Source: a virus. From it: a stretch of 64,000 nucleotides of DNA. Under the pieces are notes generated by a model, which saw only the letters and a list, made by a program, of their open reading frames with translations, made no database searches and was not told the origin of the DNA. This document shows positions 1-64,000 of the stretch, one piece after another. The stretch spans positions 83,530 to 147,529 of IMG/VR virus record IMGVR_UViG_3300036832_001373; one strand, 5' to 3'. Numbering within the stretch: position 1 is the stretch's first letter; each line of letters opens with the position of its first letter. Made by a program: the position numbers and the translations under genes.

Positions 1-3000
1 TAGCTAACTGCTGCTGAATAAATTCGCTATGTTTACTTGACAAATTAAATCTTTCAGCAATACCTTCTGAAGGTTGTCTACCGGCTGTGACGCCCTCAGG
101 TAAATTAGCTCCAATATATTTAAGATATGAACCTCCTTTAACATCTGACTCTTTCATAGAGCCAAATACCATCTTCGAAGCAGGTGCGTTATAGTCTAAT
201 ACCTCACCTTTTCCTGGGTTTGGACCTGTGTCAGAATGTCGTAGAATAAATGATTGTCCAGCATTTACTCCTTCCTTCGGCGTATTAAGATAGTACCCAC
301 CTAGAGTTTCACGACCTTTTCCAGGAAAATTATGATATCCAAATGCAATTCCTGGCGTCTCAGCAGGTAAATGACTTGCCGCGGCAGTTGTTGGCTGAGT
401 TCGATCCGTATAAGACTCCCCACTAACTGGATCAGTATATGTAACAGAACTAAGTCGTTTACCTTCTGGACCGGTATAATAAATTGTAGAACGAGTTGGT
501 TCATATGTCTTACTAAGGAGCGGACTGGTACTAGGATCACCTTGATAGAAAGGACGAAATATACCACCGCCCTTAGGAGTACCAACCCCAGGTCTACTAC
601 TTGGAAGTGGGGCTACTGTAGCTCCTCCTTCTGGACGAGACTTAAGCAACTCAGGTCCTTCGTCTCCAACTAGAACAGTTTCTCCGGGAGAAACCTCTCC
701 TCCTTCTGCCAAAGCTCTTATAGAACCTTGATTAGAAGCGAACTGTGTATTACCTCGAATGTCATCGGAATGAACTGGACGATTACCAGCTTTGTGGTGA
801 CTTATATTATGATGAGCATGATGATTTCTATGATGAACTCCGTGATGTTGTCCGTGGAAGGATCTATGGTGTTGTCCATGATGTCTTCCATGGTGAGAAC
901 CATGAGCAGTAGCATGTCTTATATGGTGGCGTCCATGGCGACGTCCACGACCTTCTCCATGAGAAGGAACTTTACCTAGAGTATGTAGAGGATGCAGGTC
1001 ACTAGTTTCAGATCCATGTACATCATCTGGACGCTCTCTTGGTAGAGGTACATCCTCAGTAGGCTGACTGGCCATTGTAGTAGTAACTTCCGGTTCTGAT
1101 TTTATCGCTGATCTAGTATCACCAGGATGAGACATAAACCCAGGACCATGCCTTGCAGTCTGACCTTTTACGGCTATACTTTCGTCTACTTTTGCTGAAT
1201 AACCAGTTGCAGACTGGGCACCAGAACCTGCTGCTGAGATATCTCTAGTAGTACTAGAAGTCTCGGTTATATCAGTCGGCCTTGACCTAGGAGTCGGAAC
1301 AAGTCCACCAGGTCCGTCTCTACCAGGTCTAGCTCTAGGCAGAGGTATTCTTTCTGCTTGTGGTACATCAATAAGATCCTTAGTGTATGGAAGATTAGCT
1401 TTACGAACTTCACCCTTTAACCATTCTTTGTAGTAAGGTTCCATCTCCTCTTCTCTTGGAGCTCTTCCAAGCTTCCTACGAAGCATCTCTTGAGTTGATC
1501 CATAATCCCAACCTGGGTCTTTCCAGACTGGACGACGAAGAGTTTCAAGATCTCTCATCATTTCTGGAGAAATTTGTTGAGGACCACGACCAGTATGAGG
1601 AGTTCCTGGAGGAGAAGTGTTAGCTGGGCTAGTTGCTCTTATGTCTGGATCGTAAGTCATACTAGCTTTTTTAGCACTAGTATGTGGCTTACCAGGAGGA
1701 GAAGAAGGAGTGGCAACTTTTGGAGTTTCTCCAGCAGCTCTTCTTCTTTCTTCCTCACCTACTACATGGGCCGGATAAGGATCCTTAGAGTGAACTGGAG
1801 GTGTATCAGTAGTAGTAGTAGTAGCTGTTTCCGTGGCTGGTTTCCCTGGAGCTTTACCTACAGGATAATTTCCTTCACGATAATTCTTACCCATTGGTAT
1901 ACTTTGAGCTTGATCCCAACCATGAGGTATGACTCTTTCTCCTTGCATAGTGCCAGTAGCAGTCCTACCAGTCTGCCATCCTCCAGCTGCCATACGACCA
2001 GGACCAGCGAGATCACTATGCATAGTATCCATTACACCATAACCACCAGGCCCATGTAAGAAATACCCTCCCCATCTATGTCGAGCAGCTAATTGAGGAT
2101 TTGTTTTCTGTAGTTCTGTATGGATATCTTGATGAAATTGTTCGTACATACGATACTGACTAGGATCCTGATAGTTATTTAGCATTTTTCCATCAGGACC
2201 AATAATTCTAAAATCAGTAGCACTTCCTCCTCTGTGGGGACCTTGGTTACGTTGACCTGAATAAGCTTCTATGCGATACCCTTCTGGTAGATATGCTGAA
2301 GCTCTCCTGGCAGCTTCTACAAGTGCTCCTCTATTAGGATCACCTCCCATAGAATAATTTCCTACAGTAGAAAGTCTTTCCTTTCCGGCTACTCCTCCGG
2401 CTACTCCTCCACCTCCACCACCAGTTCCTTGAGGAATTTCTACATGAGGAGAATATGGACCGTAGCCAGTAACTGTTCCTCCTCCTGAAGGTTTATAACC
2501 TGTAGCTGCTTTGCCAGCTTCACCTAAATGTTTAATAGTTTCATCAGGTCTTCTTATAGAACCAAAGATATCTCCCATTGCGGCGATACCTTTTCCTGAT
2601 CCTCCTCTCCAATGAGTTCCTGGTCCTCTTACACGATCTTCTGCGTATTTTACAAAAGCAGTAGAAGCAACATCAGGATCGTAAGCATTTCCTCCTCCCC
2701 ATTTCTTAGCTTGACCTTGATCAAATTGATATAATCCAAATGATGTGGCGTCAGCACCCCTACCATGAGGCCCAAGCTTTGCGTTTAGATTAGACTCTTG
2801 AATCGCATTTGCAACACCAAATCTAGCCCATTCATCAGCAGAACCAGTTTTTATACCGTATTTAGCTCCATCTGGAGGTATGTATCCAATCAATTTAGAG
2901 TTACTAAATTTCTGGTATAGATTTGCATATAATTCTTTTGCATCAACATGACCCGACTTATCAGCAACTAGCTTTCCAACTGGACCTCCAGAGGTTTGAG

Positions 3001-4465
3001 CTGGACCTCTAGGCATATCTCCTTCTGGAACTTGAGACCCAGGTTGGAAATGCCCTCCTGGTTTTACACCTAGAGCTTCACCTAATGTTCTGAGAGGTTT
3101 GTTTACATCACCAGTAACGTCAGACCCTTGGACTTGATCAGCTGGAGTGGTATCAGTTCCACCAGGAGTATCACTACCTCCAGGCCCACTGCCTCCAGGT
3201 CCACCACCTCCTCGTCTACCACGTCCACCAAGTCCAGGAAGTCCTCCCATACCACCTCCAGGAAGACCTCCTCCACCCCCTCCACCTCCACCTCCACCAC
3301 CACCGCCAGCTCCTCCACCTAAAGACTGGCCAGGAGGTGTGTAGGCTGCTAGTTGTACTCTTCCTCCTTGATCTCGATTTAACAATTCCATTAGAAGTGC
3401 ATTTAATTGACTAGATTCCTGACCTCTACTTCCTCTAAGGCTTTGGACTTCCGCAGCTAATGCTGCTAAACCTTGTTGGTTAGCTGTAGGACTATTACCA
3501 CCATTTCCAAGTGGAACAATAGCTTCCGGACCTGCCTCACCTACCATCGCCAGGGTAGGTCCCGTGACGATACCCCCTTGTTGGAAAGCTCGAAAAGGGA
3601 CTTGACTACCGCCACGACGTAATGGCCGAAGAGTTCTATATGCAGATTCATTAGAAGGAGGAAGTCCGGGAGGAGTTGATGGAGGAGGTGATTGAGGAGT
3701 CTTTGACGGTGGTTGGTTAAATATATTAGGGTTAAATTCAGGCATCCCTTGTTTAAATTGATTCCACCAACTAAAGTTTTCTGGCACTGGCATCTTAGCC
3801 AATTCATTAGCACGTCTTTGAAAATCCCACGCAGCAAAAGCTACAGCAAAGCCACCAAATAGAGCTTTTCCCATAATAGCAGCTTCGGCTAAAATTGATT
3901 TTGTAAAAGCTCCTCCGATAGCACCTCCGATAGCACTACCAATAGTACTCTCAGCTATGCTACCAGCAACTGACGTTCCAATTGACCCTAAAAGTCTAGA
4001 AGTTAGTGAAGCTACTATACCTTTTGAGTTGTCAGGATCCAAGAAGCCTCTAATTTTACGGAGATCGTCTGGAGTCTTACTTAAACCCTTAAGAGCATCA
4101 AAGCCGTGTTTTAATGTAACTCCCATTTGCCTCATTTCACTAAAGTTTTCTTGAAAACCTTTTACTAAAATCCCTAATGTAGGATTAATTGCTCCTACGA
4201 CATTCCCTACTGGGCGTCCAAATCCTTGGCCATAACCTGCCTGTTCCACGAAACTTCTAGCAAAGGGATTTCTCCTACCACCTCCTGGTGAACCACGACC
4301 TAAGTTATCTTCTAAGGTTTGGTCTAGACGTTCAAAGTTTCTATTTAGTTTTCTAAGTTCATCTCTTAAACTAGAGATGGTGTCATCATATGATGGACCT
4401 TCTGGTCCACCTCCAGGTGGAGATGGCTGACCACCTGAAAGTGTAGACTTATTAGCTTGAGCCAT
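1..4465 (-). CDS. Tape-measure-like / tail-associated lysin protein (partial, 3' end beyond window)
   Basis: ATG at 4465 (MAQANKSTLSGGQ...). The same frame is open at every place spot-checked down to base 2; it is absent from the ORF track, consistent with no stop in the window. Contains the tape-measure motif FQQGGIVTGPTLAMVGEAGPEAIVPL, a lysozyme-like segment (QESNLN...GLYQF), an M15-like HRGGSATD motif and a DPBB-like segment. Lies downstream of the tube and chaperone genes. Confidence 0.75.
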   Translation of the reverse strand, partial: MAQANKSTLSGGQPSPPGGGPEGPSYDDTISSLRDELRKLNRNFERLDQTLEDNLGRGSPGGGRRNPFARSFVEQAGYGQGFGRPVGNVVGAINPTLGILVKGFQENFSEMRQMGVTLKHGFDALKGLSKTPDDLRKIRGFLDPDNSKGIVASLTSRLLGSIGTSVAGSIAESTIGSAIGGAIGGAFTKSILAEAAIMGKALFGGFAVAFAAWDFQRRANELAKMPVPENFSWWNQFKQGMPEFNPNIFNQPPSKTPQSPPPSTPPGLPPSNESAYRTLRPLRRGGSQVPFRAFQQGGIVTGPTLAMVGEAGPEAIVPLGNGGNSPTANQQGLAALAAEVQSLRGSRGQESSQLNALLMELLNRDQGGRVQLAAYTPPGQSLGGGAGGGGGGGGGGGGGGLPGGGMGGLPGLGGRGRRGGGGPGGSGPGGSDTPGGTDTTPADQVQGSDVTGDVNKPLRTLGEALGVKPGGHFQPGSQVPEGDMPRGPAQTSGGPVGKLVADKSGHVDAKELYANLYQKFSNSKLIGYIPPDGAKYGIKTGSADEWARFGVANAIQESNLNAKLGPHGRGADATSFGLYQFDQGQAKKWGGGNAYDPDVASTAFVKYAEDRVRGPGTHWRGGSGKGIAAMGDIFGSIRRPDETIKHLGEAGKAATGYKPSGGGTVTGYGPYSPHVEIPQGTGGGGGGVAGGVAGKERLSTVGNYSMGGDPNRGALVEAARRASAYLPEGYRIEAYSGQRNQGPHRGGSATDFRIIGPDGKMLNNYQDPSQYRMYEQFHQDIHTELQKTNPQLAARHRWGGYFLHGPGGYGVMDTMHSDLAGPGRMAAGGWQTGRTATGTMQGERVIPHGWDQAQSIPMGKNYREGNYPVGKAPGKPATETATTTTTDTPPVHSKDPYPAHVVGEEERRRAAGETPKVATPSSPPGKPHTSAKKASMTYDPDIRATSPANTSPPGTPHTGRGPQQISPEMMRDLETLRRPVWKDPGWDYGSTQEMLRRKLGRAPREEEMEPYYKEWLKGEVRKANLPYTKDLIDVPQAERIPLPRARPGRDGPGGLVPTPRSRPTDITETSSTTRDISAAGSGAQSATGYSAKVDESIAVKGQTARHGPGFMSHPGDTRSAIKSEPEVTTTMASQPTEDVPLPRERPDDVHGSETSDLHPLHTLGKVPSHGEGRGRRHGRHHIRHATAHGSHHGRHHGQHHRSFHGQHHGVHHRNHHAHHNISHHKAGNRPVHSDDIRGNTQFASNQGSIRALAEGGEVSPGETVLVGDEGPELLKSRPEGGATVAPLPSSRPGVGTPKGGGIFRPFYQGDPSTSPLLSKTYEPTRSTIYYTGPEGKRLSSVTYTDPVSGESYTDRTQPTTAAASHLPAETPGIAFGYHNFPGKGRETLGGYYLNTPKEGVNAGQSFILRHSDTGPNPGKGEVLDYNAPASKMVFGSMKESDVKGGSYLKYIGANLPEGVTAGRQPSEGIAERFNLSSKHSEFIQQQLA

Positions 4466-4475
4466 GACTTACTCT

Positions 4476-5513
4476 CTAGCCTCGCTTTACTATAGAATCG
4501 AAGCGCGCAGGTCCAGGACCAACATCTAACTCCACCTGTGCCTCGTGGCGAACCTCTTCAAGAATTCTATTTGCTAGCTTATCAGACTGCTCTTTAGTTA
4601 TAATTGGAGTTACTGTCTTGCTCTCGCCATTAGAGTTTGCTCCTCTAGCTGAGCCTTCGCTTTGGATAGGTTGTCTAGTTCTGCTTGGTGGCGTCTCTGG
4701 AACCAGATTAGGTGTGGAAACGACTGGTTCTGCTGTTCGCTTAGCTGCATGCTTAAGTGATTTAGTAGAAAGTATTCTAGTTCTAATATCTGCGAAGTCG
4801 GAATCAGTGGGAAAAAATTCCAGTACTGAAAACCGAAAGGATACTGTTCGGGGTTCTCCACACTTAGAGCATTTACACTCCATAGTATTATCAGGACCGT
4901 ATCTAAACAGTCTCTTAAATCCTTCGATAACAAAAACGTCTTCTGGAGAAAATACGTTATTGATTAATTCCCATTTTTCTAGTGGCGTATGGCCATTATC
5001 GAATTCCATCATGCATAGCAGTTCCGCCTTGCGGAAGTGGCCTTCGTTGGGATTGTCGATTGAGAGCATCTTGACCTGGTTGGCTGCGCTAACGTCATCA
5101 ACTTCTTTAGGAAGCCTAAAGATCATCTGATGACCGCAGGGTAGGTCAAGGCCAACTCCGTCTAGGGGATAGTCGTCTGCGACTGACGGAGATACAATTT
5201 TTGTGAGATCTAATTTACTTGAGTTTTGAGACTGGCAGGTAGGGCACTGCCAAGGAAGATTATATGGAAAATGAGAGTAGGAATTTACTCTCTGCCAGTA
5301 AACTATGAAAAGAAAATCTGGCTCGTAGAGTTCTTCTACCTTTATTCCTTTTAACGTATTCTCTATTAAAGTCCGTAAAGCAGGAATAGATCCAGTACGT
5401 CTTATGATATAGTAATTCTCTACTTCGGAAGGACCAAATTGACGTATTGATACTTCTTTTTGATAGAGACGTGCTCCAGGTAGAGTAAGTGGATGATACT
5501 GCATCCCAGCCAT
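4476..5513 (-). CDS. Baseplate hub assembly / tail assembly chaperone (T4 gp26-like)
   Basis: Two CxxC pairs (CPTC, CSKC) and a C-terminal F-x-FSVLEFFP segment; lies between tube and tape-measure genes. Confidence 0.55.
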   Translation of the reverse strand: MAGMQYHPLTLPGARLYQKEVSIRQFGPSEVENYYIIRRTGSIPALRTLIENTLKGIKVEELYEPDFLFIVYWQRVNSYSHFPYNLPWQCPTCQSQNSSKLDLTKIVSPSVADDYPLDGVGLDLPCGHQMIFRLPKEVDDVSAANQVKMLSIDNPNEGHFRKAELLCMMEFDNGHTPLEKWELINNVFSPEDVFVIEGFKRLFRYGPDNTMECKCSKCGEPRTVSFRFSVLEFFPTDSDFADIRTRILSTKSLKHAAKRTAEPVVSTPNLVPETPPSRTRQPIQSEGSARGANSNGESKTVTPIITKEQSDKLANRILEEVRHEAQVELDVGPGPARFDSIVKRG

Positions 5514-5557
5514 AGTCTTTTCCTTTCAGTGTTACAGCACATTCTTAGACCACTAGT

Positions 5558-6307
5558 TTAAAGGGACAGTTGTTGAACTGAACCAAGAGAAGTTGATCCG
5601 CTTGGAGAAGTAACTAAATTAGGACCAACTCTTCCTTCAGTCAAGGATAGACGACCTACTGAGAAAGCCTGAGAGATTCTACTTCTACCAGGACTTTCGT
5701 AATCTAAGTGAAGAGTTCCAGTAGTAGTTGGAAAACAGTACTTATACCAAAATGTATAAACCATATTGCTTTGCATATCTTGAATATAAACATAAATAGA
5801 TTGCCAATAATTTATTGGGTACATATAAGTTCCATCATCTATTCCAGTAGATGGAGTATAAGGTCTAATTAATCTCTTCCAAGCTTGAACATATTCTAGA
5901 GGGGTACAAGCAACTATATTTCCACTATCGTCTGTATATGCGTCATTATATAGTTCCATAAGTAATTCTGATGTGTCAAAAAAGTCTGCTACAAACATAT
6001 GTCTTCCACCAATTGGGTGAGGCTCAGCTTGAGTATTATCAAAACTAAGAGTTACAGCTTGAACTATAGGTCTCTTGACCGTTACTCCTTGAGTGCTTGC
6101 AATTGGAGGAAGAATAACGTCGAATTTAAATATTCTATGAGGTTCAGGTATTGCTTCAGCATGATAGGTACCAATAGTTATTTGACCATTGGTACCTAGA
6201 GTACCAGTAAAATTACCAGCTTGAGGGGATAACAGTATAGGACTAGAAACTGGTAACGTTACATCAGTTGCAGTTACACTAGGTAGAATTGGAACTGGAA
6301 TGGGCAT
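5558..6307 (-). CDS. Tail tube-like protein (second paralog; baseplate-tube junction, gp48/gp54-like)
   Basis: Tube-fold pattern (F-x-V-x-LP ... Y-x-W ... Y-x-F-x-YCFPT ... LDY); adjacent to the tube gene. Confidence 0.55.
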   Translation of the reverse strand: MPIPVPILPSVTATDVTLPVSSPILLSPQAGNFTGTLGTNGQITIGTYHAEAIPEPHRIFKFDVILPPIASTQGVTVKRPIVQAVTLSFDNTQAEPHPIGGRHMFVADFFDTSELLMELYNDAYTDDSGNIVACTPLEYVQAWKRLIRPYTPSTGIDDGTYMYPINYWQSIYVYIQDMQSNMVYTFWYKYCFPTTTGTLHLDYESPGRSRISQAFSVGRLSLTEGRVGPNLVTSPSGSTSLGSVQQLSL

Positions 6308-6311
6308 GGGA

Positions 6312-6860
6312 TTAAATGTTAATTGTTCCTACATCAGAGATTTTATCTATATCAGTGTAGTCGAAACTCCAGGTAATGCTTGGAGCAACAGCACGGCTTT
6401 CAGCCATTGACAGAGCAATTGCTGGATTTCCGATTGGGAAGACTCCGTAGAGAGTAGTTTTGATAGTCTTGGTTCCTGGATTATCATATTGTTGAATAGC
6501 TGCGGTGGACGAGATATCCTTTTTATTACCTCCTTTTCCTGTTATCCAGTTATAACATAGTTTCATCCAGGAAGCTATTGCAACTTGGATGTCTCCATCT
6601 ACACCTTCTACTAGTGTGGTAGTCCAAGTATGGTGGAACCTAGCTCTACCAGAGTACTCAAGAGTAAATCCAGCTAGGTCAACTGGTACCTGGTCTATAC
6701 CTATTCCTGGAATCTCCGTAGCAGTACAACGGAGACTCATGATCTGCGTCATCTGACCACCAATAGCTGCTCCTTTAGGAGTGATGGTCATCTGAAATTG
6801 ATACCCTTTAAAGGGATCAACTAGAGCTTCTATGTCCTCAACTCTGGTGTCACCAGCCAC
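6312..6860 (-). CDS. Tail tube protein (T4 gp19-like)
   Basis: 182 aa, GTG start, directly after the sheath; motifs WTTTLVEG, LYGVFP, ITWSFDY. Confidence 0.8.
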   Translation of the reverse strand: MAGDTRVEDIEALVDPFKGYQFQMTITPKGAAIGGQMTQIMSLRCTATEIPGIGIDQVPVDLAGFTLEYSGRARFHHTWTTTLVEGVDGDIQVAIASWMKLCYNWITGKGGNKKDISSTAAIQQYDNPGTKTIKTTLYGVFPIGNPAIALSMAESRAVAPSITWSFDYTDIDKISDVGTINI

Positions 6861-6913
6861 GTTCGTACTCCTCTATTAAGTTAGATGTCTTCTTGAACTT
6901 AGAAGTTCAGGAT

Positions 6914-9602
6914 TTAACCAGTCGTAGCTCCGAGTAGATTGAACCCAGCCAACGCCTGAATCACGGAGAAATTAACTCCTGTGGCTGTGATAATATTCTG
7001 CAGCTGAATAAATTCAGCCGCTTTCTCTGGTTGTAGATAAATATCAACGTTTAGTTGGTTCATATCTATAACTTGTGGAGGATTGTTGGTCTCATCGCAA
7101 ACCGTCTTATAGGCATAGAGACCATTCTGAGCCTGAACAAGAGATAGATATTGGTTTAGAGCGTTTGTTATATCTAGACGAGTATATTGGTTGTTTAGTT
7201 CGAATAGCTTGAACTTCAAGAACTGTTTTGCAGCACGTTCAATCGTTATGATACAACGACGAACGTTGATTCTATCAAGGGCAGATGGCTTGGACTGTTG
7301 AGTCTTTTGACCAAAGACTACAATACCATCTCCAGGAGAGAAGATAAGAGGATTGATATTCACAGGATTTTGATAGAGAGCCTCTATATCTCCGATTGCA
7401 TCGTAACGAACCGTGACATCTACTGGAGGCAGAGTTTGTGATCTTATAACGCCACGATTATAACCAGCAGGAGCATACCAAGGATATGCCTGGTTATCAG
7501 TTCTAGCCATCACCTGAGCAATAAATCCAGACGGAGGAATTGGCATACCAGCTATATCATTATAGCTATCGTATACCTTAACCCAAGGTGAGTAGAGAGC
7601 ACAGAAGCTAGACTCGATATTCTGATAGTTTAGCCTCCAGTCAGAAGCCATAGTGATAGGAGTTATCTCAACTTTGTTGTAGGGTATGTCGAAGACAGCG
7701 AAACAGTCTCGACGTCTCTCAACAAGAGCTTGCATAGATTCTTGGACAGACCAGTCGATATCAGAGACGTATCCACCGTTGATAAGTATATTCATATCAA
7801 CGTATGCAGCATTTCCATACAACTGCCAACCCTGGATAATGTCTCCAGAAGTAACAGGCTGACCATCACTACCCATAGTTAGAGGAACTTTGGTTGTGGT
7901 AAATGCTGGCATCACATTCTGATCTAGATCAACGTTATCGAATACTCTAATAAAGTTAGAGTATCCGTTGATCGCAGTCTCTAGATACATGTTATTTCCA
8001 TAACCATCTTTCTTATTCTTAATTCTGGAGACATCCCAGACTTCTCTGGTAATGTCAATCCCATTTTGATTTTCATATACAACTAGTTGGAACCCTTCCG
8101 GATCCCAGAGAGTCTGGATTATTGATATCTTGAGATTGTTAGCCCAGACACCTGGATTTTCAGCATAGATCATAAAGGCGGTATTACCGGAGTCTGAGCC
8201 GATAAAGTTAGCCGAAATTGTTATTCCAGTTCCTGGAGCATTGACGAATGTGATCTCCAAAGCTCCATCATCAGCTACTAGAGTACCTGTCTGAATTCCT
8301 TGACCAGAGACGTTACCTAAACTATCTACCGTAACTGGGATCGTAGTGGTTCCAACTGCGATCGATAGAAGTTGAACGATAGGTGCTGGAGCTAGAGTAG
8401 CAGCAAACGTTGGAGTTAAGTTATCACCAGTACCAATTTCCTGGTTGACTGAAACTGGGAAGTACTCTGGAGTTTCAGTCGGAACTCCCTGAGCGATTGG
8501 AGTAGACGGATTAGCTGACGTGAAGGTAGCAGCAATCTGAGCTCCACTTGCAGGAGGAGTATCGAAAGTAACGTGAATAACACCAGACACGTAGTCGATA
8601 TCACCAGAGGTAATGCCAGTTCCAACGATAGAACCACCTCCGTCTGCTGTAGTATATCTGGCCGTGATAACGTTATTTAGAGCAGGAGCAGCAGAGAAAG
8701 TAACTGTTAGTGCCCCAGTAACTTTATTTATAGTACCAGAAACTAGTCCAACACCAGTAACGTTACCTAGACTATCAACCGTACAATCTATCTGAGTAGC
8801 TCCATTCATAATAGTTAACAAAGTTCCTATAGGAGCAGGAGCCAAATGAGAAGTAAAAGTAGTTGTAGTACCATCGCCAGTACCTATCTGGCTCTGATTG
8901 TAAACAGATACGTCGATCTGAGTAGCACCTACGTGAATTGCATTTAGAGATTGGAGAGGTACTGGACCTAAGATACCTGCAAAGATTCTAAAACTTGCAT
9001 TACCAACTGCGAATACTTGAGTTACGATTTGAGATATACCTGTTTTATTTATGATGACACCAGCATATGCGCCATTGACACACACTCTAGTGAAGTATAA
9101 CTGAGTCATCTCTTCTAGAGCACACAAACCACAGTACATAGCGTAACCGTAGTTTACATTAGGTGCTCCATTGATAGTTACTAACGCTTGAGTATTAGTA
9201 AATAATACTCTTTTGTTGACTGGTCCTCTCGCAGCTTGACCTACGATAGCTCCTACCGAGGTAGCTTGATTTTGGACTATTGCTGATAGATCTACGTCTC
9301 GTGCGTATACCGTTTATGTTCGCTAGAGTTCGCTACTCTCTAACCGTTCCTTTGAGGAACCGCTCATGGTTACCCATGAGACCAGACTATATCATCAACC
9401 ACTAGGGTTGTGTGGTGCTTCGGACCGCTTGGCCCTACTCCCTTACGGGATAGTCGTTGAACCTTCCTACCAAAGATGGTAGGCTCGGCTTCGGATTGTC
9501 CTGACTCGCTTATCCAGGAGTTCCCCGAAATTCTCCACATTGTCATTAGCGAATTGCTTCGCTACGGGGCTAATAGTAACCCGGGGCGGTATAGACGGCC
9601 AT
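6914..9602 (-). CDS. Tail sheath protein (T4 gp18-like), spliced: exon1 9579-9602, exon2 6914-9310, 806 aa
   Basis: C-terminal sheath motifs PWYAPAGYNRG, FGQKT, DRINVRR, CDETNN, P-x-KAAEFI. Splicing gives the canonical sheath N-terminus MAVYTAPG|VYARDVDLS. Strong RBS AAGGAGG before the ATG at 9602. Confidence 0.9.
9311..9578 (-). mobile_element. Group I self-splicing intron (268 nt, no internal ORF) in tail sheath gene
   Basis: 5' exon ends GGGU, pairing with intron GCCC (U.G at the splice site). R element GUUCAACGACUA and S element GAUAUAGUCU (P7) present. Terminal G at 9311. Intron 5' UAC complements exon2 GUA (P10). Removal restores the frame. Confidence 0.9.
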
Positions 9603-9627
9603 TTTGGCCTCCTTCTAAGCAACGTAG

Positions 9628-10371
9628 CTACCTTTCTCTGTAAGGCCAAGTTTCTTCTGTCCAAACAGAAAAAGGAATCTTATTGTCTAGTGACCACTTA
9701 GTAGCCTCTAGAAGCTTTAGTTTTACTGTTAAGTCTAACAACTTTCTTTTTGGCTTAATCTCAATAAGTTCTCTAGAGTCGTCAATATATTCAACTAATA
9801 TATCTGGAATGTAGTGTTTTTCAACTCCTTCTAAAGAGTACGGAATTCTAAAAGGATTTATTTTAAATGTTCTCACGTTTTCATCATTATCTAAGTGTGC
9901 AAAAGCACGTAACTCCCAGGACGATTGATAATATATACGACCAGTCTTCTTAGAAAAATACCATCCTTTTATCTTGGATGTCTTACCTCCTCTAATAAGA
10001 GCACCTACTGTACGATTCCAGTACTCCGGATCTTTTCTTAACTCTTCTTTTGTAGCATTTCTTCTCTCAATTGAATGAGGAAGATTGAATCCACCTCTGG
10101 AATTTCCTTTTAACGACTCTGAAATCTTACCATCTTTATTACACTGAGAAGCTACGTAACTTTGTCTACAATTGTAACATCTTCCACCCTTAAATCGATA
10201 AGTTAGTCCATAAAAAGTCAAGTCTTTACCGCAGCCTATACATTTATCTTCGTTTGTAAACATCATATGTTTTCTAAAATAATTCTCAACTGAGAAATGA
10301 CGTTGAACTATATGTAGTCCTAAAGACTTCCAACTTTTGAAGTCTTTAGGACATTCTTTACAAGAGATCAT
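9628..10371 (-). CDS. TnsA-like PD-(D/E)xK endonuclease with N-terminal Zn-finger (free-standing homing endonuclease or T4 gp4-like nuclease)
   Basis: YQSSWE...IPY...HYIPDILVEY...IEIKP; N-terminal CxxC/H and CxxC...CxxC motifs. Confidence 0.75.
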   Translation of the reverse strand: MISCKECPKDFKSWKSLGLHIVQRHFSVENYFRKHMMFTNEDKCIGCGKDLTFYGLTYRFKGGRCYNCRQSYVASQCNKDGKISESLKGNSRGGFNLPHSIERRNATKEELRKDPEYWNRTVGALIRGGKTSKIKGWYFSKKTGRIYYQSSWELRAFAHLDNDENVRTFKINPFRIPYSLEGVEKHYIPDILVEYIDDSRELIEIKPKRKLLDLTVKLKLLEATKWSLDNKIPFSVWTEETWPYRER

Positions 10372-10401
10372 TGTCCTATCCTCTCTTACAGTTAACTAAC
10401 T

Positions 10402-10429
10402 GTAAACGTTTGAGAAGATAGTTTCCCTA
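10402..10429 (-). promoter_or_regulatory. Phage promoter-like motif, copy 1 (TAGGGAAACTA-N7-AAACGTTTAC)
   Basis: Matches five other copies with identical spacing; about 30 nt upstream of the 10371 start. Confidence 0.7.
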
Positions 10430-10435
10430 GGTTAA

Positions 10436-10615
10436 TCAGGCCGAGGGAGATGTAGAGGGATCTTTGATCACTCTAACTCCAGGCGGCAATTTAGTACGAT
10501 TGACTGTAGTTGGAATTGTAATCTTAGACTTAGGAGGAACCCAATATGAATGCTCATCGTCTGCTTTAACTGATACTTGAGCATCATTCCGATTGTAGAT
10601 TGTAGTTGAGGTCAT
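10436..10615 (-). CDS. 59-aa stand-alone copy of the fibre N-terminal domain
   Basis: Hand translation MTSTTIYNRNDAQVSVKADDEHSYWVPPKSKITIPTTVNRTKLPPGVRV; RBS AGGAG; aligns with the N-termini of ORFs 10655, 17456 and 18472. Confidence 0.75.
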   Translation of the reverse strand: MTSTTIYNRNDAQVSVKADDEHSYWVPPKSKITIPTTVNRTKLPPGVRVIKDPSTSPSA

Positions 10616-10654
10616 AGTTCTAAACTCCTAAGTTGTGTTGTAGCTTTGAGATGT

Positions 10655-13600
10655 CTACTTTAATGCATAAGGAAATAGTGGATATATACCCGAGACAGCC
10701 GAGGTTGTATTCATAGTAATTGATCCTTCTCCACCAGCTGTACCATTCGTAACTGCAGTTAGAGTAGCTCCAAATTGAGCTAGAGGATAGGAAAACCCAG
10801 GAGCCGTAGGAGCAGGAGTTGTTGAGTTGTAATTCCAATTAATACCGTACCAAATATCACCAACCGAGTAATACGTCGCTAGATCCGTTCCATTACCATC
10901 TCCTCTATGAACGTGTGATATGGTAGCACTACCAGAAGTAAATGTACCATACTCAAGTTGAGCAGGAATCCAAACTCCTGTCTTGATAATTATAGTATAA
11001 CCAGTTAATGCCGTGTCTGGATTAAGATTTGAAACAAATGTCGAATTCCCAAGAGTATCAACTAGGATATTATTTTGCTGCTGAGTAGTTACAGGCACAT
11101 ACCCACCGCCACCACCAACGTTCGCTCCTACTATAGTAACAAGAAAGATGGTTCCAGTATTCTGATGATATAACAAATCTCCAGGAGAGAGTTTAAAAGC
11201 ACTACCGGAAACCATCAAAGATTGATCAAAGTGGAAAGTCATCGTATCAGCATTACCAGGATACGTAACAGTACCGCCTCCACCTACTGTAGTCATATCT
11301 ACGAGGTACTCTACTGGTACAGCCATATTCCACAAACGATATTGACTATCTTGATATAGATAACTTGCTTGACTCATTTGTCGTCTAGATAGAGAAATCG
11401 ATCTATTAATGATACTATCATGTATCAAAGTACCCTGAGTACTGGTAGGAGTCTGAAACCAAGTCCCTTTCAGATTATTAATCTGTAGACTTCTAGTCCC
11501 TCCTGGATTAAAACGACAAGGGCCAAGAATCATGCCACCGCAATAGTTCACTGCCTGTTGATGAACTACGTCCTGAGTCTGGAGATTTCCTAATCCATTG
11601 ATAGCACTCTGCCAGCTACCTCCATTAATTGTGAGGAAACCATATTTATCATTAAGAGTAGTTATCCGCGAGTAGCCATTAACTATTACGTTAGTTAAGA
11701 TCACATCAGCAGAAGCTGACATCATGGAATGTGGGATGCACCCATGCCCGTTGTCCTCATTAAAACCAAACGTACAATCGGAGACGTGCACGGCTGATGT
11801 AAAACTACCTCCAGAAAAATCACCAAGTCTTACTACGTCTTCGACATAAATATGAGAGATTTTTACAGGGCCTGCAGTCCCTAGATACAAATCAGCAATG
11901 TTATATCCCTGTCCTCCAGCGTTATTTTCTATAGGACCATATATACCTCCTCCCTCAGCACCAAACTTGTTGTTACATATAAAAGTATGGCAGTATTGCC
12001 ACATATTATTTCGAATTTCTACAGACCTTGATTGTGTGTTGGCTATGCAAATGGCATATGGCGCACATGTTACAGTACAATCACGTATATGAGTAAAATC
12101 TGCGTTTCCATCTCCGTTAGGTTGATTTACAATATCAACTCCAAAACCATCAACCTCAGTTTCTTCTATATGAACTTGACTAGAAGACCATGTAGGAATG
12201 GTACCCCCTCCCCAATTACCAGGAGTCGTCGCATTACCTCCAGGAGTGGTTGAAGGAGTATAAGTAAACTGCGTACCATTTGAAAGAACATTGCAGTTAT
12301 ATATGCCATTATAACTGCTAGGAACAGCATTAATTATTTGCAGCCATGTTGGTACAGCTGAAAGACCATGTGGATTCACAGCCGTAGCAGTCGCTGTAGT
12401 CCCAGATATAGTAATAGAAGACAAAGCAGCAGTAGCCCACCCATTTGGGTGATTATACCCTCCAGATATAACCCAAGCTGGGAGAGTTCTTGGTGGGTAG
12501 TTATTTGCTTGGGGAAATGCGCTGTATGCATCAACAGCAATCCCTGCATACGGAGCATATCTAGATATACCACCTCCATTGGTACCAATTGGGATCAGCT
12601 CTGGAGCTAACCAGTCATTTGCATTACCAGAATGGTTAAATCCCTGAGCCTGAGAACCTACAGCAAAGTTTGCATTTACTCCTACAATAGTAATACCTTT
12701 AATACCACTATGTCGTGAGCCTTGGATATTAACAGCAGGTCGATCCGTCTTAGTAGGATAAAAAACTGGAGCATTACCAATTGTAGCAGAAAAATTAGGT
12801 CTATAAGTACCAATCAATGTTATATCATACGCGTTGTTACCCCAACCAACGTGTAAAGTATCATCAATTCTATATTTTCCATAAGGAACCTTAACTACTG
12901 AACAACCATTCTGCATAGCAAAATCTAATGCTTGTTGGAACATAGGTGCATTATCTGTTCCTTGAGTTATACTATTATATACCGTAAACGAAACAGTTCC
13001 TGATGCAGGCATATTTCCATCAAGAGTTATGCTATTAGCAGTAGGCTTACTTTGAACAATCCTAGGGACTTGTGGAGCTAATGCTGAACCTTTTGACGCA
13101 TAATTAACAACCGCAAACTGCTGATTTACGTATATGCCAGATGCATCAGCTGCTCCATTCCTCTGAGTTATTCCTGTTATCGTTGGTGAGTTAGCAGTAG
13201 ATGTCCCAGTCCACTGTCCTGCACTAAATACCTGAGTGGAATAACCATCTCCAATGGTTCCAAACTCACCAGCATTGACAGGGTTCCTTGAATAGACTGG
13301 AGTCCATATTTTACTATCTACCGTAACTTCACCATATAGTCCAGTTGCAGAAGTTGACTTTTTATAAAGTAATGGAGTAGCTTCAAGGCTAGCAGCTGGA
13401 GGATAAGTTCCTGTACGTGCTCTTACATACACATAGTTATATGTGGATGCAATAGTGACACCAGGAGTAGTAAAAGCTGAGTAAGTATCAAAATTTAACG
13501 TGTCAACATTACCTATGCCAGCAGGTCCAGTAGCTCCTGGAGTTCCTGAAGCTCCTGGAACCCCAGAAGGACCAGTAGGTCCAGGAATTCCTGGAGTCCC

Positions 13601-14242
13601 GACTCCAGAGGGACCAGTAGGTCCAGGAGGCCCTGTAGCTCCTGCACTAGCTGCAGTTCCTGGTATTCCTGAGGGGCCAGCAGATCCAGTAGCTCCTTGA
13701 ACTCCAGTGGATCCGACTGGACCTGGAGATCCTGGAGTTCCAGATGTTCCAGGAGCCCCAGTAGCTCCAGCTGCTCCGGTAGGACCTGCTATACCAGTAG
13801 CTCCAGGAGGACCAGTAGCTCCAGACGCTCCTGCTGCTGATACAGTTCCAGGTATTCCTGAGGGACCAGATGCACCAGTAGCACCTGGTGCTCCCTGAAT
13901 TCCTATAGGACCCATTACCCCCTGAGAACCTTGAGGTCCAGTAGCTCCAGTGACCCCCTCAACCCCAGCTGGACCAGTAGCTCCTTGAGCTACAGCAGTT
14001 CCAGGTATTCCCTGAGGACCAGTAGGTCCTGTAGCTCCAGTATAATCTGGAGGTTTCTGAACGCTAGGGCCAGTAGCTCCGTCAGGATCTCCTGGATCTG
14101 CTACCCAAACACCTGTAGGTAAAGTACTAACAGTAGTTGGTATAGTAGTATAAGCATTGGCGGCAATCCAATAGATTTGCCCATCGTCACCATTAATCGC
14201 CACTTGATAGTTATTACTATTGTATAACGTAGTGAAGTTCAT
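10655..14242 (-). CDS. Collagen-stalked tailspike / putative polysaccharide depolymerase
   Basis: Gly-X-Y repeats (GAT/GPT) followed by pectate-lyase-like beta-helix entry motifs (EFGTIGDG, TDNAPMFQQALD, VPYGKYRI). Confidence 0.75.
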   Translation of the reverse strand: MNFTTLYNSNNYQVAINGDDGQIYWIAANAYTTIPTTVSTLPTGVWVADPGDPDGATGPSVQKPPDYTGATGPTGPQGIPGTAVAQGATGPAGVEGVTGATGPQGSQGVMGPIGIQGAPGATGASGPSGIPGTVSAAGASGATGPPGATGIAGPTGAAGATGAPGTSGTPGSPGPVGSTGVQGATGSAGPSGIPGTAASAGATGPPGPTGPSGVGTPGIPGPTGPSGVPGASGTPGATGPAGIGNVDTLNFDTYSAFTTPGVTIASTYNYVYVRARTGTYPPAASLEATPLLYKKSTSATGLYGEVTVDSKIWTPVYSRNPVNAGEFGTIGDGYSTQVFSAGQWTGTSTANSPTITGITQRNGAADASGIYVNQQFAVVNYASKGSALAPQVPRIVQSKPTANSITLDGNMPASGTVSFTVYNSITQGTDNAPMFQQALDFAMQNGCSVVKVPYGKYRIDDTLHVGWGNNAYDITLIGTYRPNFSATIGNAPVFYPTKTDRPAVNIQGSRHSGIKGITIVGVNANFAVGSQAQGFNHSGNANDWLAPELIPIGTNGGGISRYAPYAGIAVDAYSAFPQANNYPPRTLPAWVISGGYNHPNGWATAALSSITISGTTATATAVNPHGLSAVPTWLQIINAVPSSYNGIYNCNVLSNGTQFTYTPSTTPGGNATTPGNWGGGTIPTWSSSQVHIEETEVDGFGVDIVNQPNGDGNADFTHIRDCTVTCAPYAICIANTQSRSVEIRNNMWQYCHTFICNNKFGAEGGGIYGPIENNAGGQGYNIADLYLGTAGPVKISHIYVEDVVRLGDFSGGSFTSAVHVSDCTFGFNEDNGHGCIPHSMMSASADVILTNVIVNGYSRITTLNDKYGFLTINGGSWQSAINGLGNLQTQDVVHQQAVNYCGGMILGPCRFNPGGTRSLQINNLKGTWFQTPTSTQGTLIHDSIINRSISLSRRQMSQASYLYQDSQYRLWNMAVPVEYLVDMTTVGGGGTVTYPGNADTMTFHFDQSLMVSGSAFKLSPGDLLYHQNTGTIFLVTIVGANVGGGGGYVPVTTQQQNNILVDTLGNSTFVSNLNPDTALTGYTIIIKTGVWIPAQLEYGTFTSGSATISHVHRGDGNGTDLATYYSVGDIWYGINWNYNSTTPAPTAPGFSYPLAQFGATLTAVTNGTAGGEGSITMNTTSAVSGIYPLFPYALK

Positions 14243-14261
14243 ATCTTATTCCTCTTAACTT

Positions 14262-17200
14262 TTAGTAACCAGTACATTTATAACTGATAATATCACTTGC
14301 TGCAGCGTTAACTGAACGAACTGTGAGTGTAGCTGAGGTCGTAGTTGATGCAGTCTGTTGGAGAACCACTCCAGTAGTTGTCATATCATTTCCGTTACAT
14401 GCGTATCCATTAGGAGCTGCAAGAAGTGAGGAAAGAATAATAGTTGAGGCTATGTTGCAGGCAGCTGTAGAGGTCCAAGTTCCTGCAGAAGAACTTCCAA
14501 CGACTGTTACTCCTGTTGTACAGGTTCCAGTAGTCCCGACTGGAGCGGGATCGCTCATTGACTGAGCTACAACCCAATTATTATTCGAATTACAAACAGC
14601 TGTCACTTTGTTTGTACCACCTCCAGCCACAACTGCTCCTAGAGCAGCAACTGTACTATCATTGATAGTAGCTCTTAGTCCTAGGTAATTTCCCCCAAAA
14701 CAACCTGGCACTGCTGAGAACGCACTACCGTTATCACTCCAAGCAATTTGGACAAGCCATTGATTAACTCCACTACAAACTGCTTGAACCCAATTTGAAC
14801 CTCCTCCAGCTACGATAGTCCCTGGAACAATCGTTGTACTATCACTAACAACAGCTTGTAGCCCCACAGTAAAAGAACCGTTACATGTAGGGAGTGTAGA
14901 ATACGCAACACCAGTACCTGACTCTATTCCAAGAATAGTTTTTATCCTACCATAGCCTATAGCTGGCAACGGTAGAATTGGCCAAGTCCCAGTTAACAAA
15001 GATGGTTGAGTTAGAGTTATAGTTGTTGATCCGACTGTATTTATTTTAGTACCTGGAGAAATTGGCCAATTAAAGTCTGGTTGAACATCACCTGCTAACT
15101 CAGTAACGGCATTTGCCCAAAAAGAGTCACCCACGTTAAAAGAGCCCGTTGGGTTGCCTCCTGTCGCTGGATTTTTAATATTTGAAATAGTAGTTGATCC
15201 TTTTATGAAATCCCCAAAGAATAGTCTACCTGGAACCATCGTGTTAGTATGAACGAAATACGTATTCGGATTTCCAGTTGGGAAATTTCCACTTGTTGCG
15301 CCACCTATAAAATTATTTCCTGTACAAGCACCAGTACTAGTATTTAGCTTCATATTATTCATTTGACGAGCAGTAAAAGTAACTGGACTTGTACCTGTTA
15401 CACTTGTAATTACCCACGATGTTCCGGTATCAGAGTTGTACATCAAATCTCCAACACCAGCATTATAAATCTGATTGGCTGGATTAACGAATCCAGGGTC
15501 CATATTAAATGTTAGAACATCACATGAAGAAAACACTCCTGGTCCTGTTACAACCATTCCTCCTACAGCACTTAAATCCTGAGCATTAGCTATCATTGGT
15601 CTTGCAGCAAAATTGACCTTATTACCTTCGTAATCTATTAAACCAGTCGTTGACTGAAGATACTGTATAGAACTAGCAGTAAATGATAGATAATTCCCCA
15701 TTTGTTGGAAACCAAGTGAAGTACCTCCACTAGATAACGCACTAGTAGTAGTTGGTGTCAACCAAGTTAGGTACTCATTAGGGGCTTGTGCTTGTACCAT
15801 TCCAACATAAGTGTTACCTACAAATAATGATCCAGTAAAATTAACTGCCTGTTGCATAGCCATTGTTGGAAATAGAGATGCAATATCTTGAGCACCACTC
15901 CAAGTTCCACCATCGATCTCCATATACGATCTTACACCAGCGGGTGTATGTAATACTGTCTGAATACGTCCCCAAGAATTTAGAGTACACTGTCTAAGAA
16001 CTAGATTACTTCTCTGAGCAAATTCAATTAGTGCAGCTGGAGACACTCCAGTAGAGTGGTCATTGAAATTTAGATTACAATTCTCTAAGTGTACATCACC
16101 AGCAGGAGTTGCACCACCACCAAACGATCCAATTCTAACTAGTTGATCCGAGGTTATATCTTTACAATGGATCCAACCTTGGACCTGCATAGCTCCAATT
16201 TGGAAGATTTGGTAGCTATTCTTAACATTTATATTGTCACACCAAGGAGTTAAATTACCTTGTTGTATACCAAAAGCATTATTAGAGATAACAGTAAAAT
16301 TACCAAAAGCTGCAACATCTGTTATTCTGTTAGATCGAGACAGATCATGATTGATAGAAAAGCAGTAAGTACTATACTTACACACAAAACCCTTAATGTA
16401 TATTAAGTCACCACCATTATCAGAGTCAAAACTTCCTGGGTTAACGTTTGTACAAACTGCAAATCCTTCGCATCGGATTTCCTCAACAGATATACCTGAT
16501 GAATAGTTCTTATTGTATTGTGCCGTGCAAGGAGGAGAGTTGCATGTCCAAGATGGATAGCTTACAGGAGGATACTGAGTTGTTTGACCTCCAGCTGTTC
16601 CACTTCCTGAATACGAATTAACACAGATTGCTCCGTAGGGAGAATATCGAGTTAGTCCTCCAGGATTCGAACCGGTTGGAACTAAAGTTGGATCAAACCA
16701 ACCAGCAGCCGTAGTAGGGTATGGAGGAGTTAAAGATGTCGAGCCAATATAACCTTTGTTTGCTCCAATGATAGATATTCCTCGTATAGAAGAATTAAGA
16801 GCACCTTGAAAATTGAAAACACATCTATCAGTCTTAGTTGGCTTAAAGATAACTCCAGCTAGTAGATTGTCTGACATCATACGTCTATAGTTACAAGATG
16901 TAAAATTGATTGCAGTTTGTGATGGTATATCGTATCCATATCCAAGATGGATCGTATCAGAAGTAACATAAGCTCCATCATTGATACAAACAGTGTTAAA
17001 ATGATACCTTAGAGCATAATCGATCGATAGCTGAATTACAGAAGTATCATCAGCAACACCATCCCCTATAGTACCAAACTGACATGTCCGAACTGGACTG
17101 GTGGCGTAGACTGGCTGCCAGAACGTACCGCCTTTATTAACTTCTCCAGGAACATTTGTTGCAGTAGTAGTACCTTTCCTATAAGTCAGTGGACAAGCGT

Positions 17201-17471
17201 CTTTTGTCGTACCAGAGGTAACACCATTCATAGAAGCGATAGTTACATAACTAATACCATTAGGAGGAGCAACAAAAGCAGATGGAGTATCGTAGACAAC
17301 AGCATTACTAGCAGTACCAACTGATCCAAATGGAATAGGGCTAGGCTCAGCCGGACTAGCACCAGAGTTTCCACAAAGTGTATTAGGTGGAAATCGTCCA
17401 GTACATGTCTGTGCTGTAGCTGGTAAAGAAGCCAGCAGTAGAGCAATTAAACTAATTAGGACCTGTACCAT
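14262..17471 (-). CDS. Beta-helix tailspike/depolymerase paralog with signal-peptide-like N-terminus
   Basis: [13 protein letters not shown]; shares PTKTDR, RYSPY/RYAPY and QQAVN with ORF 10655; N-terminus [21 protein letters not shown]. Confidence 0.7.
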
Positions 17472-18457
17472 GCACCGCCTCCAGGCTTTGGGCTTACAAT
17501 AACCCAGCCATAGTCATTACCAATAGTAATAGTTGAATCCCCATCACACTTCTCAGAAGAAGTAAATGCAACCGTGATAGCTCCAGTACTAGCACTGCCT
17601 CGAAAGTCTTTAATCAACACTCCAACTGAGAAGGCCTCAGGAGCCATACTTGAAGCAAGTGGTAGTGTAACTGTTGTAGGTGTTGTTGGTGGCGTGTTTA
17701 CCAACACTCTCTGTACGTTCGTAGCAACTGTGTACGGTGAGGTAGTAATAGTTGCTTGGTTAAAATTGGAACCAGGTCCAACTGGACCTGGAGGCCCTGA
17801 GGGTCCTGTAGGTCCTTGAGAACCTATAGGTCCTAGAGGTCCTGTAGCTCCTACCCCAGTTGGTCCCGTAGCCCCAGGAGGACCGAGAGGACCTTGAGAT
17901 CCAAGAGCTCCTGTAGCTCCTTGAACTCCTGTAGGTCCTTGAGTTCCTAGAACTCCTGTTGATCCGGTAGATCCTTGAGGTCCTAAAAGTCCTTGAACTC
18001 CTGTAGGTCCAGTTGATCCAGGTAAAGAAGGACCAGTAGGTCCAGTAGCTCCTTGAGTACTAGCTGTACCAGGAGGGCCAGTGGAGCCTGTAGCTCCTAT
18101 AGTACTAGCTGGACCAGGAGGTCCAGTTGAGCCTGTAGCACCTAGAGAACCAGTTGCTCCAGAAATTCCTACTCCTGTAGCTCCAGCAGGACCAGTAGGT
18201 CCAGTGGCTCCCTTATATTGTACTATACCTAAAGAGCCTGGAGGAACATAGGGACCAGTCGCCCCAGTAGCTCCCTGAACTACCCAGACACCAGGGGGAA
18301 GTGTACTTACAGTAGAAGGTATAGTAGTATAATCATTAGCAGTTATCCAATAGGTGTTACCATCGTCTGCATGAATACCAACTTGGTAATCATTACTATT
18401 ATAAAGAATAGTAGGAGCTTGTGTGCTAGTTAGATTTCTTAGAGTTGGTATGTTCAT
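17456..18457 (-). CDS. Collagen-like fibre protein
   Basis: Shared N-terminal domain, GXY repeats, and a C-terminal fibre-tip-like domain (VTLPLA...IKD...W). Confidence 0.75.
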
Positions 18458-18471
18458 CTACCAAACCTCTA

Positions 18472-19770
18472 TCATAGAAGTTGCCAAGCAATTGTTGAGG
18501 TATCTGTAGTTGAAGATGATGTAACAGTAAAACTAGTTCCAACAGTACGACTTGAGACCCTCAACCATCCAGGCGTTCCACCATCTATCTGAGAAGTCAA
18601 GAATATATTAGAAGTAGATTGAACAGCAGTAGTGCTTACAACAGCAGTACCTCCAGACAATACAGCTGTTCCAATAGTACCGGAAGGTCCTGTAGCTCCT
18701 TGAGGACCAGTTGGGCCAGTTGCCCCTACTCCTGTAGCTCCTGTAGGTCCTCCAGACGGCCCCGTAGCTCCAGTTAAACCTGTTATTCCAGTCGCTCCTA
18801 CCCCTGTAGCTCCTGTAGCTCCTATTCCAGTTGGCCCAGTAGCTCCAGTTGGACCTTGGACTCCTGTAGGTCCAGGAACTACAGACGACGCTCCAGTTGC
18901 TCCAGTTGGACCAGTACCTCCAAGAAAGCCAGTAGCCCCAGTAGCTCCAGCTCCAGTAGGTCCAGTAGCACCAACTGGACCAGCAGGACCTATTGTAGTA
19001 GATGCTGCTCCAGTTGCTCCTGTAGCACCTACTCCAGCTGGTCCTGTAGCTCCAGTAGATCCAGCAATCGTAGAAGCAGCTCCTGTAGCTCCCGTAGGAC
19101 CTACACCAGAGGGTCCAGTAGAACCTGTAGCTCCGACACCTCCCTGTAATCCTATAGGACCAATTAGACCTTGAGGCCCAATAGGACCTGTAGCTCCGGT
19201 TGATCCCTGAGTAGTAGCTGGACCTGGAGGTCCAGTAGCTCCAGTGGGTCCTAGTGGACCGGTAGCACCAGCACCAGTTGGACCAGTTGAACCCACTGGT
19301 CCCGGAGGACCGGGAGAACCAACCGGACCTATGGTACCACCAGGACCAGTAGCTCCTGTAGGACCAGTAGTCCCTACTCCAGTGGAACCTTTAGGACCAG
19401 TTGGACCTGTAGCCCCAGAAGATCCAAAAGGTCCAGTTGGACCATCAGGGCCTGTAGCTCCGGTAGCGCCAGCACCAGTTGGACCTGTAGCTCCAGAAGG
19501 ACCAGGAGGTCCAGTAGCACCTATAGTATCAGCTGGACCAGGAGGTCCGGTAGCTCCAGTAGCTCCTGTGAAGAAAGGAGGTCCTGGACCTGTAGCACCG
19601 GTAGCTCCTGAGGGAGCATCGGCTATCCACACTCCAGTAGGGAGTGTAACTGAATCTACGGTAGCAGGTATTACAGTGTAATCGTTAGCCTTAATCCAAT
19701 ATGTATTGCTGTCATCAGCAGTAACTCCAACTTGATAGTTATTACTATTATAGAGTACAGTTACATCCAT
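18472..19770 (-). CDS. Collagen-like fibre protein
   Basis: Shared N-terminal domain, about 300 aa of GAT/GPT repeats, small beta C-terminal domain. Confidence 0.75.
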
Positions 19771-19784
19771 AGTTTAGATCTCTA

Positions 19785-20129
19785 TTATCCAACGATCCAA
19801 TTAGAGCCATCCCAGAAGACAGGTATTAGAGTGTTACCTCCTCCAACAACTGGAGAGCCAAAAACTGGACTTAAAGCATCAGTTACAAACATCTTAGTTG
19901 CAGTACAAAGTGTAGTTGGTAGATTAGCTACGAGTACTTTTGGAAACTTCACTCCATTCAAAAAGAATAGATTTGATAGTTGTTGAAGAGTAATCCTATA
20001 CGTAGTAAAGCCAGTATCACTAGTTGAGTCGACCTGATTAATAATGATATAATCAGGGAGAGTCGTTGTAGCAGCTACGTCAAGATCTGAGACCTTAAGA
20101 AGAGCAGTTGGATATGCAAGACAGGTCAT
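19785..20129 (-). CDS. Small virion/fibre-associated protein
   Basis: C-terminal LP...FVTD...GGG...WDGSNW module also seen in ORFs 14262 (twice) and 34815. Confidence 0.55.
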   Translation of the reverse strand: MTCLAYPTALLKVSDLDVAATTTLPDYIIINQVDSTSDTGFTTYRITLQQLSNLFFLNGVKFPKVLVANLPTTLCTATKMFVTDALSPVFGSPVVGGGNTLIPVFWDGSNWIVG

Positions 20130-20950
20130 TTATTAGTCTCCAAAGGAACTTGCTCCTCTGTTGCTATAGCATTAGTATTCTCATCAGTTAACACGTAAAC
20201 ATTATTATCCTTTATCGGAGTATTGCTATCAATTATTATACCTACAATCTTGTAAGTTGGAGGACAAACTGGGGACCTATAGTTAAGATCGATATGGTCT
20301 ATGCGCTTAACAGGTTCAGACTCTCCTAGAATACATCTACATTCAAAAGGCACCATTATTGAGAGAAGAGACCCTCTACCTTTCAGTCTATCTGGTAGAC
20401 TTGGAATTTTATCGTATCTTGGATTACCTATCTCAATCCTATAAGGAGATTGGGTATGAAGAATTTGAGAGTCATAGTGATATAAAGTGGACTTTTCCCT
20501 GATACCTTTACGGTACAGTCCATCGAACAACATTTCCGTATATTCAACTTTAAAATCATATACTCTAAGAACATACAAAAGGATAGCTGGAACTACAGTC
20601 ATTTGCCATTTAGATTGAACTGGCTCTCTTATATTGTTTGGATGAGTTGATAAAGCTGGATCCCAAGGACGAAGAGCGTGATCATATGTACGTTCTACTA
20701 CTTCAGTAGTACTTCTGGAGAAGTAGGCAAATGGTAGGGTAATATTTCCAATATTCTCAGGATGTCTTAGTTGATAAAGATACGAGGCATAGTCCAAATC
20801 GTCTCTAGGAGAATAAATTACTTGACTAGGATCAATCCATATAAAAGGAGAAATATAATTTAATAAGTCGTACATACGATATTCTAGTTCACGATTTATC
20901 TCACTCAGAGTGCTTAAAGCATTATCTCCAGAACAGGGATCGTTTGTCAT
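20126..20950 (-). CDS. Putative tail terminator / sheath stabiliser (gp15-like)
   Basis: Size, ITLPFAYFSR motif and position between neck and sheath genes; weak call. Confidence 0.4.
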   Translation of the reverse strand: MTNDPCSGDNALSTLSEINRELEYRMYDLLNYISPFIWIDPSQVIYSPRDDLDYASYLYQLRHPENIGNITLPFAYFSRSTTEVVERTYDHALRPWDPALSTHPNNIREPVQSKWQMTVVPAILLYVLRVYDFKVEYTEMLFDGLYRKGIREKSTLYHYDSQILHTQSPYRIEIGNPRYDKIPSLPDRLKGRGSLLSIMVPFECRCILGESEPVKRIDHIDLNYRSPVCPPTYKIVGIIIDSNTPIKDNNVYVLTDENTNAIATEEQVPLETNK

Positions 20951-21288
20951 TCTTGATTCGTATAGTCTCTACTAAATGTGCCTTTAAAGCGTCTACCAGA
21001 CAGATCATGTTTGTCTTTATTTCCGTACTTATCGTCATCATCCATAGAACCATCTCCGATACCAGTATCAGAAACGCCTCCAGCAGAGGAAGTAGCGTCT
21101 CCTACCCCTTGAGTTCCAGGTATTTTTGTAGGAGTACCAACAACAGTACTACGTTGAATAAAATCCTGTCCTTTATTGAAACTACCAGTTCTACTATTAT
21201 CAGATTTAAAATTTAAAGTTGGAATTTTAGGATCAGCACTACCGATCCTAGCATCAACTAGAGCTCTGATTTTATCTATAGTACTCAT
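20947..21288 (-). CDS. Hypothetical protein with leader MSTIDKIRALVDAR
   Basis: Operonic overlap; leader similar to that of ORF 57798. Confidence 0.6.
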   Translation of the reverse strand: MSTIDKIRALVDARIGSADPKIPTLNFKSDNSRTGSFNKGQDFIQRSTVVGTPTKIPGTQGVGDATSSAGGVSDTGIGDGSMDDDDKYGNKDKHDLSGRRFKGTFSRDYTNQE

Positions 21289-21299
21289 GAGACATTTCC

Positions 21300-21992
21300 T
21301 TAGGCTGGAAAAGGATGATTAAATCCGAAAGCACCTACTTGTGGTCTAAATGATAGCAACCATGCAATCTGATGCCTATTAGTGTTACTATTAACGGTAT
21401 TATAAGTTATGGAACTCCCATCAGAAATCAAATGACCTCCAGATAAGCCACAATATCCTCCAGCAACTATGACTCCAGTAAAAGGAGGAATTAGCGTACT
21501 AGGAGTTGTAGTAACAACATCTCCAGTTCCTCTTGGATCTACAGCACAAAATCCTACTACAAGATCTCCTTTAGCAGGAGTGCCAGTTACTGAAACATTG
21601 TTAGTTGCACTAACTGGACCAGAAATCAAATTAGTTGGATCAGAAGATGTCTTAATTCCTGTAGCATAGAATGCACTAACTGCTGTCCCTCTTCCAGAGC
21701 TACCTTTTGTATAAATTATAGTATCTCCTGCAACTAATGGATTAGAGTTCCATGCAATATAGACTGCTGCCCAACCATAAGTATTATTGTTATTATTAGC
21801 TGCGCTAACTTTCTTAAGAAAAGAATTAGCTGATTTAGAGTCAGCTACACTTCCTGAAGCTGTAGTGCTATCTTCATTAACTCCTATACATATAAAACTT
21901 CCACTTGGAACTCCTCCTGTAGGTACAGTCACGCTAGTAGTAGCACCACTAACACTATTGCCAGTTCCTATATCAACAACCGTTATAGTCAT
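21300..21992 (-). CDS. Beta-rich virion structural protein
   Basis: G/S/T/V-rich; overlaps the stop of the upstream fibre gene. Confidence 0.55.
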   Translation of the reverse strand: MTITVVDIGTGNSVSGATTSVTVPTGGVPSGSFICIGVNEDSTTASGSVADSKSANSFLKKVSAANNNNNTYGWAAVYIAWNSNPLVAGDTIIYTKGSSGRGTAVSAFYATGIKTSSDPTNLISGPVSATNNVSVTGTPAKGDLVVGFCAVDPRGTGDVVTTTPSTLIPPFTGVIVAGGYCGLSGGHLISDGSSITYNTVNSNTNRHQIAWLLSFRPQVGAFGFNHPFPA

Positions 21993-23215
21993 TGTAAAGC
22001 TTTAACTATATACGTAGAAGTTCCGTTAATTCTTCTGACTGATACAATAAACTGATGGCCTGATACCGTATCGAAAGCCTCACCTACATTGGCACTAACT
22101 GACCAGGAACCAGAAAAAGTTATAGCTCCGGCAGTTGAACCGTTAATCACCAGAATATCAGTTGAGCCATCTAAAGTTGGAGGAGTAAACGCGAACGCTC
22201 CATTACAATTTAGATACTGTAAAGGCCCGGATCCAGGATTTACAGTTAGAGTTCCAGCAGCTATATTTCCTATGAAATAGGAAGTTATATTAACTCCGCC
22301 AGAATAAGTCTGATTTTGAGCTGTCAGGCTCATAGAGCCTGAAGCAGCAACTCCAGTTGCTCCAGCTGGACCAGTAGGCCCAGTAGGTCCTATAGTAGCA
22401 GCTGGTCCAGGTGGTCCAGAAGGTCCAGTAGCTCCAGAAGATCCTTGAAGACCCTGAGCACCAGTTGGTCCAGCAAACCCTTGAGGTCCAGGACCACCTT
22501 GAGGACCTATGGCTCCAGCTGGACCAGCTGGACCTGTAGGTCCAGGAGCTCCAGCTCCAACTGGACCCTGAGTACCTTGAGGTCCTGTTGCTCCAGTAGC
22601 TCCCGTAACGCCAGAAGCTCCTCCTCCCTGAGGCCCTTGATTACCTTGAGGACCAGTTGCACCAGTAGGTCCTATAAATCCTTGAGCTCCAGTTGGACCA
22701 GGGACGGAGGGTCCAGTAGCTCCAGTTGCTCCTAGACCTCCCTGAATTCCACTTGCTCCAGTAGCACCTTGGGTAGTAGCCGTTCCAGGAGGCCCAGTAG
22801 CACCTTGAGGACCAGTAGCGCCAGGAAGAGAAGGACCAGTAGAGCCAGTTGCTCCTACAGTATTAGCAGCTCCAGGAGGTCCTTGAATACCTTGAGGACC
22901 AGCTAGTCCCTGAGGTCCTGTAGCTCCTTGAATACCTGAAGTTCCCTGAGACCCTGTAGCTCCTTTAGCACCAGAAGATCCAGTAGCACCTATAGTAGTA
23001 GCAGGTCCAGGAGGACCTGTAGCTCCTACCGGACCAGTAGGACCAGTGGATCCTGGATCTCCACTTGGAAATACCTTACTTGATATCGATCCTGCTGCTA
23101 CATTTCCTTTCTGAAGTTCTTCATAAATAATATTTTGTATATCACCAACAGAGTAAAACTGTGATTGAGGAGGTGGAACAGTAGGACCAGAAGCACCAGA
23201 GGCACCGTTAGACAT
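21989..23215 (-). CDS. Collagen-like fibre protein
   Basis: About 230 aa of GXY repeats plus a C-terminal beta domain. Confidence 0.75.
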   Translation of the reverse strand: MSNGASGASGPTVPPPQSQFYSVGDIQNIIYEELQKGNVAAGSISSKVFPSGDPGSTGPTGPVGATGPPGPATTIGATGSSGAKGATGSQGTSGIQGATGPQGLAGPQGIQGPPGAANTVGATGSTGPSLPGATGPQGATGPPGTATTQGATGASGIQGGLGATGATGPSVPGPTGAQGFIGPTGATGPQGNQGPQGGGASGVTGATGATGPQGTQGPVGAGAPGPTGPAGPAGAIGPQGGPGPQGFAGPTGAQGLQGSSGATGPSGPPGPAATIGPTGPTGPAGATGVAASGSMSLTAQNQTYSGGVNITSYFIGNIAAGTLTVNPGSGPLQYLNCNGAFAFTPPTLDGSTDILVINGSTAGAITFSGSWSVSANVGEAFDTVSGHQFIVSVRRINGTSTYIVKALQ

Positions 23216-23698
23216 TTAAGATCCAATACTAAAGAAAGAGTGAGCTACTATATGTACGCATCCTTGAACTGCTATAGGCTCTCCACGCATAGGATTTAGG
23301 TGAGCTACTCTAGCATAGTGGCTTTCTATATGTTTTACTTCTGTACTGGAAACTTTCCACCACAACGATTGTGTAGTACCTTGGTTATTTCTAACTGCTA
23401 TCAGTATAACTGATTCGTTTGGAATATAGTCCTTAACTTTAACTATAGCATCTAAAGGCAAGTTAGCTTCATAGTTCTGACCTAGAATACTTATTACTTG
23501 ATAATATCTATCATACTGAGGAACTATAGTAATATTGTCCTCAGTTCCGTAGTTAGAAATAAAATCCCCATAGAAATCAATTTGATTTTCAACTATAGGT
23601 CTTCGTATCCTAGTGACAAGCCCCATCATATCTACGTTAACATCTCTGAGTTCAGCAAGGTATTCTGCAGAACGATTAGCCAGAACTCTGAAATTCAT
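23216..23698 (-). CDS. Putative neck/head-closure protein (gp14-like)
   Basis: D-x-YG motif, size and position; weak call. Confidence 0.4.
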   Translation of the reverse strand: MNFRVLANRSAEYLAELRDVNVDMMGLVTRIRRPIVENQIDFYGDFISNYGTEDNITIVPQYDRYYQVISILGQNYEANLPLDAIVKVKDYIPNESVILIAVRNNQGTTQSLWWKVSSTEVKHIESHYARVAHLNPMRGEPIAVQGCVHIVAHSFFSIGS

Positions 23699-23991
23699 GT
23701 TTTCATTTTACCACAGTGAATACATTTTCCGTCTTTGTATTCATGATTGGTACACTCTTTTAGCTTAACAGACTCAATTCCATACTTTTCGTTGTACCAA
23801 TAAGTGGTTCCTTCTGGACATCCTTCCAAGAACCATTTGTTAGCAATCTGGTAGCGTTTATTAATATACTCATTTATCGGAGTTTCGTCAAGATCTACTT
23901 TAATCTCCTCCAACTTGGAAAGAGATTTATAACGAATAACCGAGATTACCCTATTGTCTTCTTTCTCACAGATGTAAGTTTCGAGCGTCAT
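23695..23991 (-). CDS. Hypothetical protein with C-terminal Zn-ribbon
   Basis: CxxH...CxxC; RBS AGGAG. Confidence 0.55.
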   Translation of the reverse strand: MTLETYICEKEDNRVISVIRYKSLSKLEEIKVDLDETPINEYINKRYQIANKWFLEGCPEGTTYWYNEKYGIESVKLKECTNHEYKDGKCIHCGKMKT

Positions 23992-24060
23992 AGTCGTTGT
24001 ACTCCTACGTAAAGCAGAGTGGAGAATTGCCTGCTCTGCTATAGAGAGGTGGTATATAAT

Positions 24061-25518
24061 CTAGTTAGCTCCTCCTGCACCTGCTGGTAGACCACCCCCA
24101 ACCGAACATATGAGGGCGCCATTAATCATCTTTAGAACCCCAGGATGTCCATGGTCATCGCATGGGTCTCCCTCACATGGACTTGCCGGAGCAGCAGGAG
24201 GATCTCCTGGAGGCTCCTTACCAGAAAGCGGGACTATTCCTCCGTCCTCATCAAGACAAGTGAACAAAACTTCTTCAGAAGTCTCTCTGATCTCACAGAC
24301 CAGAGATTCTCCAAGTTTCTTTACTTTTCCTTCCTTTCCATTGAAAGAACACTTATCTCCTTCTTGACAATTCTCAGAGAATGTCTTGAAGTCGGAGAAA
24401 TGATGAGTATAAGTGGTATTGTCAACTACACAACACATTTTTCCTTCAATGATCTTGAGTTTACCCTTCCCATTGGGTCCGCAACTATCTCCCTCGAAGA
24501 ACACTTCGTCTAAGTCTAAATCTTCTAAGAACGACTCTTCTACCATACAAACGAAACTGTCTCCAAGCTTGTACAAAACTCCTTGTTTTCCACCTTCTCC
24601 CTGACAAGGATCCCCTTCCTTCTTATCTCCGATATCTTCAGCCAACTTATACGGAACGTATTTAGTATAGAAACTTTCAACAACTTTTTCTTGTTCAGAT
24701 TCCTGGAGCCTGATTTCGTAGAAGGTGTCTTCATTCTTTCGATCAAGGGTCCTAGTTACCTTGATTGGAAGAGTTTCCAAGATAGTATTCAAAGCTGCCG
24801 GACGTTCACCATTAATCGAAACTCTAACTGCACCCTCTACTGTACGGATTTTCCAGTCCTTTGGACAAGCTTCATTCAACTTATTCTGAAGGTAGCCTAG
24901 AAGCTTAGAGTCAACTTCTCTGTAGAGACTTTCGGTTTCTACTATATGACGAGTTTCTTGAGCTCGATTCTTTTCTCTAATACTAACTACATTGATATTG
25001 TCACTAGCTGGAACATCGATACGATCAAACTTGGATAGAATTTTAAGTTTCTCACTCAAAGGCGTATCTTTAACTATAGTACGTACAGGTAACCTGATAT
25101 GGGTAATCCCCTCTTTAACATAAGACTTCTCAAGTGAGGTAGACTTATTGCTTAGATAGGATGTCACCAGGTCAGGACTAACTCGTTCCTTGAGGAGTAT
25201 GTCCGATAGAGACAGATCTTTAAGATCGATAGCATCAGACAGTTGATCTTCAAAGAAGAGATTGTCTGAAGCAAATTTAAGATCTTCTGCTCTAGTAAAC
25301 TTATAGTATTTAGTCTCTACAATTTGTTTATCTACTTTCTTAGATTGAGGATCCTTTGGATCGCTCAACTCTTGAATAGTAGCAAATCTATGATTTACCA
25401 CATATACATCGTTATTTTTATCCACCTCAAGTTGAATAAACGCACCTTTTGGATAATTAATCTTATTAGACTTGGTCTCGAATACAAAATCGGTACCAGT
25501 GAAAGTTGCCATACGCAT
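24061..25518 (-). CDS. Acidic hypothetical protein with four Cys-bracketed repeats (possible head internal protein)
   Basis: Four EGDxC...GxL/V...VC units; many x-x-E sites. Confidence 0.6.
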   Translation of the reverse strand: MRMATFTGTDFVFETKSNKINYPKGAFIQLEVDKNNDVYVVNHRFATIQELSDPKDPQSKKVDKQIVETKYYKFTRAEDLKFASDNLFFEDQLSDAIDLKDLSLSDILLKERVSPDLVTSYLSNKSTSLEKSYVKEGITHIRLPVRTIVKDTPLSEKLKILSKFDRIDVPASDNINVVSIREKNRAQETRHIVETESLYREVDSKLLGYLQNKLNEACPKDWKIRTVEGAVRVSINGERPAALNTILETLPIKVTRTLDRKNEDTFYEIRLQESEQEKVVESFYTKYVPYKLAEDIGDKKEGDPCQGEGGKQGVLYKLGDSFVCMVEESFLEDLDLDEVFFEGDSCGPNGKGKLKIIEGKMCCVVDNTTYTHHFSDFKTFSENCQEGDKCSFNGKEGKVKKLGESLVCEIRETSEEVLFTCLDEDGGIVPLSGKEPPGDPPAAPASPCEGDPCDDHGHPGVLKMINGALICSVGGGLPAGAGGAN

Positions 25519-25574
25519 GGTCTAGTCCTTTCTAGATTCTCTCTATCCTATGAAGTCTTTAAGTGTTAGGACTC

Positions 25575-26207
25575 TTATAGATGATCTTCTATAGCTGCAT
25601 TATTAGCAGCAAAGGTTTTTAAGAGCCAGCAATTTAAATCTGTGGTGTGACGCTTCATTCTAGGACCTTTACCTGACTGACCACAATAAGGACAAGTAAA
25701 AATTTGTTTATTAATATGATTAGGACTAGCAACTGAAACTTTCTGAGCATTCCCAGTAAAGAACATATTTATATCTGGTCTTTGACTAATATGAGTTCCA
25801 CTAGTTAATTGAGACACTATTCCTGCTTTGCCAGCTGCTCCTGTATGAAACGGAGTTTTACCAGTCTGACTTGAATGAGTTCCTCTAGCTAATTGGGACT
25901 TAGAACCACGGTGCCCTCCAATTTTACCAGCTCTTGATCTATCTTCCGAAGATAATTTAGAACTCCACGTATTACTGTAATGCTGACCTCTAGGGTAATT
26001 AAACGTATCTGCCCACTCCCACTCCCGATCTCCTGCAAACCTAGCTCCAACTGAAATAGGCCAAGTATCTAGTATCTCTATTATAATATGATCACCTCTT
26101 TTTCTTTTATGCGTAAAACATCTTTGCTCAAAGTCACTAGTACATCCTACGTAGTTTTCAGAGTGAATTACGTAGAGAACATAGCACCAGATCCCATCAA
26201 CGAACAT
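25575..26207 (-). CDS. Putative homing endonuclease (GIY-YIG-like N-terminus, Zn-ribbon C-terminus), family member 1
   Basis: YVLYVIH...YVGCT...R...AGDREWEW; C-terminal SPNH...CPYCG. Confidence 0.6.
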   Translation of the reverse strand: MFVDGIWCYVLYVIHSENYVGCTSDFEQRCFTHKRKRGDHIIIEILDTWPISVGARFAGDREWEWADTFNYPRGQHYSNTWSSKLSSEDRSRAGKIGGHRGSKSQLARGTHSSQTGKTPFHTGAAGKAGIVSQLTSGTHISQRPDINMFFTGNAQKVSVASPNHINKQIFTCPYCGQSGKGPRMKRHTTDLNCWLLKTFAANNAAIEDHL

Positions 26208-26222
26208 TGTTACACCTCATTC

Positions 26223-26597
26223 TTATATTAGTGCTCCTTCGTGTCCTCGTATTGAGATTATATCAGCTACATCCTTGAACTTCCTATCCGTTACCTCTGG
26301 GATGTACGGACTAGGAGCATTATCTAGGATAGAAGCTTTAAGCGATATCTCTCCATCTTCTTCTGCTACAAGTGAGAAAGATGCTGGCTTTATCACCTTG
26401 GATAGATCCTGGAGAGCAGTTTTATGTCTAACACGAAGTACTGTTCCACTACTGCCTATATACAAATCGCCATTCTGGTCTTGGATATAGGAGATTGACT
26501 CGCCTTCACCTATAGTTACCAATCCTTTGTTAGTTAAAATTTCTATTTGTATAATCGATATACAATTAGGATCGTAGTTATCAGTAATTAACATCAC
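26223..26597 (-). CDS. Hypothetical protein
   Basis: Operonic ORF with RBS GGTGA. Confidence 0.55.
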   Translation of the reverse strand: MMLITDNYDPNCISIIQIEILTNKGLVTIGEGESISYIQDQNGDLYIGSSGTVLRVRHKTALQDLSKVIKPASFSLVAEEDGEISLKASILDNAPSPYIPEVTDRKFKDVADIISIRGHEGALI

Positions 26598-27081
26598 CGC
26601 CTATCTTCTTATAGAAGTTTGTATGTTGAAGAGTACTAGCTAGCAAGAGAAGATGTTTGCACATACCAGGAATCATATTAGGGTTCCTTAGTGGATAACG
26701 AGGATCCCAGACAGGGGTTTTTCTAACATATGGTTTAAATCTTGTTCCAAACGAACAACCTCTGACTTGGTTAGCGAATGAAAAGTTAAAGTAGTATGCC
26801 TTGCAACTACATCTTACTCCAACGTTATTATTAGGAGAAGGAGCTTCTTTAGTAACATCAACTCCGTAAAAAGCAATCTGAGAAATATAAGCTCCCATAG
26901 ATAATTCGTCTGGATTACCTATTCCTGAAGCCCTAACTGTAGCTGTCGCTACTCTAATTTTAGTACCAATGTAAGAATTAAATCTCATAGACTCGACGAC
27001 GTTTCTGCCGTCCATATAACGTATCATACCAATAGGTAGGACAGCTTCGGTTCCATTAACTAGTTGAAGAAGAGTTATCAT
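26581..27081 (-). CDS. SWIM zinc-finger protein
   Basis: CSC...CKH SWIM signature. Confidence 0.7.
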   Translation of the reverse strand: MITLLQLVNGTEAVLPIGMIRYMDGRNVVESMRFNSYIGTKIRVATATVRASGIGNPDELSMGAYISQIAFYGVDVTKEAPSPNNNVGVRCSCKAYYFNFSFANQVRGCSFGTRFKPYVRKTPVWDPRYPLRNPNMIPGMCKHLLLLASTLQHTNFYKKIGGDVNY

Positions 27082-27716
27082 TAAACATGATCTTCAATAG
27101 CTATATTGGTGGCAGCAAAGATACCTAATATTGGACAATTTAAACCAGAAACATGACGCTTCCACATAGCTCCAAAGCCAGACTTTCCACAATAAGGACA
27201 ACTAAAAAATTGTTTTGATATATGGTTAGGACCAGCAGCTGATAATCTACCTGCTACTCCAGTAGAAACCATATTTATATCAGGTCTCTTACTTATATGG
27301 TTAGGTCCTTTAGCTGATGCTCTTTGAGCTACTCCAGTCTGGAACCCAGAAGTCCCAAGTTTAGCTGCTCCACCTTTACTACCTCCAATCTTACCAGCCA
27401 TTGATTGATGTTCAGATGTAAAATATAGCTCAGCTGTACGTTTTCCTGCGTGTTCTCTCATTTCCTGAGTAATACTTCTACTATTCCAATTCTCGGAGTA
27501 ATGAGGACCTCTTTCATATCCAAATGCATCACACCATTCCCACTCCCTGTTACCAACAAAATTATCTCCAACAGACATTGGCCAAGTATCTAATATTTCA
27601 AACTCCCCATCTTTGAATCCTTGTCTATAGCAACGTCTAGGATAATCGTCAGTACAACCTACCTTGACACCAATTATGTGATATACTACATAGCACATTA
27701 TACCATCGATTAGCAT
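27081..27716 (-). CDS. Putative homing endonuclease, family member 2
   Basis: Close paralog of ORF 25575 (ILDTWP, REWEW, HISxRPDINM, FAAxNxAIEDH). Confidence 0.6.
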   Translation of the reverse strand: MLIDGIMCYVVYHIIGVKVGCTDDYPRRCYRQGFKDGEFEILDTWPMSVGDNFVGNREWEWCDAFGYERGPHYSENWNSRSITQEMREHAGKRTAELYFTSEHQSMAGKIGGSKGGAAKLGTSGFQTGVAQRASAKGPNHISKRPDINMVSTGVAGRLSAAGPNHISKQFFSCPYCGKSGFGAMWKRHVSGLNCPILGIFAATNIAIEDHV

Positions 27717-27718
27717 TC

Positions 27719-28219
27719 TTAACTCCCATAGTCTACACCAATTATTAGTGACGCGCTGGCGGCAGGGTTGGCGACATCTTGTTCTCGTGGACGAGAACGA
27801 GGGTCGGGGTAGTATTTCTTTTTCTTTGGAAATTTGTCATCTTGATTGTTTGGATTAGTAGGTTGAGTTACAGGAACTGTAGACAAAGAGTTAGGACCAG
27901 ACGAGGCAGACCAGAAGCCAGGATGGTATCCGTAAAGTGCACTTGAGGTAACTTGAGAAGTATCTTCGTTCATATCATCTCTAAAATGTTTATACAAACT
28001 TTTAACAACAAGTCCAAGAGTTGGATTTACAGCTCCGGCTATTAAGCCTAAAGTATGACCAGTAATATCTTTATTCTTTTTACTAGAGATAGCTTTCTTT
28101 CCCATATTTCTAGCAGTTCTAGCTAACTGCTGTTTATAGGTACCATACGGCTTAGTTGGAGGCCACTGTCTTTTCGCTTCGTCGTAAACGTCTTCTAGAA
28201 CTTCTAGAACGTAAGACAT
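27719..28219 (-). CDS. Putative head internal protein (leader MSYVLEVLE)
   Basis: Leader nearly identical to that of ORF 39755; basic body. Confidence 0.55.
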   Translation of the reverse strand: MSYVLEVLEDVYDEAKRQWPPTKPYGTYKQQLARTARNMGKKAISSKKNKDITGHTLGLIAGAVNPTLGLVVKSLYKHFRDDMNEDTSQVTSSALYGYHPGFWSASSGPNSLSTVPVTQPTNPNNQDDKFPKKKKYYPDPRSRPREQDVANPAASASLIIGVDYGS

Positions 28220-28227
28220 ATCAGAGC

Positions 28228-29286
28228 CTATTGATTCTGACCACTCTTAACCCAGGCACTTCTATTTCTTGACCAGTGCATCTCATGACCTTCATGGTCG
28301 TACATATGACCTATAAAGCCAGCTGGAGCACCGTTATCTTCATATCCGACAGTATGTCCAGGACCAAGATCTCTAACTTGGTCAATTGCATCTTTCTTGT
28401 CATAATGTTTTCCAACAACATTTTGAGACGGATCAAAAACATGATATGTTCCAGCTTCTTTTAGTCCAAGCTTTTTAGCAACCATTTCTCTAACTTTTTC
28501 CCTGATAACATTGTTTGGTTCAATTTGACTGGCAAGATGCGGTGCTCCTTCAGGTGAAGCTGAAGACTTAGTAACAGTCACACCACCTACCAAGATGTTA
28601 TTCATCCTACCAGGATCTAAAAATTGATTTTCAGACTCAGAGCCCACGTCGAAATACCAATTTCCAGGTGCTCCTAGGATCCGACCTACACGAATTTTTG
28701 CAAGACCAGATCTCATTCGACGGTGGATGTCCCAGTAGACTGCTTGCTTAGCAATCTGAGTTCGACTCGGAGAAGAGAATCTCAGAGTTACAGCTTCCTG
28801 AATTGTATCCATGGTATCTTCATTCTCCTCATGAGCTGGAATTCCTTGAGCCCTTCTAGCTACTTCGTCTCCATCAAAATGAACATCTACCCTATGACCA
28901 GAAGGATGTTTAAAACTTCTTTGGAATAAATCTCCAGAGGATGGTCCGTAGCTAGTAGCATGGTAGTTTCTATTGAACAGAGTCTTATGAACTTTATTTC
29001 GTCCAAGTCCTTTTAATTTTGCAACTTCTGGATCCGATAGGGGAGAATCGGGGTTCACTCCTCCAGACTCTTTAACTCCACTTCCTGAAGTTATCTCTCC
29101 AGCCATGGAGGTATCACAAACCATTTTATCTCCAACTCTTTTCAGAACTCCAGACTTACCTCCTATAGTACAAGCTCTACCCTCTTGAGTAAACCATTGA
29201 AGAGGTTGTTTTGGATCTGTCGTAGTCCAAGTTTGAGGTTGGATATCAAAATTAGCTGAAGTTGTTGACTCTCGAAGAAGAGACAT
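28228..29286 (-). CDS. Putative multi-domain head internal protein
   Basis: Leader MSLLRE; one Cys-bracketed repeat as in ORF 24061; segments separated by VKE/IQE/IRE/LKE sites. Confidence 0.55.
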   Translation of the reverse strand: MSLLRESTTSANFDIQPQTWTTTDPKQPLQWFTQEGRACTIGGKSGVLKRVGDKMVCDTSMAGEITSGSGVKESGGVNPDSPLSDPEVAKLKGLGRNKVHKTLFNRNYHATSYGPSSGDLFQRSFKHPSGHRVDVHFDGDEVARRAQGIPAHEENEDTMDTIQEAVTLRFSSPSRTQIAKQAVYWDIHRRMRSGLAKIRVGRILGAPGNWYFDVGSESENQFLDPGRMNNILVGGVTVTKSSASPEGAPHLASQIEPNNVIREKVREMVAKKLGLKEAGTYHVFDPSQNVVGKHYDKKDAIDQVRDLGPGHTVGYEDNGAPAGFIGHMYDHEGHEMHWSRNRSAWVKSGQNQ

Positions 29287-29370
29287 TAGGGCCTCCTTAT
29301 AAAGTAGGCAACAACAACGACAATTACAACTAGAAACACAGCACCTATTATCATTTCGTTGTAATTCATC

Positions 29371-30129
29371 TTATCCCCAATAGATAGGTATAATCATTTG
29401 ATCTGTTACTTCTTTATCAACCTTGGCTTGCAAATCGTCTCTTTTCTTCGTTAGAGCCGTCATGTCTAATTTAAAGTCAGCGTTGACAGCTATATTGCTT
29501 CTAGCAGAGATTACTGTATCAAGAAAATTAACACAAGCCATTTTACGGAAAAGATCAATTTGTCTATTTGGAACGTATTGAAGTCCTACTGACTCATCAA
29601 ATCCAAAAGCATAAAATGCTGTAAACTGTCCATAAGCATTTGGAGTTACGTATCGTATAACTCCTAGAACTTCATCGTATTCAACTTCAATCTCACCTGT
29701 TATAATTGATACTTCTGTACGATAGCGAACTATTTCAGCTAAATCAAGAGAGCCAGGATATACTTTATAGGATGGATTAGGATAAGGCACACCCAATAAA
29801 TAGCTATCAATATTGTTACCGATAGCACCAAGAGCTCCATCTTCAATTCTGGATACTCCTAAAAAGTAAGCTGCAGCTTGAGCCTGAGGATTGTCCATAA
29901 ACGCGTTGTTAGTTATATTCTCAACTGTATCTGTTACATTACCTTTAGCTGCTGAGGAGTAATAAGTTCTCCAAGTATAAGGAAATGCTAGCCAGTAGGA
30001 TACCAAGGCGCTATTGATAGCAGTTTGAATTGTATCAGATTCTTCATCAATAGATTGAACTATTGGATCACCTATTTGAGCTTTAATATAGTTTATAACA
30101 AGTTGTTGTTTAGTCTCACTTAGCATCAA
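29371..30129 (-). CDS. Neck / head-tail adaptor protein (T4 gp13-like)
   Basis: N-terminal LVINYIKAQIGxP...I..AI..AL and C-terminal P-x-xWG pattern. Confidence 0.6.
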   Translation of the reverse strand: MMLSETKQQLVINYIKAQIGDPIVQSIDEESDTIQTAINSALVSYWLAFPYTWRTYYSSAAKGNVTDTVENITNNAFMDNPQAQAAAYFLGVSRIEDGALGAIGNNIDSYLLGVPYPNPSYKVYPGSLDLAEIVRYRTEVSIITGEIEVEYDEVLGVIRYVTPNAYGQFTAFYAFGFDESVGLQYVPNRQIDLFRKMACVNFLDTVISARSNIAVNADFKLDMTALTKKRDDLQAKVDKEVTDQMIIPIYWG

Positions 30130-30631
30130 ACTGCTCCAACGCCATAGAGCGTAGGGACTCTAGAGACTTTTTCTGGTAGACGTACCCTATCTTTTCAGCT
30201 ACATAGTCTCTCAAAGCTTCCCAGTCTACAGTTTCTTCAATCTCCTTTCTAGAAGAAAAAGCGGAAGGCTTAGGTGCGAACTCAGGTTGAGAACCTTCGC
30301 CTTCCGAGTCTGGGGAGGAAACCACATCAGCATCAGCCGACGCCTCCTCAGGGATGTCAAGTACCTGAGGAAGAGGTTTAGGTGGGTCTGGAGCCCTGGA
30401 TGAACTAGACCCACCCCCAGTCTCACTAGTGCTTTCGCCGGGACTATCACTAGGAGTCTGAGCTTTAGGGTTAACTATATCTTCAGCTATAACTATAAAT
30501 CCAGCCCTATGTAAAACTATTAGTTCTTTTGTTACTTGAACTCTGAGTCCTATCTTCGGTACGTTATACCCTTGAGCGCAAATTGAGTCCTTTCCCTTCG
30601 GAGGAAGTATAGTCATCATTTTTCCAAGCAT
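30116..30631 (-). CDS. Hypothetical protein with disordered linker
   Basis: ORF with RBS, overlapping the neck gene. Confidence 0.55.
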   Translation of the reverse strand: MLGKMMTILPPKGKDSICAQGYNVPKIGLRVQVTKELIVLHRAGFIVIAEDIVNPKAQTPSDSPGESTSETGGGSSSSRAPDPPKPLPQVLDIPEEASADADVVSSPDSEGEGSQPEFAPKPSAFSSRKEIEETVDWEALRDYVAEKIGYVYQKKSLESLRSMALEQFDAK

Positions 30632-30764
30632 ATTGACCCCTTCTAGTGTTACGGTTTTATTATATCGTAATGATCATGAATATCCCAAGTTATCAATGAG
30701 ACAATTAAAATCCATACTATAATTGCTGTAAAGGTTAGTATGAGTATAAACTTAAGTTCGTCAC

Positions 30765-31892
30765 TCAGTGGAAGTTACCAAGACTTCGCTTGTTAGTTGG
30801 GTTGTAAGATTTACAATTCCAGTCGTGACCAGGAGTCCATAATCCTCTAAGTCTATCAAAGTAATCTTGATAGCGATACTTAATCACATCTACAGAGAAT
30901 CTATTCTGGGCTCTTCGACGTATTCTCTCGTAGTCTAAAGTTTTACACTCTTCCATAGCCCACATAGTTTCACCTAAAGTCCTAGTTCTAAATCCATCAA
31001 CTCCATCCTTAATATTTTCTGGAAATGCTCCCCAATCAGTACAAATTACTGGAGTCCCACAAAGAAGAGCCTCAACAGACACTCCACCAAATGGTTCTAC
31101 ATAAATAGTAGGAACGAATACTGCTTGAGCCCTAGACATTAATTTACCACGTTCTTCAACTCCAACTAATCCAACATACTCAATATTAGGACCTTTTGGA
31201 ATATCTCCTTGATTACCAGCAACGATTAATTTATTATTAGTATGCTTGCAAGCTTCTACTGCAATATCCACTCCCTTTCGTTGTATCAATCTACCTATAT
31301 AAAGATAATAATCATCTTTCTCTTTCGAGAACGGAAACTCAGATGTATCGAAATAATTTGGGATAACTTCGTCGTAAAATCTACCATCACACTTAAAAGG
31401 AGAGCCATACATAGCAGTATAAACAGAATGCATCCAAGCGTAAGATTCAAATACAACAAATTTAGAACATACTCCCTCATATCCTACTCCATACTCTACA
31501 CATAGAACATCACTAAAATAATTCACTATTGCAATCTGAGCTACTCCCATACTGATACATATAAAATTTTGTTTAGTCTTACGAAGCATAATTTCATTGC
31601 ATACTCTCTCATTAGTCATCATCCAATAATTCAAACTGTTGTCCCATCTAATATTATGCATATCTTCAGGACCGGTAACATTGATTAAATCTTTTTGTTC
31701 CTTCTTGGAAATAATAGTAATTAACTCATCACAATCTGCTTCATTTTCTTCAGAAGCATATAGATAAACTGTGTTACCCATAGACTTCATCATATTACAA
31801 AATTTAATTATTTTCTGAGTATAGGCACAAGCTAGATATTTTTGGGTAGTTTGAGTGTGGGGGAGTGAAACTACGTGTAACACGTGCTGCAT
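30765..31892 (-). CDS. Glycosyltransferase, GT-B fold (GT4 family)
   Basis: YIGRLIQRKG and EPFGGVSVEALLCGTPVI (EX7E motif); start taken at MQHVL. Confidence 0.9.
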   Translation of the reverse strand: MQHVLHVVSLPHTQTTQKYLACAYTQKIIKFCNMMKSMGNTVYLYASEENEADCDELITIISKKEQKDLINVTGPEDMHNIRWDNSLNYWMMTNERVCNEIMLRKTKQNFICISMGVAQIAIVNYFSDVLCVEYGVGYEGVCSKFVVFESYAWMHSVYTAMYGSPFKCDGRFYDEVIPNYFDTSEFPFSKEKDDYYLYIGRLIQRKGVDIAVEACKHTNNKLIVAGNQGDIPKGPNIEYVGLVGVEERGKLMSRAQAVFVPTIYVEPFGGVSVEALLCGTPVICTDWGAFPENIKDGVDGFRTRTLGETMWAMEECKTLDYERIRRRAQNRFSVDVIKYRYQDYFDRLRGLWTPGHDWNCKSYNPTNKRSLGNFH

Positions 31893-31894
31893 AA

Positions 31895-32392
31895 TTAGCA
31901 ACTCCTAAATTTACAATTATCAAAATGCCATCTTTTCATAACACTACTTTTACCTCTAAATTCACACCAAGGACAAACATATTCAATAGAATTAGCAGCT
32001 CTTACCGCTACTCCAGTTTGAAACCCAGATTTTCCTAATTCTCCAGTCCTTCTTCCAGCTCTTCCGTCGAAGAAAGTATTACCTTTACCAGTCTGACTAT
32101 TGTGAGTACCACTTTTTAACTGAGATTCTACACCTTTCCTACCATTCTCTGCTTGTTGATCAGAAGTTTGAGTAGAACCATAGTTTCTTTCATAAGGAAC
32201 TCTATCTATTGGTAGCCCATAATACCATTGCCAAAATCTCTCTACTTCTCCTGCAAACTTAGCTCCACAACTATCAGAAACTAAGTCTTCAATTTTGAAG
32301 GATCCCTCCTTGAATCCTTGTTCTACACACCTTTTAGGATATCTGCTATCACATCCTATCTTCACATCACGAACATGGTAGATCGTGTACAT
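31895..32392 (-). CDS. Putative homing endonuclease, family member 3
   Basis: YTIYH...KIGC...AGEVERFWQ; C-terminal CPWC...MKRWHFDNC. Confidence 0.6.
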   Translation of the reverse strand: MYTIYHVRDVKIGCDSRYPKRCVEQGFKEGSFKIEDLVSDSCGAKFAGEVERFWQWYYGLPIDRVPYERNYGSTQTSDQQAENGRKGVESQLKSGTHNSQTGKGNTFFDGRAGRRTGELGKSGFQTGVAVRAANSIEYVCPWCEFRGKSSVMKRWHFDNCKFRSC

Positions 32393-32407
32393 TGGTTACC
32401 TCTAGTG

Positions 32408-33016
32408 TTACAGTTCATAATGACTACCTGGAAAGATTCCATAGATACACCTACCTGTACAACCATTCTCGTCTATATCTTCAATAGAGTACTCTCCATT
32501 TGGCAAGTTAGTATAAAACAATTCCATTGTAAGTACCTGAGGATGGCCTTCCTCGACTGGCTTATCTAGCCACTCGAAAATTCTAATTATCTTACTCACA
32601 TTTCTAGCGTTCCGAAGAATTCTAGCTGGATCTTCCGTATGTTGTAAACAATTATAAATCAAAACTTCGTCAAAAATTTCTTCTTCAAAGTGATGGTCTA
32701 CCTCTTCTCCTTTTATAAGAAAAAAGTGGATACCAGCATCCCCATATCGTTGATAAATCCATCTAGGAAACTCACAAGGATCGACCACAGTCCCATCAAC
32801 ATTAATACACTTGAGAAGTAAGGATACAGGTCCTCCTCCTATGTCTAGAACTGACTTTCCTTCCATGTCAATTGTAAAAGGACGCCAATCCTCAGTACAA
32901 AATTTTAATCCCATTCTCTTAGCATAAATAATTTGTTTACGTTCTTCATTAAAAGTATTGGTGCAGTTTCCCCACCAATGCTTTTCCCATTCATTTACGT
33001 CTTTCCAATTGGTCAT
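32408..33016 (-). CDS. Class I SAM-dependent methyltransferase
   Basis: VLDIGGGP motif I; FDEVLIYNCLQHTEDP. Confidence 0.85.
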   Translation of the reverse strand: MTNWKDVNEWEKHWWGNCTNTFNEERKQIIYAKRMGLKFCTEDWRPFTIDMEGKSVLDIGGGPVSLLLKCINVDGTVVDPCEFPRWIYQRYGDAGIHFFLIKGEEVDHHFEEEIFDEVLIYNCLQHTEDPARILRNARNVSKIIRIFEWLDKPVEEGHPQVLTMELFYTNLPNGEYSIEDIDENGCTGRCIYGIFPGSHYEL

Positions 33017-33038
33017 TTAATTCATTTTAATGTTGAGA

Positions 33039-33114
33039 AGAGTGGGATAGAGCACAGGGAGATCCGATCCCACTCTCCTACCTGAGACGAAACGCCCAAG
33101 TTATCGTCTCAAGG
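33039..33114. repeat. Double-hairpin intergenic element, unit A
   Basis: Stems AGAGTGGGAT/ATCCCACTCT and TGAGACGA/TCGTCTCA. Confidence 0.65.
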
Positions 33115-33124
33115 ACGTAGTTGG

Positions 33125-33961
33125 TTACTTCTTACCAGTAGGCAGAGGATTCACTACCGGTGCATTAGGATCAGTAGGTTTTCCAGGTTCACCAGGACCA
33201 CCAGGACCCTGTGGAGGATGAGGTTTATCACCCTCTCCCTGAGGGAGCCAAACCCAGCCATAAACCGGACTCCAAGCCCAGCTACCACCAGGCTTATCTC
33301 CAGAAGGACCACTACCTCCAGGAGGAGTCCCACCACCTACTGGTGGGAAGTAGATCGGAGGAGTAGGTCTCGGATCGGTTGGTCCCCAGATTCCAAGAGG
33401 AGGAACACCACCACCTCCTCCAGGAGGATAGTAGATCGGAGGCATTGCTACCGGAGGCCAGCCAGGGATCGGCTGAGGACCGGGAGGGCTGATGTCAACG
33501 TAGGGAGGAAGAAAGATCGGATGGGCAGGTACTCCAGGAGCAATCGCGTCTGGTGGAATCACGATCGGGTGTGATGGCATCGGAGGAGGAAGTACGATCG
33601 GATGGGTAGGTACTCCGGGTGCAAGTCCATCCGGAGGAATCACGATTGGGTGTGCTGGGTGAATCGGGATGTAGATCGGATGAGTCGGGACTCCCGGTGC
33701 AATTGCATCCGGAGGAATTACGATCGGATGGGAAGGTGTAGGAGGATAGTAGATCGGAGGCATCACACTTGGAGGAGGACCTCCCGGAGCGATAGGATGC
33801 GCCGGATAGGGTGGATAATAAATCGGAGGCATCACAGTCGGAGGTGGTCCTCCGGGAGCGATAGGGTGAGCAGGACCAGGACCACCTGGCATCGGACCAC
33901 CACCCACACCTAAATCAGTGTAGGTCATTGTACCTATGATAGTAACAGGGATACTTGCCAT
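33125..33961 (-). CDS. Proline-rich repeat protein (P-x-HPI-x-x-PP repeats)
   Basis: Start MASIPV at 33961 has RBS GGGAG; about ten HPI/PPIYYPP units; aromatic C-terminal W-x-W-SP-x-YGWVW. Confidence 0.7.
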   Translation of the reverse strand: MASIPVTIIGTMTYTDLGVGGGPMPGGPGPAHPIAPGGPPPTVMPPIYYPPYPAHPIAPGGPPPSVMPPIYYPPTPSHPIVIPPDAIAPGVPTHPIYIPIHPAHPIVIPPDGLAPGVPTHPIVLPPPMPSHPIVIPPDAIAPGVPAHPIFLPPYVDISPPGPQPIPGWPPVAMPPIYYPPGGGGGVPPLGIWGPTDPRPTPPIYFPPVGGGTPPGGSGPSGDKPGGSWAWSPVYGWVWLPQGEGDKPHPPQGPGGPGEPGKPTDPNAPVVNPLPTGKK

Positions 33962-34082
33962 ATTTGTATTCTCCCAGTTGTTCTCTCCCATGTTTACAAT
34001 AACGACAGCCCCGACCTGGGAGAGAATCCAATCGGGACCGCCGCCCTCCATCTAGCCAAAAGCCAGATAAAGGCTCGGAAGT

Positions 34083-34110
34083 TAGGGAAACTACTCCCTA
34101 AAACGTTAAC
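34083..34110 (+). promoter_or_regulatory. Phage promoter-like motif, copy 2
   Basis: TAGGGAAACTA-CTCCCTA-AAACGTTAAC, followed by RBS AGGAGG and ATG at 34132. Confidence 0.75.
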
Positions 34111-34131
34111 TCTTGAATAGGAGGATTCAAA

Positions 34132-34638
34132 ATGGAATATAGTAAGCATCCCTACTACAAGTACTTTAAGCACATGATTGAAAGAGGTAGAAAGTTTGGA
34201 TCAGACTTTACCTTTGGTAAAGAAGAATTTTATAGATGGTTACCTATCATAGGACCAATACCCGAAGGTATGATACGACCTACAGTAGGTAGGTATGACC
34301 ACTCTAAAGGCTACATATTCGACCAAGAAAATAATAGATGGAATTTTAGGTGGGAAGAATTAAGTGAAAACAATCGTGACGGAGGGAAAAGAGGATTTAA
34401 GAAACAATTTGAATTAGGAAAGAATCCATTTCAAGATGGAACGGCATCTATATCTTCTGTGGCTAGTCCTAATCATGTCAGTAAGACTGGAAAGTCAGGA
34501 ATGCATACAGGAGCAGCGTGGAGAGCGTCCATTTCTAGTCCGAATCACGTATCAAAACGAGTACTTACTTGTCCAACTTGTGGTTACACATGTGTGGGTC
34601 CACTAGGAATGTGTAGCCACAAGAAAACTCACGAGTAG
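34132..34638 (+). CDS. Putative HNH-type homing endonuclease carrying the family C-terminal module (member 4)
   Basis: RPTVGRYDHSKGY...NFRW...ENN resembles HNH_3-type S-x-DRID-x-x-KGY...N-x-RW; SPNHVSK repeats; CPTCG. Confidence 0.55.
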   Translation: MEYSKHPYYKYFKHMIERGRKFGSDFTFGKEEFYRWLPIIGPIPEGMIRPTVGRYDHSKGYIFDQENNRWNFRWEELSENNRDGGKRGFKKQFELGKNPFQDGTASISSVASPNHVSKTGKSGMHTGAAWRASISSPNHVSKRVLTCPTCGYTCVGPLGMCSHKKTHE

Positions 34639-34690
34639 TTAAACTCCTCCTGTTAGGTAAGGCTCGGAAGATAGTATCTAATTGGAGAAA

Positions 34691-34770
34691 GAAGTGGAGC
34701 TTTCATTTGCCTGGGTAAGCTCCACCTCCCTACACTACCTAAGTCGCAAGGAGAACACCTAGGTAGTGCA
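34691..34770. repeat. Double-hairpin intergenic element, unit D
   Basis: Stems GTGGAGCTT/AAGCTCCAC and CACTACCTA/TAGGTAGTG. Confidence 0.55.
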
Positions 34771-34814
34771 ACTATCAACAAAGTATTATATTAAGTTACT
34801 ATGTACGATCTCTA

Positions 34815-35471
34815 TTATCCCATTACTACCCATCCAATTCCATCCCTATAACCAGCAAAGACTTGGTTTGTTCCTCCGCCAGCTGTAATAACTTGTCCTT
34901 GATTTTTAGTATTTGAGTCTGAAACTGAGGCCATCATTCCAAAAACAGGTGAAGCAGGTAACTGTGCAAATGTCATTGGAAGATTATTAATTATACCTAC
35001 AACACGTATATTAGCTCCAACATTCAAATAACCACCAATACCAACACCTCCAGCTACTACAAGATCACCTGTAGTGGGTGAAGTTGAAACTGTTCCAACT
35101 CCACAATGAACAGTCGCACTATCGAAAGTTAAACTAGGATCACCAGCAAAATTACCTCCATAATTAAACTGAATAGACCCTCCAGGTGCTCCTGGAGGAT
35201 TAAATGGTCCAGTAGGTCCAACAGGTCCTAAAGGTCCAGTAGGTCCAGTAGATCCTTGAGGTCCAGTTGGTCCTCCTGCAGGACCAGTAGCTCCTGGAGG
35301 TCCAGATGGTCCAGTAGCTCCAACTGGTCCTTCAACGCCACCAGGTTGAAATATAGCTGCATTCATATCACGAAGAAGTGTCTTAAGTTTAAAAACGTCT
35401 GTACCACCTAAAATATTAGGTTGTAGACTACCAGTAATATCTGCATCTATATCAGCTTGAGTGATAGCCAC
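34815..35471 (-). CDS. Short collagen-like fibre (possible head fibre)
   Basis: GXY stretch, IQFN-x-GG-x-FAG, and [13 protein letters not shown] fibre repeat; lies downstream of the major capsid gene. Confidence 0.65.
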
Positions 35472-35514
35472 TAAACTTACTCCTAAGTTTAGGACAAAGG
35501 CTAGGATATTAACG

Positions 35515-35693
35515 AGGAAGGTAGGATAGCGGCTCGCGGATCCTACCTTCCTATTGAGACGAGGAGCTTCGGGTTCTTCGTCTCAAACTACTAAGAGGTG
35601 GAGAGCACTAGCGCCCAGTAAAGACTCTCCACCTCTAGGAGACGAGAAAGCTAGTCCAGGGATGTAACTAGCTAGGGATGATCTCGTCTCAAA
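35515..35693. repeat. Two tandem double-hairpin elements, units B and C
   Basis: B: AGGAAGGTAGGAT/ATCCTACCTTCCT plus TTGAGACGA..cUUCGg..TCGTCTCAA. C: AGAGGTGGAGAG/CTCTCCACCTCT plus GAGACGAGA/TCTCGTCTC. Confidence 0.7.
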
Positions 35694-35703
35694 CCTAGGT
35701 TTT

Positions 35704-35731
35704 TAGGGGAACTAGTGTTTGGAACGTTAAC
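35704..35731 (+). promoter_or_regulatory. Phage promoter-like motif, copy 3
   Basis: TAGGGGAACTA-GTGTTTG-GAACGTTAAC, then RBS GAGGAG and ATG at 35755. Confidence 0.75.
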
Positions 35732-35754
35732 TCTTTTGGAAAGAGGAGTACAAC

Positions 35755-36273
35755 ATGTTCTATAGAATCTATTATGTAGTTGGAGTAAAAGTAGGATGTA
35801 CCGTACAAACAGTAGAGGCAAGATGTAGATATCAAAATCTTTGGGAAGGTTATGTCGTAGAAATTTTAGAAATTATACCTTTAGAATTTGGAGCTAAGTT
35901 TGCTGGTAATCAAGAACGATTTTGGCAATGGTATTATAGATGTGAAGAAAAAGAGAATACTCACTACGAAAGAAATTGGGGTACTAATCTGACTCCTGAA
36001 AGGAGATCAGAGGTCGCTCGTACTACTAGTGGATTTGCGACCGGAGCAGCTGGACGAGCTTCGTTAGCTAGTCCTAAGCATACTAGTAAAACAGGTAGAA
36101 CAGGAATGCAGACTATAGTTAAGTGTCCTTACTGTCCTAAAGAAGGACGTCAGATGCCAATGAAACGTTGGCACTTTAATAATTGTCCAGAGTTGAAGAA
36201 AATGTACCAAAGATGGTACAGAGAATATAGTATCGTGACTCCTGATAATCCTAACTTGTACTATGTAGACTAG
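35755..36273 (+). CDS. Putative homing endonuclease, family member 5
   Basis: YRIYY..GVKVGCT...AKFAGNQERFWQWYY; CPYC...MKRWHFNNC. Confidence 0.6.
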   Translation: MFYRIYYVVGVKVGCTVQTVEARCRYQNLWEGYVVEILEIIPLEFGAKFAGNQERFWQWYYRCEEKENTHYERNWGTNLTPERRSEVARTTSGFATGAAGRASLASPKHTSKTGRTGMQTIVKCPYCPKEGRQMPMKRWHFNNCPELKKMYQRWYREYSIVTPDNPNLYYVD

Positions 36274-36281
36274 AGCTTAGA

Positions 36282-36309
36282 ATTGGGGAGGGAGATCTCC
36301 CTCCCCAAT
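36282..36309. terminator. Perfect 28-bp palindrome between convergent genes (likely bidirectional terminator)
   Basis: ATTGGGGAGGGAGATCTCCCTCCCCAAT, 11 nt after the spliced MCP stop. Confidence 0.7.
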
Positions 36310-36320
36310 CGTGACTGCGA

Positions 36321-38147
36321 TTACGCAGAGTAGTTAGAAACTGTGCCCTTCACAAAATATCCTGGGTTGTTGACGAACATATCGTACCAGCTTTGTTATC
36401 GCTAAGGTTCTTTATCCCTAGCTTCTTACGCTTTCACGTAAGCTCAGACTATATCATCATCCAAGACTAAAAACTTGGAGTCCGGCGCTCGTGGAGGAAT
36501 TATCGCCTACGGTCAGAGACCGCTTACGGCTCACCTCTAGTCGTTGCTCCTTCAAGGGACTTTCATCCCAAGCTTGGATCAGGATTGCCCTCGTCTTCAC
36601 GTTAGGGTGTTCCCTGAGTTCACCGGATTTAGTGTCCACCTTCAATGATATGTAATGGACATCAAACCTTGCTGGTTTTGTAACGTCGGGGCTTGGAACA
36701 CAGGTGTGAAGTAAATTGGTATCCATTCGGCCAAAATTATGGACGAATCACCTGCCATGTATCCCTTGTACCCGCAGATAAAGTCGTTCGTGTTCAGGAC
36801 TTTGAGGGTCTTGATCACAGGAAGAGTACCATCCCTCAAATGGCCAAGAACGTGAGCACCAATCGGAGCAGTGATCGGTGCACGAACGAAGCCCTTGGTA
36901 GCAGCCAGAAGGTTACAGGCATTGGCTCCAGCTAGGACCCAAGAGAGACCACCACGACCCATCGTGCCTTGAATCAATGCTTCAGCTTCGTTGATCTTCA
37001 GCTCGATATCCGCATACTTCGATTGACGATCGAAGTACTGAGGAGACTGAGTCGCGTCGAAGTTCAAGGTAGCCTGAGGTGCAGCAGCTTGGTTGATCAG
37101 ATACATGAGCGCATTGTCTCGCTCATTCTTTAGGAACTGACCAGCGAGCTCAGCCAAAGTGTCTTGCACATCGATGGCTAGATGCGCCGACGCAGCAAGA
37201 CCAGCTGCCACCGAGTAGGTGAACTTCAGAGGATGGATCTTAGCTTTGACAGGGACGGTGATCAAGTCGAACTCGATCTCGTTGATGCCAGCAGTATTAG
37301 ATTCAGAGCTCCAGGCGTACTGAGCGTAGATAGCAGAGCCAGTGGTCGGAGCCGTCAGGAATTTGATGGCAGTAGCGCCAGCAGTACCACCAGTGTAGGT
37401 GATAGTATTCGGACCAGCAGGATCTAAGACACCAGCAGGACCAATTAGACCACCAGAACCGTTGTCAGTAACAACTACTGTATTACCACCAACCACTGCT
37501 ACGATTGAGACAGTGCTAGGCTGGATCGGGGTACGACCTAAGGTCCAGGTGTAGGTGACAGTAGCAGCCGGAACGCTAGCGACAACCTTCTCGTTCACCA
37601 CTTCCGAAGCGTAGTCGTAGGTGGCAGTCTTGAAGATTTCTTGACCAGCTACGACAGGACCGACATCTGTCGCAGGCAGAGAGTTGGAGAAGATTGGCTT
37701 CATCACGAAGATTTCACCAACCTGACCATCGATTGGTTGGATGTCAACTAGTTCTGGAGCCACCATATTAGGATAGAAGATACGGACGACGTCCAGAACT
37801 CGAGGGTTCAACGCACCGAGGTTGGTTTGAACGGTAGTTTCACCGTAGAGATTCTTGGCTTGCTCAAGGAATGCTCGGGTTTTTTCGACGGCGAGCATTG
37901 TGAGAGCAGCTTTCCATTGGTCCTTGGGGTTGTTGGACTCAAAGAGGGCACCGATACCGGTCCACTCACTGTACTTACGGTTACGTTTGTTCTGGATATC
38001 ATAGAACTCTCCCTCATCAAAGAGTCGAGCTCCGGTCTTGATCTTGTTCTCACGGAACAAGACAGCTGCTGAGTCCTTGTTTTCAGTCATTAGCAAGGAC
38101 GGATTGATCCTTGAGGCCGTCTCGGCCAATTCGTTTAAGAGACCCAT
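36321..38147 (-). CDS. Major capsid protein (T4 gp23-like), spliced: exon1 36655-38147, exon2 36321-36387, 519 aa
   Basis: Motifs ELVDIQPI-x-G-x-VGEIF, V-x-AK...LK..YS, GYKG...D...I..A-x-WIP. Splicing gives the C-terminus GLMSMYDMFVNNPGYFVKGTVSNYSA*, matching the gp23 G-x-x-x-x-Y...NP...YF ending. Confidence 0.9.
36388..36654 (-). mobile_element. Group I self-splicing intron (267 nt, no credible internal ORF) in major capsid gene
   Basis: P1 UGUCCAU/GUGGACA with U.G at the splice site. R element GCAACGACUA and S element GAUAUAGUCU. Terminal G at 36388. Intron 5' UACAUAUC complements exon2 GUAC-GAUAUG (P10). Confidence 0.88.
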
Positions 38148-38209
38148 TTTGATGGTCCGTTCATATCAGAAGACTTTTAGAGCTTGTCTAGATTCTTACG
38201 AAGAGAGGT

Positions 38210-39616
38210 CTATACCCAGCCTTGCCTATTTCCAGAGTAGGAAGGACTAGGTGGTGGACCGTGTGCCTTGTCGAGATTTTCAACTGCTGGTCGCTTACCA
38301 GAAAGATTTTCATTAACGCGAGTAGCAGTACCCTTAGAGCTTATGAAACTCTTTGGATCCTTGTCTTGGATTTCAATAAGTTGATTGTAGAGAGTGTTTA
38401 CAATTCTACGGAGAACAATAGCGTTCTCAGCAAATTGATCACCAATACGAATTGTATTATCAAGTCTAGTTTCAAGATTAATAATAAGATCTCGAGCTTC
38501 TTTCTGAATACGTCGTACAGTACGAAGCGATCTCTCGGTAATATCTCGAGCTTGAGCAGTTGTACTACCATCATTTAATTTGGCAACAGATTCTTCAAGT
38601 TCCTCGTATATAGTAGCAGAAACTTCTTCGTATGCTGCCAATCTAGTTTGGAATTGATTTTGCTCTTCTTCAAAACTTTCAGCCATTGTCTTATAATGGA
38701 CAGCTAGATTTTGAGTAGCCTCTAGCTCACGGAGAGCCTTATTAAGAGCGTCTTGGTTTTTATCTTTGTCATAGTTAGGAGGATTGTTAAGAGGAGGTGC
38801 ACTTTCAATCCCATAGATCTGATCGGTAAGAGATTCTAAGAGAGACAGATCTTTTACTCCACCCTCTACAGCAGAACGCTGCATAGACAACAACGATTTA
38901 GTAATCTCTGTTGAGATCGGACCTTTGAGTTTGTTATTGTCAAAGTTGGCAGCTCTGAACGCATCCACAGCCCTTTTGAGATCAAACATATTACTGTTCT
39001 CCAACTGTTCTGTTATCATGGAAGCTAGTTCGGCTGAGATCGACTCTGTCTGAATCTCAAAGGTTCCAGGACTAGCGAATGTACCAGCAGAGGGATTTCC
39101 CACCGCGTCAGTTCCAAGCCAGTCGTAGTTCTCTACGTGTTTGGTCTCTTCATTAAGTTGACCAAGGCCACGTATAGAAGTACCGAAACTAGCACCAGCT
39201 TCAGCTAAGGCTCGAAGATTTTTTCCATTGGCCGTGTTAAGAACTAACCAATCATTCATCAAGATGTCTTTACCTTTATCATTTTTCTTGATATAAGCGT
39301 CTAAAATTACATGAGAAGACTGTATCGGACTAACATGAGAACTATCTTTTGGATGATCATCAGCGCTACAAAGCATTCTCTTATTCTTGAATGCACCGTT
39401 GTGCCTTAATTTATTTATGGAATGTTCAAGAACATTTTTAGAATACGTTCTTCCATTACCATTTTTCTCATCCAAGACAGTAGCAGGTACACCTTTCAGT
39501 ATCATCATACCAGTTTTATTAACTTCTAGAACAATAGATGGAGGTATATCTTTAACTCTACATGTAAGTCCTGAATCTTCTATAAGAAGTACTTGATCCA
39601 TAGCCTTGATCTCCAC
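38210..39616 (-). CDS. Prohead protease (gp21-like) fused to coiled-coil scaffold (gp22-like)
   Basis: NGNGRTYS, DHP, GTSIRGLG and DAVGNPS protease motifs in the first ~200 aa; helical acidic C-terminal half; immediately upstream of MCP. Confidence 0.85.
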   Translation of the reverse strand: MEIKAMDQVLLIEDSGLTCRVKDIPPSIVLEVNKTGMMILKGVPATVLDEKNGNGRTYSKNVLEHSINKLRHNGAFKNKRMLCSADDHPKDSSHVSPIQSSHVILDAYIKKNDKGKDILMNDWLVLNTANGKNLRALAEAGASFGTSIRGLGQLNEETKHVENYDWLGTDAVGNPSAGTFASPGTFEIQTESISAELASMITEQLENSNMFDLKRAVDAFRAANFDNNKLKGPISTEITKSLLSMQRSAVEGGVKDLSLLESLTDQIYGIESAPPLNNPPNYDKDKNQDALNKALRELEATQNLAVHYKTMAESFEEEQNQFQTRLAAYEEVSATIYEELEESVAKLNDGSTTAQARDITERSLRTVRRIQKEARDLIINLETRLDNTIRIGDQFAENAIVLRRIVNTLYNQLIEIQDKDPKSFISSKGTATRVNENLSGKRPAVENLDKAHGPPPSPSYSGNRQGWV

Positions 39617-39754
39617 CTAAGCGTGAAGGTATAGCTTATCCTAGTTCTAAATTTAGGGTATACCTTGGGCAGTGGCGTAACGCCTATAGACCCAAGTTCA
39701 CTAAATCTAGTAAAACTCAGAAAAAATTATTAATTTATTGGTATAAAAGATCCT

Positions 39755-40405
39755 TTAAATTATACTGAGACTCACCCTATTCAAAAGAAGACTGTCACGT
39801 TGTAGCCTTCTAATCTTGTTAACTTTTGATCCCATTAGGTCAGCTGAGTCGAGACCAGAGTCGGCTTTAGAGATAAAAGTCTTAGTTCTACTATGATAAA
39901 ATCCTCTGTCATTGGAATCAAACTTGTCTTTATGTATAGGGTCTATCTCATCAGCGTGCCTATCGATTATATCGTTATGAGTTTCACCTTTACGTCCTAC
40001 ATACATTTTTCCTGTATCAGGATGTCGGAAGGCAGGATACAGAAACCTTAAAGCTTCCCTGCCTTCTGGAGTAGACATATCTAAACGTTCTTCTAGGCTT
40101 TCAGTACCATATTTTCTTAGTCGCTGAGTCCTAGTCATCAGATCAGTAGAGTTAAAGTCTACTTCTGGACCATCGTGGAATGATTTTCTCCGTGAATCAT
40201 AATAACCAGTACGATACTCTGGACTAGCCATGTGGTCATAGTTAGGTATGACTTTTCTAAACACGTCTGCGTGTTCGTCTCCTCTCCTACCTACTGTAAT
40301 TTTACCAGTCACTCTATGCATAATAGCAGGAATTAGTCTAGCTTTCCATTGTTTAGTACCTACATCATCATAACTATCTTCTAAAATATCTAATACGTAG
40401 CTCAT
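39755..40405 (-). CDS. Putative head internal protein with two PAxxHxxTGK domains
   Basis: Leader MSYVLDILE; tandem ~85-aa repeat separated by GTESLEE. Confidence 0.6.
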   Translation of the reverse strand: MSYVLDILEDSYDDVGTKQWKARLIPAIMHRVTGKITVGRRGDEHADVFRKVIPNYDHMASPEYRTGYYDSRRKSFHDGPEVDFNSTDLMTRTQRLRKYGTESLEERLDMSTPEGREALRFLYPAFRHPDTGKMYVGRKGETHNDIIDRHADEIDPIHKDKFDSNDRGFYHSRTKTFISKADSGLDSADLMGSKVNKIRRLQRDSLLLNRVSLSII

Positions 40406-40842
40406 GCTGGAACCCGTCGTCTTTCTCTTCTACGAGCTTCAACGAACTCTTCAAGTTCCTCAGGCTGAACTCCGAAGCAGGCTACAATATGAGATTTAAG
40501 ATCGTGAGGTGAAGAATCAAAAACTATTGAGACATCTATTAGAGAACGGGCTAGAGACGGGTTGTACTGAACAAGGAAAGAGTGTATATCAATAAGTTTA
40601 GTTGATATAGGGAGTATCTCACGAATCAGAGGAAGAACCTCACGGATTTCGTCTCTAGATAATTTAGTTGCCATTATTGGAGTTATAAATCTGGACCAGC
40701 GGGATGGACGTCCATCTCGAGTTACACACATATAGTGTGAATAATAGTGAGCTTTATTCCTGATATAGTAAGGGCAGTCAATTATAAATCTCCACTGTGA
40801 TCTATAGTGACGTGCTTTTACTCTTGAGAGATCGAGATCCAT
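40402..40842 (-). CDS. Hypothetical protein
   Basis: Operonic ORF. Confidence 0.55.
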   Translation of the reverse strand: MDLDLSRVKARHYRSQWRFIIDCPYYIRNKAHYYSHYMCVTRDGRPSRWSRFITPIMATKLSRDEIREVLPLIREILPISTKLIDIHSFLVQYNPSLARSLIDVSIVFDSSPHDLKSHIVACFGVQPEELEEFVEARRRERRRVPA

Positions 40843-41313
40843 TTAGTCTCTCGTTTGATTGTAAGTTGCCATAGTGTCTTCAAGCTTAGCGTAGCCCTGC
40901 TCTCTTATAATTCTCTCTAAAGCTTCTTTATCCAACTCTTTGCATTCTTCCAACATAGTCTTATAGAGTTCACCAAGACCAGAGATATATTTATTTATTG
41001 GTATGTAAACTCCTAGGTTAGGATAGGTAGTATAATCAATAACAACAGGTTGACCTAACAGGAATTTATTCCTCAACCTCTCGTATACTAAACGGTCCTT
41101 GATATAATTTTGCCAGAATCTATCTAGATCCCAATAAGATGCTATATATTCTAAATCGTTGCCAATTTCTTTTATCAAAACCCATTCTTTAGGGTAATAC
41201 TCATGTATAAGAACTCCTTCCGGGATGAAGGAAGCTTCCTTAACTCCTTCATTAACTGAAGTAACACCATCTACTCTTTCAGGTAATTCATATTGTGGAG
41301 GTATAATTTTCAT
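40843..41313 (-). CDS. Hypothetical protein
   Basis: Operonic ORF. Confidence 0.55.
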   Translation of the reverse strand: MKIIPPQYELPERVDGVTSVNEGVKEASFIPEGVLIHEYYPKEWVLIKEIGNDLEYIASYWDLDRFWQNYIKDRLVYERLRNKFLLGQPVVIDYTTYPNLGVYIPINKYISGLGELYKTMLEECKELDKEALERIIREQGYAKLEDTMATYNQTRD

Positions 41314-41633
41314 AAGTGTTTCCTATAGTCATAGTTATACTTTCTTATATGTGTAAAAGAAGTGTTTCCTTTCTGATTAGAATCGTACGGTCCAAACTTG
41401 TTTGGTGAAATCCCCAAATGTCTTGCAACCTCATTATGAGTATTGTCATGCGCATGCCATAGATAGTAATCCTTATTCTTGTCGATAATATATCGAACCG
41501 GAGCATCTTGTCCTACTCTAGCCTCCATCCCTTTTAACTCATCCTTTGATGGATTAACTAGGATATGATGTTCATTCCCCATAGTGGAAGGCACTTTCTC
41601 GATTTTCTCTAAAACTTGTAGAAGGATACTCAA
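41310..41633 (-). CDS. Putative head internal protein (leader MSILLQVLE)
   Basis: Leader; His-rich body. Confidence 0.55.
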   Translation of the reverse strand: MSILLQVLEKIEKVPSTMGNEHHILVNPSKDELKGMEARVGQDAPVRYIIDKNKDYYLWHAHDNTHNEVARHLGISPNKFGPYDSNQKGNTSFTHIRKYNYDYRKHL

Positions 41634-43333
41634 GCTACTAGCCTTAATTTAGCTTCGTTCTCTTTCTCAACGAAACGTTCGAACCCACTAGGATGTCGAA
41701 GAGCTTCAGCTAGTCTAGCTAGACCAGGACGTAGATAGTTAAACCTTGGATCTTTAGAAGACGTGAGAGTTATATAATCTGCATCGGCAGCTAGTGGAGA
41801 AGCACCTCCTGCTCCTCCAGACATAAATAACTGCGCTACAGTTTTTGGCATCCCTAAGGTTTGGAGTATATTTGAGTACAAATTTGGAGGAAGTGGAGCC
41901 GGAAGCTCCTGACCTTGAGGAGTGATCTGTGGAGGAAGAGTCTCTTTCAGTCCTTGTATCAACACAGTAGCTGTATCTGCTATAAGCTTATAATTTTCAA
42001 TCATAGTCACAGCAATTTGAGTTGGTCTTTGTAAAGCTACTGTAACCTCAAAGGAGCTTAGATCAGCTTTTGCAACATAGACTGCCACTGTCATGCAGAG
42101 TTTGGTAAGTCCCTCAACAAAGGCATTTTGATAGGTAACGAGTTTTCTGGCGAATTTAATATCTTGCTGCTGTAAGGCGGATCCACGGTCAGTAACTTGA
42201 TCGGCGAGAAAGTAACCCTTGGGTAGTCCAGTAACAGATATGGCTTTGTCTCTAAAGTAGGCGACATCCTCGACACTTGAAAGATCCACAGTGGAGGACA
42301 ACTTATCCGCTTCAAAGCCTTTGTCTGACGGCATGAATAGTATGTCCGTGAGACCCGGAGTTTTTCCATAAGTTTTTGTCCCTAAGGAGGTGTCTTTGAA
42401 TATGATATTCTTAAACTGAGCCTTTAGAGACTGAATCTTCTGAGCAGCCTGGACAGGGTTCGTAGAGCCAGTTGGGATTTTAATCACAAGTCGTTCAACT
42501 CGAGAGGCACGGGAGAGAGCTAGGAGAGCCTCGAGAGTAACGAGATGGTCAAAGTCTATTCTCATGCCTTCAAGAAGAGAACGGCCATAGGGCTTCATAT
42601 CCTGATCGTAAACTGACATTTGTACAAATTCCCAAGGCTGTAGCGCTTTTCTGCGGGCAACTCCAGTCTGAGGAGCTCTAATCCAACGGTTGAATTTTTC
42701 ATCAATTTTATAGCCTATACATATTTTACGTTCTTTAGCTACAATACATTCCCAAAGAAGAGGATCGATATAGTCTAAGCCTATATCTGGAACATCTTTA
42801 TCTACATTAGGAATAATGATCTTAACTCCAAGATCACCATACTTAATTAGATTTCTAACAAACGATCGACTTCGTTTTAAAACGTCATTGGTTTGGAGAA
42901 CTTCCATTACCTGATTTCCAACACCTTTGTCATTGAAAGTAATTTTTATAGGCTCGTCTATAAATCCAACTGCCAAACACTCATCAGAGTATGTATCTAG
43001 GCTGATGCAAGCTTCGGCCATAGCTTCGTCCATGATTTTATATGTCTGGACTCGACGATTCCTTTCATGTTCAGTACGAGTTTTATTAACAGATTCATCT
43101 AGCCAATGATCTATAAATTGGAGCCTTATCTCACTTGTTCCTAAGTCAACATTTGGAGGAAGAGCAACATAGGTTCCATCGTCTGTTTGAGTGACTTGTA
43201 GATTCATCCTTGCTGCAAAATCAGAAATTCGATCTGGAGACAAAGTTACAGTCTCGAAGAGATGTTCGCCAGGTTCACGAGAACTAGGTTGACTATCTCT
43301 GATACTATTATAAATATTATCGTACCAAGGCAT
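41630..43333 (-). CDS. Portal protein (T4 gp20-like)
   Basis: R-x-LIKYGD, PYGRSLLE, R-x-SR-x-ER, D-x-FMP, VEDVAYFRDK...GLPKGYF, QQDIKFAR. Confidence 0.9.
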   Translation of the reverse strand: MPWYDNIYNSIRDSQPSSREPGEHLFETVTLSPDRISDFAARMNLQVTQTDDGTYVALPPNVDLGTSEIRLQFIDHWLDESVNKTRTEHERNRRVQTYKIMDEAMAEACISLDTYSDECLAVGFIDEPIKITFNDKGVGNQVMEVLQTNDVLKRSRSFVRNLIKYGDLGVKIIIPNVDKDVPDIGLDYIDPLLWECIVAKERKICIGYKIDEKFNRWIRAPQTGVARRKALQPWEFVQMSVYDQDMKPYGRSLLEGMRIDFDHLVTLEALLALSRASRVERLVIKIPTGSTNPVQAAQKIQSLKAQFKNIIFKDTSLGTKTYGKTPGLTDILFMPSDKGFEADKLSSTVDLSSVEDVAYFRDKAISVTGLPKGYFLADQVTDRGSALQQQDIKFARKLVTYQNAFVEGLTKLCMTVAVYVAKADLSSFEVTVALQRPTQIAVTMIENYKLIADTATVLIQGLKETLPPQITPQGQELPAPLPPNLYSNILQTLGMPKTVAQLFMSGGAGGASPLAADADYITLTSSKDPRFNYLRPGLARLAEALRHPSGFERFVEKENEAKLRLVA

Positions 43334-43334
43334 C

Positions 43335-43820
43335 CTAGACTACCCTTCTTTTAGAGAAATCACGGTCGCTTATCACCCATTCAAATTTGATTCCAGAATT
43401 TTGGTCGACGCATCTGATATTAGCTTCTGATTCAGAAACTAGAGCAGCTACTGCATAAATTTTACTTTGATCTTGTTGAACTCCTTCAAAAGTTAAAATT
43501 TTTGCATTAATAGTACTGGCAATTTGAAAGTCTGAAAACTCTGATAAATATATTCTACTAGAGAGGAATATCAAAGTTGGTATTTCAATTCTTGGCTCTT
43601 TAGTTTCAACATCAGAATTTATAGCTGGATCTCCAATAACTTTTACGTATATACGATACTGGTTACGGCTCTCTTTTTTATGGGAAAGTATTTTAACTAT
43701 ATCTCCTCTTGAAAAGGGTTTATCTCCAATTATCTTAAAAGAGTGGGTACTAAAACCATACTCGTATGAATGTTCATCATTGTTTTTGTTACTGGAGTAA
43801 ATTAAAAAAGCGTAGTTCAT
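43335..43820 (-). CDS. Hypothetical protein
   Basis: Operonic ORF. Confidence 0.5.
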   Translation of the reverse strand: MNYAFLIYSSNKNNDEHSYEYGFSTHSFKIIGDKPFSRGDIVKILSHKKESRNQYRIYVKVIGDPAINSDVETKEPRIEIPTLIFLSSRIYLSEFSDFQIASTINAKILTFEGVQQDQSKIYAVAALVSESEANIRCVDQNSGIKFEWVISDRDFSKRRVV

Positions 43821-43832
43821 TTAATTATCATT

Positions 43833-44945
43833 TTAGACTCTTGTAGTAACTCTAATACGTACTATACTTGGACTCTCAGTCCAATACTCAAAAAGAGCAG
43901 CAGAGTTTGAAGTAAATGACGTAGTCTGTACGGTAGTGGTAATCTGATTAAATTGAGTAGGCCAACTAACTGTTCTGGAAGCACCGCCTGTCTGAGTTTG
44001 ACAGTATATAGTAACAAATCCTTGTTGTCCAGGTTTTATATTAGTAGGATTAATAGTTATCGTAGTTGAAGTTGATGTACTAGGAATAGTCCAAATCCCA
44101 TTGACAAATAAGTTAAAATCCCAAGTACCTCCAGTTTGTGAGAACGGAATCGCAATAGGAGCCTGAGAAGTTCCTCCTAGAGCACTAGCCGGAACTAGTT
44201 TACCAGGAGTACCGTTGATAATATCAGCAGAAGTAGCTATCATAGAAGGGTCAATGTAAGAATAGACAATAGAATTTAGTACAGCTACAGTTCCTAATTG
44301 TAGGTTAGATCTAGCGGTAGATTTATTCGATAGTTCACTAAGATTGTTATTAGCGCTTAGAAGACCTGCGACATCAGCAGTAGCAGCACTTCCGAGTCCT
44401 AAATTATTCCTAGCTGTAGTAGCACTTTGTAGATCTGACAAATTATTAGCAGCTAGTAGTCCAGGAGTGCGAGTTACTACGGTCCAACCGCTGACACCGT
44501 CAGACTCAACAATTACAGAAGCGTATCTAGAACTTAGAAGCACCGGAGAACGAACGCCGTTAAGGGTATCCGTTCCAACTGGATTGACAGCTAGAAGATA
44601 TGTTCCTATGGCACCAGCTAGATCAACTATACGTTTCCGTGTACCTTTAGGTGAGGCACCAGCAACAGATAAATTCCAAGTCCTTGACGACGTAAATGGA
44701 GTACTAGTAACTAATTCAAAATCTGAAGTCAACATTGAGTGATCAGAGTCTCCAACACTAGTGATTTGGTCTGTACCTATCCTGGATTTCATATAAGTGG
44801 TCAGGTCTCCTAGTGTACCTCCATAAGTTAGCCATGGACTAATTGGATGTCCAGTACCATCAAACGAACCATATCCTAGTCCAAATTTGTCAGTGTCTAG
44901 ATATGGAACTCTAGCCGTGTTGAATTGTTCAATTGTTTTAGACAT
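43833..44945 (-). CDS. Tail fibre-like protein
   Basis: Two NNLS(D/E)L...ARxNLxLG fibre repeats; beta-rich tip. Confidence 0.7.
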   Translation of the reverse strand: MSKTIEQFNTARVPYLDTDKFGLGYGSFDGTGHPISPWLTYGGTLGDLTTYMKSRIGTDQITSVGDSDHSMLTSDFELVTSTPFTSSRTWNLSVAGASPKGTRKRIVDLAGAIGTYLLAVNPVGTDTLNGVRSPVLLSSRYASVIVESDGVSGWTVVTRTPGLLAANNLSDLQSATTARNNLGLGSAATADVAGLLSANNNLSELSNKSTARSNLQLGTVAVLNSIVYSYIDPSMIATSADIINGTPGKLVPASALGGTSQAPIAIPFSQTGGTWDFNLFVNGIWTIPSTSTSTTITINPTNIKPGQQGFVTIYCQTQTGGASRTVSWPTQFNQITTTVQTTSFTSNSAALFEYWTESPSIVRIRVTTRV

Positions 44946-45385
44946 TATATTATACCCATAGTTAGAGTACCCTGTTGAAACTGTAGGGTATCATTGTTTT
45001 GTATCGTACGAGCACTTTCAAGGGGACCCATAGACCAACAATGTCCTAGTGTAAGTCCATCGAATACTAGTCCGTAAATAACACTGCCCCAGTCACCACC
45101 ATTAGCAGTAAAATTTATAGGGTTAAAATTGGTGCATTGTCCTGGATTACTTGAAGCTGGATTAAACGTAATACTCTGTCTAGAGTACCCATTCCCTACA
45201 GGTTCAGTAATACCACCACCAGAAGTAGTTGGTACAGTTGATGACAGTCCCATAAACCAAGCTGTAGGCCTTAAGTTTAGACCGCTCATTGGAGCAGTGG
45301 TGAATGCCCAATTTAACATAGCAAGTTGAGCATAGTTGGTAAGTTGATTTATCGATCCTGTTGCGAATGTTGTAACTCCTGGCAT
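44945..45385 (-). CDS. Phage fibre-associated structural protein
   Basis: GYSRQSITF...N...I-x-F...WG...FD...G...DTLQF pattern common in phage structural proteins. Confidence 0.6.
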   Translation of the reverse strand: MPGVTTFATGSINQLTNYAQLAMLNWAFTTAPMSGLNLRPTAWFMGLSSTVPTTSGGGITEPVGNGYSRQSITFNPASSNPGQCTNFNPINFTANGGDWGSVIYGLVFDGLTLGHCWSMGPLESARTIQNNDTLQFQQGTLTMGII

Positions 45386-45581
45386 TTAGTCTTCTCCTGC
45401 TATATTTTTATCACACTTAGGTCGTCTGGACCAGGGAAGTTTATTGGAGTAACTACTATATCTTCAGTGTCTATAATTATAGGTATAATTTCAATAGTGT
45501 CGCTGACAAAATTTTTTAGATCAATCTCTATGGTATCATAATCGAATATAATAGAGTTAGGAAAAGTCACAAAATATATCC

Positions 45582-45944
45582 TTATGAATAAGGGTTAATA
45601 ACAGGAGGATCTAGTGGTACTACACCAGGATAATTTTCTAAGAAAAATTTTAGAATTGGTCTAACTGGAGTTGGCGAAGCTCTTAGTACTTCAAAAACTA
45701 ACCTACCTGCTCCTAGGTATAGAGTATCGTACTTAGAAAGAGTTATAGTTAAGGTACTGGGATCAGTGCCAACCGTCATTTGGTAAGTTAAATCTAAATT
45801 AATCCCTGGAAGATTAGTCCGTTGGACTCTACCTTGAAGAGTCCAAGAATCTATTGGAATAGGAGTAGCTGGACTGCCTGACATAAATTGAAAGGTTGTA
45901 GACCAGTCAGCATTAGTTTGACAACGTTGAGCTTCATATAGCAT
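45582..45944 (-). CDS. Ig-like / BppU-like structural protein
   Basis: PIDSWTLQGRV...LTITLSKYDT pattern. Confidence 0.45.
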   Translation of the reverse strand: MLYEAQRCQTNADWSTTFQFMSGSPATPIPIDSWTLQGRVQRTNLPGINLDLTYQMTVGTDPSTLTITLSKYDTLYLGAGRLVFEVLRASPTPVRPILKFFLENYPGVVPLDPPVINPYS

Positions 45945-45950
45945 TTTGAA

Positions 45951-46595
45951 TCAACTCTTTTTAGGTTTTACTTTTCCTCCAACTCCAGTTGGTATTTTTC
46001 TTATTGTAACTCCTGGAGGAGGCTCTGTAAGACGACCCCCTTGGAGCTGAGGTGCAAGTTGTTTGGGTTCTTCAGGATGAACCCTAACAGGATTTACAAC
46101 ACCTAAAGACTTAAATCCTTCTTTAGGACCATAAAGTCTAATACTATCCTGAGTACCTAGACTATAAGGCGAATGTTTACTAGTGGTAAATCTATTTTTA
46201 CTAGCGTTATAGCCTGCGGTAACTGTTGATTGACGTGGATTCTCTTCTCGCCATAAGTAGTAATGGTGACCATTGTACTCATGTACTGTTACCCTAGTAT
46301 TCCCACCTGCCTTTAAACTTCCTCTAGCAGCAAAAGTTCTATCACCAGGTTGTGCTTTTTCTGGTTCATGTAGCTCATACTCTTGGCTAGCACGTGGAGT
46401 ATGTGGAGAGGGAATTGAGAAACCTCCGCCTCCGTGAAGAGCTACTTCTTTACCTTGGGTTTTAAGAATTGGCCAAACTTCTTTCTGGCTTGGATCTACC
46501 CAATGATCAGCCATGTGTCCATTTTGAGCAGCTATTCTCTGGACCTGATGGTCATTATAACCTTCAGCTAGAAGTATGTCATTCACGTGGGACAT
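45951..46595 (-). CDS. Putative head internal protein (leader MSHVNDILLAE)
   Basis: Leader; basic, His-rich body. Confidence 0.5.
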   Translation of the reverse strand: MSHVNDILLAEGYNDHQVQRIAAQNGHMADHWVDPSQKEVWPILKTQGKEVALHGGGGFSIPSPHTPRASQEYELHEPEKAQPGDRTFAARGSLKAGGNTRVTVHEYNGHHYYLWREENPRQSTVTAGYNASKNRFTTSKHSPYSLGTQDSIRLYGPKEGFKSLGVVNPVRVHPEEPKQLAPQLQGGRLTEPPPGVTIRKIPTGVGGKVKPKKS

Positions 46596-47269
46596 TAGGT
46601 CCTCGATCTGAATGTTAGATGTGACGAAGCACCATTCAGGATATCCCTGATACTCTTATCAGCAGTTATGATTAGATAATTTCCATCCATATCGTAAACT
46701 TCTATACTGTTATCTCTAACTTGAATTCTACCGTTATTGTACCTATACTGTTCTGATTCAGAAGTTGGAAATATTACACGACCAGGAGGGATATACCAGC
46801 CTAGGTCTGGCCAAGTTGGATCAATCCCAGTAATATACTCTTCTCTCCCTCTCCCTGTATTGAGTATCCATTGAGAGTTCTTAGGGCACTCATCATATGT
46901 ATCATACGAGTTGTGTACAGTGTAAAGTTCGGTATCTGGATTATAGGAAGCAGCGTGCCAAGTTTTTACACCGCTAGCACCCTCAACTGTCAAAACGTGA
47001 CTTTCAGAACCAAGAGCTCTAAATCTCTGAGGTCCAGTCATTAAATCTGTAGAATCCTTGCCTATCTCATCACGAGTGTGAAAATTTCCAGTCTTAGGAT
47101 CGAGAAAGCCTGTATGATTGTAAAGTTTAGCTCTTTCTGGCTGAAGTTCTGGATACTTCTTTAAGATTGCTAAATGATCTTGACCTCTATTGACAGTATA
47201 GATTTTGCCAGTATCAGGATGTCTGATAGCTGGCTTAACTCTATCTGTAACGTCTTGGCTAACTTCCAT
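46595..47269 (-). CDS. Two-domain protein with PAxRHPxTGK domain
   Basis: N-terminal domain aligns with ORFs 39755 and 59993; internal SHVLTVEG resembles the ORF 54628 leader. Confidence 0.6.
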   Translation of the reverse strand: MEVSQDVTDRVKPAIRHPDTGKIYTVNRGQDHLAILKKYPELQPERAKLYNHTGFLDPKTGNFHTRDEIGKDSTDLMTGPQRFRALGSESHVLTVEGASGVKTWHAASYNPDTELYTVHNSYDTYDECPKNSQWILNTGRGREEYITGIDPTWPDLGWYIPPGRVIFPTSESEQYRYNNGRIQVRDNSIEVYDMDGNYLIITADKSIRDILNGASSHLTFRSRT

Positions 47270-47274
47270 GGAAG

Positions 47275-47637
47275 TTATAGGTTAGGTGGAACCTTGACGT
47301 AGTATTTACAAGTCACCGAATTGTCGGCAGGATCCTCATGATAAGTAAAACTAACTAGCTTATAGTGAGAAGCTGCCAGGTGCATCCTAAGCTCATCCAT
47401 AAAGCGTTTATGGTCCGCTCCGTTCGGACAAAGGGATGCAGACGCTGAGGCTGAGGGTCCACTCACTGTCACTATGTGGCTGTTGGGATCCTGACCATTT
47501 GGTTGACAGGAAATCGATGCCCCTCCTCCAGCTACCGCTCTGAAAATTCCTTCTAGGTCTTCGAACTCCTCTGTGATGGGAACGTTTAGAACTTGTTCCT
47601 TTATTACTCTTTTGGCGGGAGTTGATAGTAGATTCAT
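47275..47637 (-). CDS. Hypothetical protein (leader MNLLSTPAKRVIKE)
   Basis: RBS GGAG; leader similar to that of ORF 48439. Confidence 0.55.
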   Translation of the reverse strand: MNLLSTPAKRVIKEQVLNVPITEEFEDLEGIFRAVAGGGASISCQPNGQDPNSHIVTVSGPSASASASLCPNGADHKRFMDELRMHLAASHYKLVSFTYHEDPADNSVTCKYYVKVPPNL

Positions 47638-47639
47638 CT

Positions 47640-48428
47640 TTAGACTCCTCCTGTAAGATTTTGTCCAGAGATACCACTTCTGGGAGTGGGGATGTTAGAA
47701 TTGGAAAGCGCGGGCGACACGTCGCTCGGACTAACTAGGCCTGCCATCGCATTCGGCTGAACGTTCAATGGTGCTGTTTGCGGGACCAAACCTGGTTGTC
47801 CTGGCCCACTATATTTCACCATTTCGATTCCTAAGACCGAAATATTAGAAAAGTTCATCTCAGTAGCAGTACGTACTGCCATTGATTTTGCTTCTTCAGG
47901 AGAGCCAGCTCGGATTGAGAGGTGTTCAGTTTTGAACGAGTCTGACTCTGGAGAATTATACTGGATCTTCACAGAGAAGAGGTACATACCTCCACCTGGA
48001 GCAGCGGTGTCCAAGTCGTCAAATTCGACGAAGATTCTCTTGTGAACACTTTCTCGCATCACCCTTTCAGAGATTTTCATGACTGTGTTTCCTGTAGTTG
48101 TTACTAGTGCGTCGGTGTAGTGAGGAATGTCAACAGCTGGGAATGACACTCCTATCATATTCAGAGCCTTAGTTAGCACTTCAACCGGATTGTCAACGTA
48201 GTACTGTTTTGCTAGTGTTCTAACTAGACTTCCAGAAGATTTATCATAAAGTAGCCTAGCTACTTCATCATGATTCATAGGAGCATTTACGACATCAGTA
48301 CCAGGTTTTTGAGAAGCCATATGAACCGGAAGAGCATCGGCAAAAGCAGTGATTAACTCAAAGTCTCTTCTTGAAAAGTCATCTTGAAGAGTTTTTAGTC
48401 TATCCCAAGGACGCATTGTTGTTACCAT
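47640..48428 (-). CDS. Hypothetical protein
   Basis: 262-aa operonic ORF, RBS GAGGT. Confidence 0.6.
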   Translation of the reverse strand: MVTTMRPWDRLKTLQDDFSRRDFELITAFADALPVHMASQKPGTDVVNAPMNHDEVARLLYDKSSGSLVRTLAKQYYVDNPVEVLTKALNMIGVSFPAVDIPHYTDALVTTTGNTVMKISERVMRESVHKRIFVEFDDLDTAAPGGGMYLFSVKIQYNSPESDSFKTEHLSIRAGSPEEAKSMAVRTATEMNFSNISVLGIEMVKYSGPGQPGLVPQTAPLNVQPNAMAGLVSPSDVSPALSNSNIPTPRSGISGQNLTGGV

Positions 48429-48438
48429 GACGTAACCT

Positions 48439-48660
48439 CTATTGTGCTATTCTGGTTAACTCTTTGACCCGATAACGTCCAGCAGGTCCATTATCTAGAG
48501 CCACTATAACTTCGAAACATCTATCTGGAGGAACGTCTGTGACGGTCCCAGCTAGTTCAGTTCCCTGAACTTTAACTCTATCTCCACGTTTTAGTGGATG
48601 TGGAAGAAACATCCATTTAGTCTCCAACAATCTCTCAGCTGGGGTAATCAAAGAGTTCAC
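48439..48660 (-). CDS. Small SH3/KOW-like protein (leader MNSLITPAERLLE)
   Basis: KRGDRVKV...GTV...V-x-LD pattern. Confidence 0.5.
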   Translation of the reverse strand: MNSLITPAERLLETKWMFLPHPLKRGDRVKVQGTELAGTVTDVPPDRCFEVIVALDNGPAGRYRVKELTRIAQ

Positions 48661-48679
48661 TCTAGTATCCTTGATTTCT

Positions 48680-48707
48680 TAGGGAGACTTAGTCCTAGAA
48701 CGTTGAC
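48680..48707 (+). promoter_or_regulatory. Phage promoter-like motif, copy 4
   Basis: TAGGGAGACTT-AGTCCTA-GAACGTTGAC, then RBS GGAGG and ATG at 48732. Confidence 0.7.
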
Positions 48708-48731
48708 CCTTGTAAACTCGGAGGCAAAACG

Positions 48732-49244
48732 ATGTCAGAAGTAGTAACATATACAATCTATCATGCTTTTGGAGACAAAATAGGATGTACAACAAACTAT
48801 CCACATAGATGCTACCAACAAGGATTCAAAGATGGAGAATTTGAGTCTCTCAAGGAACTAGAATTTGCTAAGAAGACTCTTGATACCGATAAAATAGCTG
48901 AATTCTTAGAAAGAGACTATCAAGCTTTATATGGATATAGTTATGACGATGCTTCTTACAGAAATAATTGGGGTAATAGATCAACTCCAGAAAAGAGAAG
49001 AGAAAGAAGTAGTAAATCAGGTAAGAGAGCAGCAGAACTTGGAAAGTGTGGAATACAAAATTTTACACGAGAACAACAATCAGAATATGGGAAACTAGGA
49101 GGATTTGCGACAGGAGCAGCAGGTAGAGCGTCGATAGCTAGTCCAAACCACAGTACCAAAAAGATTCATACATGTCCTATATGTGGAAGAACAGGAAAAG
49201 TTCCTGGGATTATCCGTCACATCAAAAGTCATACTAAGATTTAG
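48732..49244 (+). CDS. Putative homing endonuclease, family member 6
   Basis: YTIYHAFGDKIGCT..YP.RCYQQGFKDGEFE; GFATGAAGRAS.ASPNH; CPICG. Confidence 0.6.
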   Translation: MSEVVTYTIYHAFGDKIGCTTNYPHRCYQQGFKDGEFESLKELEFAKKTLDTDKIAEFLERDYQALYGYSYDDASYRNNWGNRSTPEKRRERSSKSGKRAAELGKCGIQNFTREQQSEYGKLGGFATGAAGRASIASPNHSTKKIHTCPICGRTGKVPGIIRHIKSHTKI

Positions 49245-49702
49245 TATCCGACGTCACTAGGTTTTCTAGGTTCTGGCTTCAGTTCTCTATGGTCTCCTGA
49301 ATTATTCTTCATATATTGAAGAGCCTCGTCTGGGCTACGAGCGAGGATTGACTTAACTCTACTGTAATAGTCAGCTGGACTCATTCCTTTTTTAGGAAAA
49401 TAATGGTATCTAGTACCGTTTATATTAGAGCTAATTTTATTTCCGTCAAGAGGTTCAAGTTTAAAATCTAGATCTGTAGTGTCTCTTTCATAGAAATCAA
49501 TTTCACCGAGAACTTCTAGGATAGGAGAGTCAACTACGATAGGATCGTAGTCTTCTTTCCCATTAAAATTCTTTGCGCCATAGAAAGCTCCTAGGGCCAT
49601 TTGAATACGTCTTTTCTTAGATTTTCCTCTGAAGCGAGCATCTTTGGAATGTACGAAATCGTGAATATAGGCGGAAGCTCCCATCGAGGGTTTAAGTGGC
49701 AT
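49241..49702 (-). CDS. Basic hypothetical protein (T4-superfamily head-associated type)
   Basis: YIHDF..S....F.GKSK..R.QMAL.A.Y motif, recalled from T4-like phage proteins; internal ILEVLGE site. Confidence 0.5.
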   Translation of the reverse strand: MPLKPSMGASAYIHDFVHSKDARFRGKSKKRRIQMALGAFYGAKNFNGKEDYDPIVVDSPILEVLGEIDFYERDTTDLDFKLEPLDGNKISSNINGTRYHYFPKKGMSPADYYSRVKSILARSPDEALQYMKNNSGDHRELKPEPRKPSDVGY

Positions 49703-49704
49703 AG

Positions 49705-50016
49705 CTATCTTCCAAGTTCTAGTGGACGTAAAGGAGGCAAAGGGACTATAGTAGATTCTTCAGACTGAACCCTAAAGTCTGCACCACCTTTAGGTACAAT
49801 ACAACGTGATAAGATCTCAGTAACGTATTTCTGATAGTCAGCCTGCTGTACAAGCATTGTATTCCGAAAACTAGCTGCTTGGGCTAGCGCATAGAAACAG
49901 AATACCAACAGACCTATTAAAACTACAGTTAGAGCCAATACAGCAGGCTGATCCTTTAGAATTTCTATCATACTTCTGGCAGTCTTACCAGCTTCTTCAA
50001 CAGGACCAGAGTTCAT
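49705..50016 (-). CDS. Single-TM membrane protein, holin/spanin candidate
   Basis: One hydrophobic helix; immediately downstream of the endolysin. Confidence 0.45.
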   Translation of the reverse strand: MNSGPVEEAGKTARSMIEILKDQPAVLALTVVLIGLLVFCFYALAQAASFRNTMLVQQADYQKYVTEILSRCIVPKGGADFRVQSEESTIVPLPPLRPLELGR

Positions 50017-50021
50017 GCTAG

Positions 50022-51764
50022 CTATCCTAAAGTATCTATGTAATCTTGAACTTGTTTGAACATATTGTCAGCATCCTGACGAAGCTCAACCTCTTTACGA
50101 TTAATCGGACCCCAGTGCTGCCTTAGACAGCGGAGTCCTATAGCACAAGTCTCTACAGCAAAAGTGGGTGACCATTTACATATTTCTTGGAAATCGTATC
50201 CATCACCAGAGCCATAAGATTTCCAGTTGGACGAAGAACAAGATACATCTTCTGAGAAGATGGATTGATAGCCTTGAGGAGAGGATACATCGTACTGATC
50301 GAAGAGATTTACGAAATCAGTACAACAGTTAGAGGCGTTCCAGGAGGTTTGGAAAAGACCAGCTTCACATGTATTTGAATCTGTATTGGAGGCAGATTGG
50401 TCTCTACCACAACAATATTGTCCCGAGCTTTCACGCATTCCCAGTCCCATGAGGAGTACGTAAAGATGTCTAAGGGTATCGATTCCTGCTTCATCATTTC
50501 TCATCCCTAGTGATACAAAATTAGAATTATAATAACTAAGAGCATCAATATCGTCATTACCAGTATTTGCCTTAGACATCTCTTTAGCAATTGGATCATT
50601 CGACTTGAACCGTCTACAGGCCTGAGCATAGGCAACTGCCATTCCTTTTACGTATCCATCTGGAGCCTGACCTCTGTCTCTCCAAGAGTAATTAGCGATT
50701 GGATGAGAGGCAGCAATATTAGAAATATGAGATACCTGACTATCTGAGAACAAGGCAGGTAGAGGTGGAGGATACGATGACAGTACAAAATCTTCGTCTA
50801 ACTGAGCCCAAGTACCTGGACCGACCATACCGTCAACACTAAGTCCTTTATCAACTTGGTACTTCTCAACTGCATCTACAGTAGCATCACCATAATCTCC
50901 ATCAACGTCACTGACTTCTAATGCAAACTGCACTTCACGGACGTTGAAGCCATAATCTCCCTTACCAATTGTAGGACGAGGCATCTCGTCTTCTGATTCA
51001 GGTGGAGCCTCTGGCTCTGGAGGCCTTTCTTGGATATTATGATAATCCTGCCCATTAACAGTTACAGGGATATTACTGTCGAGAGTAATCCTAACATAAT
51101 TTTGAGTATCTCTATCGCCACCAACGAGAAGTTTCTGACCATTAAACGTGATAATAACATTTCCATAATGTTTCGAGTCTATAACAACTCTAGATTCTTC
51201 AATCTCAGGTTCAGGAGGTTGTTCGACTGGAGGTTGTTCAGTTGGAGGCTCTTCACCGGAGATAAATTTTGAGATTGCAGCACAAATTTCATCAAATAGT
51301 CGGTGATAGTCATCAGCATCAGCTTTGCTGTCGACAAAGCAAGTTTCGATTAAGAGAGCAGGCTTTTCTGTATTGTTTAGGAAAAAGAGGTCAGTTCTTT
51401 TCTTGCCACCACGATTTGGAAACGTACCAGCAGTAGCTATTGAGGAGGAGAGACCGGAGGCCTTGGAGGATTGTGTAACGTAGAGGACTTCTGTTCCCAT
51501 TGGATTAGACGTGGTATTATAAGCGTTGAAATGAACAGATATGTCAAAATCACGAGACTGAGCATTATGATAGTTAACAATCCTGTTGAGATTTTCGGAT
51601 TGGTCATCTGATATATCGTCGTGAAAAGTTTGAACTTGAACTCCAGAGGATCTGAGCTTGGTAGCAACATTTTCTACTACTTTACGTGCTTCATCTACCT
51701 CATCGAGGTAGCCAGACGCACCTCTTATGTATTTACCGTGTCCGGAAGAGATGACGAGTTTCAT
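50022..51764 (-). CDS. Modular endolysin: Amidase_3, PG-binding domain and lysozyme-like domain
   Basis: ISSGHG...E...SVHFNA...LIETCFVD amidase; DGDYG..T..AV..YQ...LSVDGMVGPGTW PG-binding domain; GMRESSG...AGLFQTS. Confidence 0.85.
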   Translation of the reverse strand: MKLVISSGHGKYIRGASGYLDEVDEARKVVENVATKLRSSGVQVQTFHDDISDDQSENLNRIVNYHNAQSRDFDISVHFNAYNTTSNPMGTEVLYVTQSSKASGLSSSIATAGTFPNRGGKKRTDLFFLNNTEKPALLIETCFVDSKADADDYHRLFDEICAAISKFISGEEPPTEQPPVEQPPEPEIEESRVVIDSKHYGNVIITFNGQKLLVGGDRDTQNYVRITLDSNIPVTVNGQDYHNIQERPPEPEAPPESEDEMPRPTIGKGDYGFNVREVQFALEVSDVDGDYGDATVDAVEKYQVDKGLSVDGMVGPGTWAQLDEDFVLSSYPPPLPALFSDSQVSHISNIAASHPIANYSWRDRGQAPDGYVKGMAVAYAQACRRFKSNDPIAKEMSKANTGNDDIDALSYYNSNFVSLGMRNDEAGIDTLRHLYVLLMGLGMRESSGQYCCGRDQSASNTDSNTCEAGLFQTSWNASNCCTDFVNLFDQYDVSSPQGYQSIFSEDVSCSSSNWKSYGSGDGYDFQEICKWSPTFAVETCAIGLRCLRQHWGPINRKEVELRQDADNMFKQVQDYIDTLG

Positions 51765-51769
51765 TAGAA

Positions 51770-52132
51770 TTATTCCTTCTTGACGCAAGCTTCATCCTTT
51801 GGATATCGACCACAGAATGAAGCAGCTTGATCTTTGATCCACTCGCGCGCATCATCTTGATTCATACTACGCCAGGTGGCAGCCGGATGAGTAGTAGTAG
51901 TTGGACGAGTTACAGTAACTACACGGACACGAGGAACTGGCTTAGGGTCAGAATGATGAACTACAGGTTTTTCAGTATGTCGTTTTTCAGTATGTCTAGA
52001 ACGATGACGTGGCTCTGGAGTTGGTCGCTGTTGTTGTTGACAAGACCAGTCAAAGCACCAAGATTGGTACTGAGGGTAGTACTGAGCTTGAGCAGGAGTA
52101 GTTAGAAGAGCTAGGAGTAGAAAGTTTTTCAT
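51770..52132 (-). CDS. Exported protein with signal peptide
   Basis: MKNFLLLALLTTPAQA-Q; located in the lysis cluster. Confidence 0.55.
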   Translation of the reverse strand: MKNFLLLALLTTPAQAQYYPQYQSWCFDWSCQQQQRPTPEPRHRSRHTEKRHTEKPVVHHSDPKPVPRVRVVTVTRPTTTTHPAATWRSMNQDDAREWIKDQAASFCGRYPKDEACVKKE

Positions 52133-52404
52133 TTATCTACTACATCTATGTTGAAGAGTTTTGAGAGGTCTTCACCTGGAGGTAGGTATTTGCTATACGG
52201 ATCTTTGGTTTTTCCTTTGAGATCCACCTTCTGGAGAGCGTATCCTCTTTTACCTTTAACCATCATATGAGGTTCACCATTAATCACAGTTACTTTGTAG
52301 CCTGGATCTTCTTCTTTAGGCTTGGCAATTTTAGACGTAGGAGGAGTCGTCTTTTCAGCCTTTTCTACAAGTTCTCGAATAATAGAAAGAATTCTACTTT
52401 GCAT
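52129..52404 (-). CDS. Putative head internal protein (leader ...ILSIIRELVE)
   Basis: Leader; Lys-rich body. Confidence 0.5.
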   Translation of the reverse strand: MQSRILSIIRELVEKAEKTTPPTSKIAKPKEEDPGYKVTVINGEPHMMVKGKRGYALQKVDLKGKTKDPYSKYLPPGEDLSKLFNIDVVDK

Positions 52405-52579
52405 AAAGATCGTCCTTCTTTTTTACTGGAATATACGTATCTCCGTCATATTTACGTCGTTTATTATAGAAAGTTGTTCTACAGTTGGAAGAACAAAACT
52501 TAGTTCTATCTGAGCGAGTTCTTAGAACTGCTTTACACTGGGGGCAGACTTTAGAGATCTTAGTCATGGTTTTCCTCAC
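52394..52579 (-). CDS. Small Zn-finger protein
   Basis: CPQC...KFCSSNC. Confidence 0.55.
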   Translation of the reverse strand: MRKTMTKISKVCPQCKAVLRTRSDRTKFCSSNCRTTFYNKRRKYDGDTYIPVKKKDDLYAK

Positions 52580-52654
52580 ATTGTTGTTTTCTACGGTATC
52601 TTACATAGATACCTACAGCTATTCCTAGGGGTATCTGAAGCAGCAGCCAGAGTA

Positions 52655-53014
52655 CTATGAAGCTGATCCAGAATTGCAAGAAGAAGAAGAGTTCCCTCTA
52701 GAAGAGACAACTTTAACTTCACCACTGTCTACGAAGAAGTTTGTCTTACAGACTTCACAAGAAATAGGACCTGAGAATGTAAGATCATGTAGAAATTTAC
52801 CGGAGAATTCCCAACGACCACGATTAGGAGAAAGTTGTGGGGATACGTCTGGTCTCCAACAAATAATGTAGTGAGGAGTTTCAAATTGAGTGCAGGATGG
52901 ACAACGGAAACGTATCCCAGATACTCTGGAGGAGAGAATTGTATCTGAGATAGCCATCCAGGCGTCTTTAGATACAAGGCGAAGAAATTCTGGTTCCAAT
53001 TCTTCCAATTTCAT
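52655..53014 (-). CDS. DUF6527-like Cys-rich protein
   Basis: F-x-CP-x-C...W...LTF-x-x-PI-x-C...FF..G.V pattern, recalled and not searched. Confidence 0.4.
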   Translation of the reverse strand: MKLEELEPEFLRLVSKDAWMAISDTILSSRVSGIRFRCPSCTQFETPHYIICWRPDVSPQLSPNRGRWEFSGKFLHDLTFSGPISCEVCKTNFFVDSGEVKVVSSRGNSSSSCNSGSAS

Positions 53015-53325
53015 AGAAAAGATTTAGCTCGCTTTAGAGCTGCTCCACAAGTCCAACGATTTGATATACGAGAGAAGAGGCTACCTTCGGCTACAGTGTT
53101 AAAGTGTGGAGGAAGAGGAACTGGAGTGGAGCCTGAGCGCTCATGCCAGTATTCTTTATTTATTACAGGGTTAGAGATACCTTTACTTTTCAGAAACTGA
53201 CAGAGGAGACAATTTTGAGAGTCGAAGTACGTATACTCTTGATTAGCTGGCTGAGTTTCTAGCCAAGATATCAGATCTTGGAGAGAAGATTGTAGAGGGT
53301 TATCCCAGGAAGGATTATACAACAT
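53011..53325 (-). CDS. Hypothetical protein
   Basis: Operonic ORF (LISWLETQP...CLLCQF). Confidence 0.55.
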   Translation of the reverse strand: MLYNPSWDNPLQSSLQDLISWLETQPANQEYTYFDSQNCLLCQFLKSKGISNPVINKEYWHERSGSTPVPLPPHFNTVAEGSLFSRISNRWTCGAALKRAKSFL

Positions 53326-53331
53326 TGAGTA

Positions 53332-53610
53332 TTACTCCGATTTTTCTAGCTCTCTTTCTAGAGAGACTTGGAGAATTTCTTCTAAATCGCCATGAAAGCG
53401 AGTTAGAATACCTGAGGAGTCTGTAGACCAGGGAGAGGTAGAGGCGTACTCTAGATGTTGATTTGAGGCAACTTTAGACCGAGATTTATTACAAGAAGTA
53501 CAGAACCGAGTCGACACATCAGAACGAGGACCTGAACAAATTTCACAGACAAAGTTAAACCTAAACGTACCAGCAGAACTAGATCTCATTTCAGAGAACT
53601 TCGTAGACAC
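53332..53610 (-). CDS. Small Zn-finger protein
   Basis: CEIC...CTSC. Confidence 0.45.
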   Translation of the reverse strand: MSTKFSEMRSSSAGTFRFNFVCEICSGPRSDVSTRFCTSCNKSRSKVASNQHLEYASTSPWSTDSSGILTRFHGDLEEILQVSLERELEKSE

Positions 53611-54184
53611 CAGAGGCTGTAATCGTTATAGTTCTAGCAGCGTTAGCGTAAGAGTTAATCCCATAGGCAGCAGGTACACTACTAGTTTGGTCTGCTATCC
53701 CTTGAGGAGATAGAATTACAGAAGTAGCAGAAGCTGCACCATAACCTGTAAGAGATACCGAGAAAGGAGTAGACGAAATAAAAGAAGTCCCCATAAAAGA
53801 CCCATTCACCGTAAATGAAGAGACTGGAGGAAGAGAAGGTATTCCAACTTGAAGAAGTGCTTGTCCACTACCAGTAGAGAAAACAATGTCACCTCTAATC
53901 TCAAAGAGAACGAATTCTGAAGAGAGACGACGATAACGTCCAGTGACAGTATTAGAAGCTATTGCTAGACCGGTACCATAACCGTTTAATAAGACTAGAG
54001 CCAAGGATGGAGTATAGGGGATCCAAGATTTAGTTTGGTAAAGGAGTTTACCACCAACGTCAAGATCAGATGAAGTAGTAATAGTACCAGTAGCGACAGA
54101 GTCAACTACAATGTTACCAGAAGGTTTATCAGTGAATGAGTCACCTGGTGTACACCAGTAATTGGACCAAAGAAAAACACCCAT
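53591..54184 (-). CDS. Beta-rich fibre-tip-like structural protein
   Basis: W-x-x-YTP...GRY...SGVYE pattern. Confidence 0.5.
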   Translation of the reverse strand: MGVFLWSNYWCTPGDSFTDKPSGNIVVDSVATGTITTSSDLDVGGKLLYQTKSWIPYTPSLALVLLNGYGTGLAIASNTVTGRYRRLSSEFVLFEIRGDIVFSTGSGQALLQVGIPSLPPVSSFTVNGSFMGTSFISSTPFSVSLTGYGAASATSVILSPQGIADQTSSVPAAYGINSYANAARTITITASGVYEVL

Positions 54185-54187
54185 GAG

Positions 54188-54622
54188 TTAAAAATCAGCT
54201 CCAGTTACTGTTACTAGGATAGAATTGGAGCCTGAGACTGCTGCTATAGCCATTTTGCCCTGAAGTACGTCGGTTGGATTAAGGAATATGTACGGCTGAG
54301 ACGAGTTGTCTTGAGCCAGATGAGTAAGTTTCTGAAGTAGATTTATACCCATAGCTCCAGATGTGAGTCCAGAGTTTGGAGGTATCGATACAGTTCCAAT
54401 AGGAATAAATCCTAGGGTAGGATCAGTTATTCCAATTTGGAAATCATGAGCGGCGGTATCTGAGGAAGACACATAAATAGCAAAAACTTTAGAAGGAGTC
54501 TGCTGTTGAGTGTAGAATCCACCTAGAGCTAGAGTTTTAAGGTTGAGGCCATCTGCGAGGACAAACTTTTGTTTTTGATTCCATGGAAGTTGGAGTGCAG
54601 TCGGGACTGGAGAGGTAGCCAA
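54188..54622 (-). CDS. Beta-sandwich virion-type protein
   Basis: G/S/T-rich; ends in GADF. Confidence 0.45.
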   Translation of the reverse strand: MATSPVPTALQLPWNQKQKFVLADGLNLKTLALGGFYTQQQTPSKVFAIYVSSSDTAAHDFQIGITDPTLGFIPIGTVSIPPNSGLTSGAMGINLLQKLTHLAQDNSSQPYIFLNPTDVLQGKMAIAAVSGSNSILVTVTGADF

Positions 54623-54627
54623 GGTAG

Positions 54628-54891
54628 TTACCTTCGTTTGTGACGGATTAAGTTCATAGCTGAGTGGATCTTAGCTTTATGGGATGGCGACATATTCTTT
54701 CCAGAACGATTTATGACAAACTGGAGGTAGCGAAGTATAGACCCAGTGGATTTATGCTTATTGTGAGAGAGAATAGCTCGAGCCATGGCTTTAGGAGATT
54801 TATCGTGACCGAGGGTTCCTGAGGGACCTTCGTTAACAGAGGAAGAAGTAACTCCTTGAATCCATCCTTCAACTTGGAGAACATGACTCAA
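54628..54891 (-). CDS. DUF3175-like protein with leader MSHVLQVE
   Basis: S...YLQFVINRSGKNMS resembles the DUF3175 ML-x-FYINRAG-x-NL core, recalled. Confidence 0.45.
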   Translation of the reverse strand: MSHVLQVEGWIQGVTSSSVNEGPSGTLGHDKSPKAMARAILSHNKHKSTGSILRYLQFVINRSGKNMSPSHKAKIHSAMNLIRHKRR

Positions 54892-55085
54892 AGGGATTTT
54901 TTCACCTCAGGATTTTTCACTGAGATTAGAGTTCTCATCTCTTCTTCAGAAACTGGATAATGTTTTATCTGTTTTTCGGATTCAGTCATAGTGATGAATA
55001 GAGGGTCTCGAAGGATGGATGAACATTCTAGAACGAGCCACCCTCTAGGCCATTTATCGAGAGGAGTATCTAGGGGATGAGCCAT
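54888..55085 (-). CDS. Hypothetical protein
   Basis: Operonic small ORF. Confidence 0.45.
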   Translation of the reverse strand: MAHPLDTPLDKWPRGWLVLECSSILRDPLFITMTESEKQIKHYPVSEEEMRTLISVKNPEVKKSL

Positions 55086-55089
55086 AATT

Positions 55090-55362
55090 TTAACTTTCTA
55101 CGGGCTTTATAGCACAAACTTGGAAACTCGGTAGCTCTTTTACTTTAGTGTACATTTGATAGAACTCACCAGCAATCTGGTATAGTTCGATGGCTGTCAT
55201 TGTAGGTGGATGTTCTATAAGAAGATCAAGTCCACAACAAGGGAGTCCTAGTGTTAATTGAGTTGTGATTTCACCATCCTTACCGACTTCCCAACCACGT
55301 AGGCGAGGATAGTGGTGTTGTTTGTAGGTATGCATAGGCAGGTTAGTCTTTATTGGTTCCAT
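55090..55362 (-). CDS. Hypothetical protein
   Basis: Operonic small ORF. Confidence 0.45.
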   Translation of the reverse strand: MEPIKTNLPMHTYKQHHYPRLRGWEVGKDGEITTQLTLGLPCCGLDLLIEHPPTMTAIELYQIAGEFYQMYTKVKELPSFQVCAIKPVES

Positions 55363-55637
55363 TAGGAGACATCTACATAGTTATTGCCAATAGGCTGTGT
55401 GAGATCTGCTGGAGTTAGAGCTGAGGTGAGTAGTACTTTACATCGACCAGGCTCAGCAGCCATGAGATCTTGAGAAGCAGTTGTTGGAACTGGATAGATG
55501 GAAGGGCTGAGGAGACGTGGTTGGTCAGGGAGCCGACCTAAAACCTGTTTAGTTACATCAGTTCCAAGAACATATCCTGGATCAGTTACCTGAGCATCAC
55601 GCATAACAATGTAGCCTTTACCTTGAGTGTAGTGCAT
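55362..55637 (-). CDS. Hypothetical protein, tandem paralog of ORF 55654
   Basis: Shared RDAQ..DP..V.G.D.T.QVL...PRL...PGRC...PAD.TQP...YVD.S. Confidence 0.65.
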   Translation of the reverse strand: MHYTQGKGYIVMRDAQVTDPGYVLGTDVTKQVLGRLPDQPRLLSPSIYPVPTTASQDLMAAEPGRCKVLLTSALTPADLTQPIGNNYVDVS

Positions 55638-55653
55638 GTCGGTACTCCTAGAG

Positions 55654-55920
55654 TTAGGAATTGTCTACATAATCTGGAGGCAGTGGCTGAGTTATATCAG
55701 CAGGAAGTAGGTCTGCTGTGGGTACCACAAAGCATCTACCTGGTGTAGGAGGGACAATGCCTTGAGGAGGGATAGGAAGGACGAAGGAGTTAACTAGACG
55801 TGGATCGTGTGGATCCTGAACTAGTACTTGTATAGTGATATCTGAGCCAGGTACTACGTCTGGATCATCTTCTTGAGCATCTCGGAGAACAGTAACTCCA
55901 AGTCCATTATAGGTATGCAT
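55654..55920 (-). CDS. Hypothetical protein, tandem paralog of ORF 55362
   Basis: Same shared pattern as ORF 55362; RBS GAGGG. Confidence 0.65.
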   Translation of the reverse strand: MHTYNGLGVTVLRDAQEDDPDVVPGSDITIQVLVQDPHDPRLVNSFVLPIPPQGIVPPTPGRCFVVPTADLLPADITQPLPPDYVDNS

Positions 55921-55935
55921 CTTAGATTCCCTCGT

Positions 55936-56094
55936 TTAGTGGAAGACTCGTCCTAGGCCACCTACGAGCTCAGCTGCTATCCAGCACGCTATGGAGGCTG
56001 CTAGAAAGTTCCAAGGAGGAAGAGACCACCAGCGGATGGCTATAACTGCAAAGACGAAGGCGAAAACTAGGAGAATGAGACCTACGTTTTGCAT
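55936..56094 (-). CDS. 52-aa two-helix membrane protein
   Basis: Hand translation MQNVGLILLVFAFVFAVIAIRWWSLPPWNFLAASIACWIAAELVGGLGRVFH; RBS AGGAG. Confidence 0.65.
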   Translation of the reverse strand: MQNVGLILLVFAFVFAVIAIRWWSLPPWNFLAASIACWIAAELVGGLGRVFH

Positions 56095-56112
56095 TGGAGA
56101 ACTCCTAGCGTG

Positions 56113-56310
56113 TTAGGGGTTGTCGTTTTTAGTGAACGGCTGGATTCCCGGTGAGCCAGTTTGACGTTTTTTAAGACGACGCCTGAAACGTTGATTATAA
56201 ACTTTAGTAGGATCTAGAGGGTCTCGACCGTAGTTATCACGACCTCCGTAGGCTAGAATTTCTTGAACTTTTAGTTCAACAAGTTGACGAACTATTTGTT
56301 TAGCAGACAT
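56113..56310 (-). CDS. Putative head internal protein (leader MSAKQIVRQLVE)
   Basis: Leader shared with ORF 58709; Arg/Lys-rich body. Confidence 0.55.
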   Translation of the reverse strand: MSAKQIVRQLVELKVQEILAYGGRDNYGRDPLDPTKVYNQRFRRRLKKRQTGSPGIQPFTKNDNP

Positions 56311-56314
56311 AGTG

Positions 56315-56878
56315 CTAACGTCCTAGGTTTGTCAGATGGTCGTGTAGATCTTTGACGGTATTTCCGAACTTTTTGTTGGGACCATCTTCGTGTCTCCATG
56401 TAAATATAAACTTTTCAGGAGGAGTCTGTGCCATCTTGCCTCCGTAACTAACTACCCTTGATCGTGTCTTTGAATGGTTTAGCGTTACTGAGTCGCCTTC
56501 TTTATGACGAAAAATAGAAAAGTCTCCAGTGGAGTGATATGTAGGAATATAGCCCTTAGAGGTGAGTAGATCTTTGTATAATCCTAAGCTACCTTTACCT
56601 GGAGCGGAGGCTTCAGGACCTGTCGTGAAGCTAGCTGAAGGAGGTCTTGGAGGAGGTCCTTTTGCAGGTTCCGGAGCTCCTTTTGGTGGTGCTTTTGGAG
56701 GAGATTCTGGATCATAGCCCATACGTCTTAGAGCATGGGCCGCAGCTTGTTTTTCACCAGGAGTACCTGCACGTTGGTATAGGTCAAAAAGTTTTTCGTG
56801 TGTTTTTCTGGTATCAATTTCAGTTAAAAGGAGAGCTTCCACTAGAGAACGAACCGCCTGTAAGGCTGCAGTGGGCAT
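56315..56878 (-). CDS. Putative head internal protein: DUF2786-like module plus YxxLLTxxGY domain
   Basis: Leader ...AVRSLVE; LYQRAGTPGEKQAA shared with ORF 56883. Confidence 0.55.
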   Translation of the reverse strand: MPTAALQAVRSLVEALLLTEIDTRKTHEKLFDLYQRAGTPGEKQAAAHALRRMGYDPESPPKAPPKGAPEPAKGPPPRPPSASFTTGPEASAPGKGSLGLYKDLLTSKGYIPTYHSTGDFSIFRHKEGDSVTLNHSKTRSRVVSYGGKMAQTPPEKFIFTWRHEDGPNKKFGNTVKDLHDHLTNLGR

Positions 56879-56882
56879 TTTA

Positions 56883-57230
56883 CTAAATCCTAGTTGTAGT
56901 ATGACGTCTGAATTCTGGAGCTCGACCTCCTACAGTCATTCTCCAAGTATCTTTAGCATGCTCGCGGGCTTTATGCTCAGCGTCTATTTCATCTGCAGCT
57001 GTGGTCTCATGGGGACCTATATGAAGTTCTTTATTGTTGAAAGTATATTTTAACATAACGCTATATTTCTTAGGTCCTAAAGTTGGTTTTCTTTGTTGAT
57101 CTGGATGTAGGCCTAGGCGTCTGAGAGCCACACCTGCTGCTTCTTTTTCTCCAGGAGTTCCCGGTCTATCGTATAGTGCACGTATCTTGGAAGGATCTAT
57201 TTCATTGAGTAAATTTAGAACTGTGGACAT
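56883..57230 (-). CDS. Putative head internal protein with DUF2786-like module
   Basis: Leader MSTVLNLLNE; LYDRPGTPGEKEAA. Confidence 0.55.
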   Translation of the reverse strand: MSTVLNLLNEIDPSKIRALYDRPGTPGEKEAAGVALRRLGLHPDQQRKPTLGPKKYSVMLKYTFNNKELHIGPHETTAADEIDAEHKAREHAKDTWRMTVGGRAPEFRRHTTTRI

Positions 57231-57237
57231 AGGATTT

Positions 57238-57393
57238 TTAAACTCTTCCTAGTAGGATGAGTACGATTAGGACTATTAGCACTACTCCTAGTACTCCTCC
57301 TGGACCATAGCCCCACGAGGCTGAGTACGGCCAGTGTGGTAACGCTCCCACTAGCATAAGTATGAGTATGACTACTAAGATTGTTGTCAGCAT
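57238..57393 (-). CDS. DUF3309-family small membrane protein (51 aa)
   Basis: Hand translation MLTTILVVILILMLVGALPHWPYSASWGYGPGGVLGVVLIVLIVLILLGRV; GALP-x-W-x-x-S-x-x-WGYGP is the family signature. Confidence 0.8.
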   Translation of the reverse strand: MLTTILVVILILMLVGALPHWPYSASWGYGPGGVLGVVLIVLIVLILLGRV

Positions 57394-57401
57394 TGGAGTT
57401 A

Positions 57402-57767
57402 CTAGTCCTTATGTATTTTTGATAGATAACTGTGGAAGTAGGAGGCTGATCTACCTACGTTTCCACCTCCTGTAGAAGCAGTGTGTTCCCAGCTACCCAC
57501 TAGTTTAGAATTATTTGGATGCTGCAGGACAACTACATGGAATTCCTCGCTACCAGCTTTTCTGGGATGAACATTAGTTCTAAAAAAGACAGAGTGATCA
57601 GGATCGCCACGATCTTTTTCGTAACCGTGAGATGTGAGGATCTGATGGTACACTCCTCTATGGGATGGACCTTTATCTGGATCGTAAGGTTCTGGAGGAT
57701 CCCGACTTAACGCAAACTCAACTAGTTCACTGACTATCTTTCTAGTTCTCGGATTAACTGAGTTCAT
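57402..57767 (-). CDS. Putative head internal protein with YxxLLTxxGY domain
   Basis: Leader ...RKIVSELVE; YHQILTSHGY. Confidence 0.55.
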   Translation of the reverse strand: MNSVNPRTRKIVSELVEFALSRDPPEPYDPDKGPSHRGVYHQILTSHGYEKDRGDPDHSVFFRTNVHPRKAGSEEFHVVVLQHPNNSKLVGSWEHTASTGGGNVGRSASYFHSYLSKIHKD

Positions 57768-57768
57768 C

Positions 57769-57789
57769 AGATTGAATCCTTCACAAAGT
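57769..57789 (+). repeat. 21-bp direct repeat, copy 1 (AGATTGAATCCTTCACAAAGT)
   Basis: Exact match to 58264-58284. Confidence 0.85.
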
Positions 57790-57797
57790 TTGGTATT

Positions 57798-58262
57798 TTA
57801 CTCATATGAAATCTTCTCACGATTTCTATGATCTTCAACTTCTTGTTTTATATTATCAATTTTCTTAAGGTGATCTCCAGGAGGAATATATTTATTAGCT
57901 AACATGCTACCTCGTACATTCCAAGGAAAATACTTAAACGCATGTCCTTTAGCCATGTTAGGATGATGTAAATCTAACCTATAGACATGACCATAACTCG
58001 CAGCTTCTTGAGGCTCTGAAGTAAACCAACTTCTAGAGTAGTTCAGGCCTACTTCTGGAGCAAAAGGGTGAGTCTCTATTCCTCGTCTATGGAGATCAGG
58101 TGATTTAGAACCGTGATAGAGATAACGAGTAGTCGTATCTTTAGTCTTTATTCTTTTACGATCATTAGCATCCGGTGGATTAATTTTAGGATCGTCTATA
58201 TAATCTGAACTAAAGATCCTTGCATCTACCAGTGATCTTATAATCTGTCTGGCGTGGGACAC
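57798..58262 (-). CDS. ADP-ribosyltransferase-like protein with leader
   Basis: YLYHGS...WFTS...AASYG...VYRL, the H-G-S/T plus aromatic strand pattern of the ART superfamily. Confidence 0.55.
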   Translation of the reverse strand: MSHARQIIRSLVDARIFSSDYIDDPKINPPDANDRKRIKTKDTTTRYLYHGSKSPDLHRRGIETHPFAPEVGLNYSRSWFTSEPQEAASYGHVYRLDLHHPNMAKGHAFKYFPWNVRGSMLANKYIPPGDHLKKIDNIKQEVEDHRNREKISYE

Positions 58263-58519
58263 TAGATTGAATCCTTCACAAAGTGGAAGATTTTATCATC
58301 GAAGTAGAGCGTTCCACCAGAATCTGTGATGTCTGCTCCGTATGTATGTCCGTTTATCAGTTGACGCTGTCCATGGCTATCTGGAAAAAAGAGGAACGGA
58401 TCACATACATGCTCGTTAGTGATATTTCCAATGAATATGAGTGTATGACCATCTGGAGTGTTTGGAGGCTGGAATAGGTAGGCACACATTCCAAATGCTA
58501 TTGTTGTGAATATAGGCAA
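58262..58519 (-). CDS. Hypothetical protein
   Basis: Operonic ORF, RBS GGAGGG. Confidence 0.5.
   Translation of the reverse strand: MPIFTTIAFGMCAYLFQPPNTPDGHTLIFIGNITNEHVCDPFLFFPDSHGQRQLINGHTYGADITDSGGTLYFDDKIFHFVKDSI
58264..58284 (+). repeat. 21-bp direct repeat, copy 2
   Basis: Exact match to 57769-57789; forms the 3' end of ORF 58262-58519. Confidence 0.85.
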
Positions 58520-58523
58520 TTTT

Positions 58524-58709
58524 TTATCCCTCCAAAGATGGAGGTCGGATGCTACGCATCCTCCCTCTCTTTTCTAGGCCTAGTTTAAAGTGGGTTTGAC
58601 GCATTTGTTCACGTGTAGCCTTTGTATGTTTAAATCCATAAAATCCGTTAGTAGTATCTTTAGGTTTTACTACTTTAGTGTGTTTTCTAGGATAAATTCC
58701 CTTTGGCAT
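58524..58709 (-). CDS. Stand-alone NUMOD3-motif protein
   Basis: FYGFKHTKATREQM matches NUMOD3 (G-x-KH-T/S-x-x-T-x-x-KM). Confidence 0.6.
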   Translation of the reverse strand: MPKGIYPRKHTKVVKPKDTTNGFYGFKHTKATREQMRQTHFKLGLEKRGRMRSIRPPSLEG

Positions 58710-59071
58710 TAACTTGTTCCTCCCACTCCCGGTGTATAAAATTTTCCACCTGCCCCTAGAGCTTTATCAATGGCTGATAGCGCTCTGTCTCCATATTTCG
58801 ATATAGGCTCTTCCGTTGTATCGTCTTTTGGTTCTGAACTTTTTATAGTAGATGGTAACATTCCTTTACTAGCTGCAGTTATATGGCTGGTTAGGGAGGT
58901 AGGGCTTAGGTTTCTTAACCCTGTAGTTGCACCTAGTGCTCCTACCATTTGTTTATCTGTAGGAAATGTTTGAATTCTATCGTCTGGATAATTTGTGCCT
59001 GGTATATTTGCCTCCAATATTTTTAGTTCAACTAAAGAGCGTACTATTTGTTTGGACCTAGAGCTACTCAT
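58709..59071 (-). CDS. Putative head internal protein (leader ...KQIVRSLVELKILE)
   Basis: Leader shared with ORF 56113. Confidence 0.55.
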   Translation of the reverse strand: MSSSRSKQIVRSLVELKILEANIPGTNYPDDRIQTFPTDKQMVGALGATTGLRNLSPTSLTSHITAASKGMLPSTIKSSEPKDDTTEEPISKYGDRALSAIDKALGAGGKFYTPGVGGTS

Positions 59072-59271
59072 AGCAAGTTCTCCCATTGTTTAACTAATTC
59101 TTCATAATCATCTGCTACTGCAATTTCTCTCCCTGACTGAGTACGCACTACAGTTTTAGAGTCTGGAGCGTGTCTCACAGGGCTAGTTTCTCTCATCGAC
59201 TCTATAGCCTCTGGATAGATATATTCAGTTCCACCGTTTCCTGGTAGGGTAACCGTTAGTAGTCTGATCAT
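59068..59271 (-). CDS. FlbD/SwrD-like small protein
   Basis: MI-x-L...G...I-x-PEAIE...T-x-V...G....V.....E-x-V pattern. Confidence 0.45.
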   Translation of the reverse strand: MIRLLTVTLPGNGGTEYIYPEAIESMRETSPVRHAPDSKTVVRTQSGREIAVADDYEELVKQWENLL

Positions 59272-60000
59272 CTAAACTTTCTCGTATTCTTCATATTCAT
59301 AGTACCACCTAGAACAGTAAACGACATAAATCATATGTCGTATTTTCCTCGAGTTATTGGATAGCCCTCTATGGAGTACATTTCCATGTAGGATTATAGC
59401 GTCTCCAGCCTTAGCGCCTGAGGTAGTAACAGTTTCTCTACCTTCAGTTTCTCGCTGAGAGCCTATCTTTATCTCTACAGGTCCATTTTCCTTTGTAAGA
59501 TCTACTAAAGGAATGAGAACGGTGATGTAGAATATAGGTAAAGTCCCCTCAAGTTTACTATCATTAAAAAGTGACCATACGTCTCTATGCCAATACCCAT
59601 CTAGAGATCCTGGTTGGGAAGGAACTGATCCTGCATAACTCGTGTAGCCTGTCTTGAATAGCGAGTTCACTATAGTTAAAACTTTTTTATTTTCTAAAAA
59701 TTTTCTTGATTGGAATATTCCATGGTCCAGAGCCAAGTCATACCGTCCACTAGTTAGGAACATGACGGTAGAACCTCGAAACTTAGACCGTCTCCGTATA
59801 CTACCATAGTTTCTCTGGTATAGTTTTGAAGATTTAAACCCCTTCCAATAAGATTCGTTCTTTCTAATTAACTTAGAAAGCAGTTTTCCTGTGAAAACCT
59901 CAGGAAGAACCGTATATCCTTTAGTTTTCAGTTCATAAATAGGATCCACTAGTTTAGGGGAACTACTCGTTGGAACGTTGACTGTGAGAAGTTTAGCCAT
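59272..60000 (-). CDS. 2OG-Fe(II) dioxygenase, phytanoyl-CoA dioxygenase (PhyH) family
   Basis: WHRD (HxD), PLVDLTKENGP, GDAII...LHRGLSN...R. Confidence 0.85.
   Translation of the reverse strand: MAKLLTVNVPTSSSPKLVDPIYELKTKGYTVLPEVFTGKLLSKLIRKNESYWKGFKSSKLYQRNYGSIRRRSKFRGSTVMFLTSGRYDLALDHGIFQSRKFLENKKVLTIVNSLFKTGYTSYAGSVPSQPGSLDGYWHRDVWSLFNDSKLEGTLPIFYITVLIPLVDLTKENGPVEIKIGSQRETEGRETVTTSGAKAGDAIILHGNVLHRGLSNNSRKIRHMIYVVYCSRWYYEYEEYEKV
59955..59982 (+). promoter_or_regulatory. Phage promoter-like motif, copy 5 (orphan, antisense)
   Basis: TAGGGGAACTA-CTCGTTG-GAACGTTGAC; no sizeable plus-strand ORF follows directly. Confidence 0.55.
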
Positions 60001-60628
60001 GAGCCGCTATTGACTCTGTTCCATATTTCCTAAAACGTTGGGCTTTAGTCATGAACGTAGTTGAATCTATACCCGTATCTCCCCTACTGTGAAATTCTTT
60101 TGTTTTTGGATCGTAAAATCCTGAGTGTCTTAAAGGATGGTATTCTCCACGAGACTGAAGTTCGTTAAGTTCTGGTTCTATTTTGTGATAGGCTGCTACT
60201 TCTTCGTGAGTTTGACCTCGTTTTCCTCTATAGATCTGACCTGTGATAGGATGCTTGATAGCAGGTACGACACGATCTTCAACTTCCTTTGGTAATTTCT
60301 TTTGACCGAATGGCTCTTCAGTTGACTTAACGTAGAGATGGTAGTCTAAATCCCCAAAAGTTTTTCCATGATGGACTTCAGGATCTATACTAGAGTGATG
60401 AACCCAGTGATTAACATTTTCCCCATCTGGATGACTTAATTGCATAGTATGAGTTTCTTGGCTATTTCTAATGTGATAGGTACTTGATTTGGCGTCTTTA
60501 TGAGTTCTTCCATAGTCATATAGAGTAAGTAGTTCGTGATAGTTGTCGATATGATTGCTTTCTTCACCCTCGTGACCACTAACTTCTTTCTCTAGAAGTC
60601 GTTTTAGAATTTCCAAAACTACACTCAT
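59993..60628 (-). CDS. Putative head internal protein: YxxLLT domain plus PAxKHPxTG domain
   Basis: Leader MSVVLEILKRLLE; both recurrent domains present. Confidence 0.6.
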   Translation of the reverse strand: MSVVLEILKRLLEKEVSGHEGEESNHIDNYHELLTLYDYGRTHKDAKSSTYHIRNSQETHTMQLSHPDGENVNHWVHHSSIDPEVHHGKTFGDLDYHLYVKSTEEPFGQKKLPKEVEDRVVPAIKHPITGQIYRGKRGQTHEEVAAYHKIEPELNELQSRGEYHPLRHSGFYDPKTKEFHSRGDTGIDSTTFMTKAQRFRKYGTESIAAHG

Positions 60629-60658
60629 AAGGTAAGCTCCTCACTGCTAGCAGCTCTT

Positions 60659-60686
60659 TAGGGAAACTATCCTCTAGAACGTTAAC
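60659..60686 (+). promoter_or_regulatory. Phage promoter-like motif, copy 6
   Basis: TAGGGAAACTA-TCCTCTA-GAACGTTAAC, upstream of ORF 60712. Confidence 0.75.
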
Positions 60687-60711
60687 CTCTGTAAAAGAAA
60701 GGGTTTCTGCC

Positions 60712-60912
60712 ATGGACGTTAAGTATCCTGATATAGAAGTTCAGTTAACTGGTGAAGACGGAAATGCATTCTTCATAATTGGACGAGTATCCCAAGCTCT
60801 CCGTAGAGCAGGTATTCCTAGTTCTGAAATAGACGAGTTTAGAAAAATATGTATGTCCGGTGACTACGATAACGTACTACAAACTTGTATGAAGTGGGTA
60901 ACGTGTAACTAA
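60712..60912 (+). CDS. Conserved small phage protein
   Basis: L-x-G-x-DGNAF-x-I-x-G-x-V..AL..AG...SGDYD motif, recalled as widespread in phages. Confidence 0.7.
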   Translation: MDVKYPDIEVQLTGEDGNAFFIIGRVSQALRRAGIPSSEIDEFRKICMSGDYDNVLQTCMKWVTCN

Positions 60913-60923
60913 GAGGTAAGATA

Positions 60924-61439
60924 ATGCTAATAAATGGTATATACTATTATGTAATATATCACGCTGTAGGAGTAAAATGCGGGTGTACGGTGACCTACAG
61001 ATACAGAAAGAGTAGGTATAAGGAAGGGACCGTATTTGAAATCCTAGACTTGATACCTAGATCTCTAGGAGATAAGTTCGCTGGAGACATAGAGTGGTTT
61101 TATGCTGACTGGTACGGTTACCAAAGAGGACCTCATTACTCCAAAAGTAATTGGGGTCTTAGAATGACTCAAGAACAAAGAATCAGAGCTGGTTCTAAAG
61201 GAAGTGGTTCTAAAGGAGGAAAGAGAGCCGCTGAGTTAGGAAAAACTGGATTTATGACTATGTCTCAAGAAAGAAGAGGAGCTCTAGCTAAGAAGGGATC
61301 TGAAGTAGCTTGTGCTGGCCCTAACCATAATAGTAAACAAATTTTGACATGTACTATTTGTGGCCGCACCATGAAAGGTCTCCTTGCAATGGCATCTCAT
61401 ATGAGAGCTCATACTAAAAAGAGGTCATGTTTAAAATAA
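60924..61439 (+). CDS. Putative homing endonuclease, family member 7
   Basis: YVIYHAVGVKCGCT...KFAGDIEW...RGPHYS; AGPNH; CTICG. Confidence 0.6.
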   Translation: MLINGIYYYVIYHAVGVKCGCTVTYRYRKSRYKEGTVFEILDLIPRSLGDKFAGDIEWFYADWYGYQRGPHYSKSNWGLRMTQEQRIRAGSKGSGSKGGKRAAELGKTGFMTMSQERRGALAKKGSEVACAGPNHNSKQILTCTICGRTMKGLLAMASHMRAHTKKRSCLK

Positions 61440-61631
61440 CGAGATTTAGCGGAGAAGAGTGGTAAGAAACTGACTGAGTGGTCGGAAGATTTATTAGCTA
61501 TAGTTGCCCTAACTAACCGACATTTAAAATAACCCTGATTTTCGGCCAAGACCAGTGACAAACTGCATAAGGGATCCAGTGCCCCTTAGGAAAATTTTCC
61601 CCTGACTGAATTTATTTAGGAATATTTGGGC

Positions 61632-61710
61632 GCGGCGTTTTGCCGCGGGGAAAAAAGGCGTTTTGCCCCAAAAAAGCCGTCTTTTTTTGCGAAAAGAGTC
61701 TTGCCCGGGG
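61632..61710 (+). repeat. GC-rich / A-tract regulatory block, copy 1
   Basis: GCGGCGTTTTGCCGCGG...AAAAAGGCG....GCCCCAAAAAAG.CGTCTTTTTTTG, repeated at 62782-62890. Confidence 0.75.
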
Positions 61711-61787
61711 CGGAAAACCCGCCCTCCGGCCCGTCCGGCGCTTTTGCCGGGCGGTTTGGGGCCCTTGGCCCCGGAAAGCAAACTAAA

Positions 61788-62138
61788 ATGGCAAACGAAA
61801 CCAACACCACCGTCTCCGCCCGCGCCGCCCGTGTCGCCGGGTTCGTCTCCCAGCTCCGCGCTTTCGCCGCGGCCAACCCCGGAACCGCCTGGGATCTGCT
61901 CCCCGCCGACGACGCGGCTGTCGCGCTCTTGGTTGGCGCGGGGCGCCGCTGGAACCGGGTCGTCGATGGGGTCGGCGATAAGCTGCGGGTGCTGGCCGCC
62001 AACCCCGCTCTCGGGGTGGTCGGGGTTGCTCCGCTCGGGTTCGCGGCGCTGAAAGCCGCCCCGGAAAACCGGCCGGCCCCGGCGCTGGCCCTTCCCGCCC
62101 CGGGCGCGGTGGTTGAAAGCGGCTCGCTCGGGGGTTGA
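61788..62138 (+). CDS. GC-rich hypothetical protein, paralog of ORF 62979
   Basis: Start MANETN; F-x-x-QLR..AA.N.GT.WDLLP.DD...G.GR..NR...GVG.KL.VL shared with ORF 62979; followed by a terminator. Confidence 0.7.
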   Translation: MANETNTTVSARAARVAGFVSQLRAFAAANPGTAWDLLPADDAAVALLVGAGRRWNRVVDGVGDKLRVLAANPALGVVGVAPLGFAALKAAPENRPAPALALPAPGAVVESGSLGG

Positions 62139-62150
62139 TCCCCCGGCGGG

Positions 62151-62180
62151 GCGGGGCGCTTCGGCGCCCCGCTTTTTCTT
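62151..62180 (+). terminator. Rho-independent terminator (cUUCGg tetraloop)
   Basis: GCGGGGCGC-TTCG-GCGCCCCGC-TTTTT. Confidence 0.85.
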
Positions 62181-62316
62181 CCAGTTTTCTTCCAACCGTT
62201 CAAACCAACGTTCTCCCAATCGGCCTCCGATCGGGCGGACCAGCAACACGTCAATCGACTACAGAATCCACTATAGATCGAGGTATCAAACGTACCTCAG
62301 ATCGGAGGTGTCACGT

Positions 62317-62541
62317 ATGGTGAAATCGACTAAGACTAGAGATGAGCTCGAGAAAGAAGTTCTCGACCATCTCTTTCTCCCGAACGAAGGAGACCTTGAG
62401 CTTCTTCGGAAGATGGACATAGAAGAGCTAGAGGATGCTCTTAAGGAGAGCAAGAAGTTCTTCTTAGCAGTGAAGAAGAACGACCCAATCTTCTTCGAGA
62501 GATGGTCGAAGGAAGGAAGGGAGTGGCTTACTAGCCACTAA
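62317..62541 (+). CDS. Small acidic/helical hypothetical protein
   Basis: RBS GGAGGT before the ATG at 62317 (MVKSTK...). Confidence 0.6.
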   Translation: MVKSTKTRDELEKEVLDHLFLPNEGDLELLRKMDIEELEDALKESKKFFLAVKKNDPIFFERWSKEGREWLTSH

Positions 62542-62605
62542 GAAGTTGAACGCTACAGCGGCCCGTACACGCGCCTGAATTTTTGGGGCACAGGGGCCGC
62601 CTCTC

Positions 62606-62707
62606 TCTGGAAAAACGCTTCAGCGGCTTGAGGGAACGGTGTATCGACCGTTCTATAGGCTGTTGGCCTGGAGCGTTTTTCCAGACTTGATCAACGTTTG
62701 ATCAAGT
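62606..62707. other. Long inverted repeat with nested hairpin, plus adjacent palindrome
   Basis: TCTGGAAAAACGCTTCAG...CTGGAGCGTTTTTCCAGA enclosing GAACGGT/ACCGTTC, followed by ACTTGATCAA-CGT-TTGATCAAGT. Confidence 0.6.
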
Positions 62708-62781
62708 ACAGATCAACAATCGAGAAAGGAGGAGATCAAAGATCGATCAATCGAACTAGACTTTTGAACTAGTCTTCGTCT

Positions 62782-62890
62782 GCGGCGTCTTGCCGCGGCC
62801 GAAGAAGCTCAAAGAAGCTCAAAGAAGCTCTAAAAAGGCGCTTCGCCCCAAAAAAGGCGTCTTTTTTTGGCAAAACGCGTGTGCCCCGCG
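62782..62890 (+). repeat. GC-rich / A-tract regulatory block, copy 2 (with 3x AAGAAGCTC insertion)
   Basis: Aligns with 61632-61710. Confidence 0.75.
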
Positions 62891-62978
62891 GCCCGCGGCG
62901 GCAAAAGCCCCGGCAAAGCGGCCAACCGGCCGTCCCGGTTCGAAACCACACCCAAAACTACAGAAAGTGAAACAAAAC

Positions 62979-63524
62979 ATGGCACGTGCAGAATCTATGG
63001 TTGCTTTCATTGCCCAGCTCCGCACCCACGCGGCAATCAACCAAGGGACGGAATGGGACCTTCTTCCTCCTGACGATTCGATCGTCGCCGCTCTGATTGG
63101 GAACGGTCGTAAGATGAATCGGATCATCGAGGGAGTGGGACGCAAGTTGAGCGTCCTTCGTTCCCAAGGTGGAATCGAGAACGCCGATTGGTCGGTGCTC
63201 GCTGCGATGGGCTACGATGAGCTTCTGGCTCATCCAGCCAATCGGGAGGCTGCTGGTCTCGCTCAGATTGCCGACGCCAACGATCCAGTCGCGAAGTTGA
63301 TCGCGGCTGCTAAAGCTTCCGGTGACAACGTGGTAGCTCTTCCTCCTCCGGCTCCAATCGAAGCGTCGGTCGTTGATGCTCCGGTTGAAACTGCCTCGGT
63401 CGAATCGAAGACCGAGGAACCGACCGAAGAAGCTAAGGAGGAAGTGGTTGAGCTTCCTTCGATCTTCTCTGCGATCCGGGACCAAGTCGAAGAGACCGAG
63501 ACCAAGCGTCCTCGTCGTCGCTGA
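62979..63524 (+). CDS. Hypothetical protein, paralog of ORF 61788 with acidic tail
   Basis: Start MARAES; same A-rich pre-ATG context as ORF 61788; followed by a terminator. Confidence 0.7.
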   Translation: MARAESMVAFIAQLRTHAAINQGTEWDLLPPDDSIVAALIGNGRKMNRIIEGVGRKLSVLRSQGGIENADWSVLAAMGYDELLAHPANREAAGLAQIADANDPVAKLIAAAKASGDNVVALPPPAPIEASVVDAPVETASVESKTEEPTEEAKEEVVELPSIFSAIRDQVEETETKRPRRR

Positions 63525-63535
63525 TCCAAGTTGGT

Positions 63536-63560
63536 GGTGGGGCTTCGGCCCCACCTCTTT
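63536..63560 (+). terminator. Terminator-like hairpin (cUUCGg)
   Basis: GGTGGGGC-TTCG-GCCCCACC-TCTTT. Confidence 0.75.
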
Positions 63561-63587
63561 CCTTCAAACTTAAAATGGAGAACCGAA

Positions 63588-63782
63588 ATGGACAACTTGA
63601 AATTGATCTTGAACGGTCGTGAACCTCTTGTCTCCTACGACAATGAGTTCAACGGAGTTCGTTACTTCCACATACGACGTATGTGGAAAGACAAAACAGG
63701 TCGACACTTTCCAGGCAAACAAGGAATCTCAGTTCCTATGTCAGAGAAGGAATCGTTGATCGAAGCGTTGAAGTCGTTGTAA
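63588..63782 (+). CDS. PC4/YdbC-like ssDNA-binding protein
   Basis: EFNG-x-RYFHIR...D..G...PGKQGIS matches the PC4 core; RBS GGAG. Confidence 0.75.
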   Translation: MDNLKLILNGREPLVSYDNEFNGVRYFHIRRMWKDKTGRHFPGKQGISVPMSEKESLIEALKSL

Positions 63783-64000
63783 AATCCAACCACTTCAACC
63801 AAAAGTGGTTGCCTATGCCATCCAGCCCTGTCTGGATGGCGTTTTAAATAGTTATTGGTTGAATTTGCCGTGTTAGTTGGAAATTCTGCTCTTTTAGGGC
63901 TAATTTCCAACTAACAAGGAGATTTCCAACGAGTATTGCCCTGGAGGCCCCTGGATATAGAGTTTCAAGAGGTTATTGGTTGGATTAGCCTAGGAAAAAG

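Follow-up and report, generated by a model that had tools for sequence, protein, structure and literature searches.

About 15 small basic proteins of a large uncultured phage whose head is of T4 type bear one of two short N-terminal tags

Why would one phage begin many of its small proteins with nearly the same few residues? The question is raised by a large, uncultured phage whose head is of the T4 type and about 15 of whose small basic proteins bear one of two short N-terminal tags. The window analysed here is a 64,000-nucleotide stretch of its genome, for which a sequence-only reading had quoted 17 leader peptides, in three classes, and had taken them for capsid-targeting signals.

Results

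Two classes of leader

All 17 of the quoted peptides could be placed at the N-termini of minus-strand ORFs. A six-frame search recovered 15 of them there, and those of ORFs 41310 and 54628 were recovered only when TTG starts were permitted; each of these two TTG codons overlaps the preceding stop as TTGA. The positions by which the ORFs had been named, and which we keep, are their low (stop) ends, and the leaders lie at the high ends (for example, at 28193-28219 in ORF 27719-28219). Class 1 has the form M-S-x-V-L-x-V-L-E, with seven members in the window and one more elsewhere in the genome (genome positions 78990-79505), while class 2 has the form I-V-R-x-L-V-E/D, found at residues 6-20 of seven proteins. 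The leaders are 9-17 residues long and end in hydrophobic-x-Glu ([LIV]-x-E) in 13 of 15 cases, the other two, both of class 2, ending in Asp. Many have a second L-x-E shortly downstream.

Both classes greatly exceed chance. The class-1 pattern S.[VIL][LN].[VIL] matched 26 times genome-wide, nine of these matches lying at residue 2-3, and seven of the eight genome matches to the class-2 pattern, [IV][RS].LV[ED], fell in residues 1-25, where 0.97 were expected. We also made a 9-residue matrix solely from seven leaders of the relatives L003, L005 and G001 and applied it with a threshold of at least 10 bits. In the genome studied it gave 10 matches, 7 of them at residue 2-3 (0.10 expected), and in the relatives 5 of 14 matches had that position (0.15 expected). 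A graph of N-terminal similarity contained nine triangles and one 4-clique, whereas internal control segments gave no triangles. The [LIV]-x-E ending by itself occurs at 663 sites in the genome and shows no N-terminal enrichment. Leader-bearing ORFs made up 15 of the 109 on the minus strand and none of the 117 on the plus strand (Fisher p = 1e-5), and all 15 genes lie within the strand block of the structural genes.

The class-1 proteins of the window, with one internal copy of their leader, are the following.

27719..28219, minus strand: class-1 leader protein, 166 aa, leader at 28193-28219 (six-frame search and matrix)
39755..40405, minus strand: class-1 leader protein, 216 aa, with two copies of domain A, adjoining the protease gene on its upstream side (matrix match)
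41310..41633, minus strand: class-1 leader protein, 107 aa, TTG start overlapping the portal stop (TTGA); matrix 14.9 bits
45951..46595, minus strand: class-1-like leader protein, 214 aa, leader one residue longer and ending L-A-E; weak matrix score, 6.6 bits
54628..54891, minus strand: class-1 leader protein, 87 aa, very basic (net charge +11), with a TTG start that overlaps as TTGA; matrix 12.3 bits
56883..57230, minus strand: class-1 leader protein, 115 aa, body homologous to that of class-2 protein 56315 (matrix match)
59993..60628, minus strand: class-1 leader protein, 211 aa with 20 His and a C-terminal domain A (six-frame search and matrix)
46979..47005, minus strand: internal class-1 leader copy without Met, residues 89-97 of ORF 46595-47269; matrix 7.4 bits

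The leader of 27719 was the highest match of the relatives-built matrix (23.4 bits), and the orthologues of this protein in L003 and G001 retain it.

The class-2 proteins, all found by the class-2 pattern, are these.

20947..21288, minus strand: class-2 leader protein, 113 aa, leader ending L-V-D, amid tail-fibre genes
52129..52404, minus strand: class-2 leader protein, 91 aa
56113..56310, minus strand: class-2 leader protein, 65 aa, in the 4-clique of the similarity graph
56315..56878, minus strand: class-2 leader protein, 187 aa (also in the N-terminal similarity graph)
57402..57767, minus strand: class-2 leader protein, 121 aa
57798..58262, minus strand: class-2 leader protein, 154 aa, leader ending L-V-D
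58709..59086, minus strand: class-2 leader protein, 125 aa (also in the similarity graph); the second Met may be the true start

Three further proteins had been counted among the leader-bearing set. The two N-termini of the proposed third class are present, and with just these two members the class is weak. MSLLRE was rejected as a leader: the N-termini of its protein's orthologues in L003 and G001 are unrelated to it, and it gave no matrix match.

47275..47637, minus strand: weak class-3 candidate (T-P-A-K-R...K-E), 120 aa
48439..48660, minus strand: weak class-3 candidate, 73 aa, GTG start
28228..29286, minus strand: MSLLRE protein, 352 aa, rejected as a member

The leader is a portable module

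Several observations mark the leader as a unit that can be moved between bodies and does not belong to a fold. In relative L003 a 12-residue leader is followed, from residue 13, by a complete Acb1 domain (Pfam positions 1-137), and the leader class on homologous bodies can differ between phages: the counterpart in L005 of the class-2 protein 57798 has a class-1 leader, the bodies sharing 45% identity while the leaders differ. The N-terminal module of the 20947 protein, about 25 residues long, is found on a different body in relative L013 (7300-7512), and the 57402 protein has a counterpart similar in both leader and body in L018 (4419-4763). The leader persists while bodies change, across phages whose capsid proteins are just 56% identical. 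It is conserved as protein and not as DNA, Ser being written as TCT, AGC or AGT and the Leu and Val codons varying, and such synonymous variation indicates that selection acts on the protein.

Orthologues of the 39755 protein (P0273-P0275) consist of the leader and a single domain A, with gene order kept, and in the predicted structure of P0275 residues 1-10 are disordered (pLDDT below 50) and lie outside the folded body. The protein of ORF 46595 has domain A and no N-terminal leader; its internal leader copy immediately follows the G-S-E end of the domain, an arrangement also seen in the metagenomic homologue P0276.

The bodies are indeed rich in His, Lys and Arg, as the sequence-only reading had it (K+R+H 0.198 versus 0.155, p = 2e-4; His 4.7% versus 2.0%), and net charge is also higher. 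They had further been described as unrelated, which holds only in part: domain A is common to 39755, 59993 and 46595, and another domain to 56315 and 56883. Since several bodies are paralogous, part of the member count reflects duplication. An identical 21-nt stretch precedes both the starts at 57767 and 58262.

The head module and its surroundings

The phage does encode the gp21-like protease that had been claimed for it, with a PF03420 match above the cut-off of 27 bits.

38210..39616, minus strand: prohead protease, gp21/S77 family, 468 aa (PF03420, 35.1 bits; phrog_207)
36642..38147, minus strand: major capsid protein, Gp23 family, first exon (PF07068)
41630..43333, minus strand: T4-type portal, no leader (PF07230; phrog_213)
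40402..41313, minus strand: two leaderless genes (156 aa, acidic; 146 aa) between portal and protease, conserved in L002, L003, G001 and L016

Across 42 homologues of the protease the catalytic-type residues H88 and S147 do not vary, and L10 and E13 hardly do. It retains the L-L-I-E N-terminus described for T4 gp21 (PMC9026906). Its C-terminal extension of about 280 aa (approximately residues 190-468) is helical and acidic; it resembles a scaffold and may take the scaffold role. No gp22-type scaffold gene was found, and none stands separately between the protease and capsid genes. The two leaderless genes, which gave no Pfam family match, possibly encode parts of the prohead core.

The capsid protein, whose last exon lies near 36315-36380, is remote from the solved gp23 chains (E about 5e-8). 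Its N-terminus, M-G-L-L-x-E-L-x-E, is leader-like, and its invariant positions include L-[FL]-E-S at residue 70 (E70) and G-E at 102-103 (E103). From the invariant L-x-E-S and from published S77 proteases (PMC5694885) we infer the S77 site specificity in this phage.

Two tagged genes (39755 and 41310) sit between portal and protease, and the one adjoining the protease holds the same position in a relative. The tagged genes are scattered over 40 kb, some amid tail genes, and 9 of the 15 are contained in a block of small genes at 52-60 kb, upstream of the lysis genes, for which the T4 late-promoter motif was not enriched.

Discussion

What the leaders are for

Short tags, most of them ending in the expected site of the head protease, on some 15 small basic proteins suggest capsid loading like that of the T4 internal proteins. 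On balance, we consider it probable that class-1 and class-2 leaders are propeptides for targeting to the capsid, that is to the prohead core, akin to the T4 capsid-targeting sequence (CTS). The tagged proteins would be made late, and the leader, as a short amphipathic N-terminal helix, would dock them on the assembling prohead core, probably by binding the C-terminal half of the protease, which resembles a scaffold, or else another core protein. Once the shell had closed, the gp21-family S77 protease would cleave after the terminal Glu of most leaders, in many cases at the second L-x-E some residues downstream, and the basic, His-rich bodies would remain in the head with the DNA, to enter the cell upon infection. 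The two leader classes would be interchangeable addresses. Core binding, cleavage, packaging, injection and an anti-defence role are what we infer for the tagged proteins; the tagged Acb1, an anti-CBASS nuclease, in a relative is consistent with the last of these.

The capsid-targeting reading proposed earlier therefore stands in part. In its favour are the gp21-family protease, the portable, position-specific leaders of T4-CTS length, the hydrophobic-x-Glu endings, the basic bodies, the placement between portal and protease, and Acb1; it was overstated in view of the two Asp endings, the weakness of class 3 and MSLLRE, the shared bodies and the lack of late-promoter evidence for the small-gene block. 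Capsid targeting is further favoured by the tandem L-x-E sites, the L-[FL]-E-S and G-E positions of the capsid protein, the L-L-I-E N-terminus of the protease and the T4-like leader pattern; against it count the abundance of [LIV]-x-E in the genome, the failure to find a gp22-type scaffold gene, the absence of sequence homology to the T4 CTS and the paralogy of several bodies. The two class-2 leaders in question, together with the L013 leader, end in Asp or Gln and have no L-x-E nearby, which also counts against the capsid-targeting reading. When Asp occupies the final position of the T4 CTS, processing is prevented while targeting still functions (PMC9026906).

The Asp endings would also fit a common N-terminal helix that binds a partner other than the prohead, such as a chaperone of the phage or the host, a membrane, a regulatory factor or a host protease that sets the time of degradation, the Glu ending being incidental. 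A portable conserved module is expected under any common-partner model, most of the tagged genes lie in the small-gene block lacking late-promoter enrichment, and no Acb1 is known to be packaged. We nevertheless hold such a partner to be rather unlikely, since it leaves unexplained the restriction to the structural strand block, the portal-protease placement, the way the leaders resemble both the capsid protein N-terminus and the pattern of the T4 CTS, the tandem L-x-E sites and the basic character of the bodies. The shared body domains, the identical 21-nt stretch and the tandem clustering of members are what one would see if the leaders were simply N-termini that diverge slowly within one or two quickly evolving families of paralogues, spread by duplication and 5'-end recombination and having no address function. 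That account is made improbable by the complete, unrelated Acb1 domain behind a leader, by different leader classes on homologous bodies, by the codon evidence for protein-level selection and by the retention of the leader, as bodies change, among phages with such divergent capsid proteins.

The His-rich bodies might also bring to mind a RiPP-like recognition tag for a modifying enzyme, for which there is a candidate, a PhyH-type Fe/2-oxoglutarate dioxygenase gene (PF05721, 39.5 bits) at 59272-60000, within the tagged block and overlapping the end of 59993-60628. This we regard as very improbable: no radical-SAM gene was found in 147.5 kb of phage sequence, no PhyH or other enzyme is recorded beside the leader clusters in the incomplete genomes of L003, L005, L013 and G001, and the tagged genes are dispersed across 40 kb.

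Returning to capsid targeting, we tentatively suggest, as a possibility that may well prove wrong, that two interchangeable address codes preload the capsid with a fast-changing set of at least 15 effectors, including enzymes like Acb1, and that internal leaders following G-[ST]-E-S at domain junctions mark polyproteins from which the head protease releases individual cargo proteins. If effectors such as Acb1 were preloaded, the cell would receive counter-defence enzymes together with the DNA, and they would not have to be synthesised after infection. Should the leaders prove to be capsid addresses, sequence alone would suffice to list the proteins that a whole uncultured phage clade injects, and the CTS principle would extend well past the T-even phages, with tag sequences specific to each lineage. 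The cargo would be several times larger than the three internal proteins of T4 and would include at least one known type of anti-defence enzyme, Acb1, in a relative; the shortlist of about 15 small basic proteins, otherwise unknown, would be one of candidate first-minute effectors, and two new short tags would be available for attempts to load capsids with foreign proteins.

Comparison with known systems

The CTS principle has been known since 1996. The CTS of T4 is MKTYQEFIAE, and the T4 internal proteins are basic (PMC8442874). As in T4, a leader of about 10 residues stands here at the N-terminus of otherwise non-homologous, basic and non-essential-looking proteins, although some of the bodies share domains; as in T4, the leader ends in hydrophobic-x-Glu, in 13 of the 15 as judged from sequence alone; and as in T4, the head genes include those for a gp21-family S77 protease, a portal of gp20 type and a capsid protein of gp23 type. 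Compared by eye, the leaders show no homology to the T4 CTS, and the likeness is one of pattern only: an acidic residue at 6, hydrophobic residues at 7 and 8, and Glu at 9-11. The ip genes of T-even phages are likewise recognised by their leader and vary among phages (PMC12373910, PMC3012670, PMC9026906), with three in T4 and "at least 10" across the T-evens (PMC12373910). In contrast to T4, about 15 tagged genes are found here, with two coexisting leader classes, spread over 40 kb that include sites among tail genes; there are leaders with a final Asp and internal leader copies at domain junctions, and the capsid protein is just remotely related to gp23.

The S77 proteases of T4, phiKZ and SPN3US cleave after Glu (PMC5694885, PMC9026906), and the second L-x-E downstream of many leaders resembles the redundant sites reported for these enzymes (PMC5694885, PMC9026906). 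In phiKZ, 201phi2-1 and SPN3US, head and ejection propeptides are removed by an S77-type cut after Glu at short motifs, with multiple redundant sites, and giant-phage paralogues have conserved N-termini that are thought to be CTS-like (PMC5694885). The propeptides of these giant phages are mostly at least 100 residues long and carry the motif A/S/G-x-E, whereas the leaders described here have 9-17 residues, with L, I or V at P3.

Shared N-terminal leaders on minus-strand genes

All 17 leader peptides quoted in the sequence-only reading were found at the N-termini of minus-strand ORFs, its coordinates (27719, 57798 and so on, used here as gene handles) being the stop ends of these ORFs, and its observation of shared N-terminal leaders is confirmed. 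Class 1 has the form M-S-x-V-L-x-V-L-E, and class 2 the form I-V-R-x-L-V-E/D at residues 6-20. Two other proposals were not accepted as leaders of this kind: class 3 (a T-P-A start), which has just two members, and MSLLRE, the N-terminus of 28228, which is not conserved among its orthologues. A further class-1 gene lies outside the window, in the baseplate region (genome 78990-79505). Two class-1 members, 41310 and 54628, have TTG starts, which are supported because each overlaps the upstream stop as TTGA with the leader directly after. Conservation of the leaders is at the protein level; codons differ between members, with Ser as TCT, AGC or AGT and varying codons for Leu, Val and Glu.

The class-1 pattern had 26 matches in 46,554 residues, nine of them at residue 2-3, and seven of the eight class-2 matches lay within the first 25 residues (0.97 expected). 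Since both patterns had been picked after the fact, we made a matrix from seven leaders, all from related phages (loci L003, L005 and G001). On this genome it gave 10 matches of at least 10 bits, 7 at residue 2-3 compared with 0.10 expected. Over 894 ORFs from 80 related loci the leader matrix gave 14 matches, and the five at residue 2-3 (0.15 expected) all came from the closest relatives. Of the 109 minus-strand ORFs 15 are robust leader members, and of the 117 plus-strand ORFs not one is (p = 1e-5). A crude comparison of all 8-mer pairs, N-terminal against internal, revealed no global excess of high-scoring pairs; when N-terminal similarities were clustered, the leaders gave nine triangles and a 4-clique and internal control segments none, so that in this comparison only the clustering, not global pairing, sets the leaders apart. 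Scanning IMG/VR with degenerate DNA for the class-1 leader recovered one true relative and three chance matches.

That the bodies behind the leaders are unrelated held only in part: 39755, 59993 and the untagged 46595 share a domain (domain A), present in two copies in 39755, and 56315 and 56883 have a body segment in common. Their richness in His, Lys and Arg stood up (K+R+H 0.198 vs 0.155, p = 2e-4; His 4.7% vs 2.0%).

Genome organization and head genes

The window forms the final 64 kb of an IMG/VR virus record that is 147.5 kb long and has an estimated completeness of about 70%. The minus strand carries nearly every gene from about 60.6 kb downwards, in the order small-gene block (52-60 kb), lysis genes, neck and head genes, then tail fibres and baseplate; replication genes are on the plus-strand half of the genome. 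By its family matches the head module is T4-type, and the proposed gp21-like protease was borne out by two of them.

Lysis and head genes of the minus-strand block
50022-51788: endolysin, among the lysis genes
41630-43333, minus strand: portal, PF07230
38210-39616, minus strand: protease, PF03420 Peptidase_S77 (35.1 bits, cut-off 27) and phrog_207
36642-38147, minus strand: capsid protein, PF07068 Gp23

No near DNA relative was found among cultured phages; the nearest, phiXF1 and QdP_Psa3, have 38% capsid identity, and the phiXF1 head region carries no such leaders. Single-protein queries (protease against viral contigs, endolysin against metagenome contigs) gave no matches.

Several other features of the region were observed. 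Compared with 17 homologues, the capsid gene stops early (window 36315-36654, minus strand; …G-L-M-S-I-T-Y-H stop), and the absent C-terminal 22 or so residues lie in a different frame some 265 nt downstream, an arrangement that fits an intron. About 11 paralogous small genes with an N-terminal I-Y-H-x-x-G-x-K-V-G-C-T motif are scattered among structural genes on both strands, four of them elsewhere in the genome; in this scattering they resemble free-standing homing endonucleases, and the member tested had no Pfam match.

I-Y-H-motif genes in the window
25575-26207, 27081-27716, 31895-32392, 34132-34638, 35755-36273, 48732-49244 and 60924-61439

The window gene at 26581-27081 (166 aa) is without an intein, and its homologues in two relatives carry one (L002 12499-14415, with a LAGLIDADG domain in the intein, and L003 17191-18885). 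The record end (window 62000-64000) is GC-rich, 53% vs about 42%, with ORFs overlapping on both strands, and looks non-coding or foreign relative to the remainder.

The leader as a portable module

Comparison with related phages shows the leader to be a portable module. In L003 (74% capsid identity) the class-1 leader opens three consecutive genes, one of them encoding an entire Acb1, whose residues 13-151 are matched by positions 1-137 of Pfam PF23474; the first 12 residues are therefore an add-on. The body of 57798, which follows a class-2 leader and spacer, is 45% identical to L005 11285-11620, where a class-1 leader precedes it directly. In L013 (76% capsid identity) the class-2 module of 20947 and 57798, of about 25 residues, recurs before another body, one of 70 aa, in a gene adjoining three class-1 genes. 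Orthologues of 39755 (P0273-P0275) retain both the leader and the position, after genes of 106, 156 and 146 aa and upstream of the protease. In the AlphaFold model of P0275 (mean pLDDT 75) residues 17-110 are folded and residues 1-10 are unstructured, with pLDDT below 50.

Class-1 leader copies lacking the Met also occur inside proteins, directly behind the conserved G-[ST]-E-S that closes domain A (residues 89-97 of 46595-47269, and in the homologue P0276), which suggests that leader-body cassettes have been concatenated or that the junctions are cleavable. We considered whether two tagged genes of L003 represent a split 27719 and dismissed this, the match being limited to the leaders.

Two neighbouring class-2 genes are preceded by an identical 21-nt stretch that includes the ribosome-binding site, suggestive of cassette duplication or recombination. 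Distant relatives, with capsid identity of about 32% and contigs of 75-263 kb, have a further leader, M-S-K-F-R-N-I-V-E-x-I-L-x-E…L-x-E, on 3-5 genes immediately upstream of the capsid gene. It looks like a separate lineage-specific tag; we did not equate it with class 2, as its matrix fails to retrieve class 2 here.

Upstream repeat and distant leader clusters
57768-57790 and 58263-58285, minus strand: 21-nt stretch ahead of the gene starts (57767 and 58262)
L092 4094-9394, L069 6072-9078, L060 5401-6900: leader clusters directly upstream of the capsid gene

Tagged bodies and timing

Pfam and PHROGs searches found no family for nearly all tagged bodies, and a cargo function was assignable only for the Acb1 of L003. 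A word-based homologue search with 57798 returned only itself, and its structure model (pLDDT 44) was too poor for use; we do not claim its Y-L-Y-H-G-S body as an ADP-ribosyltransferase, the sole basis being one weak indication from the Atlas, with PARP on 16% of a single cluster. Comparison of the domain-A model (pLDDT 75) with solved and viral folds gave no match at E <= 0.001. The T4 late promoter TATAAATA was not enriched (4 found vs 4.3 expected), and sigma-70 and terminator scans stayed at background level, so these scans gave no sign of late promoters for the 52-60 kb block. In relatives, the capsid gene is closely followed by anti-defence genes: an Acb2/Tad1-hairpin gene (weak match) and a Tad2-like gene besides Acb1 (L002/L005 6585-7836; L003 16716-17174, the Acb1 with class-1 leader).

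The head protease and candidate cleavage sites

The S77 proteases of T4, phiKZ, 201phi2-1 and SPN3US cut after Glu at short motifs, and the sites are often redundant (PMC5694885, PMC9026906). Here the leader ends in [LIV]-x-E in 13 of 15 members, two class-2 leaders ending in Asp, and in many a second such site follows 4-6 residues on. The capsid N-terminus, M-G-L-L-x-E-L-x-E, is conserved among 18 capsid homologues and resembles the class-1 leader. Invariance in the same set makes capsid E70 (within L-[FL]-E-S) and G102-E103 both candidate maturation sites; with the capsid mapped onto solved T4 gp23, the mature T4 N-terminus falls between them. The protease keeps an N-terminal L-L-I-E, in which L10 and E13 hardly vary among 42 homologues; it corresponds to 'LIE-9', a sequence pointed out for T4 gp21 (PMC9026906). 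No separate scaffold gene adjoins the capsid gene. The protease has a long, helical, acidic C-terminal extension (residues ~190-468, about 280 residues; up to ~1,400 aa in homologues), and this half may act as both scaffold and leader receptor.

We also considered that the leaders are modification tags, since a PhyH-type Fe/2-oxoglutarate dioxygenase (59272-60000, minus strand; PF05721, 39.5 bits), the candidate enzyme, lies inside the tagged-gene block. The leader clusters of relatives, however, have no such neighbour, and a search of the 147.5-kb record for a radical-SAM gene found none, so we consider this explanation improbable. The next small ORF (59068-59271, minus strand) repeats the dioxygenase's N-terminal L-L-T-V-x-[VL]-P motif and is perhaps a truncated duplicate of that gene.

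Comparison with T4 internal proteins

That the leaders are capsid-targeting propeptides cut by the head protease is the best explanation, which we hold to be slightly better than evenly probable, with capsid packaging, cleavage and injection all putative here; support is stronger for class 1 than for class 2. The first 10 residues of T4 IPIII are enough for packaging; in this capsid targeting sequence (CTS), residues 4 and 7 are important for targeting and 8 and 10 for processing, and Asp at position 10 stops processing, not targeting (PMC9026906). The T4 CTS reads MKTYQEFIAE, and T4 internal proteins are strongly basic (PMC8442874). The ip genes of T-even phages are identified by the CTS leader, have nothing else in common and inhibit GmrSD variants (PMC12373910, PMC3012670). 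The leaders described here resemble the T4 CTS in their length, position, amphipathic pattern and terminal Glu, so the principle is already known, but they have no sequence homology to it. What is new is that this lineage has two tags of its own, that a single genome carries about 15 tagged genes, that homologous bodies exchange tags, that tag copies also lie inside proteins and that a relative has a tagged Acb1.
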